Assembly: GCA_010093995.1 (NCBI GenBank)
Contig: ML992525.1
Location: 1 to 64,000 of the forward strand
Length of the DNA: 64,000 bases
From: Elsinoe ampelina
Lineage: Eukaryota
Direction of reading: 5' to 3'
Position 1 is the first letter of the stretch, and each line of letters begins with the position of its first letter. Of this stretch, positions 1 to 64,000 are shown piece by piece. The notes beneath the pieces are model-generated. The model made no database searches. It worked only from the letters and a program-made list of their open reading frames with translations, and had not been told where the DNA came from. The position numbers and the translations under genes are program-made.

Positions 1-210
1 CTAGTAGATAAGGAGTACTAAAGAACTTAAGAGATAGACGGATTTAACAAATAGTAGCTCTAGTAACTTTAGTAGTATAATATATACTATAGTTAGTATA
101 CCTCTTAGTAAGTAAGAACTATACCTCTACTAGCTTAATTAGAGTAATCTAATAGTTAACTATAATAGTAATACTTTAATTTGACAGTACTCTATCTAGA
201 CCTCTAGCTA
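1..210. mobile_element. AT-rich, RIP-mutated repeat/transposon relic (window edge)
   Basis: Very AT-rich, dense in TpA (TAG/CTA/TAA), with few CpA/TpG and no ORF. It switches abruptly to ~50% GC near 215. This is the typical RIP signature; the element family cannot be identified. Confidence 0.7.
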
Positions 211-369
211 CCAAATTTTGGTAATGCAAAGTCGGCATAAACTATCGCCAAGCCCGGGGGTGGCTCGTTTGAAGCGAATTCGACTGTATCATTCGCGGGC
301 AACCGCACAAATCAAAAATGAATGTCTGAATATGATATTTAGCTTCCCATTGATGATTCAATAACCACT

Positions 370-1964
370 ATGGCGACTGTGAGCGAGCCCTTGATGGTGG
401 GAGACGAGGATATCGAGGGTAAACCGACTCTTATCAAGAGGCTCCTGGCGAAGAGCAAGCCGCACCATGAACGAATTCCATACCTTCGACGGTTGCCATT
501 GCCTGCGATAGCCATTGTTGCTCTTCTTGTAGTGGTGAACCTGGCAGTATGGGTCGCTGCAGGCATCATTTTGGTATGCGTCCTCCCTGAGACCACTTGT
601 ATGCCGTGACTAATGAGAGCTGCAGCATTTCCACAAGTATGCACATCGAAACTGCCGAGATGCATTATCAGCTCATGATAACCAGATCCTTGATTTCCAC
701 GGCGGTGCTCTCATACACTCTCGGTCTCCGCCATGCCTTGGACGCAGATCATATCTCGGTTCGTTGCCTGAGTATGTCTTCCGCCTCTACCCAGCTGATT
801 AGCACAGGCAATCGATGTCATGACCAGGAGACTTGTGGCAGCTGGCCAACGTCCCGTCACAGTAGGAACGTTTTTCTCGCTAGGACACTCGACGTATGAG
901 AGCTACTTTACTGCTAGTCTCAACACGATCTGACTACTCCCAGCATCGTGATCATCACCTGTCTAGTCGTCGCTTCCACCGCAGCAGCCATCTCTGATCG
1001 ATTCGGTTCGTTTGGCACAGTCGGTGGCATCATTGGCTCCACCGTATCTGCAGTCTTCTTGATCGTCTTGGGTGCGATCAACATTTACATCCTCGTACGC
1101 CTTGTCCAGGAACTCCGCTTCTACCTATCCACACCGCCAGAGACACCTTACCCTCACTTCTCGTCAAACCCGTTGATCATTCCTGGACCTACCGATGCCG
1201 ATGGAAACCAGCAGCAACAGGAAATCCACGTGCATGGCCACGGTCCAATCTTGCGGTGGCTGTCGAGGCTATTCAAACTGATCGATCGTCCGTGGAAGAT
1301 GTATCCTCTCGGCGTGCTCTTCGGTCTTGGATTCGACACTTCGTCCGAGATTGCCTTACTGGGAATAGCTGCTATCAGCAGCACTCGTGGTCTCAGCATC
1401 TGGCTGATCTTGATCTTCCCTGTCCTCTTCACCGCAGGCATGTGCTTGCTGGACACACTGGACGGAGCACTGATGATGAGTCTTTACACGTCGACTAGAC
1501 TAGCAGGCGACAGAGTTGCTGTCTGCTACTACCAGGTCGTCCTTACCGGCATCACGGTCCTGGTCGCCGTTGTCATCGGTGTTCTGCAGGTTCTGAACAT
1601 GGTCGTCGCTGTTGCAGAGCCAAAGGGGAGGTTCTGGGAAGGAGTTGAGGTAGTAGGGGACCACTACGATATCATTGGAGGTGCTATCTGTGGTGCATTC
1701 GTGGTGTTTGGAGGTGCAGCCGCCATACTGTACAAACCTTGGAGAAGAAGAGTGGATGCGCAGAGGAAGAGACTGATCGTAGAGTCTCCTGACGACGATG
1801 TCCCGCATGGGGGGGAAGGTATTGTCACAGCAGTGTCATCAAAGCACGTCTGTCCTGGTGCAGCCGAGCAGACAGAGAATGAAGGGCAGACGAAAAAGGG
1901 CCCGAAGGCTTCCGAGGAGGAAGTGCTTGACGACAGACAGGGCAGAGAGGAGGAACGTGCTTGA
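370..1964 (+). CDS. nic1: High-affinity nickel/cobalt permease (NiCoT family), 5 exons
   Basis: Motifs RHALDADHI, FSLGHS(T) and LFGLGFDT. Introns at 574-625, 637-685, ~759-808 and ~894-943; 11-nt microexon at 626-636. Confidence 0.92.
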
Positions 1965-2829
1965 GATGTCCGAGGTCTCAACGGAGCTTCCAAAGGAGGA
2001 TCAATGCAATCCAGAGAAGTCAGTAGTTTTGGGATCGGACCATGTCAATCAAGCACGGTCACGTGATACGGGATGCACCAAGTCATACCAAGATTCACAT
2101 CCAGTCAATGTCCCGTATGAATATCCTGCAATCTTGTTGCAACATCGACAGTGTCGGAGAAGATCGAGGCCGACCGAGTGCCGAGATAATGCGATATAGA
2201 TCTCACTGCTGCTGACTCGACCCGATCCCTTGGGTAAAGTTAGCTAGGGGAGAACTTCACCGGTCCGATCAATGACAACTAGTCAAGGTCAGCCCTGCAA
2301 TACTACTTCTATATTTCTCCGCATTACCAACTGTAAGACTTGGACAAATACGGATGGTGTCCTTTTCCATTATGTGATCACCCGCGTTTGGGTTACGAAC
2401 GGGGTCATGGCTTTGTTTCAAGCTGGTGATCCCCTCGCGTCCTCAAATCTCTTGTCTGCAGCACGGAGAATCTTCCCTCTCCACTCTGCTTCATCGCAAC
2501 CTGAAGATCTCGCCTCACTCACCTCGCCGGCGTCTCTTGGCCACGGATCGACTAGCCATGGAAGCACTGCCAAGTACGCCCCGACCGCCCCTCAGCGTTG
2601 CTTCACCCTTCGCCGCTCCCTCCCGACATGGCCACAAGCGCTGGACCGTTCAATGCGAAACAGCCCCTCTGAGGGCGTGATGCAGAGTTTATGATCCTGA
2701 ATCTGCAGCAACGTTGCACAAGGTAGGCGTCTGATATAGTCTCTTTTGCTTCCCGTCATTTCCTACACGACTCCTGCACTGTCTTTTCTGTTTCCTACCC
2801 AAGTCATTCATTTCATCCAAGCATCTAGC

Positions 2830-4183
2830 ATGCCTTCTCTTCAGTACCTCTCGACGCTGGCCGTCGCTCTTATTTCGGCTGGCCTCGTCTCCGCTCAAGC
2901 TGCACCCCCTGCCGAGTTCCAAGTCGCACCGTCCCCAGTCGGACGCGGCGGGACGCAATTCAAGGACTCTCCTCACTTCCGTGTCTACGGTGCTCCTGAT
3001 GCCAAGGCCACCAATGCCATCGGTCAGCTCGAAGCGGCCTACGACTGCTTCATCGAGACCCTGGGCTGGCGCTCCACCGGTCTCTCCTTCAACGATGCAC
3101 AGAACGACGGGCCATGGTACAAGACTGGTGTCTATCAGGTAGCCGACCTAGGCGGTGCAGCCGGCGCCATGTCCGCAGACGGCAAGACAGGTCTAGGCTA
3201 CCTCAACGCTCTCCCCGCCTACGTCGACAACGCCGGCGTCATGGTCCACGTCCGTCCCCTCCTCCACCTCCCCTAACCATCCCCACTAACCATTTCCCCC
3301 GCAGGAATTCGGCCACGTCATGACCTACCACGAACAAACCTGGGTCAACCAAGGCAACACAGGCGCCTGGTGGGAAACCGTCGCCAACTTCGTCGCCGAC
3401 ACATACCAAACCTCCCCCCTCTGCGCCTCCGCCCGGCAAGCCAACTCCCAACCCACCGCAACCACCACCAACATCAACCTCGACAAACTCATCTCCAACT
3501 CCTTCCGCGTCCTCGTCGACGGCTCCCAAGGCACAGGCAACTACTACGAAGCCTGGCCCTTCCTCACCTACCTGACCAACAACCCCGACGCCTTCCCAAA
3601 GCTAGGCAACGACACCCTCCGCCAACTCTTCCGCCAATACGCCCCCCGCTCCAACGAAACCCCCCTGCACACCCTCGAGCGCGTCGCCGCCCCCGAGACC
3701 TCCCTCCAGCGCATCGTAGGCCGCTACTGGGCCCGCATGGCCTTCGTCGACATCGGCCACCCCTTGGCGCAAGCGGCCTTCACGCGCTCCCGCGCGCGCC
3801 TCAACTACGCCAACGTCGACCCCGCGGGCGTCGAGGGGACGTACCGCGTCAAATCCGACAGGAGACCGTTCTACATGGGCGCCAACATTGTGCCGCTCAA
3901 GACCACGGGAGGCGCGGCCGTGACGGCGCGGGTCCAGACCGTGTCGCCGGGTAAGATGACGGCGACGGTGGCGGTCAAGGGGCCGCAGGGGACGCGGTAC
4001 GTGGATCTGGTCGGCGAGGTGGGCGATGCGAGGGCCGAGTTTGAGGTGGGGCAGGGGGAGGAGGCCATGTTGGTTGTGGCGAATACGCCGGAGGTGATCG
4101 TGTATAATGGGTTTCAGTTGCCGGGGAGTCAGGCTTTGTGGGGGTTGGATTGGAGTGTGACGTTGACGGGGGCTACGGCTTAG
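2830..4183 (+). CDS. Secreted putative zinc metallopeptidase (HExxH; DUF6055-like), 2 exons
   Basis: Signal peptide MPSLQYLSTLAVALISAGLVSA. Removing intron 3250-3304 gives VMVHEFGHVMTYHE, followed by WWETVANF. Confidence 0.75.
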
Positions 4184-4555
4184 GTGTGGGGAAAGGGTGG
4201 AGGGGAGGAGGAGGGACAGGAGGGGTTTATGGGGAACAGGGAGGTGAGATGTTGCATGCATGAGTGGGCGGGAGGGTGGGCGGAGGCACGTTGTAGTCGG
4301 CTTCGATTCTTGTGTGATATACTTTTATTTCTTTGGGACTATTGGAATCATCATCCTGGCCCTGGTTGCTCCTGACTACGCTTCTTGCGATTCTTGGTCG
4401 TGACTCGTTCGTGAAACTATTATGAGATCCTTCCTGGTGACCTGACCAACTCCATTATGCTTGGGGGAGATACTCGACCCCGATGCCTCACAAGTGTAAT
4501 GAAATTCGTGAATGTGTGAAATGCCGTCAACATGCACCCGTCGTGGATCTTCAAT

Positions 4556-5624
4556 CTAATCGTCTCCTGGGTTCTGGTGTTTGGATAGACTCGAGTTGGA
4601 GTAGTTGTACCTTAGATCTGGTGCCCGACGCATAGCCTCGTGGGCGAAGAGTTGCTTGAGGCTGCCACTACCCTGACGAGACGTCTCACCCATAGGCTTC
4701 TTCTCGTAAGTGAGCTCTCCTTCAACGACACGGAAAGCTGTGGCTGTGCTAGCGTGACTTCTCAACGAGGCTTGCCCTTCCGCTTTGTGAACACTTGCTG
4801 GAGCAGTGACGGGCATGACGAGGTCTATTGATCGGGTGCTGTGGTGACGCTGACCATTCCAGTGCACTGGTCGGTTGGGAGCTGTCCGAGAAACAGAGTT
4901 GTAGCTACTCGAAGGAGAGGTCATGGAATTGGGTGTGTGGCTGAGGGACGGCAGTGTAGAGTGCGAAGAGGTGTTCTGTCCACGATAGTAGCCTGGCCTT
5001 GGAGTGCGGCGAGCTGGACTGCCGCTGCTATTTGACAGGAACTGAGAGAGGTATTTCGAAGCCTCCGAGTCTGCCCTGCTCATACCCGGGCGGTTGAATA
5101 TCGAGCCGTCGTCCGAGGCTATACTCGTTGGTCGGAGGACTGTCGGTGATCGCTGCGGGACAATGTCCGCATATGTTGAAGAGGGGTCGAAGGTAGTCGT
5201 CGGGGAAGGAGAGGGGAAGCCAGCGTCCAAGCAGGCCGAGAGTGGTCGCGCGCCGTCCTTCTTGCGGCACCTGATTCATGTCAATTGGATTCCATAACCT
5301 TGAATAGATGGACTTACGCTTCCGAGCAGTATAGTAATGAGGCATTGGGTGTGATGATCTGCTTCTCGCACGTCGTGCTACAATCATGTCAGACCTCTTG
5401 CTGCAATTACTCCGCAACAATACAACCTACCAGTAGTTTGGAAGCCCTGCCATTTCTCTCCAATCGTCCTCCTCAATATCGGCTTTTGAATCCCTCTTCG
5501 TGCTCTTACCACTTCCGGGCGAACTCTTGTGCGTACCCTTGCTGAACTTTAATGTTGACGGCTTTGTATTCTTCAGGTGTCCTCGACCATATGAGTTTGA
5601 ACGAACGGTGCCCAGTCTGGTCAT
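4556..5624 (-). CDS. Ecl1-like life-span regulatory factor, 3 exons
   Basis: Exons 5624-5431, 5377-5318 and 5270-4556 splice to YCTTCEKQIITPNASLLYCSEACRKKD, the Ecl1 Cys motif, followed by a Ser/Pro-rich tail. Confidence 0.85.
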
Positions 5625-7340
5625 TTCAAGGATGTTGGAAGTGGGATTTGTTGAAAGATAACGAGTGAATCGAGTCGTGGTCAACAACGATCGACCAAGA
5701 CACGAGGTGTTTGGGAGACGGCTCGGACCAGCTGGCGGTGTATTGTGTGTGACTGTGTAAAGATAGCAGTGCTTATCTGCAAGTCCCGAGCAAGGGTCAG
5801 TAGTGAAACGTATGATAGGGACGTCGTATAAACAATTGGTAGCAAAACACAACGGTCAAGACATACTGTCTTTCACCGATTGTGGAGAGAAGATTTGCAA
5901 AAGAGAAAGACACTGTGTACATCTCATGGTGCAATTGAGCGTCAGGGTGGTGCGTACCGTGGATGGCCAGCCGGGTATCAGCGGGTGAGGGCGGTAACTG
6001 TGATAAAGGGCGGGGTGCACGAGCCTCGTTGCAGATAAGACGATCGTGTGGCTGCTGAGGCGGTCAGATATGGCTGAGTAGTAAGTATGTTTGAACACAG
6101 AAAGGAATGCAAAAGGATGCGGGAGATGGACAAGATATACGATGATCAGACAGACTTTGGAAAGGCACACCGCCAGGCGTCAACAGCTGTGGATCCTTGT
6201 GTCGGTGGTTACGAATGTGGTCCATCAGAACCGTTTGTTTCGTGCGGTGCTTGCTTGCCATGTCGAGGTACCTGTTATTACTCAAGACGCGAAGGATGGG
6301 CGACGGTGCCATTTAGCATTACTCGGTCGCGGAATCTTGCGTGCTGCCGAGGCCGTGATTGCACTGGTCGGTGGCCTGTCACTTCTTGACCGTTGACCAA
6401 CCTTAGGACCTGCATATCCGATGCGTGACTGGCGTTTGTGCCGCATGTATAGTGGGCGCAGAAAGACTCTAGCTAGACTCACGTCGCGATCGCCGACCAA
6501 TGAGGCATTTCTTACCTGACCACGCGAGAGAGATATTCTCTCAGACCGAGTGTTTCAATGCGAGCCAGTCATGGTTCCTGTCCAGTGGAATGCTGGTTGT
6601 GCAAGGATGACTGAAAAGAGCCCCAGTGCGGCCCCTCCTTCCTGGTTTGGCCCGCTCGATCTGAGGTGGTTTTGCACGCTTTTGTTCAAGCGAGCGTTAT
6701 TCGTTTGTATACATCATTTGGCGTGCGCGGGACGGCCGAAGGAGTCTTGGGCGTCCGCAGTGCCCCTGTACTACCTCGGGCGTGTCAATCGCCGGATGCT
6801 CCGTTGTCGATAACAAAACATCAAATCGACAGGGATGCAAACAGTTCCCCAGTCCCTTGCCTGACGAAGATCCAAATCGGGAGTGCACTGATCAGCGTGA
6901 TTTTCCACGACGAACGAGTGACTTGGCACTCAGCCACGACTGTGGGACCTGTTCCTGCAAAAACCCCACGCAAAACTGATTCGTGTCTTCGAGAATTGTG
7001 GTCCAATTGCCCGATATAGCGTACTGTGACGAAAATTCGTATGCTGAAATCCACAGCGTTCGCGTTGCCTACGGGATGTCTGGTTCCGAGCAAGAAAAAT
7101 ATTGCAAATACTCGTCATTCCCTCCGCCATGACGAGCTTGAAGGTTTGCGGCTTACCCATTCTCTGTTCAGGAGTTGTCGGAGTCAATGCGAGCTTGTGC
7201 GTGCTTCTGGCGTGTGGAAAGTCAATAGCCGATGTCAGCCGAGCCTCACATATAATCTGACCCCTGACCATCTTCACTTCACATTCACATGTCACATTCC
7301 TACCCTCACTTTTTGATGCCACAGAAAGCAAAAATGACAA

Positions 7341-7462
7341 TAGGCGCAGCGTGGAGTCGAACCTCGCGTCTCCTCAGGGCTTCTAGGACGCGTCCCTGCC
7401 GAGACAGGTAGCCATCTAGTACTTCTCACTCTGAATTGCACTAACCGTTGAGCTATACGCCT
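7341..7462 (-). ncRNA. Pol III tRNA-like gene (atypical intron-containing tRNA or tRNA pseudogene; anticodon undetermined)
   Basis: A box TAGCTCAACGG (7455-7445) and B box GGTTCGACTCC (7363-7353). Acceptor stem AGGCGTA/TGCGCCT plus discriminator A, a D arm, a T loop TTCGACT, and a T5 terminator at 7334-7330. Confidence 0.7.
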
Positions 7463-7716
7463 GGGAGAACGGTAGGTCATGATTTCATATATACCTTACT
7501 CCAGCGACCGTGTCACATGTCAGACCTGAAGACTGGTAAGGAGGGAATGTCTCAATTACCTTCAAACCATCTTAAAGGGCACGTATGCGCACATGTGTAA
7601 AGTATGAAAAGGGATGTTGAAAGTCGGGCAGAAAGTAATTAACATGCTATTTTGGTATCATACAATTCAGCAAATCATCCAGAAACGCCATTCCTGCCTT
7701 TTATTTCAGTGACTGA

Positions 7717-9802
7717 TCAATCAGTCTCCATCTTCGTCTCGAACCATCCATTAATCTCATCAACGATATCAGCCTTCTTGCCTGACACTTTGATGCCCTT
7801 TGTTTGCGCCCACGCCTTGAGTACAGCTACAGTCAACTTGCTGATCGTGTTCTTCTGGAAGTAAACCCTCATCTCGGCATCGGTCGGAGCACCATCGCTC
7901 GAGCTGGCTTTTGCACCACCGTCGGCAGTCTTGCTCTTCTTTGACGCGGTGCCATTTGAGCCTGATCCACGTTTCGTCGCGCCACTATCAGAGATCTGGC
8001 CAAAGTCCTTTGCTGATGACTTGTGCTGTTGCTCCAAAGCATTGCCCCACTCCATGACGTACTCTCCCACACGCTTGTCGATCTGTTTGTAACGAGGGAT
8101 CGTCTTGTCCACCGGCTGCTCAGGTAGATCCTCGTCAAGAGCCAGTGCTTGTAAGATCCTGTAGAACCATTGCAGTGCAGGATTTGGATATTTGCTCGGG
8201 TCGTACCGGCCGCCAGGGAGCTGCAAGTTCTGCAGAACAGTACGCATACCGTCGATGAGGTGATCTGGGGCACGAATCACTCCTCCCTCAGGTGGTGAAC
8301 GAACATCGTCGGCAAATGGTAGCGGATGAATCCAGAGTCCAGCTGGCATCCTCTGCACTCCGCTGTCATCAAGCTCTTCTTCGCTGGCGATGATGGCAGT
8401 CAGAGTCGGCACTGAGTTGCGGCGAGGAATGTACCAGGCCACGCCCATCACGTTGGACTTGACCAGCTTCTGCTGCAAGGCAGAGAAGACACGACAGCTG
8501 CCAACGAAGCCGTCTTCGGAGGGATAGATGAATGTGGATGGTCGATAATTCGCCCAAGAAGGCAATAGCTTCAGAGGCTTGAAGCCAATGATGCGGAGGA
8601 CTGGCTCGCCAAAGTTCCTGACTGCCCTGATCTCCTCTTCTGTAAAAGTGATCGTCTCACCTCCAAACTTGTAAGCCTTACGAATCTCAACCTTCTCGAC
8701 AGACCTTGCGGTATCCTCCGCCATCAATGCTGACACACCTGTGGCGATTTGAGCCTTTTCGCCACCGATATAGACGTACGAGTTGCGGATGGGCTCTTGA
8801 CGCTTGAAGAGAATGTAGCCCCTGATTGAGATCTTGAGACCTGGTCCAATCTCAAACGGCAGGTTGGAAAATTGCGAGCGTCTTGGCGCCGCTTTGGAAT
8901 GCACTTCGGAAAGTAAGGATTGGAGCAGCGAAATGCCGTCGCCGCTTGCTGATGCTTTGGCAGCTTGGGTAAGTGGGGCTGGCGCGTCTGGATCTGTAGG
9001 TAACGAGCTGTATATGATGTCCTGAGACATGTCAGTCCTATCTTCATATATGGGGCAATCGACCTACGTCGTAGAACTTGGAGCGGTCGAAGACGTGATC
9101 AGCCCTAGAGATTGGAAATAGCTCAATGGCAACCCCTAGATCATACAAGTCCTTTGCTCGTACTGCTGCTGCAGATCTCAGATTCTTATTGGAAGCATGT
9201 GGATTATCGTTATCGGTAACAATGAAGAGTCGACGCGAAGAGAAGTTCGGCGCCTTGGTAGTAAAGATCTGATTGGCGCAAAAGAGGACGTTGGCCATGG
9301 AGACATCCTCCGAGGAAGCCTTGAGCAGCTTCTCAGATTCCTCCTCATCTTCAACGATACTCTTCAAGAGCTTCACGTCGGCAGCTGCAGGTACATCAAG
9401 GTCGGTCAGGAGATAGCAGTAAGGGTACGACAGTCCTTTGGTGGTCTCATCCTCGTCCTGGAAACGTGACTTCTCTGTGCCGAACAGCAATACGCCCATC
9501 ATATCGTTCGGATTTGAGATGATCCTTTGCTGCATGAGTGAATAGGCACATTTGAGTGCTGCGACAGTTGGTCTGTCTTTGTCGCTGCTATTGCCGGTCG
9601 AATCAGATGGCGATTTGAGCATTGTGCTGCTGACGTCAATCGCAAATAGAACGGCATCTTTGATGGTCTTGTAGCCCTGGAAGATGTCAGATGTTGTAAT
9701 GCTACATATCGCGAATGTGCGAGATCATACACTCTCGTCCACCTCCTCTTCTTCGTCATCGTCACCGCCATCACGACCGGAGTAGCGTGAAGGCTCGCCC
9801 AT
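7717..9802 (-). CDS. ku70: Ku70 (NHEJ DNA end-binding subunit), 3 exons
   Basis: Motifs [31 protein letters not shown] and a C-terminal SAP domain ([10 protein letters not shown]). Introns at 9730-9677 and 9067-9022. Confidence 0.96.
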
Positions 9803-9981
9803 GATCGAGCCGAGCTGGTCCTAGACTTTCATGTGGAGGTTGATATCGGCCTGCAACTATCACGGCTTTGTTGCGAGCAAAGTTGAAGGTTATGCGACTT
9901 CGTTCACAGGACGTGTAAAGTGGTCCAGGCAGCAAACGCGGACTAAAACGCGAAGTCAGGTGAAAGAAGAGCCGCAAGGAT

Positions 9982-10001
9982 AATTGACAGACCGGCATTG
10001 G
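9982..10001 (-). promoter_or_regulatory. Candidate CBC-HapX site (CCAAT-N12-ATT) in the ku70/hem15 divergent promoter
   Basis: The minus strand reads CCAAT gccggtctgtca ATT. A second CCAAT lies at ~10052. A short motif like this can occur by chance. Confidence 0.35.
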
Positions 10002-10102
10002 TCGGAGCTTCGCGGCAGCTTCCGAGCATCCTTTTGAGATCCGCGGGTCGACCAATGAGCAACGTCATCGAATGCGGAAATGCAGCTCTTTTTACTTTTT
10101 AA

Positions 10103-11464
<1,362 letters not shown>

Positions 11465-11817
11465 ACGCATGCTGGAAGGTTGAGACGAACGACTGGGTTG
11501 TAAATATTCATGTATCACAGCATGGCGAAAAGTTCGGAATGGTTAAGAATGTATTCGTCATGTACACAACTGTACCAATCCGCTATGCCCACGAAACCAT
11601 TCGCCATGCACGCCTAGGTATCAACATCGATTGGACAATCTCGTGAAGTCGTGCGTAAAGTACCCCAACTCAGTTGGCTACCAAACGCCAAGTTCGGACA
11701 TCTCCTCCACACTGCGGGCTTTACCATAATGTTTCCGCCTTGCATCTAATGAATCGTACACCTCTCTGCCTCTTCCTACCATCTACCACTGACCATTCCC
11801 CCTCTCACCTTCCCATC

Positions 11818-13694
11818 TCAACCAACACTAACCAACTCCCCCCTCTCCTCCCCACTCCCGGACGACACCTTACTCTCCTCCTCGACCTGCACTGCTCAAA
11901 AATCAGCAAAGTCTCAATCAATCTTCGCATCCCCCAACTCACCGTTCGGCTTGACGAACCACGCGAAAATAAACGCCAACCCAAACGTCGCCGTCAAACA
12001 AACAAACACCGTCTGCCTGAACGACTCCACCGTGGCAATGAAAATGGTCTGGAAGATCGTCGGCGCCACCACGCGAGCCAGCGCGTGCAGTAGCCCCAGC
12101 GCACCGAGCAGCTGCCCCGTCTTCTCGGGCGGGACGTGTTTCGTCAACGCGCTCTGCAGCGTCGGACTCCCCATGCCGCCGAGAGAGGCGACGACGCCGG
12201 AGAAGATCATGACCGACCCTTGACGGGCGAGGGTGTAGCCTAGGTAGCCGACGGTGTCGAAGAAGACGGCGGTGCGGATGACCATGAGGTCGAAGTAGTC
12301 TGAGCCGTGGTGTTTGCGGCTCATGGCGTGGGGGTTCGGTTTGCCGCGGACGAGACGGGTGATGGTGGGGAGGATGACGAAGAGGGAGAGGACTCGTGCG
12401 GTGTTGACGATGCTCATGAAGACGCCGGATTCGTAAGTTTGCCAGTTGAACTGGAAGCGGACGTAGATGAGGATGACGGTCATGCTGCCCATCGCGACGC
12501 CGAACATGAGCGTGTCGACGGCGGCGAGGAGGATGAGGTTACGGCGGAGTTCGGGGGTCGAGCCAGGACCGGTGGGCCACATGACTTTGAGAGGGGCGAC
12601 GAGGTTGATGCTTCGGAGTTGGTCGATCCAGTCGTTTGAGGTTTGGCGGGCGGAATTGAGGGATTCGTGCTTGTCGCGGGCGATTTGTTGTCGTCCTTTG
12701 GATAATGATTCCGGTGCGATGAAGCCCATGAAGAGGAGGAAGAAGATGTGGACGCCGAGCATGATGTAGAAGACAGTCAATGGGGTACCAGTGGATCTAG
12801 TGATGAGACCGGCCAGAATGGGACCAGCAGCGATTCCTGTGAAGAGGCATCCATGAAACATGGCAAAGGCGACACTTCGGAAAGCCGGAGTAGTGCAGTC
12901 GGTGGCATATGCATGAACGATGGCAAAAGCTGTGGTGAATGAGCCACAGATACCATCAAGGGCAAACCCGAGCAAGATCCAATTGACAGAGAAGGTCTCT
13001 GGATTGCTCGCGGCCATGATCGTGATAACATCGCCGCTCAAGGAACCGAGACTGGTAATGGCGATCATCTTGCAGCGACCATAACGATCTGAGAGAGCTC
13101 CGAGCTTCGGGGCGGTTATGGCAGAAAGGAGACCTGCTATCAGGTTGCCATACAGAGTGAATTGCGCTGAACGCTTTTCTACTTCGGCAACCTGACATTG
13201 TGGATTGGCACCATCGAATACCACCGGAGCAGCGATAAAGCCAGGGATGGCTGTCTTCTGTTCGTCCAGATATTCTCGGCACAGCAGATTTATGATCAGG
13301 TTGACTCTAGGTGTGATGATGCCTCCATAGGAAATCGCCAGGATAGAGAAGGGTACTAATACCCAGTAGATCTATACATAACCAGTCAGGATCATCTCTC
13401 GAGGGGTTCTTGATAACCACATACCGACGGCCTCTTGTACCATGGTAAACCGGCAAACTCATCTACTGGTGGTTCGTCCTCATCATCACCACCGGAACCG
13501 TCCTTTTTGTTGTTCAGAAGAGGTTGGTCTTCGTCTGCTTCGTGCAGTAAGTCGGCATCAATTCCTCCCCGCGCTGCTACAGTATTGTATTGCCCGGCCC
13601 GACTGTTACTACTGCTAGCTCTTGCAACTTGAGCCCTCATGGCTTTCCTATCTATCGCGGCGTCTGCGACAAAGGCCGGGTCTGTATTGTCCAT
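11818..13694 (-). CDS. MFS transporter (tetracycline-efflux/SLC46-like), 3 exons
   Basis: MFS motif A LGALSDRYGRCK and about 12 hydrophobic segments. Introns near 13425-13372 and 11942-11892; last exon ends ...ELVSVG*. Confidence 0.88.
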
Positions 13695-15351
13695 GGCAAG
13701 GATATATTATGGGTCAAGTAACCCTGCAGTGTGAGGTAATCGTAGTACAAGCTGGTCGGTATCTTGAAATCTATCGGACTGGTCGGGAACTCCTGATGTC
13801 AAATCATCCAATCGTCACGAGCATGACGTCGTAGCTGCGCTGGCGGTCCAGAGAAAGATAAGAAGGTAGGTGTAGGGGAATCTCCCAAAAGTCGTCTGAT
13901 AAACATGTGGAGGAAATGTTTCCATGCATTCCTTTTACAGATCGAGATCTGGCAGACGCCCGAAACGTAATGAGAGCCTCACGACAGATGCAAGAAGGGC
14001 CGGGGATTCGGGGATGGCGCTCGTGGTTCCGGCGACTTGGGAGTGTTAACGTGTTTGCTACGAGGCTAAAGACATGAAAGGAAACAAGACTGGCATGCTA
14101 TGACCAAACAAGAAACAAATCTGCATGCGGGCCATTTGGGTTGACAGCGTTTTGCAAGCCTCGGGAGCGGGAGTCTATCTTGCTTGGAAATCAAGCAACT
14201 TTATGAACAGGACAACATCTTGACCGACAGTTTTGGTTTTGCTTTCCATCTCATAGAGAGGTGCGTACTTGACGATCCCTTTCATCCTTCTCCCTTCGTA
14301 CTGCTCAGCTTTGTTTTTTGCAGGCATCGTGCTGTTAAAGACTCTCCTTCCTTTATCTTTGAAAAGCACAACCAAACGTCGTGACGACACAGATGCGAAG
14401 CGGCTCCTTCATGCAAGGCGGGAACTTGCATCGTGAGAGTTGCCAAATTAGGATTGGACCCCTGCATGCTCGGTGAGCGGCCTCGTCCAACGCCGATCCC
14501 CGACATGACCAGCTTCGAGCTCCTCCCCCTGTCAAGAAACATTTGAACCCTCATCACGTTCGCAAGAACCATCTTCACTTGGCTGCTGACGTCCACAATG
14601 GGGCTCATAGCTGCAGTCATACTGTCTTGGAAAGCTGCCATCTTAATTTACACTGTCCCTGAGCAAGATGCTGAAGACATTTGTCTCTGGTAGGATTGGA
14701 GAACCGTGGATGGACTCTGCTGCAGAATGATCATTTACTAGAGGGATTGACATTATGGTTCTCAGCGGAACACTGATTCGACTAGAGTATCGCAGCCTTC
14801 GCTCTTGGTAAGGCAGGCATATATGCAACTATCTGACTGAGCTCAAGGCTCCACGCGAGCAACTTACGACTGTCCTCGGTATCTTTGTGGGGGTCCAACA
14901 ACCCCACCGGCCGGCTTATAGCGAACACGACACCTCCAGGGTCTCGAGAGGGTTCACAGTACTCGACATCTGGCTATCCAGACCCTGCAGAATTATCACG
15001 GAGAGACCACATTGCCACTCTTGTACTGTACCTTTCACGTCCATCAGGCCTCTTACAAGCTTTGTCAAGACTTGCAAAGATGGTCAAACACGCAACAGAC
15101 CTCATTCATGGTCGCGGATCATACCATCCCGTGAGCGGAGGGAGACCTCCGCCATCCCCACATATTAACTTGTTCCCCTCAAATTTCTCCGTCCTGTCCT
15201 TCAACAACATCCCGCTTTTCACGTTACTTTCCTGATCGAGACTCGTGTCTGATGCAGAGTATTTCTCTCTGAAGTATATGTAGGTGATGATGTTCAAAAT
15301 GGGATTCTCAGCCCTCGCATCTCCTTCTCTGCTCGTTGGAGCTGTAACACC

Positions 15352-18300
15352 ATGGCCACCTTAGCACGCCGCTTCCTGGTGGTATTCTTGTTATGCTGCC
15401 AACTCGTCGCCGGATTGACCACGAAGACCCTCGCTCAGCCGGCCGTCGAAAAACGTCAGGCGACTCAGGATCTGGTAGGCCATGGAGGAGGCATTTGCTG
15501 CACCCACGGCTAACCGAGCAAGGTCACTTTTGACGACAGGACGCTTTTCGTCCGTGGAGAACGAATCCTCTTCTACTCCGGCGAATTCCACCCTTTCCGA
15601 CTGCCAGTCCCGGACTTGTGGTTCGACGTCTTCCAGAAGATCAAAGCACTTGGGTACAATGGCGTCTCATTCTATGTAAGCACTCAGACAGCTGTGGATT
15701 TGGGCAAGCACTGAGACGACGCAGGTCGATTGGGCTCTCATAGAAGGTGCTCCAGGAGACTTTAGCGCCGAGGGTGTCTTTGCATGGGAACCATTCTTCG
15801 AAGCTGCGGCCGAAAGTGGCATCTACCTTCTAGCACGCCCTGGCCCGTACATCAACGGCAAGTCACGCTAATCCACGTTGATCGTATCAGCTGACATCCC
15901 ACCAGCTGAAGTGTCTGGAGGTGGCTTTCCAGGATGGCTGTCTCGTGTCCCTGCGTACCTGAGGACGAACGAGACTGCATTCGTTGAGGCGAGCAGAAAC
16001 TACATTGCGAACATTGGCAAGATCATTGCGGCAGGCCAAATCACAAACGGAGGTCCAGTCATTGCCTTCCAGGCTGAGAATGAGTACAGTGCTGGTGCTC
16101 CATGGACTACCTTCCCAGATGCCGAATACTTAGAGGGCCTCGAGCAACAGTTCCGCGAAGCTGGAATCGTTGTGCCCTTCATCAACAACGAAGCCTGGCA
16201 AGGCGGACAGGTCGTACCTGGCGAGCCCGGCGGTCCTGACATTTACGGCTTTGACAATTATCCTATTGGTTTCGATTGCAGCAAGCCGACGAGCTGGGAC
16301 ACCGCTTCTCTGTCAAGCAACTACTGGCAGACCCATCTTCAGCAGAGTCCCAACGGTCCTCTATCTATCATAGAGTTCCAGGGCGGTGCTTTCGGTGGAT
16401 GGGCTCTACCTAGCCAAGATGAATGTGCTGCACTGATCAACCACGAAGCCGAGCGGGTTTTCTACAAGAACAATTTTGCGGCAGGTATCAGCATCTTCAA
16501 TATCTACATGACCTATGGTGGAACCAACTGGGGCAACCTCGGTCAATCAGGAGGTCTTACTTCTTACGACTACGGTGCGGTCATCGAGGAGGACCGACAG
16601 ATCACTCGCGAGAAGTACTCGGAAGCAAAGCTCATTGCCCAATCCATCACTCGCGCTCCAGCATACCTCGAGGCCGTTCCTGGGCAGGCAACAAATGCGT
16701 CCTTCACTAACAATCCAGCCATTACTGTCACCCAGGTCGCAGGCAAGAAGACCAACTTTTACGTTGTCCGACAGACTGATTACAGGTCACTTGGATCGAC
16801 GAGCTATACCTTGACCGTGTCGACAAGCGCAGGTAACTTGACCATACCTCAACTAGGCGGTACACTTGCCATCAATGGCAGAGACTCCAAAGTTCAGGTC
16901 ACGGACTACGATGTCAACGGTGTCAACCTAGTCTACTCTTCTGCTGACATCTACGCACATACTCAGACTGGCAACAAGAAGGTGCTTCTCCTGTACGGTC
17001 TCGCTGGTGAGACACATGAGCTGGCATTTGCCTCTGAGCTTGGCGAGCCTTCAGTCGAGGGTGAGGTCATTGTTGAGCAAAGAGACTCCTTGAATGTGGT
17101 GCAATGGAACGTTACCGCTGAGCGCAAAGTCTTGCACTACGGCGATGACCTCGATGTCTACCTGCTATGGCGAAACGATGCGTTGAACTACTGGATCCTT
17201 GACCTCGAGTCGCCCGCACCAATCGGCAACTACACCAGCCAGACCAAGGACATCATCATTGCCAAAGCTGGCTATCTCTTGCGAACAGCAAGCCTGTCCG
17301 ACGACAAACTCTACTTGACCGGCGACCTCAACGCCACTGCCACTCTCGAAGTTGTAGCTGGAGCACCTGCGTCCGGTGAGATCTACTTCAATGGCCAGCA
17401 AGTCGCAGATATCGAAGAGACTCAAGGCCGCCTGTCCGCACCTCTCTCATACTCCCCTCCCACAATCACCATCCCCGACCTCACCACCCTCGACTGGCGC
17501 TACACCGACGCCCTCCCCGAACTCTCACCCACCTACGACGACACCCCCTGGACCTCCGCCTCCAACCCCACAACCAACAACTCCCTCCGCGACCCAGTCT
17601 TCTCCACCGGGCTCCCCTTCGAGCTCCGCACCCCCACCTCCCTCATCGCCTCCGACTACGGCTACCACACCGGCTCCCTCCTCTACCGGGGACACTTCAC
17701 CTCCACTGGCAACGAAACCACCCTCACCCTCTCCATCCAAGGGGGCGTCGCCTTCTCCCACTCCGTCTGGCTCGACGGGACGCACATCGGTTCCTTCGCC
17801 GGCACCGCAGGGGACAGGAACTGGAACCAAACCTTCCCCCTTTCCCTCAACTCCACCCTCGTCCGAGGGAAAGCACACATCATCACCCTCCTCATCGACC
17901 ACATGGGCATGGAAACCAACTGGTGGCCGGGCTACAACTTCCAGCAATCCCCCCGCGGCATCCTGGACTACACCCTCACCGGCCGCCCCCAGGACGCCAT
18001 CGCCTGGAAACTCACCGGCAACTTCGGAGGGGAGCGGTACCCCGACCGTACGAGGGGCCCGTTGAACGAAGGCGCCCTCGCCCCGGAGAGGAAGGGGTGG
18101 CATTTGCCTTCTGCGCCGACGGGGGCGTTGGAGGGGCGGTCGCCGCTGGAGGGTGTGCGGGGCGTGGGCGTGGGGTTTTTTGTCGCCGGGTTTGAGTTGG
18201 ATGTGCCCGTGGGGTGGGATGTGCCGATGAGTTTTGTGTTTAATGAGGGAGTGGTTGGCGGGGAGGAGGGGGCGAGGTATAGGGCGCAGTTGTACGTGAA

Positions 18301-18638
18301 TGGGTGGCAGTTTGGGAAGTATAGTGAGTTCATCCCCTTTTTTTCTCTTATTTGTCTTGCGGGGACGGGCTACGGGGATCTGGGCTGGGTGCTTGGGGAA
18401 GTTGCTGACTTGATGTGCAGTCAATCACTTGGGTCCGCAGACAAAGTTCCCTGTTCCTGAGGGGATTCTGAATTACGACGGGGCCAATTACGTGGCCATC
18501 ACGCTGTGGTCGCAGGAAGAGGGTGGGGCGAAGCTGGAGGGGTTGAAATTAGAAGTGGATGCAGTGGTCCAGTCTGGGTACAGGAAGCCAAAACTCGTGT
18601 GGGAGGACAAGTGGGAGGAGAGGGAGGGTGTCTACTGA
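15352..18638 (+). CDS. Secreted GH35 beta-galactosidase (LacA-type), 5 exons
   Basis: Signal peptide; motifs [52 protein letters not shown] and [13 protein letters not shown]. One GC-AG intron at 15858-15905. Confidence 0.95.
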
Positions 18639-18871
18639 TGCAGTGGAGGCATTACCAGATGATTGAGGCTGGGTGTAGTGCAGACCAACAGCGAATGCAT
18701 AGAGTTGCAACGCTCAGATATTCAAAATCTCCTCAGTCCATTCGTATACATGAACGCTCGCTATCATCTATGCTATGATCATCATTGCTTGCGCCTTCAA
18801 TATTTCCAATGGTATCGACCCGAATCCAAGCAAATGCAAACGCTATGTCGCGAGTGTCGAAATCACAAAAA

Positions 18872-21812
18872 TCAATTCACATGATGTCCTTTACGTTCCG
18901 CTTCTTCCACTTCTTTGACATACTTGACGAATGCCTTCTTGTGAACCAGACCGGCGTACTTCCCTTCTCGCACGACGCAAATGTATCGCAGTCCGAGCTT
19001 GACGAAAAGCTCGAACACCAAATCCATGGGTGAGCAGATGTCCAAAGCCACCGGAGCAGGGTCGATGTATGGCGTAAAGTCGGTCGGGTCGCTTTGCGGC
19101 TGGAACCGCTGAGGTGATCTCGTGGCCACCAGACGGGCCGGCGCCTCGATGTCATCATCCTCTGTCCCAGTCTCTGTCACTGTGTCACGAGATACAGGTC
19201 GAAGAGAATCGTTCGATTGCCGGAGTAGAAGAGGAAGATCTGGACGTGAACGGTGGGTGCCTGTCGTATGTGAGGCCGACAGATCATTCGTCCTTGGACC
19301 AGAGGGTGTGAGCCATCTTGCCTGAGGGTTCATAAGACATAGCGCATTCTCCTCATTGCCAAGATTGTCCAGAGCAAATTCGAGATCTGGTGCAGGGATG
19401 AGCCCAACCAGGATCCCTTCTCGAAGGATAGGAAGACCGCCATCGAGTTCTCCAGACATGTGCAAGCGCTGGAGCTTCTTGCGGAGATCCGAGGCTGGGA
19501 CTAGAGGAGAGTGAGAAATGTCGATCATGCGGGACTGCTTAGGAGGTGCGGTAATATCTCCAAGATCATTCGTGAAAACAGGTCGAGCTTTTGAGTCCAA
19601 GTAAGGATATGCATTCATGTCAGTAAGCAAGTCGTAAATGCTGAGGGGTTCGAGAGCGTCAGCCGTCCATTTCGAGACAAGCACGCCGATCGAAAACGGT
19701 AGAACATGTTCAAGAGATCCAGTAAGTTCGAATAAGATAACGGCGAGGGTCACCGACAAGCGAGTGACACCACACATGGTGGCACCGGCGGCGGTGAGAG
19801 CATAAATACCGGGCGTGACAAAGCTCTCTGGATTGCCAACAGTAGGCGATCCTCCCCAGATTGGTGAGTCCGGATAAGTGAGGGTAAGAAGTTGTACAGA
19901 GTGTCCGACAATTCGTCCAGCGAGACCGCCAACCACCATGGAAGGTACGTAAATACCAGCGGGTACTTTGACACCAAATGTGATAGTTGTGAGGAAAGCT
20001 TTGATGACAAAAGCAATGGACAGGTAGCGGATGACGTCGGGGATTCGATCTTGTGTTGGGCATAGACTGGTCCCATCTTTCGTGAATGCGTCGCAAGGGG
20101 CTGCTAGTTCGTAGAGCAGTTCAGCGACTGGAAGCCTGGAGTAGCGATTCCAGAAGCTTGTGAATGCCGTGATGACAGCTACCAGCAAGACCTCAAACAG
20201 TGGGTACTTCTTGATAGCAGGTATGCGCCTGAAAGTGCGAGCCCAGACTCCAGTCATTTTGATGAACATTGCTCCCATGACACCACCTAGAATCCCGAGG
20301 AATGCAAAGATGACTATCTCGAAGAAGCGCCAGTCGGTAAGGTAACGGACCTCGAACAGGACGATTTTCGCAGTGCCATATGGGTTGAGAAACTTCAACG
20401 ACAGAGCAGCAACCTGGAGATCATCAGCTGAGACCTTGAGTAGATTGTGATAGACTTACGATGCAGCAGAAGAAGGTCCTGAACAGTGTCTTTGGTGGGA
20501 AGTAGTAGCTGACTTCTTCCAAGCTGAACAAGACGCCGCTGATAGGGGCGCCGAAAGCCACGGCCACACCAGAGGCCGCCGCAGCAGACAGAGCCTCTCG
20601 TCGCTTGCCATCGTTCTGATGATACTTTGGGAACAGACGACACGAAATGTTACCAATACAAGTCGCGATATGGACGTAAGGCCCTTCCTTGCCAACGCTG
20701 AGACCACTGCCGACACTGAGGATCAATCCAATCGATTTGGCGACCAAGGTCTTGACACCCAAGTATCCGTGGAGAACGAAGCCGGAGAGGATGACCTTGA
20801 CTTCGGCGACTCCACTGGCGGCAGCAGGGTAGTATGTCATTGGTTTCTTGACGGTCGCGTCGAACGCTCCTCTCTGATCGCTCTGTGCTTCACCTTCATC
20901 ATCTTTCGACATGCCAGCCTTGTGATGATCGGCTCCTAGATTCTCATCCAAGGTCGCAAGAGAGAGGGCGCTTGATATGGTGGTCTTGGTCTGTAATGTG
21001 ACCAGACATGAGAGAGCAGACAGACCAATGACCCACAAGGCAAAGAAGATGAAGTCGGTACCTTGATCATCCTGGCCATTGACTCGTACCAGAGACGACC
21101 AGCGGCTCCAGTCATCGCACTTGCTCACACCATTGCAGCACCTTCTCTTGCTCAAATACCACCCTTTTGTGCAATAGCCGGTCTTGATATCGAATACGAA
21201 AGCCTCAGTAACGTCGATGAGATATGCCACGGAGGCCGTGAAGACACCGATGATGGCAACCAAGAGCCAACCTTGTGCAGCATCGTATAATGCCAGAAGA
21301 CGGCCTACAAAGTCCCTCCTCGACCGCAATTCCTTGACACGGAAAGCATCGGCAATACTGTCATGGACCCAATCCGTTGACGTAAACTGATCATACCACG
21401 CTCTGTCATCCACCAGGGTCGACTTCGAGAGGTCTTCTTGCAAGAAGTATTCCTCCTCTCCTTCTCCTCCATGAAACATGCGTGATACACGAGCACCGAG
21501 CGAGCCATGTCGGCTATGGTTCAGCCAATTCGAGTGATAGCTTCTAGTCCTCCTCATCCGGTGTCTCGGCGTGGTAGGTGCGGAGGCTGTGAAAGCCTCT
21601 GTATATGAATTATGATTGTCGGCAGCCGAAAGAAGTCCAGTCGACTCATCTACCCCTGATCTTGGACGGAAGTGGACATCAAGATCGCTAGGTCGTTCCC
21701 CGGTATGCCTTCGACTTATGCGTGGAGAGGTAGCTCTACTCCCCTGATATTCCTCCTCTTCATCATAACCGCGGTCGGCAAAGCTCACATACGAAGCGAC
21801 TGATTTGGGCAT
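18872..21812 (-). CDS. CLC chloride channel/Cl-H+ exchanger (Gef1-like), 2 exons
   Basis: Motifs SGVAEVK, GKEGP, GVLFSLEE and GIYVPSM, plus C-terminal CBS domains. Intron at ~20459-20414. Confidence 0.94.
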
Positions 21813-22747
21813 GATTGCGGCACGGTTTCGCTATCTAGCCATGGAGTCAGCAATGTCCGAGTCTAGCCGGGCCAGCGGTGACAAGAATGTGCTTGAGAAG
21901 TTTGAAGAGATATCGAGAATGTCGCGTGTCTGTAAAAGGAAAGAATGCAAAGAGGACAGAAGACGCGGCGACTGGAGTTTAGATGTGAAACAAATCGTGG
22001 GCCTTGCATACCATGTCATCAGGCTCCAAGTAGTGAACCACGGCTCGTGATCACCCAGCCGGCTACCATTTGCTTCAGGTCGTGTTATTGGGCTGATACA
22101 GGGCTGAGAATCGGAAAGCAAAGGCTACGAGGGTCGAGATATAGAGTCATGATAAGCAACGACGGATCAGCGACGTTGTTGGGTCTTTGTAGGTCATTTC
22201 TCGGGATCTGTCACGAGGAGTGGATGCTTTTGCTTGGTCGCTGAACATCTGACCCTCACTCGTCGAAAGTTTCCCGCAGCACATGCCAAAAGGACCAAGC
22301 ACAGGCCAAGGCAAACAAAAGCCAGCGGGGCTGAAATAACGAACACTCCATCAACAGCCCCCCACAATCACAGGGCTTGAAAACAATGGTCGGGAGAGTC
22401 GGGGCTACCTACTAGCCAGTAGCGGAGATTCCGGCGAAATTGGCGAGCGTGGCATGATGGATGATGGCACGCGACACCCATGCGCTTTTCCTTCTCGTTC
22501 GTCATCGGTGTACAGGTACGACTTGCAGAAGGTTGGCTGTATACAGCTTTTGACTTTGGAAGTAGCTGTAAGAATGTATGTTGATATCTACAATTGGCCC
22601 GAGAGAGTCACTGCCGGCTCATACGGCTTCAAAGGTTGGTCATAATTTTTCCGTGTCTCTCATAGTTATCTCTCCACGCAGGTGCTGTTTTGTAGGTGCC
22701 CTCATCTCTCCTCTTCGCTTCAACACATATTGTCAGCATCGTCCCCA

Positions 22748-23698
22748 ATGGCAGCCATGGATCAAATAGTACTTTTCGGAGACTCCCTGACCCAGTTCTC
22801 CGGTGATCAATCTAGCGGCTTTGCCTTCAAAGCAGCATTGGAAGACGGTATGAACACAGTCTCGCCAGACTTTGTCCTTTGCATACTTACACGTATTCAG
22901 CATATGTTCGCAAACTGGACGTCCTGAACAGAGGCTTCGGGTACGTGACTACCACTGTTCTCCAACAACGCTCCCCAATCCTGTCACCCGCCAGCACACC
23001 CTCACCGCCTACAGGGGTACATAACGACTAACTTGAATCGCAGCGGCTACAATACAAATCTTGCTTTACGCGTCCTACCACATCTCATTCTACCACCATC
23101 AGCGGGCAGGATACGACTATTCATCCTGTTTCTCGGCGCGAATGATGCTCGTCTGCCTGGGACACCCCCAATCGACCAATGCGTCTCCTTGTCAGAATAC
23201 ATCGAGAATATCAAGTCGATTCTGAGCCACAAGGCCCTCTCTGCTCATCAGCCACAATTTATCCTCATCACCCCGCCACCGATAGACGAGCGACTTTGTA
23301 AGATCACAGATCAGGAGAAAGGTTACTCGGAGTCGAGGAGAAGTGCGGCTCAGACCGCCACTTATGCCCAGGCCATTAGGGATATCGGTAAGGAGAAATC
23401 GATCCCTGTTGTAGACCTGTGGACCTCTTTCCTGAAGGAGGCTGGCTACAGTGCAACGTGGGATGGTAAATCAGACCTCCCAGGATCGAGTACTCTGCCG
23501 GTCAATGACAAGCTGCGTGAGCTTCTCAGTGATGGACTTCATTTCACCGGCCAAGCATATAAAGTCATGTTCCGGGAAGTCATGAAGACAATCAATGAGC
23601 AGCTACCAGAGCTGAGTCCGGAGAGGCTACGAATGGTCTTTCCAGAGTGGAAAGACGAGGCGGCATGGCAGACATTTGATGGGCCCAGAAAGGCATGA
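22748..23698 (+). CDS. GDSL/SGNH esterase (IAH1-like), 3 exons
   Basis: SGNH blocks FGDSLT, spliced NRGFGGYNT, GAND and DGLH. Confidence 0.9.
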
Positions 23699-23926
23699 TG
23701 GGAGGTTCAACCATGACTTTCAACGAGACCTTGTTAAACTTTGCCCAGACCGGGGCATCCAATCCCCTGCAATCCAAATGACGTGATCCCGAAGCCGGTC
23801 GATTTTTAAGCAAAACACCCTGCGGACTGCCGATCCCGCCGCAAGCTCTGTAGTGAGGACGTCAGTGGGGTTGGAAATTCTTCAATTGTTGCATTGAACT
23901 CGAGCAACAGTATTCGTTCGTCCAGC

Positions 23927-25610
23927 ATGGCAGTCCCAAGGTCCCTTGCGGCTTCTGGCCGTGCAATGCGACTGGAAATCCAGCGTCGCACTTCATCTGT
24001 ATCACATCGCACCCAGCATGTACGATCTTTTCAACGTAGCACAAACGCATTCGCTCAGGCGGAAGCAGTACAGTCAAAAGAGCAGGAAAACAACTTTACC
24101 AGACAACAGCAGCGGACACCACCGAGTAGCGAGCCTCTCTCATTCCCCTGCCTGGATGCTTCAGAACAGCGGACACAGCGACTAGCTTCACGCAAGTCTC
24201 AAGGATCGTCTTTCTCTGGACCAGAACCAAGCTACACCTCTGGCCACACCGAGGTGTTCACGAGTGAACAACCTCTCTTGCTCGACTGGGGGGGAGTGTT
24301 GCCTTCATTCAATGTTGCTTATGAGACATGGGGAACATTGGACTCCGACAAGTCAAACGCAATCCTTCTACACACTGGGTTGAGCGCCTCAAGTCACGCC
24401 CACAGCACTGAGAAGAACCCGAAGCCGGGATGGTGGGAGAAGTTCATAGGACCAGGAGCACCATTGGATACCGACAAGTACTTTGTCATCTGCACAAATG
24501 TGATTGGGGGCTGTTATGGGAGTACAGGACCTAGCAGCGCAGATCCCACTGCAGCTGGAACATCGGAAGAGGGCAGAAGATATGCGACACGATTCCCGAT
24601 TCTGACCATGCAAGACATGGTAAGGGCTCAATTCCGATTGCTCGACTTTCTCGGCATACAAAAGTTATACGCTAGTGTAGGGAGCAGTATGGGTGGAATG
24701 CAGAGTCTCGCAGCGGCTGTTCTGGAGAAGGATAGGGTTGGTAGAGTGGTGAGCATAAGTGGGTGCGCTAGGAGCCATCCTTATAGTATCGCTTTGCGGC
24801 ACACCCAACGACAAGGTTCGTAAGCAGGGCAACAAGTATGGCAAATGCTAACATTGCAAAGTCCTCATGAACGATCCTGCATGGGCGTCTACCCGTGGCA
24901 ATTACTACGACACAATACCGCCTCATTCTGGCATGAAGCTGGCTCGGGAGATTGCCACTGTCACATATCGCTCCGGACCCGAGTGGGAGCAGCGATTTGG
25001 GCGACGAAGAGCGGATGCATCAAAACCTCCCGCGCTTTGCCCTGACTTTCTTATCGAGACCTACCTGGATCATGCTGGCGAGAAATGGTGTCTGGAGTAC
25101 GATGCCAACAGCCTTCTCTACGTCAGTAAAGCCATGGACCTCTTCGATCTAGGCGCAGAGCATATGGGCATCCTAGAACAAAGTCGTCGCGACAATGTCT
25201 GGAAATTGGACCACTTTGAGAATGTCAAGGGAGAGGAGCTGAAAGATCTGTGCAACCTGGTACTACCAGATCAACCCTATGAAGAGCAAGAAAGCAGCTC
25301 CGATATCATGGCAAAGCCTGCAGACTCAAAGCAGGAGACCAGTCGAGCGAGACTGCAGAACACGCCACCCGAGGATCTCATCAAGGGCTTGGGACCGATG
25401 AAGGACATTCCGACCTTGGTCATGGGTGTTGCAAGCGACATCCTGTTTCCCGCATGGCAGCAGCGAGAGGTCGCTGAGACACTGAGACGGGCAGGGAACA
25501 GGAGTGTTACCCATGTCGAACTAGGAGAGGACAGAAGCTTGTTTGGACACGATACTTTCCTGCTGGACCTCGAGGGGGTAGGCGGAGAGATTCGACGATT
25601 TCTCGGATGA
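23927..25610 (+). CDS. cys2: Mitochondrial homoserine-acetyltransferase-like serine O-succinyl/acetyltransferase (Cys2/CysA), 2 exons
   Basis: Motifs [18 protein letters not shown] and GHDTFL, with an Arg/Ser-rich presequence. Intron at ~24816-24860. Confidence 0.85.
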
Positions 25611-26310
25611 ACCAGTCCGTCTCGCAACAAGACGTGCATGACCATACGAGACTGGTTGATGGGAAGGCGAGGCTCGATTCCGCACATCATTCCTCTTGAG
25701 TAGGAGCTCACACACTGATGTCGATCGCTCGGTGCGGGGTCTGCCGACCAAACATCCAGCTTCGATCGGTCTCCAGGAAGATGAGAAGAAGCAGCTCGCT
25801 TACAGAAGAGCAGGGATGAAGATTGGCAATATTCTGGGTCGCAGTAGACAGACCCGTCGTCGTGCCGTACGTCCAGCTCATGAATGATCGCATGTGGAGC
25901 CGAATAACGGTCAGGATCATGCAGCTCAATCTATATCAACCTTTCCAGATTATGCAAGATACCCATCTCGTGCTAAGCCGCCTGGTTTCACCAAGGATTC
26001 TATATTGCTCTTCTCCACAATTGACGATTGTTTCATAAGAGATATCTTTAGTATCAATACCTGATGACATACACAAGACACAGAATCAGATCCAGACCAA
26101 AACTAAAAAGCACACCTACCTGATCCGAGGGAAGCATTTGGGGATTACCATACAAGTCGGATCGACAAACGGTCAACCGAGGGCAAGCCGAACCTGAACC
26201 CCGCCCCGCCCATCACCCGCAAGCTCTCTCCACCACATACCTTAATATTCCCTGCATATCAACCGACGCCTCAATCCCATTTCCTCTCCTGCCCAGCCCA
26301 GGTCACCACC

Positions 26311-27573
26311 ATGCACTTCCTCAGCCTCCCCGCCGAAATCCGCTCCAACATCTTCAGCTTCATCCTCTCCCCCTCAGCCAACCGCACAATCGACTCACAA
26401 GCCTACACACACTACTCCTTCCGCCGCTCCCTCGACCTCTTCCTCGTGTCACGCCAAATCGCCTCCGAAGCCCGCGCCGTCTTCTACAACCTCAACACCT
26501 TCATCATAATCTCCACCCCATGGAACGAAGCCCAAACCCACGTCGCCATCGAGGGCCACGTACCGGTCATCGCCGGCGGGGCCGCGGCCGACAAATTCGA
26601 CCTGTGGACGATGGTGATAGGGATCAATAGCCCGACGTACAAGTTTCCGGAGGAAGAGATGCGCAAGTTCGTCATCCACATCGACGATCTGCCGTCGTTC
26701 GCGACGACGTGGAAGTACAGCGACCTCACGCATCCGCAGCTCAATCCGAACTTGAGTCTGGAACTGCGGCTGCGTGATCCCAAGGCGAGGAAGGAGTGGG
26801 AAGAGCCGGTGATCACCAAGCGGGTGCAGGAGAGGTTGTTGTTGCCGTTTGGGGTGGTGAAGAGGTTGGCTGGGTTGGAGGTCAAGGGGAGGCCGATGCC
26901 GTTGGCGAGTGTGCAGGAGCGGTTGCGGAAGGAGATGGAGGAGCCGCATGAGAGTCCGGAGAGTTGTTTGCGGAGGGCGACGGGGTTCAAGGATGAGGGA
27001 AATAAGGCGTTGAAGGTGGGGAGGTATGAGGAGGCGTTGGAGTTGTATAGGCAGGCTTGGTTGGCTATGCATATTGTGGTGAATGGGAGGACAAGGCATG
27101 TTCATGCGGATTTGTATTACAATAGGGAGTTGAGGGAGGAACCGTTCAAGGGGATGCAAGGACACACGGTGAGGTTGGCTTTGAGGGTTAAGCTGGTGGC
27201 GAACACGGTTATGCTGTATCTCAAGATGGAGAAATATGATGTGAGTTGGCTTTGCAGCTGTGAAGAGGGAAGTATGATCGGCTGACGAATACTGCAGGAT
27301 GCCATACATTGGGGCAACAGGACGATCAACATGATCCGAGAAGCTATTGGTCTGCCGGAGAACGAGGAAGCGGCCCGGCCGGAGGACGAAGCTATCACAA
27401 ACTTTGTGGCTGCCGTCGATATGGGCAAGGTCTACTTCCGGACTGCTATGGCATACAAAGCACTTGACCAAAAGGACGAAGCTCGGAAGCTGCTCAAGGT
27501 CGCTCAAGTGTACTTGCCTCTGGACAGGAAGGTGCAGGAGGAAGTCACCGCTTGTGCTCTCAGGATCGGCTGA
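26311..27573 (+). CDS. Hypothetical protein with F-box-like N-terminus and TPR-like C-terminus, 2 exons
   Basis: F-box-like FLSLPAEIRSNIFSFIL; TPR-like FKDEGNKALKVGRYEEALELY and KVYFRTAMAYKAL. Intron at 27241-27297. Confidence 0.7.
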
Positions 27574-28145
27574 GCCAGGATCACCCGAATCATGATAACA
27601 TATTGCAACCATCATTGCTACTGGAGGCAAATGTCAGGGTTCTGGTTGGAGTCTTCAAAGAAGTAGCCGCCATTCGTTCCGGGATCGAACAGTACAATGG
27701 TCTGGCGGACGGGCTCGGACATCTCGAAGACCAAAAGAGCCCATGTCGTCGAGATAGGTCCAAGGGGTTCTGGCACACAGATATCAGATCCCGGCCAAAG
27801 ATGATCCGAAAGCACCAAGCCTCGTGACCGCAATGTCCGAAGGAGTTTATAGCATGGCCGGCACGAGAGGCACTCGATTGAAATGAGATCCAGCGGAGCA
27901 TGATATGCAGCCTTAAATAGCCAAGTGGAATATTCCAGTTGTCAAGAGGAATAGAAAGTATTTAAGGATGTGGTGAAGCAGTATTGCAGCACAAATGAGC
28001 TGATCTGGTGAACCCCATCGGACGGAGAAAGCTTGGGCTCTCAAAACTTCCCAACATCTTCCGCGAGGTCAGAAGGCGAGCTACCAAATTTCGCAAAGTC
28101 CCGGACGACGACCTCTCTTCACTCACCACTCTACACAACGGAGAG

Positions 28146-29647
28146 ATGCTGTCGAGATTTGCTCCACGAGCGGCGTCATCGCCATTGAGGCGGTCGGCCT
28201 TTCAACCTCTGCGATGCAGCGTCCAATCGCCAGTTGTTCGCCGGAGCGTCACCACAGATGCGGCTGCTTCACACGCCGACAAGGACGCGATCCCTTCAGT
28301 ATGATCATTTGCAAGGAGCTGGTGACTATCATTAATAATATCCGCAGGAGGATGACAAGCCTTTCGAGGTCAAGCTCTCCGATGAGAGCTTCGAAACATA
28401 CGAACTCGACCCTCCCCCATACACCCTTCAAACCACAAAGGCAGAACTTAAGCAGATGTATTACGACATGGTCGCCGTAAGGTAGGAAGCGAACCTCTGG
28501 ATTTTCCGGCCCGCATCTAATCACAAGTATAGACGAATGGAAATGGCCGCCGACAGACTCTACAAGGAGAAGAAGATTCGAGGTTTCTGCCATCTCTCAA
28601 CAGGACAAGAAGCTGTAGCCGTCGGAATCGAGCACGCTATCACAAAGAAGGACCACGTCATTACCGCCTACCGCTGCCACGGTTTCGCCATGATGCGCGG
28701 AGGAACAGTCAGGTCAATCATCGGTGAATTGCTCGGAAGAAGAGACGGTATCGCATACGGCAAGGGTGGATCTATGCACATGTTCTCAACCGGCTTCTAC
28801 GGAGGAAACGGTATCGTCGGTGCTCAAGTACCTGTTGGCGCTGGCATTGCTTTCGCCAATCAGTACATGGGCCAGGACAATGTGACACTTTCACTGTATG
28901 GTGACGGTGCTAGCAACCAGGGTCAGGTCTCTGAGGCATTCAACATGGCTAAGCTCTGGAACATTCCCGTCATTTTCGGCTGCGAGAGTGCGTATCGTCG
29001 GAGCTAATACCAGGGAGCAAGTGCTGATATGGGACAGACAACAAATATGGTATGGGTACAGCTGCCAACCGTGCTGCGGCACTCACGGAGTACTACAAGC
29101 GTGGACAGTACATTCCCGGTCTCAAGATCAATGGTATGGATGTCTTGGCTGTCAAGGCTGCTGTACAATACGGCAAGCAGTGGTGCAGTGCTGGCAAGGG
29201 TCCTCTCGTCTACGAATACGTGACATACAGATACGGTGGTCACTCCATGTCCGATCCCGGTACCACTTACCGAGTGAGTATAGGTTGATGTGATTACCGT
29301 CGCAGGATGCTGACCTAGAACAGACTCGTGAGGAGATTCAGCGCATGCGATCGACCAATGACCCGATTGCCGGCCTCAAGCAAAAGCTCATCGACTGGGA
29401 GGTCACCACCGAGGAGGAGCTCAAGGGTATCGACAAGAAGGCACGTGAGCACGTCGATGAGGAGGTTGCCGCCGCCGAGAAGATGCCAGTTCCTGACGCC
29501 ACACCGGAAGTCCTTTTCGAGGACATCTACGTCCGTGGAAGCGAGCCACAATTCCTCAGAGGCCGGACACCGGATGAGAACTTCTACTACCCAAAGAGGG
29601 ATCTTCAGGTACCCAAGAGCCCTGCGCAGACCACACTTGACTCGTAA
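28146..29647 (+). CDS. pda1: Pyruvate dehydrogenase E1 alpha subunit, 5 exons
   Basis: Motifs [24 protein letters not shown] (TPP binding) and [12 protein letters not shown]. Four GT-AG introns. Confidence 0.98.
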
Positions 29648-29978
29648 AGGGACGGGGACGAATGAAGTGTGTGCTTTGAGCGTTTATTGGCTTTGCTACT
29701 CACGGCATAGCATTCTGTAGAATCATATCCAATTTTCGAACCATCTCATGCCCCTCTGCAATAGTTGATAATGAAGATAATTCTTGGCAAACCCGCGCTT
29801 CGGACTTCAGTCGGTGTAGACAGCGGAGTGGATCCAGAACTTGGACCAAGTGTTCTTCACCGAAAGGGCCAGACAATGACAAAACAACCATATTGCTCCT
29901 TGACAATCCTGACAGCCGTCGAGCTTGGGCAATGACAGCGTCTTTGCCGAGCGACCCGATCCCAATGCTGCCTTCTCC

Positions 29979-32900
29979 ATGAGCTGGAATCTGCTCGAAC
30001 GCTTCCTCGAGTCGGAACATTTCAACAAGGACCCGTCTCTGACCGTCGCATACCTAGCGTGAGGGCAATCTCCAAGACAGATAGATAAGAGCTTGACTGA
30101 CCTTGGCTCTATACAGACGGTATGCGGACCATGTGGGCATCCAGTATGTCCTGTGCAGCAAGTTGCGCAAGTTCCCCCACGAGGAGATCGAGTTCTTCTT
30201 GCCGCAACTGTGTCATTTGCTCATCTCGATCGACAATGAGTCCATGGCACTCGAGGAGTTCATTATAGACTTGTGCGAAGATTCTGTGAATGCTGCACTA
30301 CTGGTCAGATATGTGTCGAGATGGTGCAGACACTCTACTGATTTGTATAGACCTTCTGGCTGTTTCAAACATATCTCCGCGACCTTTCTACCAATCCCAA
30401 CTCGTCTGGCTTCAAAAAGTGTCGGAGAATCTACAATCGTGTGCAGAGGATCGTGTTTGGTGCTTCCGAGCCGGTAGTAAGAGGCCGGATCAAGGACAAT
30501 ATTCTCCCGACTACGGTCCTGGCGAGTTTGGTATTGACAAGTGTCGCGGCTCCTTTTTTCCCGGCTCATGGCGGACCGCTCGCGATTGCTCAGGCGAGGA
30601 AGCCTAGACAGCTGGAGCAGATGGTGTCCGAGCCGGTGCAGATCAAGAGACCAGCAAGGAGTCATACAGTGTCTGGAGATCCTGCAAGACCGAGACGACC
30701 AAGGGCAGTGCCACGAGATGGAGAGGGTGCTCCGAGACCGAGGAGACCGGCTCACAAACCAAATCTGTCAGTAGATGTGGCAAGCTCACAAGGGAGCCCT
30801 TCTGCTGCGGATGGGCCAGCTCCGAAGAGGCATGCTTTGCTGGACACGAAGAATCACCAAGGCTATATAAGCTCTTCATCTTTGCCTGATCCCAAACTGC
30901 CTCAATCTTCGCCGATGCAGTCGCCCGACCCGAACAAGACGACACGCGAGACGAGAAGACCGGTTGATATGCAGCGACGACATTCCCATGCTGCAAAAGC
31001 ACTCACGCCTACTTCGTTGTCTCCGAGGCAGAAGACGAGAATACTCAGATCGAATTACTTCAAGCTCGAGACACAGTTTTTGACAGCTCTGGAGGATATC
31101 TCGAACAGGCTTGTGGTTGTACCAAAACCAGCTCGCCTCAGTGCTTTGAGAGCCGAGCTTGCACTTATCGCACAGGACCTACCCGCTGAAGTCGACATTC
31201 CGATACTGTGCCCAGCTACTCTAGAAGACGGGAAGCCTGGCCGAAGCAAACACCATCGGATCGTGCGTCTGAACCCAGCCGAGGCGACCAGCTTGAATAG
31301 TGCAGAGCGTGTGCCGTACTTGCTCATGGTGGAAGTCCTGCGGGAAGACTTTGACTTCGATCCTGACAGCCACCAGAATAGTGAGCTGATTGCGAGACTT
31401 CTGGCGGACAAGAATAAGAGTAAGCGCCGACTGTTTGACATCACAGACGGCAACCGTGCAACGATCAAATCGCCTGAAGAGGATGGTCAGCATGACAGTG
31501 TGTTTGAGCCGGCAATGGGCGATCTAGCCAGCCCGGCACTTCTACAAGATCCAGATGGTGATGAGAAGCAGCTCGGTCAATCGACAAGGACGCCTCCACC
31601 AGGCGCTGGACAGCCTCTGAAAGAGCCACCTCGATTATCGTCTGGTGTATCGACAGTCTCGACCTCGTCCCTCATCACACCTAGAAATTCTGAACAACCA
31701 ATCTCTCGATCCTCTTCACCAGGTGCCCGCCTCTCCAACTCTAACATCTCACGCACAGGAGGAAGTGATCAGACCGACTTTAATGCTCTTGCAACCCACA
31801 TGAGAACAGCGAGCCAAATGCTTGCCCAACTCGAGCTCTCCTCCTCCAAGCGACCAAAAGCTGAAGTCGCCGCCATCAAAGCCAAAATCATCGCCTCGAT
31901 GCAAACCCTCGAAGAACAATCCTTCTACACGGACGAAGTCATCACCGCCACCCCCGCCAGCCTCGCCGCCATGATCGACTCGGCCAACGCAGCCGGAGCC
32001 ACCGCCTCCCCCGACGACATCTCCGACGACGCCTCCACCACCTCGGTCGACCCCAACCTCTCCACCAACGCCGGCGCCGCCCGCATGGAAAACGACATCA
32101 AAACCGGCGGCGTCTCCCGCCCCGGCGACCGCGACGACCCCTCGGCCGCCACCTTCGGCGAAGCCTGGAGCGCCAAACGGGAACGCATCCGGCGCTCCTC
32201 CCCCTACGGCTGGATGAAAAACTGGGACCTCGTCTCCGTGATCGTCAAAACCGGCGCGGACCTCCGGCAAGAAGCCTTCGCGTGCCAACTGATCGACATC
32301 TGCGGCAAAATCTGGCACGAAGCCTCGGTCGACGTGTGGGTGAAACCCCTCCGCATCCTGGTGACGGGGGAATCGTCCGGGCTCATCGAAACCATCACCA
32401 ACGGCGTCTCCCTGCACTCTCTCAAACGGTCCCTCACCCTCTCGTCCATCGCCTCGGGGAAAAACCCACGCAAACGCATCGCCACGCTCAAGGACCACTT
32501 CCTGCAAGCGTTCGGCCCGGAGTCCTCCCCCGCCCACTCCTCGGCCGTGACCAACTTCGCCCTCTCCCTCGCGGGCTACAGCGTCATCTCGTACGTCCTC
32601 CAGCTCAAGGACAGGCACAACGGCAACATCCTCCTCTCCGACCGCGGCCACATCATCCACATTGACTTTGGCTTCATGCTGTCCAATTCCCCGGGGAGCA
32701 TGGGCTTCGAGGCCGCCCCCTTTAAACTCACGGCCGAGTACGTCGATGTCCTCGGCGGGTTGGAGGGGGAGGCCTACGCTTTGTTCGTCCGCAAGATGAA
32801 GGATGCGTTCCAGGCTTTGCGCAGGGAGGCCGAGAGGGTGGTCATGTTGGTCGAGTTGATGGGGAGGGAGAGTAGGATGCCGTGTTATGCTGGGGGTGTC

Positions 32901-33112
32901 GGGGCTGTGGTGGCGGCGTTGAGGGGTAGGTTTGTGCTGGAGAAGAGTGAGAGGGAGGCCGAGGCTTGGGTGGAGGAGTTGGTGGGGAAGAGCGCGGGGA
33001 GTTATTATACGAGGTTGTGAGTGTTTCCCCACTGGTGGTGGTGAGAGGGGACGGAGGCTAATGATGTCGCAGGTATGATACGTTTCAGTATAGGACGCAG
33101 GGCATATACTAG
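29979..33112 (+). CDS. pik1: Phosphatidylinositol 4-kinase III beta (Pik1), 4 exons
   Basis: Motifs EFFLPQL, IVKTGADLRQE, KDRHNGNIL, HIDFGF and FEAAPFKLT. Final exon reads YDTFQYRTQGIY*. Confidence 0.96.
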
Positions 33113-33502
33113 GTTTGGACTGAGAAGAGGATCAGAGGAAAAGGAGGCTGAAAGGAGAGAGATGGTCGACCAATATGATGAGACAGCATTGCACACATAG
33201 ACTTGATGACATGATTGGAGATGCTTCAGCTTCCGACGCAGTTGTCAGGCAGCACAGTGATCATGTCAAAAGCATTCAAAAATCAATACGTCAGCTGGTA
33301 TATAGTACACTGATACATCATGGCTAAAGCAACCATACAATCGCAATCGTCGACGCCGCCCCCTCGAGGATGGTAGGTAAAATGTAAGAGACAGAGAATT
33401 GTTGTGACCAAGCGCCGGCGTCAGGATACGTTAGCTGTCGTCGGATCGTCAAGGCATACTCGGAACCGTGTCGTTGTGTTGAACAGTAGGGCCGCGGTCT
33501 GA

Positions 33503-34775
33503 TCACACCATACTAGTGTCGTCTGTATCATTTCTTCTCTGGCCGTAGGTGGACGGGTAGAAGAAGGAGAGAATCGCGGGGCTAGTATCGGTCAGCTCAG
33601 ACCAAAGAGAATGGCGATGGCAGATGCTTACATGATAGAGTCGCGGAGGTCACGAATCTTGTAGACGATGGCAGCAATGCCAACAGCAATGGCAAGAAGC
33701 CCACTAAAACATGTCAGCATGGCTTCGTGTAATTGTACGCAGAAGGGACTCACGTCATGCGGAGACCACCGCCAGCAATCGTCAACATCCACGTGCCGAG
33801 TGTGATGAGGAACATCTTCATCTGGGCGATGAGACCGGTGGACTGCTTTGGCTCATCTTGAATCACGGTGACCTTGTCTTCTTTCTTCTCTTCCTCAGTG
33901 GGAATGGCCTCTTCTATCGACTTGTCGCTATAATGCGATGCTACAGAGGCAGGGCGCTTGATTTCTGTGGCGGCAGGGAAAGGTTGGAACTTGCTTGTGT
34001 CGACGGCGACCTTGTCCCACATATCAGGAGTGAGAGGAGGCGTCAAGGGCTCTGCAGGACCGAGACGAGTCTGCTGCTGCAGCTTTTGCTTGTCCTCGAT
34101 ACGTGCCTCTTCCGGTCGACGTGGTTCCGCGTTGGAGATCTTGAGGCCGGTAGCTGAGATGGTAGAGCGGACAGATTCGGTAGATGGGCGACGTGCTTCG
34201 AGCGAAGGACGCGGGCTGGCTTCAGCGGTAGGCTTGCTCTGGGGTTGGTCGATACTCTGTCGTGAATCTGACCTGGGAAGGACATTTGGCTTCGGTGCCC
34301 CAACGATGAGAGTATTGTTCCTGTTTCCGTGTTCGTCTTCGACTTGAATGTGTTAGCTACCGTGTACTGTATATGTGTGGTTTGACTGACCGATAGGCTT
34401 GCTCTCGTCAAGCGCCCACCAGTCACCAGGACCAAGTCTGAACTTGTACTGGTACTCTCCCTCTTCGGCCTCGAACTGTCTCCAAAACTCAAGCTCGCCA
34501 TCTTCTTGGACCTCGGAATGCAGCTCCTTAGGCGTCCATTGAGGGTCGGTGAGAGAGGTGGCGATGAAGACAGGAGGGCGGAGACCCTTTGAATGGTACG
34601 ATATCCGGACGTTTCGTTTCATGACTGGCAGTCCAGGAGTTGGTGCACGTGAGACAGGCGGCTTGCCAATCCAAGATGGTTTAGAAGATAGAGTCTTGAC
34701 GACGGCCTTTGCTGGTGCTGCAACGAGCGGGAGGAAGTTGTCGACTGCTGGTGTGGCAGCGGTGTCTGTAGACAT
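33503..34775 (-). CDS. AMPK-beta/CBM48-like glycogen-binding-domain protein with C-terminal membrane segment, 4 exons
   Basis: YQYKFRLGPGDWW and spliced VEDEHGNRNNTL. A disordered middle precedes a hydrophobic tail (GLLAIAVGIAAIVY). Introns at 34390-34343, ~33753-33704 and ~33631-33583. Confidence 0.7.
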
Positions 34776-35751
34776 GGCGCGTTAGCTAGGTGCAAAGGAA
34801 TAGCGTAGGATGCTGGGTGAGCTCCAGCCATGGAAGTGGAGCTTGTCATGATAGCAAGCTGTGTTGCACTTGATGAGGAAGGTGCGATGTGGTAGAGTGT
34901 CTGCAGGAGGTACGAAAAAACATGTGAATGGACGTACCTTTAAATTCTGGGGAAGCTTGGAGCTTGAGCTATGAGGTATGAGGTGAACAATTCTCGAATC
35001 TGGTGTCTTTTGCAATTGGCAATTGTGTCGTCAATGGGCAATTTAGTAGCTGTGGGTACTAAGGAATGTAAAGCTGTATCTCTCGTGACTGAAATTCTGC
35101 GTGTACCACGATAATGGCGGGACTGTTCGTCTTTCTGGTGGGAAGCAATTGCGTCAAATGCGGGAAGCACGCGCGTGGTTGGGGAGCTCCTCCCAGTTAT
35201 ACCACAAAGCACCTACCTGGTCGCCCGCGGACCGTTCGTTGTCGTCGTCCATGGAAGCACTGGTCTGGAGTGGTACGCATACGATACAGCGCTATCTCCG
35301 CAATTTCAGAATATCCTAGACGGGATGTGCCAATTGCAATGCGTGGAGGTTGAGGAATTGGAAAAAAAGAGCTGTCGCAGACGTTGAAACAAACGAGTTT
35401 CGGTCGAGTTTAGCCGGCGACAAGCGACTCGGGGCCCTTTTTCCACCCACTAGGAATGTCTTCCGCCGCGGGCCGCCAACGGGAGAGCCTTCAGTTTCCC
35501 CATCTGCACATCAGTCGGGTTGAAGAGTTCTGGCCTTGGAGTTTGGTACAACGGTCTGTCCGTCGACATGGAGATGACCGTTGCTGAATATCCGACTTCA
35601 AATTTCCCAGCTCCCAATTACGATCTATACGAAGATGAAATCGCTTCAACACAAAAGTGACGATCATTTGACTCTCTATAGATCCATCGGCGAGCGGGCC
35701 AGATTGAGAAGGAGACTGGATGAATGACACGACTATTTGTCTTGACTTCCG

Positions 35752-38700
35752 CTAGATCTGTTCTATACCATACTTCCCACCACGTGAAGAATGCTTGTTC
35801 GACTTTGAACGTTTCTTGTGGTTCGTGTGTTGCTCCAGGCAGTCGTCCCAGTTTCCTGAAGCCACAACTGACACAGCACAGTCCCATCCGAAACTCGGAT
35901 GCTCCTCCTTCGCTTTTGACTTCTTCTTCAGTCCTGAACCAATCTCCTCAACCTCAACGTCCTTCACACCATCTCGGCGGCTTCGGCCTTTCTGCCTTTT
36001 CTTGTGCTTGTTGGCGTCGTGATTTTGGACATTTGAGGCGAACAGGAACCTTGGATCAATCGGCGCCTCGTCAGCCTCTTCTGCACACTTTCGCTTTCGA
36101 CTCGCAGACAGCTCGTCTGCTTTGAAGTGAGCGGAGTGGGGAACTTCAGTAACCTCTCCAGCCGTCATGTGCATGTCTTGCTTCTCAAGCTCCTCTAGGC
36201 GTTTCATCTTTCGCTGCCTCTTCAGATGCCTCTTACGGATTCTGTGTCGCTTTTCGGCACGTTGATTGTCTTTGCAAGCGAGACTTCCTGTGCTTTCCGT
36301 GACGGGCTCCTCGATGGTAGAATCTACCTGAAGGTCAAGCAACCCATCTGCTGTATATATTTGGGTTGACGTGTCCGCCGGCGGCAAGGATGGAGACCCC
36401 TCTGCCACCTTTTCAGACGTGGTTGTCAGCGCAGTGAGCTTTCTGTCCTCTTGAAGCTCTTCCATTACCACCTCGTGGCTAGGTAGCTCTCCCGCTACAC
36501 TAGTTGGAGTTTCGTCAAAGCTCTTCCTCACGACGGAGACAACCCTCTCCGTCTGCAAATTTCGATCAAAGGTCTCATGCTCATTGGGGAGGCAGCGTGG
36601 CATTTCGTCGAAGATCTTGCTCACAGCGGACAACCGGTTCACAGTGTGCGGATCCTCCATGACTGTCTTATGCTTGCAGACTCGTTCGTCCAGTTCTTTC
36701 CGAATCTCGTTGAGTGTCGGGTAGGTAGCTGACTGCTTCGAAAGGCTCAAAAGCTGACACAACGCCTGCAAGACCTTCGCACTCGTACCGTGTTCCTCCT
36801 CGATCCCCTCCACCACAGCGTCGAAGCGCTTAAGAAGCTCTGCGCTGGAGACTTGTCCTCGTAGAGCATCAGCAATCTGCTTCGAGAGCTTGTCAAGCTT
36901 GAGCACGGCCAGCTCGCTAGGTGCTTGTGACTCTTCGATGCTCTTGCACTGCTTGGAGACATCTTGCAAAGAGCTCAAGATCTTTGATGTCTTGATACCA
37001 AAATCGTCCTTGAGGGTGGTAGTAGCTCGATCCATGGCGTCACTCGGTTGGCAGATTCCTTCGAGCTTGGTCGAGACATTCGACAACGATGCCAATACCT
37101 TGTCAGCAAGCTTTTCGGAATCCAGCTTGTTGTCCTTCGCGATTTGGGCAGTGACGTCTTCGAGTTTGATCAAGATCTTGTCTTCTGCCAGCGCGACAGG
37201 CTCAAGGATACTTAATCGATCGTTGATAGCGTCAAGAGCGTATTGCTGTTGGTCGTGGCTCGCCTGTATGTGGGCAACTTGCTCCGATACTGCCGAGATG
37301 GAAGCCGCCTGATCTGCCATGCTTTGCTCGCTGCTGACCATGCGCTTTGACAGGCTATCCAAGTTGCCCGCCATGGTTTGCAATGAGTCGTCCAATTGTG
37401 GCACGCACGCCAATCGATCATCAATGTCTTCGACCTTGATCTGGGACTCCTCAATCTTGACCAGATGCCGTGACACATCATCGAAACGATCTCTTTGTTC
37501 GTCTCTGCTGCCTTCGATCTTGACGACAGCGTCTTGTAGCAGACCGTGGTTGGCGTTAGAATCAGTCTGCAAATAGCTGACATTTACCGCAACGTCGGTC
37601 ATCAGATTCCTCAGATCGGTTTCGGTGGCTTCAATGCTGGCGAGCTTCTCCAATACCGCGACATTGTGCCCATTGTTGCCGTTGAGTACTCGGTATGTGG
37701 TAGTCCTAGCTTCTTCACTACATCGGGAGAGAGCAGACAGTTGGCTGGCAGTATTGTTGAAGGAGGTCCGGGTGTCATCGAAAGATTTCATCGCCCTCTC
37801 ATCAGAAGCGTGGAGAGCGGTCATTATCAAACGGATTTGCTGCTCTTGTTGCTGTAAGAGATGTTCAACCGATTCTTTATGACAGCGCATGGATCCTACT
37901 TGAACCGACCTCAACTCCCTGAGGTCTGTCCCTATCTTCTCGAATGCCGCTTCGTGAGTCTCCCAGGGGATCAGCGGGATTTGTTTGGACTCAGTCATCT
38001 GCTGGTTCTGATCTTGGAGCAAGCGCTGCACGTTATCCAGTATGATCGATTGTTGTGATGCCTGCTGTGCGGATTCTGCTCGTTCTTTGGACGAGTCCGA
38101 GTGCCACTCCCTCAAGTAACTTTCAAGTTGCTCTTGTCTTGCTTTGGAATCGGAAGAATCTAGTCGCAGGAGATCCATAATCTGCGCCTCCCGATGGCTG
38201 CGTTGAGCATGATAGTTGGCAGATTGTACTCTTAGACCTTTGATGCTCACTTCCAAGTCGTCCTGTTTCTTGAGCAGGCTGGTCATGGACAAGTGGCATT
38301 GCGTATTCTCTAGTATTGTCTTCTCCTGTTGCTTCCGTATCGAATCAATAGCAGATGGAATTGCTGCGGCCAGTTTTGTCTGTTGTTGCAAGCCATTCAG
38401 TGTTTGCTGGACATGCTGTCTCTCGCTGTCACGACTTGCCTCCGATCTGATCTGCGACGCTTCGAGGTTAGCCAATGAAGCAGCTATCCCATTGAGTCGG
38501 CCATCCAGCAAGAGGTGTACACTGTTCATGTCGGCGAGTTGGGACAACAGCTGTGCGTGCTGTTCTGGTTGTCCCCGTGCGGAATTTTCGGAAGGCCTTG
38601 ATCTGACAGATTTTGATGAGAAAGCCTCCTTTAGCTGACTTGACATCCTGTCCCACTTTGCGTTGAGCGGATTCACATAGCGCTCGAACAGCATGTCCGC

Positions 38701-39879
38701 TTGTTCGACGCTGAGTGGCACCCGGGCATGTGGTGCGGAACGCAGTCTTTCCTGTAGATCGTGCTCGCGGCGGCAGGCTGCTTCCAAACCTTCGAATCGA
38801 TGTGTCAGATCTTGCAACATCGATGTGACTGTGGCGAGGCTCTGTGGACTTGATGTCGCCTCCGTGTACAGTGTGCTGATGGGCGGAAGCATTCTCGTCG
38901 GGTCTGTTCCCGCAATTGGCCCAATACGAGCACCTTGGAGCGACCTGAATCTTGGGAATGAGCTTGTGATGTCGGCTGGCTCGGGGCATGATCGATGGGA
39001 TGGCGGATGCATCCCCTCATTGCCTGTCGTTGTTGAAACTCCAACATGTAGTATGTCATTAGTCTTGCCGGCTCGATCTTCAATGCTTTGTAACATTTTC
39101 TGACCAAGCTCCTGCAGCTGTGTAATGTAAGAGCCAAGAGACTGTTCAATCTTGCTGACCGTAGTCTTGACAGCTTGCACATCGCGCTCCAAATTTTGAA
39201 GGCGACCGTCCTCACCGTCCGTGCCAGGCGCCAAAGTGATGGCGACATTTGGTAACATCTCAGGAGTTACCGGATCATCTGGATGGCGGGCGTGCGACTC
39301 GTTGTTGAGAGAGCTTGTCCGCGATCTGTGACTAGCAATTGTGGTGTCAAGCCGCAATCGTCGTTGTTCTGGATGAGAGGGAGAGCCATAGCCAGAATCG
39401 CTCCTCAATGCTTGTGGCCGGTATGACAAGCGAAGTATCTTGGACAGGGTGGGCGGTCCCGCGACCTCATTATCGACCGTTCCATCGTCATCACTATCGT
39501 GATTGGTTGACGGGGCATAGATGCTGTCGCTCAGTTGGCGATTCCTCCTCAATCGATTGCGGCTAGCAGAGAAAGTGGAAAGTGCTGACGATGCTGACCT
39601 TTGACGCTTGTGTCTTTGGCAAAGAGGTTGTTCTGGAGAAGAATCTCTGCTAGTGGTCCTCAGGTGGTCGGCCTCTGCGACCACGTCCTTTGCTGGAATC
39701 GACATTGGTGCAAAGAGGTTGACAGCATCGTGTCGTAGGGGAGTAGGCGGTAGGATATTCATTGCTGTATGCCCTGGATTTGGAGATGACGGGGTCGGTA
39801 GCTGAGTTGCTGATTTCGAGCCACTTCCAAAGACACCACTGCGTCGTTTCCTGGGCTCGGTGTACTTGACTCGCGCCAT
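35752..39879 (-). CDS. 1375-aa intronless coiled-coil protein of unknown function
   Basis: Uninterrupted 4.1-kb ORF with a heptad-like Q/L/E/S-rich core and basic NLS-like clusters near the C-terminus. Confidence 0.8.
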   Translation of the reverse strand: MARVKYTEPRKRRSGVFGSGSKSATQLPTPSSPNPGHTAMNILPPTPLRHDAVNLFAPMSIPAKDVVAEADHLRTTSRDSSPEQPLCQRHKRQRSASSALSTFSASRNRLRRNRQLSDSIYAPSTNHDSDDDGTVDNEVAGPPTLSKILRLSYRPQALRSDSGYGSPSHPEQRRLRLDTTIASHRSRTSSLNNESHARHPDDPVTPEMLPNVAITLAPGTDGEDGRLQNLERDVQAVKTTVSKIEQSLGSYITQLQELGQKMLQSIEDRAGKTNDILHVGVSTTTGNEGMHPPSHRSCPEPADITSSFPRFRSLQGARIGPIAGTDPTRMLPPISTLYTEATSSPQSLATVTSMLQDLTHRFEGLEAACRREHDLQERLRSAPHARVPLSVEQADMLFERYVNPLNAKWDRMSSQLKEAFSSKSVRSRPSENSARGQPEQHAQLLSQLADMNSVHLLLDGRLNGIAASLANLEASQIRSEASRDSERQHVQQTLNGLQQQTKLAAAIPSAIDSIRKQQEKTILENTQCHLSMTSLLKKQDDLEVSIKGLRVQSANYHAQRSHREAQIMDLLRLDSSDSKARQEQLESYLREWHSDSSKERAESAQQASQQSIILDNVQRLLQDQNQQMTESKQIPLIPWETHEAAFEKIGTDLRELRSVQVGSMRCHKESVEHLLQQQEQQIRLIMTALHASDERAMKSFDDTRTSFNNTASQLSALSRCSEEARTTTYRVLNGNNGHNVAVLEKLASIEATETDLRNLMTDVAVNVSYLQTDSNANHGLLQDAVVKIEGSRDEQRDRFDDVSRHLVKIEESQIKVEDIDDRLACVPQLDDSLQTMAGNLDSLSKRMVSSEQSMADQAASISAVSEQVAHIQASHDQQQYALDAINDRLSILEPVALAEDKILIKLEDVTAQIAKDNKLDSEKLADKVLASLSNVSTKLEGICQPSDAMDRATTTLKDDFGIKTSKILSSLQDVSKQCKSIEESQAPSELAVLKLDKLSKQIADALRGQVSSAELLKRFDAVVEGIEEEHGTSAKVLQALCQLLSLSKQSATYPTLNEIRKELDERVCKHKTVMEDPHTVNRLSAVSKIFDEMPRCLPNEHETFDRNLQTERVVSVVRKSFDETPTSVAGELPSHEVVMEELQEDRKLTALTTTSEKVAEGSPSLPPADTSTQIYTADGLLDLQVDSTIEEPVTESTGSLACKDNQRAEKRHRIRKRHLKRQRKMKRLEELEKQDMHMTAGEVTEVPHSAHFKADELSASRKRKCAEEADEAPIDPRFLFASNVQNHDANKHKKRQKGRSRRDGVKDVEVEEIGSGLKKKSKAKEEHPSFGWDCAVSVVASGNWDDCLEQHTNHKKRSKSNKHSSRGGKYGIEQI

Positions 39880-40601
39880 GTCGAGGTCGACCGTGTATTT
39901 CTGTGCCAGAGGTGGTCTTTTGTCAGCGGTTCCGTAGCGTGCGAAACTTCATAACGTTGACATGAGTGTGAAGAAATGATCGATTGCAATCGAGCGTAGG
40001 AAAGTTGAGGCCGGGAAGCATGCGGGTGCATCTGTGCCCTACCTGAAGCACGAGCATTGGGTTAACAGAGATCCGCAGAGACCGGGCCTCTTGGGCAGTG
40101 GGTCTTCAATTTTGAAAGGGTCTTTTGCTGTATCATCTAGACAGATGCGAGTCACGCAAGGGGAGTCGAGTGTGAGGAGACCTGTCCATCAAAGCCATCG
40201 ACTGTCTTGTAATCTCCATCTCTGCGGGTCTCGTTGAATGCGTCCAGACTGCAGCTGTGCTGACTGCAGCGACGAAAAAGCAATTGCGTTGTTGAGGTGA
40301 CGAAGAGTCAAGGCCAAGTGGGATGTGCAGGACAGGAAATTTGACGGGGAGGCGGATCTGCAGCAGCAGCTCGTTCCCCGAGAACACTGCAAGGGTCCGA
40401 CCTCTCACAGTCCTCAGAGTCCTCACACCTTCTCAATCCACCCCGCCAGTCAAACTCTGTCCAGCCACGTCGATTGCCACCACAGTGCACCACTCTACGC
40501 GTGTCACGACCAAGAGGAGCTTGGGCCTCAGACATTTTCGTGAGGCAGAACAAGCAAGCAAGCCTTGTTCTGCCCGTGAAGCTGTCGACATAGTCTGCTG
40601 A

Positions 40602-42724
40602 ATGTTTCGACGCTGCCGTTATGCGTCAGGGCTGCCTCTATCACTCAGATCTTGTCAAGAGGTGGTGTCAAGATGCGGCGACTTCAGCACATCTCCGGCG
40701 CATTGGAGCATAGTGAATGGCTCCAAGAGCTGGCAGCGGACGGCAACTCGTTCGCGTCCACAGCCAGCTCCTATATTCAACAGGTTGAAGATCAAGAAAC
40801 GGGATGAGAAAAAGGAGCTTGAAGCTCTTCAAAGCCCTCGTGGAGGGCACGAAGGACCATTCGATGACGAGATGATTCGAGCCAGACTTGCAGCATGGCA
40901 CACTGAGTACCCATCATTCGTCAGAAGTTTCAAGCATGCTGTCGATGTCTCTGTGCCTAGTAGCGATGTCGACAGAAACGTTCTTTTCTGTCTAGAAAGT
41001 ATGCCGGACTTTTATAATGATTACAAGTGGACCAATGTCGTACAGGCAAAGTTCACGAAAAGGCGTAATGGTATCTACTGAACCAGTTCCAGGAGGATGA
41101 CTTGACTGACATGATCGCAGCAATGCAAACAAAGATAGAGCATCTTCATGAAGTCGGCAGGAGGCTCTTCAGATCGTCGAGTCAAACAATATCAAGAGTG
41201 GGCCTTTTGTTCATGCAATGCTGTTCGCAGGAGGGATATCTGGACGCGAGTCTCGACTTGGGAGTTTCATCACAGAGGGATGCCCCCAAGAATCGTCCTC
41301 GCGCCATGCTAGCCGACAACGAAGTCGCCGGTCTTGCCATGGTACATCTCGAGAAATTTGCTGAGCGAGGAAACGTTCTCGCCGCCACTCTCCTGGCCGA
41401 GCTCGCCAGTCGACAACAACATAGTCTTCGACACTTGGTCAACTTCTGGGACAGAGCAGTCAAGCTCGCTACAGAGCAGCACGATACGCTCATGCAGACT
41501 ACCATAGCCGCCAGATTTGAGCATCTGCGTAAGCCGTGGATTCAAGCGGCTGAGCTGCTCCGCAAGATAGATCCTGCAATGTCAACACAATATCTGCGCG
41601 TAGGTATGCAGTTGGACGACGCGGATGCTTACGCCATGTATGCACTACAACACGAAGACGACACAAGTGGGGACGACATTGCCTTTTTGGAATGGCTCAA
41701 CGCAGCCACCAAAGCTGCGGCTTCTGGATCTATTCGCTCTTCCGTGGCGCTAGCCCGTCACTATGCAAATACCTCTGCGCCGGATTTGAAGGAGATGCTC
41801 GATGCAGAAACGCCTGCCCCCCCTATACTTCGTCGGATCAAGGCCAATCTCGACCTCGGCAGGCTTTTTCTGACTGGACAGCTTAAAAAGTTTGCAGAAA
41901 AACAGGAGGCGATGAAGGAGGCGGAGATCGACCGGGTAGCACGCAACTATCAAGCAAGACTAAAGCGGGAGGAGAATGTCTTGACAGACTACCACGCTGC
42001 AGTAGCGGAATTCGACGCCTCCTGTAGGTCGCCCCTAGATCGGGTGCAAATGGCTACGCAATGGCTTGATTTGGCCTATGGGTATTCCAACGTCGCAGCC
42101 GCCCTCGACCTCGCCTATCTTCATTCCCGCCTATACCTGTTCCAAGAATTCAACATGTACATCGACATTAGACATCCAGACGCGCAGACCGATAAAGACA
42201 TCCTCGAGATCGTTAAAGACTATCCCGAACAATATGGCACGACTCCTAAGCTCGAAGACCCATGGGACTACGACAAGGACGAGCCGCCACCAATGAAGGA
42301 CGCCCACGGTTTTAGGATTGTCCGCAAAGGCATTGAGAATCCTTTCTACAGCCCGAGCAAAGTACGGGATTACCTCAACGCCGTCGCTTTTTGCAAGTTG
42401 GCCATCGAGAGCGTAAAGAGGAGCGACGCCAAATCATGGGCAGACAAACAAGACTTGCAACCAGATTGGTATCGCTTTCCGGATGTAGCGCGGTACAACG
42501 AGGAGATCATTGAGGACTCGTGGGCTGAAGCCAGGCGTTACGCGGACATACTCGGCGTGGACTTGGTCGATTTCAGATTGACAGGCGAAGATCGAGGCAT
42601 GATGTACCGCCATCAAGGGGTCAGAGGTGAGGGTATCGCCGAAGTGGATAACAAGGTACTCCATTTGAGAGATGAAGCGGCCAGGCTGCGAACTCGAAGC
42701 CAGCAGATGAGACGAGACCTTTAG
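40602..42724 (+). CDS. Hypothetical helical-repeat (SEL1/TPR-like) protein, possibly mitochondrial; intron near 41040-41092 uncertain
   Basis: Arg/Ser-rich N-terminal ORF followed by a 540-aa ORF with SEL1-like segments (EWLNAATKAAASGS, QWLDLAYGYS). The acceptor TTCCAG at 41092 is in frame with the second ORF. Confidence 0.6.
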
Positions 42725-43085
42725 TATAGCGAAGCATCCGCAATAGCATTATACCCTCTACCATTGCCCTGATAGGGTCTAACAATAATAATCGTCCCTC
42801 CCAACGCCTCGCTTGACCTGTCATAATCCCATGCCCACCATTCCCGAACGCAGGTTCTTATCCGCTCTCGAACAATTCATCAACCCGTCCACCACCTCCC
42901 ATCCTCTTCATCCGCCGAGCAAGCTCCTCCCGCATCCGGCGAACCCCCTGCTTCCGCCTCCCCACCCTCTCCAACCTCCACCGTGCACCAGCATACGCTC
43001 TCGACACCACCCTCCCCTCCACAACCGCATAATCCACCCCCTCCACCCACATCCCTCCTCCCCCATCCCGCTTATCATAGCGTTC

Positions 43086-43493
43086 CTACCGTCCCTGCCC
43101 CACCCCTTCCCCGTCCTCCCCCACCACCTCCCTCCGATCTAAACTCCCATTCCTCCCCCCTTCCCTCCCTTGTACCCCATCCCCCAACTCCCCTCTCATC
43201 CCCCCCTCGACATCCCCCCTCCCATCCCTCCTCCTATCCCCTGCCCCCCTCTCCTCCCGCCCCTCCCCATCAGCCTCGACGACCTCCATCCTCCTGCCCA
43301 GCTGCTCAAGGAGAAACGCCCTCTCGAGGCGCATCTTCAGTATCGCTCGGTCCAGACGCAGGCGGCGCACGCGCGCGGCGTCGTTGGCTTCTTCGACTTC
43401 GTTGAGGCGGCGTTTGAGCTCGATGCATTTTCTGTAGTAGGCTTTTTCCACCGAAGGGGGGAGGGGGGTGAGGGTTGTTGGGGGGGTGGTCAT
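43086..43493 (-). CDS. INO80 complex subunit F/Nhp10-N-terminal-like coiled-coil protein (3' end uncertain)
   Basis: LPPSVEKAYYRKCIELKRRLNEVEEAND...MRLERAFLLEQL, followed by a G/E/R low-complexity tail. Confidence 0.65.
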   Translation of the reverse strand: MTTPPTTLTPLPPSVEKAYYRKCIELKRRLNEVEEANDAARVRRLRLDRAILKMRLERAFLLEQLGRRMEVVEADGEGREERGAGDRRRDGRGDVEGGMRGELGDGVQGREGGRNGSLDRREVVGEDGEGVGQGR

Positions 43494-43952
43494 TTCTGCG
43501 TTGTCGGGGGGTGTGAGAGTCGATTGATGGTTGGTGGCTGGAGGTGGAGTCGGGTAGTGTGGCTCGTGGTTGACTGTACGGTTAGGCTGTTTGATTGGGG
43601 TGGTGAGACGGCGGGGACGCAGCTGGTGAAGGAAGGAAGCCGCGATTGTAGCGCATGGAAGCTTGAAGCTGGAGAAGGCTTAGTCAGCGGGTATACCATG
43701 TGAAATGGTTCGGGTGCAAGAGACCATGCGTACTACTTAAAATGCTGATGACAAGACGAGGAACATTGATTTGGTCGCTTGCTTGATTACACACGTGATA
43801 GTCTTGTGATTCAGCATGTCAAGCTTCCCGCTCAAGAGCTGCTCTACAGGAATTGTGTAGCTTCATTACACCTGACAATCATCTATCCTATCCTACAAAC
43901 CGAGAGTGAAGTGCCATGCTACTCATCACGTCGTATACAATACCACTACTCC

Positions 43953-45098
43953 CTATGTCCACCTCGAAAATGCTCGCCCAAAATCATCCGCTGTGACACT
44001 GTTAGCATTCATCCACCCAATCACACTGATCATGCTCACCATAAAACCCAGTAACAAAACACCCACTCTGCTCCCTCTTCGCCTCCGCCTTGGGCAACCA
44101 CCCCTTTATACTCTCCATCCGATTCCGACTCGCCGGATGCGTGCTCAGAAACTGCGGCGGACCTCCCCCATCCCTCTTCTCCAATTGATCCATTCGCTCC
44201 CACATGTCCGCCGCCGCAGAGGGGTCGTAGCACGCCTCGCTCATCATGATCAATCCGATATAGTCTGCCTCACTCTCCTGCTTCCTCGAATGCGGGTTGT
44301 CAAAGGCATACTCCACCGCCAACCGTGTCAGACTGAGGTCGTCGAGCCCGAGGAAGAAGCTGACCAGGAATGCCACGGGCATGAGCACCCATGACTGACT
44401 CAGCCTTTCTCCCACGTGGTTGGCTACGTTGTGGGCGATCTCGTGTCCTAGCACAGCGGCGAGGCCGTCTTCACCCTGAGCTACGTCCAGGATGCCGCGG
44501 AAGACAAAGACGTGACCGCCTGGTAGCACAAAGGCGTTCTTGGTCTTGTCATCTATTACGTGTACTGTCCATCTGCTTGACTCATTTGCAAAGCCGGAGT
44601 GTGGTAGGAGGCGTTGGAGGACGCGCTCGGTCATGCGGTGTAGAGGGTGGGTTTCGGGGAGGATCTTCTCGTCGAACTCGTCGAGGGTTTGTTGGAAGGC
44701 CGTCTCGGAGGTTCGACGGACGAAGTCGTCGGAGATGAAGTTGAAGCGGCGGCGACCGGAGACCTGGGCATGTTAGTATGAGTTGAGCCGTGACCGAAGA
44801 AGGAGGTACGGACTGGTACTTCTTCAAGGTTGGAGATGTAGAAGCCGCCTACTCCGGCGCTGATGAAGCCTATTTGATAGTAGAAGGTGGGAGACTGAGC
44901 CCATCGGTGGAGGAGATTAGTGGTGGTCTTGAATCGGTTGTAATTGTAGCGCGCTCGCTGAGGTGTGGTTCGCGAGAACGTGCGCGATTGAAGCTGTGGA
45001 AGAATGCGAGAACGAAGCGGTTGTAATCTGCTCGCCGGCTGTGGCAGCTGACGAGCGCCGAGAGCACTGAAAAGACGCCAGCGAGGCCGCGAAGCCAT
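43953..45098 (-). CDS. oma1: Mitochondrial M48 metalloendopeptidase Oma1, 3 exons
   Basis: Motifs NAFVLPGG, LGHEIAH, ESEADYIG and FLSTHP, with a presequence and two GT-AG introns. Confidence 0.93.
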
Positions 45099-45354
45099 GT
45101 TGTTACGATACGTATACGTGGCGGTGTGCAGAAAGGGACATTGTGCGTGGTTGTGGTAAGAGCTATGGTGCAGGAACCTAACTCGACGGAAGAGCATCCA
45201 GTCAGACGTCGCGCTAAGGATGGTTTTGTCACCATCGATAAACCTCTTGAGCGTATTCCCTAGGGAATTGTCCTAGCACATGTATGGGATCTCTCAAGTA
45301 CTTGGCAATTATCAGTATATTACAAGCTGTGGGTATCTTGGAAGGGTAATGTAT

Positions 45355-47073
45355 CTAGACATCAGGTGGTGGGGGTTGGTTCCACCAGTGCCCGCCATGG
45401 CCATCATCAGGAAGTGCTAAAAGCTTCCTACCACCACAAAAGCCACCTGGTTTGGCTATACGTTCGACGTCCTGATATGAACCCGTCCCCGACTTCTCAT
45501 CTGATATCCAGACTCTATCTTGAACTTTCTGACCTGGCTCTTCGTTCTGCCTCGGGTTGAAGCTTGGTCTCTTGCCAATCAGATTCATAATGTGCTGAGC
45601 TGGTGCTGACATTCGTTCGAAACGACGTGTAATCCCCAGCCATGACAAGGTACGGGTGTCGTATGCTACCCGGATATACGGGTTCATGTAGATTTCTGTG
45701 TCCTCGGTGAGGTTCTTCGGTTGTGCATGCTGTATGTCTGCATGGATTAAACAGCACTCAGAGGCATCCCAGAACGGATCCTCTTCGGCCCTGAACCGAG
45801 CTGGCAGGAAGTCATTCTTCGCATCCGGATCACGTTCGTCGTCTTCTCTCGGCTGTAGTAGTCTTCGACGAGGTGGCGTCAAAGTCGGACGGTCCACAGG
45901 GTCGTTCAAGAAGTACGATGCTTTGAATGCTACCATGCCTCCCCAGCAGCTCCTCACCCTGACTGCGTCCTTCTGCGCAAGAACGTCATTCCTGCTGGCA
46001 GCCGCACCGACATGCGCAAACCATGGATAGAATGGAACACCCATGTCGTACCCTTCGAGATCTCTCGTGGCAAACGTATCGTAGAATTTGAAGGGGTTGA
46101 TAAAGTCTGTGGCACAAGCAGCGCGGTATTGGGTCCGACCATCTTCGCCCACATTCGTGGAGAGAAGGAGGTTGGCTGCGTCTATTGGATCAAAGACGAT
46201 ATCATTAACGTAGAGCAGCTTGTCGAATTTTGTGTTACGAACAGGCGAATTGTGATCGTCAAGTGGCATGAGAGCACGATTGCGTACTTTGGCCAGGAAC
46301 GAGATGCGTTTGAGAAGCTTGCGGCCATCGGGCATGATCACATGCTGGAGATCGGACGTGTCAAGATGTTCGTTGAGCACAATGTTCTCGCCTTGCAATG
46401 ATGTCAGTCCTATCAAATGTGATATCGGCAGGCTCGACTTACACTCTAGCCCCCTCCTAAACGCATAGAGCGCTTCGGACGCCTTCACCTCAGCGTCATT
46501 CTCGTAAATACTGAGAAAGACGTTCTTCGGACCAAGAAGATTCACGAGTGCCTTGAGGTTGTCTCCATATGCTCCCGAGATGAGTGAGCCATCCTTGTCA
46601 TATATGCTGGCCGCGATAAAGACCTGCTCGTTATTTGGATTAGCTCGCCCTAGCTCTGACGACACCAGCGCTCGCTTCCGAAGATCCAGATAATGCTGCG
46701 GCGGTCGACTGTAAGAAGGTATGAAAGCCGCGATAAAGATGACCCAGAAGAGGAACAACAAGAATAGCCATAGGACTACCTTGGCCTTCCACGGCCCATC
46801 ACGAGAGGCAACGGGTGGCGGGCTTGGTAGCTTCTGGTATTGAAGGAATCCTGGGACCGGAAGTCGGGGAATAGGTAAAGAAGACAGCAGACGGGACCAA
46901 TGGCTCTTCCCTCGGGACGTCTGAGAATAGTCTATTGCATCAAATCCATGGGCGTAATCCTCTTCAGCAAACAGGTCCAAGTCGCTGTCCTCATCTTCGG
47001 AGTTACGCGGGGCAAGCGAACGGAGGGGGAGCAGTGAAGATGCTTCTTCCCTGCCGATTGAGGTCGCTTGCAT
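45355..47073 (-). CDS. GT69 (CAP59/CMT1-like) alpha-1,3-mannosyltransferase, 2 exons
   Basis: Type II TM segment; motifs FLSIYEND, RISFLAKVRNRAL, FYDTFATRD, SCWGGM and ASECCLIHAD. In-frame 51-nt intron at 46442-46392. Confidence 0.9.
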   Translation of the reverse strand: MQATSIGREEASSLLPLRSLAPRNSEDEDSDLDLFAEEDYAHGFDAIDYSQTSRGKSHWSRLLSSLPIPRLPVPGFLQYQKLPSPPPVASRDGPWKAKVVLWLFLLFLFWVIFIAAFIPSYSRPPQHYLDLRKRALVSSELGRANPNNEQVFIAASIYDKDGSLISGAYGDNLKALVNLLGPKNVFLSIYENDAEVKASEALYAFRRGLECKSSLPISHLIGLTSLQGENIVLNEHLDTSDLQHVIMPDGRKLLKRISFLAKVRNRALMPLDDHNSPVRNTKFDKLLYVNDIVFDPIDAANLLLSTNVGEDGRTQYRAACATDFINPFKFYDTFATRDLEGYDMGVPFYPWFAHVGAAASRNDVLAQKDAVRVRSCWGGMVAFKASYFLNDPVDRPTLTPPRRRLLQPREDDERDPDAKNDFLPARFRAEEDPFWDASECCLIHADIQHAQPKNLTEDTEIYMNPYIRVAYDTRTLSWLGITRRFERMSAPAQHIMNLIGKRPSFNPRQNEEPGQKVQDRVWISDEKSGTGSYQDVERIAKPGGFCGGRKLLALPDDGHGGHWWNQPPPPDV

Positions 47074-47615
47074 TGGCACCTCAGCTTGGGGAATGTTGCG
47101 GGGTCGATAGAAAATTATGGCATGGTTATGAAATGTTGATAAGAAGGACGGCGGCTGGTGCACAAAGATTGAGGACGGCAGCCATGTCTTGGCGCGTCCG
47201 CGTCTTGCCACAAACTGATGTTGCACGTACTACAACCGTCCTCAAGGGTGATCATTGTCTATTCACTCCCTTTTCAATGATCATCATGTGTAACTACATC
47301 GCCCTGAAAATTCAAGCACCGCTGTCACGTAGCCAGGTTGGAGCCTTGCTGTTCTGGACATCCAACCAGGTTGCGTCCCGCTGCAAGCAGCAGCATCCAC
47401 AAGTCGGGCCATGTCCAACGGTCCCATTTCTGTAGTGTTTGAGGTCCGGTGTACTTTGCGAAGTCTGCTTGGCTGGGCATGACCATGTGCTTCCTTCTAC
47501 TACGTGCGAACCTGGCCTTTCTCGATGCAGTCAAGCGGGCTCTTTTGCGAAAGACACCCTGCACTTACCCAGGAAGAAGATGCGCATATCGCCCCTTATC
47601 CTCCGCCTCAGACAC

Positions 47616-48149
47616 TCACATTCCTCCTTGAATTGCGAAAGACGAGAGGATCAACGTTAGAGCATTGATGACGCCCCAGGAGAATGGTATCCATGTCGAC
47701 ATCCTAAAGAAACCTGCCGTGTACACGCCACCCAGTCTGTGAACAAATTAGTAGTTGCCCTCACCTTCTACATTCTGCACATACAGGGCGCCAACAACAT
47801 TGCCAGCGATAATAGCTTCAATGCCGCCTACAACAGTGTAGATAATTGGAACCACCCATATGATCTTCCAATTCCTCCATTGTACCAGACAAGCATACAG
47901 CGCTGCGACGATATGTACACCTGTCACAGCAATGATTGTCCAGAGAAGAGTGAAACGCCATATTGAGCCAGCATCGTACAGGTAGTAAGTTTGTGTGCCG
48001 TCCACAGGGAATGGCCAGTAGAGCGATGGGAATGGTGGCGCCGTGTAAGATAGCGGTCTGTCATTCACGACGATCTTGAGAAAGTCATCGGTGCTGGCAT
48101 TGTCAATAATTGTTGTAGCTCTACATCTCTATGAAAGGGCCCACCTCAT
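47616..48149 (-). CDS. TMEM170/YPR063C-like small membrane protein, 3 exons
   Basis: YTAPPFPSLYW, IWRFTLLW and spliced LGGVYTAGFFRMSTWIPFSWG. The first exon is only ATGAG. Confidence 0.8.
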
Positions 48150-48326
48150 CCTTTCTGTTGACTCGATTGTCCAGCAGGATGACAGAAACTGTCAGCCACG
48201 CGCATGCCGGGCACTTGGACCAAACAACAGCAACAGCAACAGCGAATCCTTTTGGCCTTCAGTCTCGTGATGTGTGAATGTCAAAGGGTGTGTCTACCAG
48301 CGATATGGAGCAGGCACATGTCACAA

Positions 48327-48332
48327 CCTCGG
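48327..48332 (+). promoter_or_regulatory. Candidate FarA/FarB site CCTCGG upstream of pex8
   Basis: Exact core ~120 bp upstream of the ATG, with a reverse CCAAT at 48351-48355. Confidence 0.45.
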
Positions 48333-48452
48333 CAAATTTCGGCAGCTGTGATTGGCCCACTCAGCATCACGGGTCATCTTGACCAAGCACCATCTCCATC
48401 TCTTGCTAGGTATACATGTTGGAAGTTGGATGAAGAATTACATGTAAGAGCT

Positions 48453-50616
48453 ATGCCTGCTGACAGGCTGCTGAGCACGCTGCTCAGAGCTCTGCAGACG
48501 CACGCGGATCAACAAGATACACCTCGGTGCGCAACACCACAGTCGGCCTGTACCGCAACCACTAACAACGCGTTCAGGATACTCGGGACTGCCGCATCGC
48601 TGCTGACGAGCTTGAACAACCCTTTAAATGTCACACTGCTAGTCAGCCAAGTTCTGAGTGCACCCGCACTATGGACTCGTGCCGATGGGCTACGCTTCTG
48701 TCTCAGCTTCATGGGCGTCTTCCATTCGGCTGTCAAACGGGTCGCCCAAGCAGACCTTGAAGAAGCTGAAAACAAAGCGAAGAATCGGCAACGCTACGAG
48801 CTACCTTCTGAACCTCGAATCCCATTGGCTGAATGGGTACAAGCTGTTGTGGAAGGAACTGACGAAAAGTCACCACGGTCTCGCCACCTGTTGGTTCTTG
48901 GAGGTATTCTGGTTGGCCTCGGTCACGAAGAAGACGACTTTGTGTCTCCGACTACCAAGGCTATCTTACAAGAGGCCTTTGTAAAAGCTACGAATCTCTC
49001 TCTACATGATCGAAATGACAGTGAGCTGAGTCGACACATCATCGCTCTCGCATTGAATCACGCATTCCCGTACCTCTCAGACTTTGAGAGGTCACGCATC
49101 GACTATGACGAGCTGTTGCCAGTTCTCATGCAATCATTACTTCATTCACAGGAAGGGCTACGATCAGGATACTTCCTCCAAGCAATCGACACCGAAGTAC
49201 ATCAAGTATCAGGCACTCAATTCAGCTGGTCAGCATCATCCTCCACGTACCATCAGGTACAACGGATGCTAGCGGGGCCTCTGATCCAGTCCATGGGCGC
49301 GCTCTCTCGTCTAATTGCTCACGCTGCCGAGAACGTAAGTGACTCGTGGCTGGTCTCCTCCATGGTAGACGACGTTGCAGAATTCTCCAGCAACCTTCAC
49401 AAGTCGTGGCGACACAATAAGCTGTCGGAAATCGACGTTGCAGATGAGGAGCAATTCCTTGCCCAGGAAGCCAGACAAATGACCCTTCCGGAGCTGTGGC
49501 GATTGCTTCGGAGCACGTTGTTCGCAATGGTCATTGTCCTTCGTAGTGGTACAGGCCGACTGCTTGGTGACAGGACTCTCGGTAGTGATACAAGTGGGTA
49601 CACCAACGCTTTAATCCCGCATACTAATCACGACAGTCGCTCCACAAATCGCAGCTCAATCATTACGCGCACTGCATGACCTCAACTTCATCTTTGCTCG
49701 GCTGTCAAATGCCGCCTTCAGCCAGTACACCTTCACCCATCTCACATGTATCGATGTCCTCAACTCTTATCCCTCAGCTGCTCTTGAGTTTCTCAGATCT
49801 ATAGCTCCTACAGAAGCTGGCAAGATTCCTCAGCATCCCCTGGAGCGAACATCTGATCTGTTCTTCCTCAATACGGCAGAGCACTTTACGCTTTGCATAC
49901 CGCCAACGGAAGCTGAGAGTCTTTTAATACAGGCGGCATTACCTTATCTGACATCGACATCGACACCCGAACTCATCCCCATCTTCGAAGCTGCGCACTC
50001 TGTCATGTTGGCAGTCTTCTCGGCGCCGCAGAATGCCGAAGTAGCATCGCGACATTTGCCCTTCTATGTCGATGCACTGTTCAAGGTCTTTCCACAAAAC
50101 CTTTCTGCTCGACAGTTCCGGCTGGCATTCAAGAATCTAGTGAAAGTAGTAAGCCCGCCGAACGCAGTAGCACATCAAGAGCCAATGCTTGCCGCAATAT
50201 TACTCGACCTCATACACGAGCGGGCATTACATGCTCCGACTATGCCTTTACCTCCATCCGGTACGCAGCCACAAGTCCATGATCAATTCCCGCCCCTCTC
50301 GGAACAAGCAGTACTGGTACTTACTCTGGTCGACGCCTTGCCATTCATCGAAAATGGCCTCCTACAAGAGTGGCTCCCAATGATGCCAGGTCTGCTCCAT
50401 ATGGTAGCGGATGAAATAATGAGAGAGCATTGCATCAAACATCTATGGGAGACTATGATGGGTGGCAACATGGATTCGGAGAGAAGTCAAGTCTGTGTTG
50501 GGTGGTGGACTACAGGAGGGGGTATGGAGTCGACGTTATATGGCGGTCAAGGCGGTGAGCCACAGTATGCCATGGCAGGAGCTCTACCTGCGCGAGGGGA
50601 AGTTGCAAAAATATGA
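48453..50616 (+). CDS. pex8: Peroxin Pex8 (often annotated Pex17 in filamentous fungi), 3 exons
   Basis: N-terminus MPADRLLSTLL...LNNPLNVTLL; FPQNLSARQFRLAF; C-terminal PTS1-like AKI. Introns at 48527-48577 and ~49594-49636. Confidence 0.85.
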
Positions 50617-50922
50617 TATGATTGACACGATGGTGGATTGTAGGCTATGCATGTTTGTAGGCAGATACCCAGGATCAGGGCGTCCTCTGTATTTTCACCT
50701 CTGTATTTTCCCCTCTGTAATATCTTCTCATCGACCATGATGAGCCCAGCCCTCGCTGATGGTCTTGCCTCTGCTGCCTCAATGTGCCTGCCTGGGCAGA
50801 GCATCAAATGACCGGCACCATTTCCGGCGAGTGGCTAGTCCTGCCTCTGTCGAGCTCTTCGGAGCCGCCGTTGTACATGGAGCATGCCTTTTCGAATATG
50901 GTCCCTCTTCTACCATGTACCT

Positions 50923-51864
50923 TCAACCTGGGATATCTCTCTCGTTGTCCGCTCTCAGCTCAGCCATCAATCCATCCTTGTTCCTCGTCTTTTCATCCTC
51001 GTCCAGCTTCTCCATCACCACCTTATGCAGCCACTTTGCCTTCTCTTCCGCAACCTTGGTACACTCGATTATCTTCAAGGGCTTTATCGGATACCCGCCA
51101 TACTTGGCCAACTGCACAACCTCTCCAAACCGGTTCATGCCCACCACTAACTCTGCATCTCTGACCTGCTCTTCAAGCAGATCCGCATCGACTACAACGA
51201 CTTCCTCTCCGTCACCGACATAACCAGTTCCTCCCTTCCCTACCACCTCCTCCGGCACATTCCTGAAGAAACTGAAAGTCACACAGAAAGGGACATGGTT
51301 CAGGCTCAATCTCACCGGTTCCCTCTCCCGCGGGTCAAAGATCTTCACCTCTTCACCTCTGACCTCTACCTCCGGTCTGCGATAGTGCAGCAACCCTGCG
51401 ACAACAGCCGCACACGCCGCATCAACCAATCCTCCATCAAAGTCCAAGACGTGCACATCCGCTCTCACAGCGAACACCTTCTCTCCTGCCACGATACACA
51501 GGCTTTCCGTGTCCAGCGCTCCTGACCTTCTGATCGTCTTCTCCAGCAACCGACTCAGCAGTGTCTCCGCATCTTGCTGTCTCCCGACTTCAAAAGCAGG
51601 ACTCGCTAGTGGGGAAAGCTCAGTCGAGATTGTGAAGACGCCGTCGAACTTTCGGTCCGGGAAGGGCGTGGTGATAGAACTTGAGATCTTGACGAGGATA
51701 CGCGTCCGACCAAGCGAGAGCGTCACAGTGCCGGGTGTGGGATCGAAGGAGAGGTCTAGAGCACGATGGGAGAGGAGCGGGCGGGGTGTGAGACGTTGGC
51801 CTGAGCGTAGAGCGGAGCGGAGAAAAGTCGCCGCATTCAAGGAGGGTTCAGGCTCGCGAGGCAT
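50923..51864 (-). CDS. rrp45: Exosome core subunit Rrp45 (RNase PH fold)
   Basis: SRLLEKTIRRSGALDTESLCIVAGEK, DGGLVDAAC and LLHYRRP. Confidence 0.94.
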   Translation of the reverse strand: MPREPEPSLNAATFLRSALRSGQRLTPRPLLSHRALDLSFDPTPGTVTLSLGRTRILVKISSSITTPFPDRKFDGVFTISTELSPLASPAFEVGRQQDAETLLSRLLEKTIRRSGALDTESLCIVAGEKVFAVRADVHVLDFDGGLVDAACAAVVAGLLHYRRPEVEVRGEEVKIFDPREREPVRLSLNHVPFCVTFSFFRNVPEEVVGKGGTGYVGDGEEVVVVDADLLEEQVRDAELVVGMNRFGEVVQLAKYGGYPIKPLKIIECTKVAEEKAKWLHKVVMEKLDEDEKTRNKDGLMAELRADNERDIPG

Positions 51865-52108
51865 GATGTGAGAAAGAGCGGAAGGGGTGAAGACCCCGGT
51901 ATGAATGAAGGTGGAGGAGAGCTTGTCCCTCACCTCCGAGCGGGAAACTTTTTTGGAGCAAAACCCCGAAGTTCAGCCGGCGAAGGTTTCCAGCATCCAT
52001 CTCCATCACTCACCTCCGTCCACAACCAACTCCCCCATTCGCACCTCACATACATCCTCTCACCCACCCTTCACCCTCCAGTCCTCCCCCAATCCCTCTA
52101 CCACAGCA

Positions 52109-52897
52109 ATGACAACCGCCCACCGCCCCACCTTCGACCCAGCCCGAGGCAAAGACGCCGCCCGCGGCCCCGCCTACCACCAACGCCTCCTCCCCGCGCA
52201 CAAAACTCTCAAATACCGACAAGCAAACCAAGGCACGACCTCGGAGACCGCCCGCCGCGACCTCCGCGCCGAGCTCCTCCGCAAAGAAAAGCGGCACTAC
52301 GCCTCCAAGTCCGGGATAGAGTACACCTCCTCCGACGACGACGAGGATGTCCCCCGTCCCCACGCCATCACCGAGAAAGGCGAAGGGCACAGCCAGCAAG
52401 GGGCGAAACGCAACCACGACACCGCGAACGGGTCCGACGCTGGCAGGGAGGTGGTGGACGAGGAGGAGGAGAGCTACGAAGCGAAACGCGCCCGCGTCCT
52501 GGCCGAGACCAAAGACCTAGACGCTTCCTCCTCGGGCTCCGGCTCGGACGACTCCTCATCCGACTCGGACGACGACGACGACGACGACGACTCGGAAGCA
52601 GCGCTCATGGCCGAGCTGGCGCGGATCAAGAAGGAGCGCGCCGACGCCGCCGCGAAAGAAGCCGCGGAGAAGGCGAAGCTGGACGAGGAGGAGAGGGAGA
52701 AGGAGATTGCGTATGGGAACCCGTTGCTTAATCCCAAGAGCGAGGAGTATGGTGTCAAGAGGAGGTGGGATGATGATGTGGTGTTTAAGAATCAGGCGAG
52801 GGGGCAGGGGGAGAGGGAGAAGAAGGGTAAGGAGTTTGTGAATGATTTGTTGAGGAGTGATTTCCACAAGAGGTTTATGGGGAGGTATGTGAGGTGA
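52109..52897 (+). CDS. cwc15: Pre-mRNA splicing factor Cwc15
   Basis: MTTAHRPTFDPA, VKRRWDDDVVFKNQA and FVNDLLRSDFHKRFM. Confidence 0.97.
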   Translation: MTTAHRPTFDPARGKDAARGPAYHQRLLPAHKTLKYRQANQGTTSETARRDLRAELLRKEKRHYASKSGIEYTSSDDDEDVPRPHAITEKGEGHSQQGAKRNHDTANGSDAGREVVDEEEESYEAKRARVLAETKDLDASSSGSGSDDSSSDSDDDDDDDDSEAALMAELARIKKERADAAAKEAAEKAKLDEEEREKEIAYGNPLLNPKSEEYGVKRRWDDDVVFKNQARGQGEREKKGKEFVNDLLRSDFHKRFMGRYVR

Positions 52898-53101
52898 TTT
52901 GGTGGGGATGTTGAGGATGGTATTATGAAGGAATGGGCATTCTGTCATCAGTCATGGTTCAGACGATGTGGGGCAAGGTCACCAACACAGATGGAGAAGT
53001 CAAAGGGCAGTAGAATGATGCAATTCCTGCTCAAACTATCAAAGGCTCGTAATTTGGAAAGATCACGCTGGGGGTATCTGTCACTCGCATCATGCAAGCA
53101 G

Positions 53102-54399
53102 CTAGTACTGGTTGTTGTTGCTGATGCCGGCGGTGGTGCTATCGCCCAGACCGGTGGTACCTGTGTTGGAGGTGGAGGAAAAAGTATCGGCGCCAGCGGC
53201 TTCGCGCTTGGCGTGGCCCTTGCTGGCAAGGTTCTCGTTCTTGAGGAGACCGCCAGCCTTCTCCATGAGCTTGCCAACGGTGGAGTCTGAGATGGATTAG
53301 CAATTGCATAGAGAGGAGGTCACGAAGGGTGGAAGGTTAGGGTAGGCATGGAGATGGTCGCAAAAGGGGTATCACATTTTTTTCCAAGCAAGCTGTCTAA
53401 AAGACAAAGGCTCACGAACACATGAGCAGAGGGAGTAAACGATGAATAGACATACCATTGCCCTTGCCACCATGTTTGGTGGTGTCGTCGTTGCGGCTGG
53501 ACGAGATGCCGGAGCTGCCGTACTCATCACGGCCGCTGCCGCCGAGGCCGGAGGTGGTGTCGCGACCGGAGGAGCCATATGTATCATTGTTGCGGCCAGT
53601 GCTGCTCAAGCCGGAGGTGGTGTCGCGGCCAGAGCCATAGGTATCGTTGTCGCGGCCAGTGCTGCTCAGGCCAGAAGTGGTGTCACGGCCGGAACCGTAG
53701 GTATCATCGTTGCGGCCAGAGGAGAGACCGGAACTGCCGTACTCATCACGACCAGTGCTGCCGATGCCAGAGGTGGTGTCACGGCCGGAGCCCAAGCCGG
53801 AGCTACCATACTCGTCGCGGCCGGTGCTGCCGATGCCTGAGCTGCCGTATGAGTCGGTGCCCGGGGTGTTGTGAGTGTTGTGGGTGCCTGATGGGTGGGC
53901 ACCGGGAATGGCGGACTTGACCTTGTCGGAGGTGGAGGAGTTGTAGGTATCGTTGTCGCGGCTGTAACCGGTCAAGCCGGAGCTACCGTAGTTGTCGCTA
54001 CCGGTAGTGGTGCCGTGGGTGTTGTGTGTTCCAGATGGGTGGGCGCCGGGGATGGCAGACTTGATCTTATCACCAGTGGTGCTGCCGTAGTTGTCATTGC
54101 TTCCGTAGGTGTTGGAGCTGCCGTAGGTATCGTTGTCGCGGCCGCTGCCGGTCAACCCAGAGCTTCCGTAGTTGTCACTGCCGGTAGTGCCGGTGGTGCC
54201 GTGGGTGTTGGACGACCCGTGGCTGCCTGGGAGGACATTCTTAATCTTCTCGCCGATGCCACCGCTGGAGCGGGTGTTGTCGGTGTTGTCGTAGGCGCCA
54301 GTGCGGCCCTGGACGTTCAAGTCAGTAATGGTTCTCGAGGGTAGATGCAAGACAGGTGATACTCACAGAGTCGTAGTTGTTGTCACCGTACCCAGACAT
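53102..54399 (-). CDS. Gly/Ser/Thr-rich hydrophilin (dehydrin-like stress protein), 3 exons
   Basis: Exons 54399-54367, 54308-53455 and 53287-53102 (approximate). Repeats GRDNDTYGS/GRDEYGSS and DKIKSAIPG; C-terminal DSTVGKLMEKAGGLLKN motif. TATAAA at 54522-54517. Confidence 0.85.
53500..54200 (-). repeat. Degenerate coding tandem repeats within the hydrophilin gene
   Basis: Near-identical ~54-nt units (SGRDTTSGLSSTGRDNDTYG) and duplicated longer blocks containing DKxKSAIPGAHPSGTHNTH. Confidence 0.85.
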
Positions 54400-55327
54400 G
54401 ATTGCTAGTGTACGAAGTATGTAAATGTGAAGTTCTGATTGTTTTCCTTCTGGTGTTTGAGAAAATAGATGTGGCTTGAAAATGAAAAGGATGCATCTTG
54501 GACCTACCTCGAGCTCTTTATAGCTCTTTACCGTCAGGTACGCCTGTGGCACCCGTGGCTAGACAACGCACGGCAATTGCCAGCTCAGTCCGCAGCTCAA
54601 GCTACTCCATCGTGACACCATCTTTGGCAAATGCAGGTTTCGCTAATCCCGCATGCCAATGGCGTGTCCGGGGGCGCCAACGATGACCTAGCGATGAGGG
54701 CAGAGTTTCCGTTGGCCATCCGCGAATGACTACGGCGGTTCGGACGGCTGAAGCATGCCGTGGGAGTCGTCACTGGCTGCAATAGAAGAAGGAAGAGACG
54801 AGAAACCCCACACCAGCTTGCTCAAAAGGTCAATTCCAGACCCGTGGAGCTCGTGATGTTTGTCGTGGTTGGCAGGGACTAGTAAGCGATCAGGGCCGGA
54901 CGAAACGAATCACAAACAGGAAAATGCGCATGCCTTGTGGCTAGTGAAGGCGCTTGCGTGCTGATCATTGTGTCTATCGTGGCAGCGAGGAGGGCAGTCC
55001 GGATCGCGATGGCATGATGGCATCGAGAAAAATAATGACGATCTGTGGCGTTTGCTAGCTTTTCCTCAGCTTGCTGCCTTTCCCCGCTCTGTGGCTCGTG
55101 GATGCCTGCGCCACTTGTATCCACTTCTGTGGCACGCACCATGAACTCTAATCCTGTTTCTTCTTTTCATCTGACCGGAATTTCCACAACCACTGCTAAT
55201 GACGATCCGTATCCAAAACAGCCAAAAGAGTCCTGTTTAGCCTCGAGATGGAACGCCTCGTACCATCTCACTGCCAACTTTGTTTCGAGCACATGATGCA
55301 GCTGACGCGTCTGCCCGTCACTCCTCC

Positions 55328-57196
55328 CTACCACTGTACCGCTTTTGCATCTCGATCCTTGATGACGGAGTTGGGTCCTGGAGCGAGCACGCAAAGGCTC
55401 TCCTGTGTGCCGAAGACCCTCAACCTGTTCCCGTATTCTTGCCAAAACTCCGCTGTCCATCTCGGCATCAGCCGACGAGGTACCCATTTCATTATTTCGT
55501 CGGTCCAGTTCTGGTCCTGGAGATCGGGGTCTACCGGTCCCTGGTCCCAGGTCTCGAGAGCATCGTCCTGATCTGTAGCAGTCGGTAGATCGTCGAATTG
55601 CACGACGGGGTCTTCCTCGGCAGGGGTATCTTTGGCATCGTCCTCCTGCAAGCCGTCAAAGGCGGTAGCATGTGCAAAGCGGCTAGGTTGGTTGGTGGTC
55701 GGCGTCTTCTTGGACGATTTGGAAGCTGTCATGGTCTCCTTGATAGGAACCACAATCTTAGTCTTCACGGTCTGCAAGACAGAGCCCAAAGTGCTCTTTG
55801 ACTCTTGATCGGCATCCACTGCAACGCCACCAGGCCCGTCGTCCTCGCTTGATCCAGCATCAAGCCCATTGGGTCCTTCGACCGGCGTCCTATCAGCCTC
55901 CAGCTTTGACGACAGCTTGATCGCTACCTTCGCCGTGAGCATGCTGTCGTATCCTGCTTCGTGATGAGCCGCGTAGTCGTCGTACTTGACAAAGTTCCCG
56001 TGTGTATTGGTAGTCGGCTTGTCATGCTGATCCATCTGTTCCGCAATCTGCTGCAACGAAGACATGGGATTGATATCACCACACTCGTGGGTAGCGACGT
56101 ACTTTGTATCCACTATGACGGGGAAGAGCTCGTTGATCTTACTCGCAAACCCCTCTACTGTCTCAGGTAGCTGTCCAATGAAGGTCTGATACAAATAGAT
56201 CAGGTCGAGGAACATGTTGTGCCCGATCACAGGTCGAGGCTTGTTCTGTAGCAAGTGCTGACATCGCTGGAAACGTGCTTTGATGTCAAAATTGGCCGGG
56301 ATGATCTGTCCCTCTTCGTTATATTCCACGAATGTCTGCCAGTCGATGTTAGCGAAGCTGCGACCTGCGATGGCTTCGATGACCCATCGAAATCCTGTCT
56401 GCCGGTAGATTCGCTCCTTGGTCTCCTTCATCTTCTGTCTTTTGATGGCGTCTTCTCTATCCTGGTCTAGATGTCGTACTTGGATTGTACCTCGTCGAGG
56501 GAAAGTGACAAGCTTTTCAAAGTCTGATCTCACGATTTGATGTATGAGCCGCTTCTCGTAACGTGACAGCTCCTCTGGCGGAACAGGTAGCGAGGTGATC
56601 TCCCTCGGTCCAATGGTCAAAGGCTCTGCCTCCCCACTCGGAGTCTTCAGCCAGTTCTTGACGAGCAGATTGATCTTCTTCTGAAGTGCTAGTGCTTCAG
56701 TCTCCTCTGGCTTGATTACCATGGGCTCGTAGAAGTCGTTTGTCCTCGATAATCGCTCCTCTGCTCTCTGCTCTGCCAGCTTTGCCTCATCCCGCGAAAG
56801 GTAAGGCACGCCTATTGCAAGCGGCGCCTGAAAATTGAAGCCCACACTGTTCAAGAACTCGACAGCGCCGCTATGAAAAGAGAAATCTCTGTCTACATCT
56901 AGACGCTCACTCAAGGTCGGATTGAGGTTGACGTTGAAGGGTTTGAGTTCATATCTGCCATCGATAGTGTCCTCCTTGACGCAAGTGAGGCCGACTTGCA
57001 GAATCGTGTACTTCTGCGCCGCGAGTCTGATTTCGGCATACCGTTGTTGTAGCGTCTGCTTGCCTGCATGACTAGCTCCGTACGGCCTCACTGGTACTCC
57101 GGATAGTTCTAGATCGAGTGCGACGAAGTGTGACTCTGACACTGCGGTGAGAATTTCCAAAAGCCTCGCTGGGAATTGGAATCTGTTGACATCCAT
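55328..57196 (-). CDS. CAF1-family PARN-like poly(A)-specific ribonuclease
   Basis: DEDDh motifs ALDLELSG, GHNMFLDL, VDTKY and HEAGYDS, with an R3H-like insert. Confidence 0.9.
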   Translation of the reverse strand: MDVNRFQFPARLLEILTAVSESHFVALDLELSGVPVRPYGASHAGKQTLQQRYAEIRLAAQKYTILQVGLTCVKEDTIDGRYELKPFNVNLNPTLSERLDVDRDFSFHSGAVEFLNSVGFNFQAPLAIGVPYLSRDEAKLAEQRAEERLSRTNDFYEPMVIKPEETEALALQKKINLLVKNWLKTPSGEAEPLTIGPREITSLPVPPEELSRYEKRLIHQIVRSDFEKLVTFPRRGTIQVRHLDQDREDAIKRQKMKETKERIYRQTGFRWVIEAIAGRSFANIDWQTFVEYNEEGQIIPANFDIKARFQRCQHLLQNKPRPVIGHNMFLDLIYLYQTFIGQLPETVEGFASKINELFPVIVDTKYVATHECGDINPMSSLQQIAEQMDQHDKPTTNTHGNFVKYDDYAAHHEAGYDSMLTAKVAIKLSSKLEADRTPVEGPNGLDAGSSEDDGPGGVAVDADQESKSTLGSVLQTVKTKIVVPIKETMTASKSSKKTPTTNQPSRFAHATAFDGLQEDDAKDTPAEEDPVVQFDDLPTATDQDDALETWDQGPVDPDLQDQNWTDEIMKWVPRRLMPRWTAEFWQEYGNRLRVFGTQESLCVLAPGPNSVIKDRDAKAVQW

Positions 57197-57629
57197 ATTT
57201 TTTGGGAGGAGCTCCTGATGATGGTGTCTCTGGATTGTCGCGCTCTGATAGTGTACACAGTCTTCTTGTGTAACCTGTGCAAGATGAAGTTGTCCGGACA
57301 ATGGGAGTACGTCGTACAGTAGTACTTAGAGCTCTACAAAACCCGACAACGAGCACTGATTCGCAGAAATTGGATATCCATGGTCGATTAAAAATTAGTG
57401 TTGGATGTGGAATGTAGTCAGTGATTGGGAGCGTGGAAACACTTGCGGAGTGGCAAACAAGCCTGTGACGCCCACAACCGGATTCACTGATGCTGGACTT
57501 TAGATTTCACATGTATCGGCGTCACCATTTCAAACTTTCCATGCACGATTTCTATGATATTTACATGCTGTCTCCTCACGATCATGCACTGTTCCCATCA
57601 CTTGTGTACTTCATTCGACAACTACCAGA

Positions 57630-59491
57630 TCACTTCATCTCCCTCTCCTCGTGCAAGCTGTCGACGTCCACCACTTTTGCCACAGGACCTTCATACTTCC
57701 TTCTGGCGCCGAGCCAATAAGCAGCAAAGCATATGATCATGAAGCCGACAAATATGACAGATGCCCAATTGAAGTTGACTTGCGTGACTTGGTAAGCATT
57801 GGGCCAGAAGCTCCAGAAGAAGCACCAGAAAGCGTAGAGCAGAGACGTGACATTCACTGCCAGACCATACCTGCCCAGAGACCAACGAGCTGCTGGAAGT
57901 GGCTCGCCTCGCAATCGGCGCAGGGTAACGCAGCCGATGGACAGGACGTAGGTAGCCATGAGCGCACTGACTGCCAGAGACAGGAGTGCATTGAAAGCGG
58001 TGGTGCTACCGATGTTGATGAGTGAAAGCAAGACCGTGAAGACGATGGTGAAGATGATGGAGTTGACTGGGATCTTGAGACCGGGGTGGACCTTGGCAAG
58101 CCAGGTAGAGCCAGGCATGCCATTGTCGCGGGCGAAGGCGAAGGTTTGGCGGGATGCTGATGCTATGACAGAGGCAGTGATCATGAGCAGGAGGATCTCG
58201 ACCACGATGACCATACCGGTGGTACCAGAGACCGATCCGATAGCATTTTGGAAGACGTAGACGAACGGATAGCCGGTGGTAGAGGTGAGTGCTTCTTCGA
58301 TGTTGCCAATGCAGAATAAGTATCTACCGTTATGTCAGTGGTTACATCGGCGGGGTGACAAGGCAACTTACGTGACGAGCAAGAGAAACGTGAAGGGAAT
58401 GTTCAAGAAGAATGCCCAGACCATGCTCTTCGGCACAATCACACCAGCATCCAAGACCTCCTCAGACATGTGAGCGACCGAGTCGGAGCCGAGGACTACA
58501 AACATGGACGAGACCTGTCCGACCAGTACTGTTGCTCCCATATTCGGCCATCCCGCGCCATTGTCCGTGAATTCAGTGAACACGGCTGCAGCAGTCTGCT
58601 TCGTCGGACACAAGACCCACAAGACCGCGATGACTGGGACGAAAGCAAAGACGTGCAGGAGCGCAAAGATGCCTTCGGCAAGCGGGAGATGTTTCGCTCC
58701 GAAGATGTTGAAGAGCGACAGAATGATGACCGATGCCATGGTAAGCAAGGTAACCTGCCATCTCTCGGCGACGAAGGTTTCATTGTTGAGGACGATCAGA
58801 GCTTGGACGATACCGCCAACCAGGAAACAGTCGATTGTGACGATGCTTTGCCAGGATATCGTAGAGAGCCAGCCTGGTTCGTGTCAGGGGTACCTTGCTT
58901 CCTGCGGGCCTCTGTGTAACTCACCGGACAGATAGCTCAAGCTACGCTGAAAGCGGGCTGGAGCAAATTCGGAAACCCAATGGTACTGGCCGCCTGCAGT
59001 CTGTTCCCGTCAGCGAAGCCTGTGGTGGTACAAGAGTGGATCTTGCCGGAGCCATGGATGCCATCTCAGCAAGGGACAGAACAACAAAGGTTTGTCCCAC
59101 ATAGCACCAGACCAGTGACCAGAAGAGGCCAGGAAGACCTCCTGCAGTCAATCCCTGGGTATTGGAACTATATGCACGTTAGCTACAGTAGTCGTGATAT
59201 CGTGCATGCTTTGATACGTCAGGAGAATCTACAGAAGTCAGCTGCGATTCGAAGAGTCCATGTTGCGAGAGCTCTTACTTCCCATGTCCCCATGACACAC
59301 GTGGTGAACCCGACGGTAGAGATAATCTTGAAGTTTCTCCGAAATTCCTGCTTTTTGCCCATTCGGTGCATGTCTCGTTTGTCGTACGCTGAGACCGCTG
59401 TGTGGATGCCATCGAAGGTGCCATCGTCAGTAGGACTGCGGGCTTCGTTCACGAAGGCACCGGCGCCGTGAGATTTGTCTAAAGAGCTCAT
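57630..59491 (-). CDS. APC-family amino acid/GABA/choline permease, 6 exons
   Basis: Spliced LAEMASMAPTAGGQYHWVSEFAP, AHMSEEV and SRQTFAFARDNGMP. Contains a GC-AG intron (59046-59001) and an 11-nt microexon (59228-59218). Confidence 0.92.
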
Positions 59492-60649
59492 GCTGGCAAT
59501 GATCAAGCGTAAGAAGAGTGGCTAAAGGGAAAGAGTGCTACGAAGGGAAGGGAGGAAGAGGTATGTGATCTGGCAAATCTGGCCTTAGAGATCTACCACT
59601 AAGATGGTCGTTACAAGATGGCGTACACATTGCCATTGATAGCCAAGTGCACCCGATCAGTCAAATAACCCGTCGAAAAGGACGTGAAACTTGGCTCGCT
59701 AGCTAGCTTCGACAGACGACCGGTCAAGCAAATTGCATGCACGACGGCGTCGAGTCGAGTCGGGACGAATGAGCATGGTGCTGCGCCGTAGACATGCATG
59801 AGAAGTCATTGAGCTTCCTCAAAAAGGTGATAGCCGGCACTCGGCACTGATGGTCCAAGCCGGGGCTGCATGCACGAAGGCGTTCCTGGCTTGTGAATGG
59901 ATTGTCCCTTGCTACGCCGCAGGGACTCTGACAAACGACGGAGTAATTTGATTGAGCCCTTGCGGCGAGAAGTGGGTCGAAGTTGAGATGTGAGGTGGCA
60001 CGGGTGCCTCGGGGAAAGGCCAGCTCCCGCTTCGAAACCAAAGGTCTGTGTGGTTCGTCCACTATTTTCCGGCCCACTGTCATTACCCTCGAATTCATAT
60101 TCGTGAGGATTGATACTACAGTAGTTACCACAGCGATTTGATCTCGACGAAGACGAAGAAACGGAGTGAGGAAGCTATGCCGCCCCGCCCACTTCATTTA
60201 ACAGGGAGCTTTAAGACCTTTGGTAAAGTATGCATAATCCCTGGTAATCTCAGGATTAGTCTCCTCTGGGCCCCAGGTGGTGATGCAAGGCCTGCCCGGA
60301 TCTTGAACGCCCGCGCATCGGCTACAGGCCAGCAAGCTGCAGCCCGAGTTGCAGAACATTCGTCTGCGGCACAGTCAGGCTTCGACCAGCATAGTGGCGC
60401 GACATGTTGGTGAATTACGGTCGCGCCGTGGATCGGTCGAACATGATTCGGCTTTCACATGTGCCACGCAAGTAATCTTCCGGTAGGTTCCAGCTCGACA
60501 TGTTTTCACCATGCAAGACAGCGGCGCGGACGGCCGAGAAACATTTGCTCGTGTAACGAACTCAGGTGCCGACCATAGATACTTGTCGCTGCCTCCATCA
60601 TGATGGTGGATGCTTTTGGGAGACCTTCTGACACACTCCATGTCCCACA

Positions 60650-61818
60650 ATGCTGAGCACTTTGCTCGTGGTGTCCATATGCTTGCTGGCATGGACGATC
60701 TTTACACTGCTCATCCGGGTCTATATGCGGATGAAGGTTAATGGACCCTGGGGCTTTGATGACTGGGTTGCTGTACTTGGGACTGTATGCTGCGAGGATT
60801 CCTGGAACACTACTAGGCGAAGTTTGCTGATTGCCGCAGATCAGTGTCGTTATACATACCATCCTAGCACTTCATCGACTGAACGAATGGTCTGTGACGG
60901 AAGTGACCCGAGCCCTTGGGACCGAACTCGCCATCAACATCCTGTACCTTTTCACAGTTGCCTCATCGAGGATCTCAACAGGTCTCTTGCTCGAACGTCT
61001 GGAACGCAAGCGAGCGAATGTGCTTGCTATTCGGGTCGCAAACTCGACATCCTTGGTGTGGCTTGCTGGAGGGTCGATCGCCTTGGGCGCTTTGGAGCGA
61101 AAAGGATGCGCAACTTCGGTAAGCTGAGTCGTTCTGTTAGAAACCGACTTGACCTGACGAGCCTTAGTTCCCTGCCTGGTCTACGCTAGAGGCTACCAGC
61201 ATCTTGCTCGAGCTTGCCGTCCTCATCAATGTGGTAGTGCTCGTCTGGGATTTGAAAATGCCGTACAAGCAGAAGAGTGTAGTCACTCTATCGTTCGCGT
61301 TGAGGCTAGTGTAGGCCACGTCATGCCCAGCTCATGGTAGTCATGCTGATTGTCACAGAACCATTGGACCGTATACGCTCCGCCTGGTGTATCTCGATAA
61401 ATCAAGCTGCAGCAGATATGGTCTTGGATCCAATACTGCCCTGACCGTCACATCATTTGTTGCTGCGCACGTCAGTATCATGGTCGCGACTTTCTCATGC
61501 GTCAAGCAATTCCTAGGAGCTTTCGACACTGGGGCATTTGGAACTGGGACCATCGGCAAATTGATGGACACACAAGACAAGTCGTACGAAATGTCTCAAG
61601 TGTCCAACAAGAGCGTGCCGGGGCAAGAGAGGGCGATCAGTCGACAAGATATGCGGCTACGACCAGACAATGTCGGGTATACCGTGACAGAGATCGAAAC
61701 AAGTGGCCAGATAGAGGCAGTTGATGGCTCCAGCGTTGCCAGTGATGATAGTGAGCAAGGCATCATCCGGAAAACCCAACATTGGGACGTTACGGATGGA
61801 CCAGGAAGGGCGACTTGA
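60650..61818 (+). CDS. PTH11-like (fungal rhodopsin-domain) integral membrane protein, 4 exons; start uncertain
   Basis: RVYMRMKVNGPWGFDDW and WDLKMPYKQKSVVTLSFALRL, with several TM segments and three GT-AG introns. Confidence 0.75.
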
Positions 61819-62079
61819 AGACTAGCCCTTTTGGATGTATACAAACCTGTTGGCATCCACTTCCAAAATATTGTCTCATCTGAAAGTCGCGATTGCACGG
61901 TGTGAGTTGCACGATTCCGGGCAGTAAGCAAAGTGACTTAATAGAGAGCGGTACAGATATATGCTGGTCGTGCAGCAAAAAGAATTGCTATGGAGGTGAC
62001 GCGATGGAATTTTGAGCATGTGTAGCAGCTCCAAGCGTGTCAAGCGAAGGTCGGCGATTCTCAATCAAGACCCAACAAG

Positions 62080-62085
62080 CCGAGG
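62080..62085 (+). promoter_or_regulatory. Candidate FarA/FarB site CCGAGG upstream of pex26
   Basis: Exact core ~130 bp upstream of the ATG, with CCAAT at 62109-62113. Confidence 0.45.
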
Positions 62086-62213
62086 CAATCATGAACGCCC
62101 AGCCAAAGCCAATCAATCGCTCCGCGCCATGCTGTACAGCGACATCATTGACATTGGTCTTTTCTCCCTCTCCACATCTGTCATAAACTGCAGATGCGTA
62201 CTATGCGACTGCA

Positions 62214-63606
62214 ATGGCACCAAGCTCGGTAACGTCCGCTACGACTACACATGATGATCCGTCGCATTACCTTTCTTCCTCGATCTCATCCTTGTCATCA
62301 CAACGCGCGCAATCCTCATGGCTAGCAAAAACATATCGCCAAGCGGCGCAGCTCTACCTCACACGACGACTCGCAGAAGCACTAGACGCGATCGAGCCAG
62401 CTGTATTTCCAGACGCGTTTCTACAAGGGCACACCAATGGCAGCTCGGATGAAGACGGTGCGCGAACAACAGCACCTGTTGCTCAGTCGTCAAGAGGCAC
62501 AAGGGTGAAGATTTGGAGCTTCTACCTGACTCTCCTCAACGCAATCATCGAACTGGGTCCGGAAGAAGGAAAATTGGCGTTTGGGAGCACGAAATGGAAG
62601 ACCATTTCAAGCAAAGCGAGGACTGGCAATATATGGGATGAGGTTATCAGACATGGATATGGCGGATCAGAAGGGCAAGTGGATGGTGAGGTAGTCGCAA
62701 ATCTGTTAGTATCCTTTGCAAGAGTAGCTATGCGAAAAGCTGACGCATACAAGCGCGACCTTGCTACTCACACACATGACCGATCAACGACTGAATCAGC
62801 AACGCCTCGAGACGTACCTGTCCGCTTGCATGAATCCTGCGTTTGATGTGGCTGCGCACCTGGAAGCTTCTCAGAATGGTCGCCCGGTCCCGCGACGGAC
62901 AGACAGCACAGGCGCAAGCACTCCGAGGGACCTCAACACCCGACTCAAACTCTTGGAACTGTACACCCTCCACGTGCTCCCTCGGAACGAGGAATGGGAC
63001 TACGCTCGTGACTTCATCAGCATGAGTGAGGTGCTGGACGAGGAACGAAGGGATGCGTTCCTTGCCGCGTTGCAATCGCTGAGGGAAGAGAAAAGTCTCG
63101 ATGCAATCCGCGAAGCAGAGCTCAAGAAACGGCAGGATGAAGAGCTTCGGAAACGTCGGGACGAGGAGAGTCGGCGAAGGCGAGACGAGGCAGAGGCAGA
63201 AGAAAGGGCAAAACGGGAAGAGAAGCAAAAGCCACCGCCACGAAAAGGACCTCCAGAATCTAATGCAGCTCGAGAGCAATCAAATCAATCCAGACAGGTT
63301 GGATCTTCTCAACGGACTCCAGCTCCACGACCGAATCGACCGGCAAGGAAGAGTCAACCACCTCCAGCGACTATCCTTCAACGCGCTTCGTTGGTCCTGT
63401 CATCGCTGCAGATGTCTTTGGTCAACGCGACTCACTCGATGCAGAAGAATCCGATGGCAGCACTACGATATCTGCTTTTCTTGTTTGCGTTCTTGGTGGC
63501 TGTGGCGAGAAGGGACGTGCGGCAACGGATCAGACGAGCCTTTGATGATGGCTTTTTGAAGCTGAGACAAACGCTTGGTATGGGCGTGAAAGTCTCCTAT
63601 ATTTGA
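62214..63606 (+). CDS. pex26: Peroxin Pex26 (tail-anchored), 2 exons
   Basis: KTYRQAAQLYLTRRL, LELYTLHVLPRNEEWDYARDFI, a C-terminal TM and GMGVKVSYI*. Intron at ~62705-62753. Confidence 0.9.
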
Positions 63607-64000
63607 CCACGTTGTGAAAGCCATCTTAGTTGTCGCACTATTATACCCTTGGTCAATTGTATTTTTAGCGCATTCCCTTATCTCACTGGCTTCCTATGCC
63701 TGATGTTTGTGAGTGAAACCTACGATCAGGGCGGACCACCCCTTCAACTATAAACGGGGGGGTTGACCTCCGATGCCAACCCGGGGAAGCTCACCACCGC
63801 ATCTTGGCCAATGCCCTCGACATCGACAACGACATACAACTTCAAGATCTTCTACACGCTCTTCCTTATCCTTTGTGGTTATGGCAATCAATCCCTGAGC
63901 ATGTTTCACATACCAATGGCCTGTCATTAAACGATAATTTCCTGTGGCTTAGAGGCCACGTTCCTCGATTATCATGGATCCACAAGCTGTAGCCGAGTTG

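Follow-up and report, generated by a model that had tools for sequence, protein, structure and literature searches.

The window, i.e., the complete 64-kb stretch of the Elsinoe ampelina genome analyzed here, contains nine islands in which the sequence turns from C-rich to G-rich:

Island 1, 3197..4300, centre ~3861: last exon of a + strand gene (DUF6055, 3320-4183), ~320 bp before the stop codon; left arm C 0.46/G 0.19, right arm G 0.48/C 0.17.
Island 2, 11662..12943, centre ~12174: - strand MFS transporter gene (exon 11914-13371) with a convergent neighbour; the centre falls in the 3' part, ~260 bp short of the stop codon.
Island 3, 17427..18680, centre ~18039: + strand gene for a GH35 beta-galactosidase (frame 15872-18460), in its 3' part.
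Island 4, 26187..27281, centre ~26569: + strand gene without a Pfam match (26311-27573), ~260 bp past the ATG; the C arm is short and the G arm long.
Island 5, 31657..33165, centre ~32712: + strand PIK1 gene (exon 30351-33020), at the end encoding the kinase domain and ~300 bp ahead of the stop codon.
Island 6, 42734..43722, centre ~43355: spans a small - strand gene with an INO80F domain (frame 43086-43679), UTRs included; the strongest island, with a left-arm skew of -0.65.
Island 7, 43860..45174, centre ~44455: - strand gene for an OMA1-like peptidase M48, whose spliced joints lie at 43990-44040 and 44760-44811.
Island 8, 50902..51921, centre ~51604: - strand RNase PH gene (50923-51864), presumably RRP45-like.
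Island 9, 51989..53369, centre ~52403: + strand CWC15 gene (52109-52897); the right-arm limit was set automatically and is generous, the strong part ending near 52950.

The original prediction had named about eight such islands. All eight (islands 1-7 and 9, at the refined centres given above) are genuine C-to-G change-points, with z values of 7.1-13.7 for 500-bp flanks, while island 8 was missing from its count. Across 821 kb of the genome, 84 C-to-G islands were called. A chance origin is ruled out by block shuffling: the 49 C-to-G calls in 481 kb drop to 0-1 per run when blocks of 1, 3 or 30 bases are shuffled and to 1-8 per run for 100-base blocks. The anticipated fixed polarity, always C and then G, is borne out as well, with only 31 G-to-C switches in the same 821 kb, 29 of which have a C-to-G call no more than 1.2 kb away and two of which are isolated. 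All islands (84 of 84) are hosted by GC-balanced DNA, at a density of one per 6.9 kb of such DNA, which by extrapolation would correspond to a few thousand islands per genome. Their spacing is irregular, from 1.1 kb upward, and their density is similar on four contigs (0.125-0.17 per kb), which argues against chromosomal position as a driver. An assembly artefact was rejected for the islands at 44.5, 51.6 and 52.4 kb, as spliced contigs of other runs extend over them and show no differing letters. Polymorphism among four runs of E. ampelina amounts to two differences in 20 kb, both outside islands, and is uninformative here.

An island is a bounded, two-armed unit of ~1.1 kb. The skew is zero at the centre, peaks at ~250 bp and fades by 550-900 bp, and GC content is highest at the centre (0.63 versus 0.52). 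At four-fold sites the skew in the arms approaches ±0.75; at 100-400 bp from the centre, in both + and - strand genes, C reaches 0.59-0.76 in the left arm and G 0.57-0.73 in the right arm. As expected beforehand, the skew runs through synonymous sites, introns and UTRs: it is found at four-fold sites, in 10 short introns and in UTR-side non-coding DNA, so that protein composition alone is rejected as its cause. Proteins are nonetheless affected, with Pro, His and Thr enriched 1.5-1.7-fold upstream of the centre and Gly, Glu and Val 1.5-2.1-fold downstream. The proposed switch from C/A to G/T holds firmly for its C/G part, whereas its A/T part is weak in bulk (AT skew ~0.1) and clear at two-fold codon sites. 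The composition is best described on the inward strand, defined by a 3' end that points to the centre (top on the left, bottom on the right), as opposed to the outward strand. Non-coding bases on the inward strand rank C > A≈T > G, with log-odds of 1.32 for C:G, 0.74 for C:T, 0.68 for A:G, 0.64 for C:A, 0.58 for T:G and 0.10 for A:T. At two-fold sites of both arms, 200-400 bp from the centre, the corresponding values are 1.7-2.4 for C:T and 1.4-1.5 for A:G; the outward strand is thus G+T-rich at these sites. A single-base rule favouring only C, as suggested by four-fold sites, was dropped because non-coding and two-fold sites also favour A over G. The skew depends little on neighbouring bases. 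The non-coding shift is close to GC-neutral, and four-fold sites have lost A and T far more (AT fraction 0.16-0.2 versus 0.41 for non-coding sites). Deamination or transitions alone, T-to-C changes alone and G-to-C changes alone do not reproduce the four-fold composition.

The islands had been taken as fixed sites, independent of gene orientation. Genes on both strands are indeed skewed, but any C-then-G pattern along the coding strand reads as orientation-independent and hence does not prove independence from genes. Island position in fact follows genes, an outcome that the original prediction had itself named as a refutation of its reading, and the islands do not stand free of them. Predicted exons contain 73 of the 84 centres, most of them 200-690 bp ahead of the stop codon, and 64 of these 73 are 150-600 bp from a gene end, compared to 32 expected. 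In long genes the centre is usually nearer the 3' end (26 of 32). The arms fade about 150-225 bp outside the ATG and stop codon without entering neighbouring genes; at 500-750 bp, skew is 0.66 in the host gene versus 0.16 in neighbours (12 neighbour genes). Long genes with a 3' island (n = 23) display a four-fold skew of +0.71 over the final 150 bp and of +0.37 beyond the stop codon, compared to -0.03 for long genes without an island (n = 35). Upstream, the former show -0.19 at the 5' end, -0.11 in the middle and a minimum of -0.68 some 750-900 bp ahead of the stop codon; the deepest C of long genes is found 600-1050 bp ahead of it. The arrangement is not always a single island at the 3' end: FAN1 carries two complete islands (C-G-C-G) within one 906-codon reading frame, and Med17 has its island at the 5' end, with a G arm that stops mid-gene.

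This anchoring to genes is what a mutation or repair regime limited to the transcription unit would produce, i.e., a local version of the mutational hypothesis of McLean and Tirosh. For example, sense and antisense polymerases might meet or stall a few nucleosomes inside the gene end, each pushing its own non-template strand toward C. Besides the set distances from coding ends, the 3' preference in long genes and the arms that respect neighbouring genes, the mild C-richness of sense strands in the background (skew -0.15 to -0.2) would suit such a regime, as would the average pattern already published (PMC3315797, as far as its abstract and first half describe it). Yet a simple scheme of C at initiation and G at termination fails for FAN1 and for the mid-gene G arm of Med17, and the 5' end of long genes with a 3' island is ordinary (-0.19 vs. 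-0.22). Convergent neighbours are not significantly more common (19/27 versus 30/58, p = 0.16). Moreover, damaged single-stranded non-template DNA should lose C, opposite to the gain seen here. We hold a transcription-linked cause to be possible but rather unlikely.

Replication origins are an improbable source. The outward strand would then be the leading strand, and initiation-specific errors, breaks or an exposed lagging-strand template would have to bias the first few hundred bases only. The polarity agrees with a G+T-rich leading strand, both transitions lean this way at two-fold sites, and the divergence fit described below tolerates a mutation model. Around human origins, too, domains of ~2 kb show a local gain of GC, skews and breaks at the centre (PMC9645720, in the available part of the report). 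Nevertheless, orientation-corrected four-fold skew beyond 1.2 kb is near zero (0.04, -0.12, 0.01, -0.03), spacing is irregular and the arms end with the gene, while transitions alone predict a four-fold A fraction of 0.41-0.44 against the 0.11 observed. The centres are GC-rich and lie inside transcribed exons, unlike mapped yeast origins.

Least probable among the alternatives, and by our estimate very unlikely, is selection for nucleic-acid structures or signals, such as mRNA fold-back, G-rich terminator R-loops or avoidance of C at 3' ends. Bulk pairing between the C-rich and G-rich arms is possible, synonymous sites show the greatest extra GC gain and the CWC15 position is conserved. However, base-specific pairing does not exceed that given by composition, neither in sense-strand segments compared to synonymous shuffles (n = 64; mean fold z -0.04) nor in DNA segments of 22 of 43 islands (mean z -0.07). 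Hairpins, quasi-palindromes and true inverted repeats are thereby rejected. Introns are skewed as well, and the amino-acid shifts are heedless of protein function. No central motif is claimed: the top k-mers are codon-like repeats, none occurring in more than 20 of 43 centres, and their z of 5-6.5 exceeds a null maximum of ~3.6 obtained with a shuffle that breaks codons.

The original prediction had offered origins and break hotspots alike; the disappearance of the skew beyond ~1.2 kb weakens the former, and we favour the latter. In our preferred reading, with a probability of about 0.38, the islands are the long-term footprint of gene-anchored recombination breaks with strand-biased repair. 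A break, most likely initiating meiotic recombination, would recur 250-600 bp inside a coding end. Resection would leave 3' tails on the inward strands (top on the left, bottom on the right), which would pair with donor-type DNA while the outward strands are re-synthesized. If mismatches containing G (G:T, G:G, G:A) went to the donor more often than A:C, C:C and C:T, the inward strand would retain C and shed G on both sides, yielding C-then-G, to which errors made in filling in the outward strand may contribute. We infer both the occurrence of breaks at the islands and this direction of repair. Such a rule predicts near-equal log-odds for base pairs sharing a mismatch type, as found. Plain deamination of the resected 3' tail would give the reverse polarity. 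The scale of an island resembles yeast resection tracts, and its mirror-image shape over a few hundred bases, with GC peaking centrally, is what a break hotspot with biased repair would leave. The low dependence on neighbouring bases, the near GC-neutral non-coding shift, the two FAN1 islands and the 5' island of Med17 also speak for this reading. By domain matches only, the genome carries a SPO11-type domain (TP6A_N match on C12), six MutS (MutS_V) loci and four Y-family polymerase loci. Repair of C/C is 3-5-fold poorer and that of G/T best (PMC3218862). In Zymoseptoria tritici, another Dothideomycete, 1435 of 2578 hotspots are exonic without enrichment at transcription start sites, and intergenic GC-biased conversion is absent (PMC5844332).

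Several observations count against the break reading. Breaks alone would not predict arms that end at the ends of the host gene. Candida albicans shows a strong gene-averaged skew, S. cerevisiae and S. pombe a weak one. Hotspots of Z. tritici are poorly conserved, with 149 shared between sister species (PMC5844332), whereas CWC15 orthologues of many other fungi carry an island at the same place, on a quick tree that allows rough placement only. Divergence at four-fold sites in four pairs of other fungi (628 sites in islands, 957 outside) gives factors of 0.65 for C-to-X and 3.5 for X-to-C within islands. A model of conversion bias alone falls 8-23 lnL units short of one with added X-to-C mutation and draws level only if the mutation rate is raised 1.6-1.8-fold; when the C-to-X factor is left free, it takes a value of 0.58 and the fit gains 2.5 lnL. 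With baseline rates borrowed from other fungi, fitting four-fold composition by conversion requires a C-over-A bias of ~4-12, which is implausible. Within-species differences in metagenomes (24/12,834 in islands, 37/57,036 outside) were not used as evidence, as 14 of the 24 stem from one pair, several are clustered, and p is 0.06 without that pair.

What stands of the proposed fixed-site, two-armed, strand-asymmetric process is thus the local unit with its GC peak, its double occurrence in the FAN1 frame and its kept place in CWC15; independence from genes does not. We regard the islands as a sharp local form of the known fungal gene skew, left most probably by strand-biased repair of breaks and with lower probability by replication origins. 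A broader generalization is doubtful: filamentous ascomycetes would begin meiotic recombination at conserved positions shortly inside the ends of genes, with heteroduplex repair acting as strand-specific biased conversion in which the invading strand retains C and loses G. If true, a non-Mendelian force distinct from GC-biased conversion would recast codons and proteins in about one third of genes, the McLean-Tirosh skew would be its blurred average, and hotspots would be readable from a single genome. Whatever the cause, codon use and amino acids of core genes are shifted, which can mislead codon-bias, dN/dS and phylogenetic analyses. As the skew is resolved to discrete sites with centres placed to ~100 bp, it becomes directly comparable with break, origin and transcription maps. 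The literature searched, mostly without subscription papers, yielded no account of the islands as discrete elements or of strand-specific conversion. While gene-averaged skew is already published, the local two-armed element and the non-coding base ranking are added here.

Among known systems, each compared on the available part of the respective report, replication origins combine skew jumps with local GC gain (Murat et al. 2022, PMC9645720). They share GC gain and skew inversion at fixed sites with the islands, which differ in lacking long-range fork skew and in their tight anchoring to coding ends. Human meiotic breaks cause strand-asymmetric mutation, with C>G and C>T attributed to single-stranded DNA undergoing deamination (Hinch et al. 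2023, PMC7615360). Both footprints are mirror images that peak off-centre, hundreds of bases away from the break or centre, but the human one is context-dependent and seen in rare variants, whereas the islands are visible in bulk composition; deamination of the human type would moreover remove C from the 3' tail, giving the opposite polarity. Genes of the lichen fungus Umbilicaria pustulata contain GC-rich 'inverted repeats' of ~800 bp, reported as a sequencing obstacle with no cause given in that part (Tzovaras et al. 2020, PMC7186782). In length, GC-richness, self-complementarity, location over coding genes (DHFR) and abundance (hundreds per genome) they resemble the islands, which have no sequence-specific complementarity. 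Set side by side by description only, the two may be the same element, and extreme islands may underlie the Illumina drop-outs reported in this fungus. The closest relative is the gene-averaged gradient of McLean and Tirosh (2011), with opposite GC skews at the 5' and 3' ends of fungal genes, for which a mutational hypothesis but no tested cause was offered, and recombination is not considered in the abstract and first half of the text (PMC3315797). In both cases the coding strand is C- and then G-biased, the 3' G-bias reaches into the 3' UTR, four-fold sites, UTRs and amino-acid use are affected, only some genes are concerned and AT skew is nearly flat. Their pattern is a single rising gradient with maximal C-bias at the 5' end, which the 5' and middle values of long genes do not fit; the islands are instead bounded ~1.1-kb two-armed units with a GC peak, which can also be found at the 5' end of a gene or in duplicate within a single frame.

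The C-to-G islands, patches of about 1 kb that are C-rich and then G-rich, are real, genome-wide and shared among fungi. All eight switch points of the original prediction were recovered by sliding composition and a change-point scan (z 7.1-13.7), and the scan placed a ninth C-to-G switch near 51.6 kb of the window. Weaker, sub-threshold C-to-G switches (z 4-5) lie near 1.5, 11.1, 50.4 and 57.9 kb. The assembly of this Dothideomycete comprises 28.3 Mb in 161 contigs, with the window as bases 1-64000 of contig C25. Over 481 kb, a rule requiring skew in both flanks returned 49 C-to-G versus 24 G-to-C calls, while block shuffles gave 0-1 calls (1-, 3- and 30-base blocks) or 1-8 C-to-G and 4-13 G-to-C calls (100-base blocks). 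At a stricter cut-off in 821,391 bases, 84 of 84 C-to-G calls fell within the 580,391 GC-balanced bases (p = 2e-13) and none in the AT-rich blocks scanned; only 2 of the 31 G-to-C calls were isolated. On contigs C3 and C5, blocks of 5-90 kb switch sharply between GC-balanced (0.50-0.57) and AT-rich (0.25-0.35) composition, a pattern typical of RIP-hit repeats. Spliced contigs from four other runs, presumed to be RNA, show 2 differences in 20 kb, with none inside islands.

The best match of the window's CWC15 protein is labelled Elsinoe ampelina, and the next ones come from other Elsinoe and from Myriangium. From metagenomes, 80 CWC15 loci were found, 61 analysed and 52 long enough for the scan, 17 of which (some near-identical) switch within CWC15. 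Because the protein's own codons run C-rich and then G-rich, four-fold sites were checked: in 31 of 44 distinct uninterrupted frames C exceeds G over the first quarter and G exceeds C over the last (p < 0.01 in 11 frames), and 0 of 44 show the reverse. The scan of 26 non-redundant metagenome loci (382 kb) gave 20 C-to-G calls and 11 G-to-C calls, three of the latter isolated; the islands there are similar in width to those of E. ampelina and lower in amplitude.

Features of the window
43086-43410, - strand: small INO80F-domain protein, rich in Pro/Thr at its start and ending in a ~60-residue tail of Gly/Glu/Arg/Asp
45355-47229, - strand: long frame with a 51-base intron (46390-46442), free of in-frame stops and spliced in 4 of 4 runs
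49637-51899: contigs of two runs span the convergent 3' ends of a + strand gene (to 50616) and RNase PH, which may mean that the 3' UTRs overlap; a contig spanning both proves no single transcript
50923-52897: divergent RNase PH/CWC15 pair, retained in many other fungal loci
53412-54362, - strand: frame of many imperfect Gly/Ser/Thr/Asp repeats (GSSGLTG..RDNDTY-like), resembling a hydrophilin-type protein; contigs with loose ends at 53632-53657 may point to variation in the repeats

Averaged over 28 isolated islands, C falls from 0.49 at -250 to 0.13 at +250 and G climbs from 0.13 to 0.48; background is regained by ~600 bp, centre GC is 0.63 and AT skew is ~0.1 or below. Past 1.2 kb from the centres there is no orientation-corrected skew, and that replication origins produce the islands seems rather improbable. 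Tests for base-specific pairing between the arms found none, nor did a search of the centres yield a convincing motif. On the inward strand, whose 3' end faces the centre, four-fold sites hold C 0.70, A 0.11, G 0.11 and T 0.07, with little dependence on neighbouring bases. Non-coding sites follow the order C > A≈T > G (log-odds C:G 1.32, C:T 0.74, A:G 0.68, C:A 0.64, T:G 0.58, A:T 0.10), and depletion of A and T is greater at four-fold sites. At inward two-fold sites 200-400 bp out in both arms, C over T is 1.7-2.4 and A over G 1.4-1.5, which bears out the predicted G+T-rich outward strand. Transitions alone do not reproduce the four-fold composition. Amino-acid use shifts along with this bias: Pro, His and Thr rise 1.5-1.7-fold before the centre, and Gly, Glu and Val 1.5-2.1-fold after it. 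The tail of the INO80F-domain protein looks shaped by island composition more than by function. Selection as the cause of the islands is very unlikely.

Genes were annotated with a purpose-built gene-finding HMM, which missed some and merged others. To check the annotation, 38 island-bearing frames (36 predicted, two hand-picked) were compared with Pfam, and 27 matched a family in the frame predicted. Hosts include many core genes (Med17, Nse1, FAN1, dynein light intermediate chain, PIK1, CWC15). Predicted exons hold 73 of the 84 centres, compared with 57% of random positions in genes, and the distance to a gene end is 150-600 bp for 64 of these 73, against an expectation of 32. Of 32 centres in genes of at least 1.5 kb, 26 are closer to the 3' end, and 25 of those lie 206-687 bp upstream of the stop. 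Non-coding skew dies out 150-225 bp beyond ATG or stop, and four-fold skew 500-750 bp from the centre is 0.66 in the host gene and near background (0.16) in 12 neighbours. The element is therefore gene-anchored and gene-bounded; its position follows genes, which counts against the original prediction. It is nevertheless a local two-armed unit rather than a single gradient per gene. In 23 long genes that carry a 3' island, skew is ordinary at the 5' end and in the middle, and C is deepest 750-900 bp ahead of the stop; four-fold sites along the FAN1 frame run C, G, C, G, and the G arm of Med17 terminates mid-gene. A faint echo (-0.31, then -0.03) in 35 long genes lacking a call indicates that island strengths form a continuum.

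At a rough probability of 0.38, break-centred repair (conversion and/or fill-in errors) makes the islands. A resected break would expose the inward strands as 3' tails, and for each SNP type the heteroduplex mismatch would contain G or C, as set by the allele on the tail. In one study, repair is 3-5-fold poorer for C/C mismatches and best for G/T (PMC3218862). Were the tail mostly turned into donor sequence close to the break (an assumed direction of repair) and G:A repaired better than C:T (also assumed), the tail would keep C and lose G, giving C-then-G; the same rule would make C:T equal A:G and C:A equal T:G, as in the non-coding data. The genome carries SPO11-type, MutS and Y-family genes. 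One MutS_V match (contig C11, 990619-991359) has four in-frame TGA codons, from intron read-through or a broken gene. For Z. tritici, PMC5844332 records exonic recombination hotspots, but poor conservation of them.

The gene-bounded arms count against break-centred repair; a transcription-linked regime is a somewhat doubtful alternative, and other causes take the remaining weight. The divergence fit also counts against break-centred repair. It draws on four of 13 pairs from other fungi, and two of the four have one member in common. In islands, X-to-C changes are raised 3.5-fold and C-to-X reduced to 0.65-fold; pure conversion bias fits more poorly than added mutation by 8-23 lnL, and conversion bias with a 1.6-1.8-fold rate rise about equally well. 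The C-over-A bias required at four-fold sites is implausible, a further point against, as is the species pattern in PMC3315797, where averaged skew is strong in Candida albicans and weak in S. cerevisiae and S. pombe. The candidate mechanisms are directly testable.

Our literature search, of incomplete coverage, found no description of a discrete element or of strand-specific conversion. McLean and Tirosh (2011; PMC3315797) describe an averaged C-5'/G-3' gene skew reaching four-fold sites, UTRs and proteins, and offer two causes, testing neither. Averaged, unexplained fungal skew is known; its sharply local form is new here. The GC-rich 800-bp 'inverted repeats' of a lichen fungus (PMC7186782) may be the same thing, and human break footprints (PMC7615360) and origin footprints (PMC9645720) are analogues of the islands.
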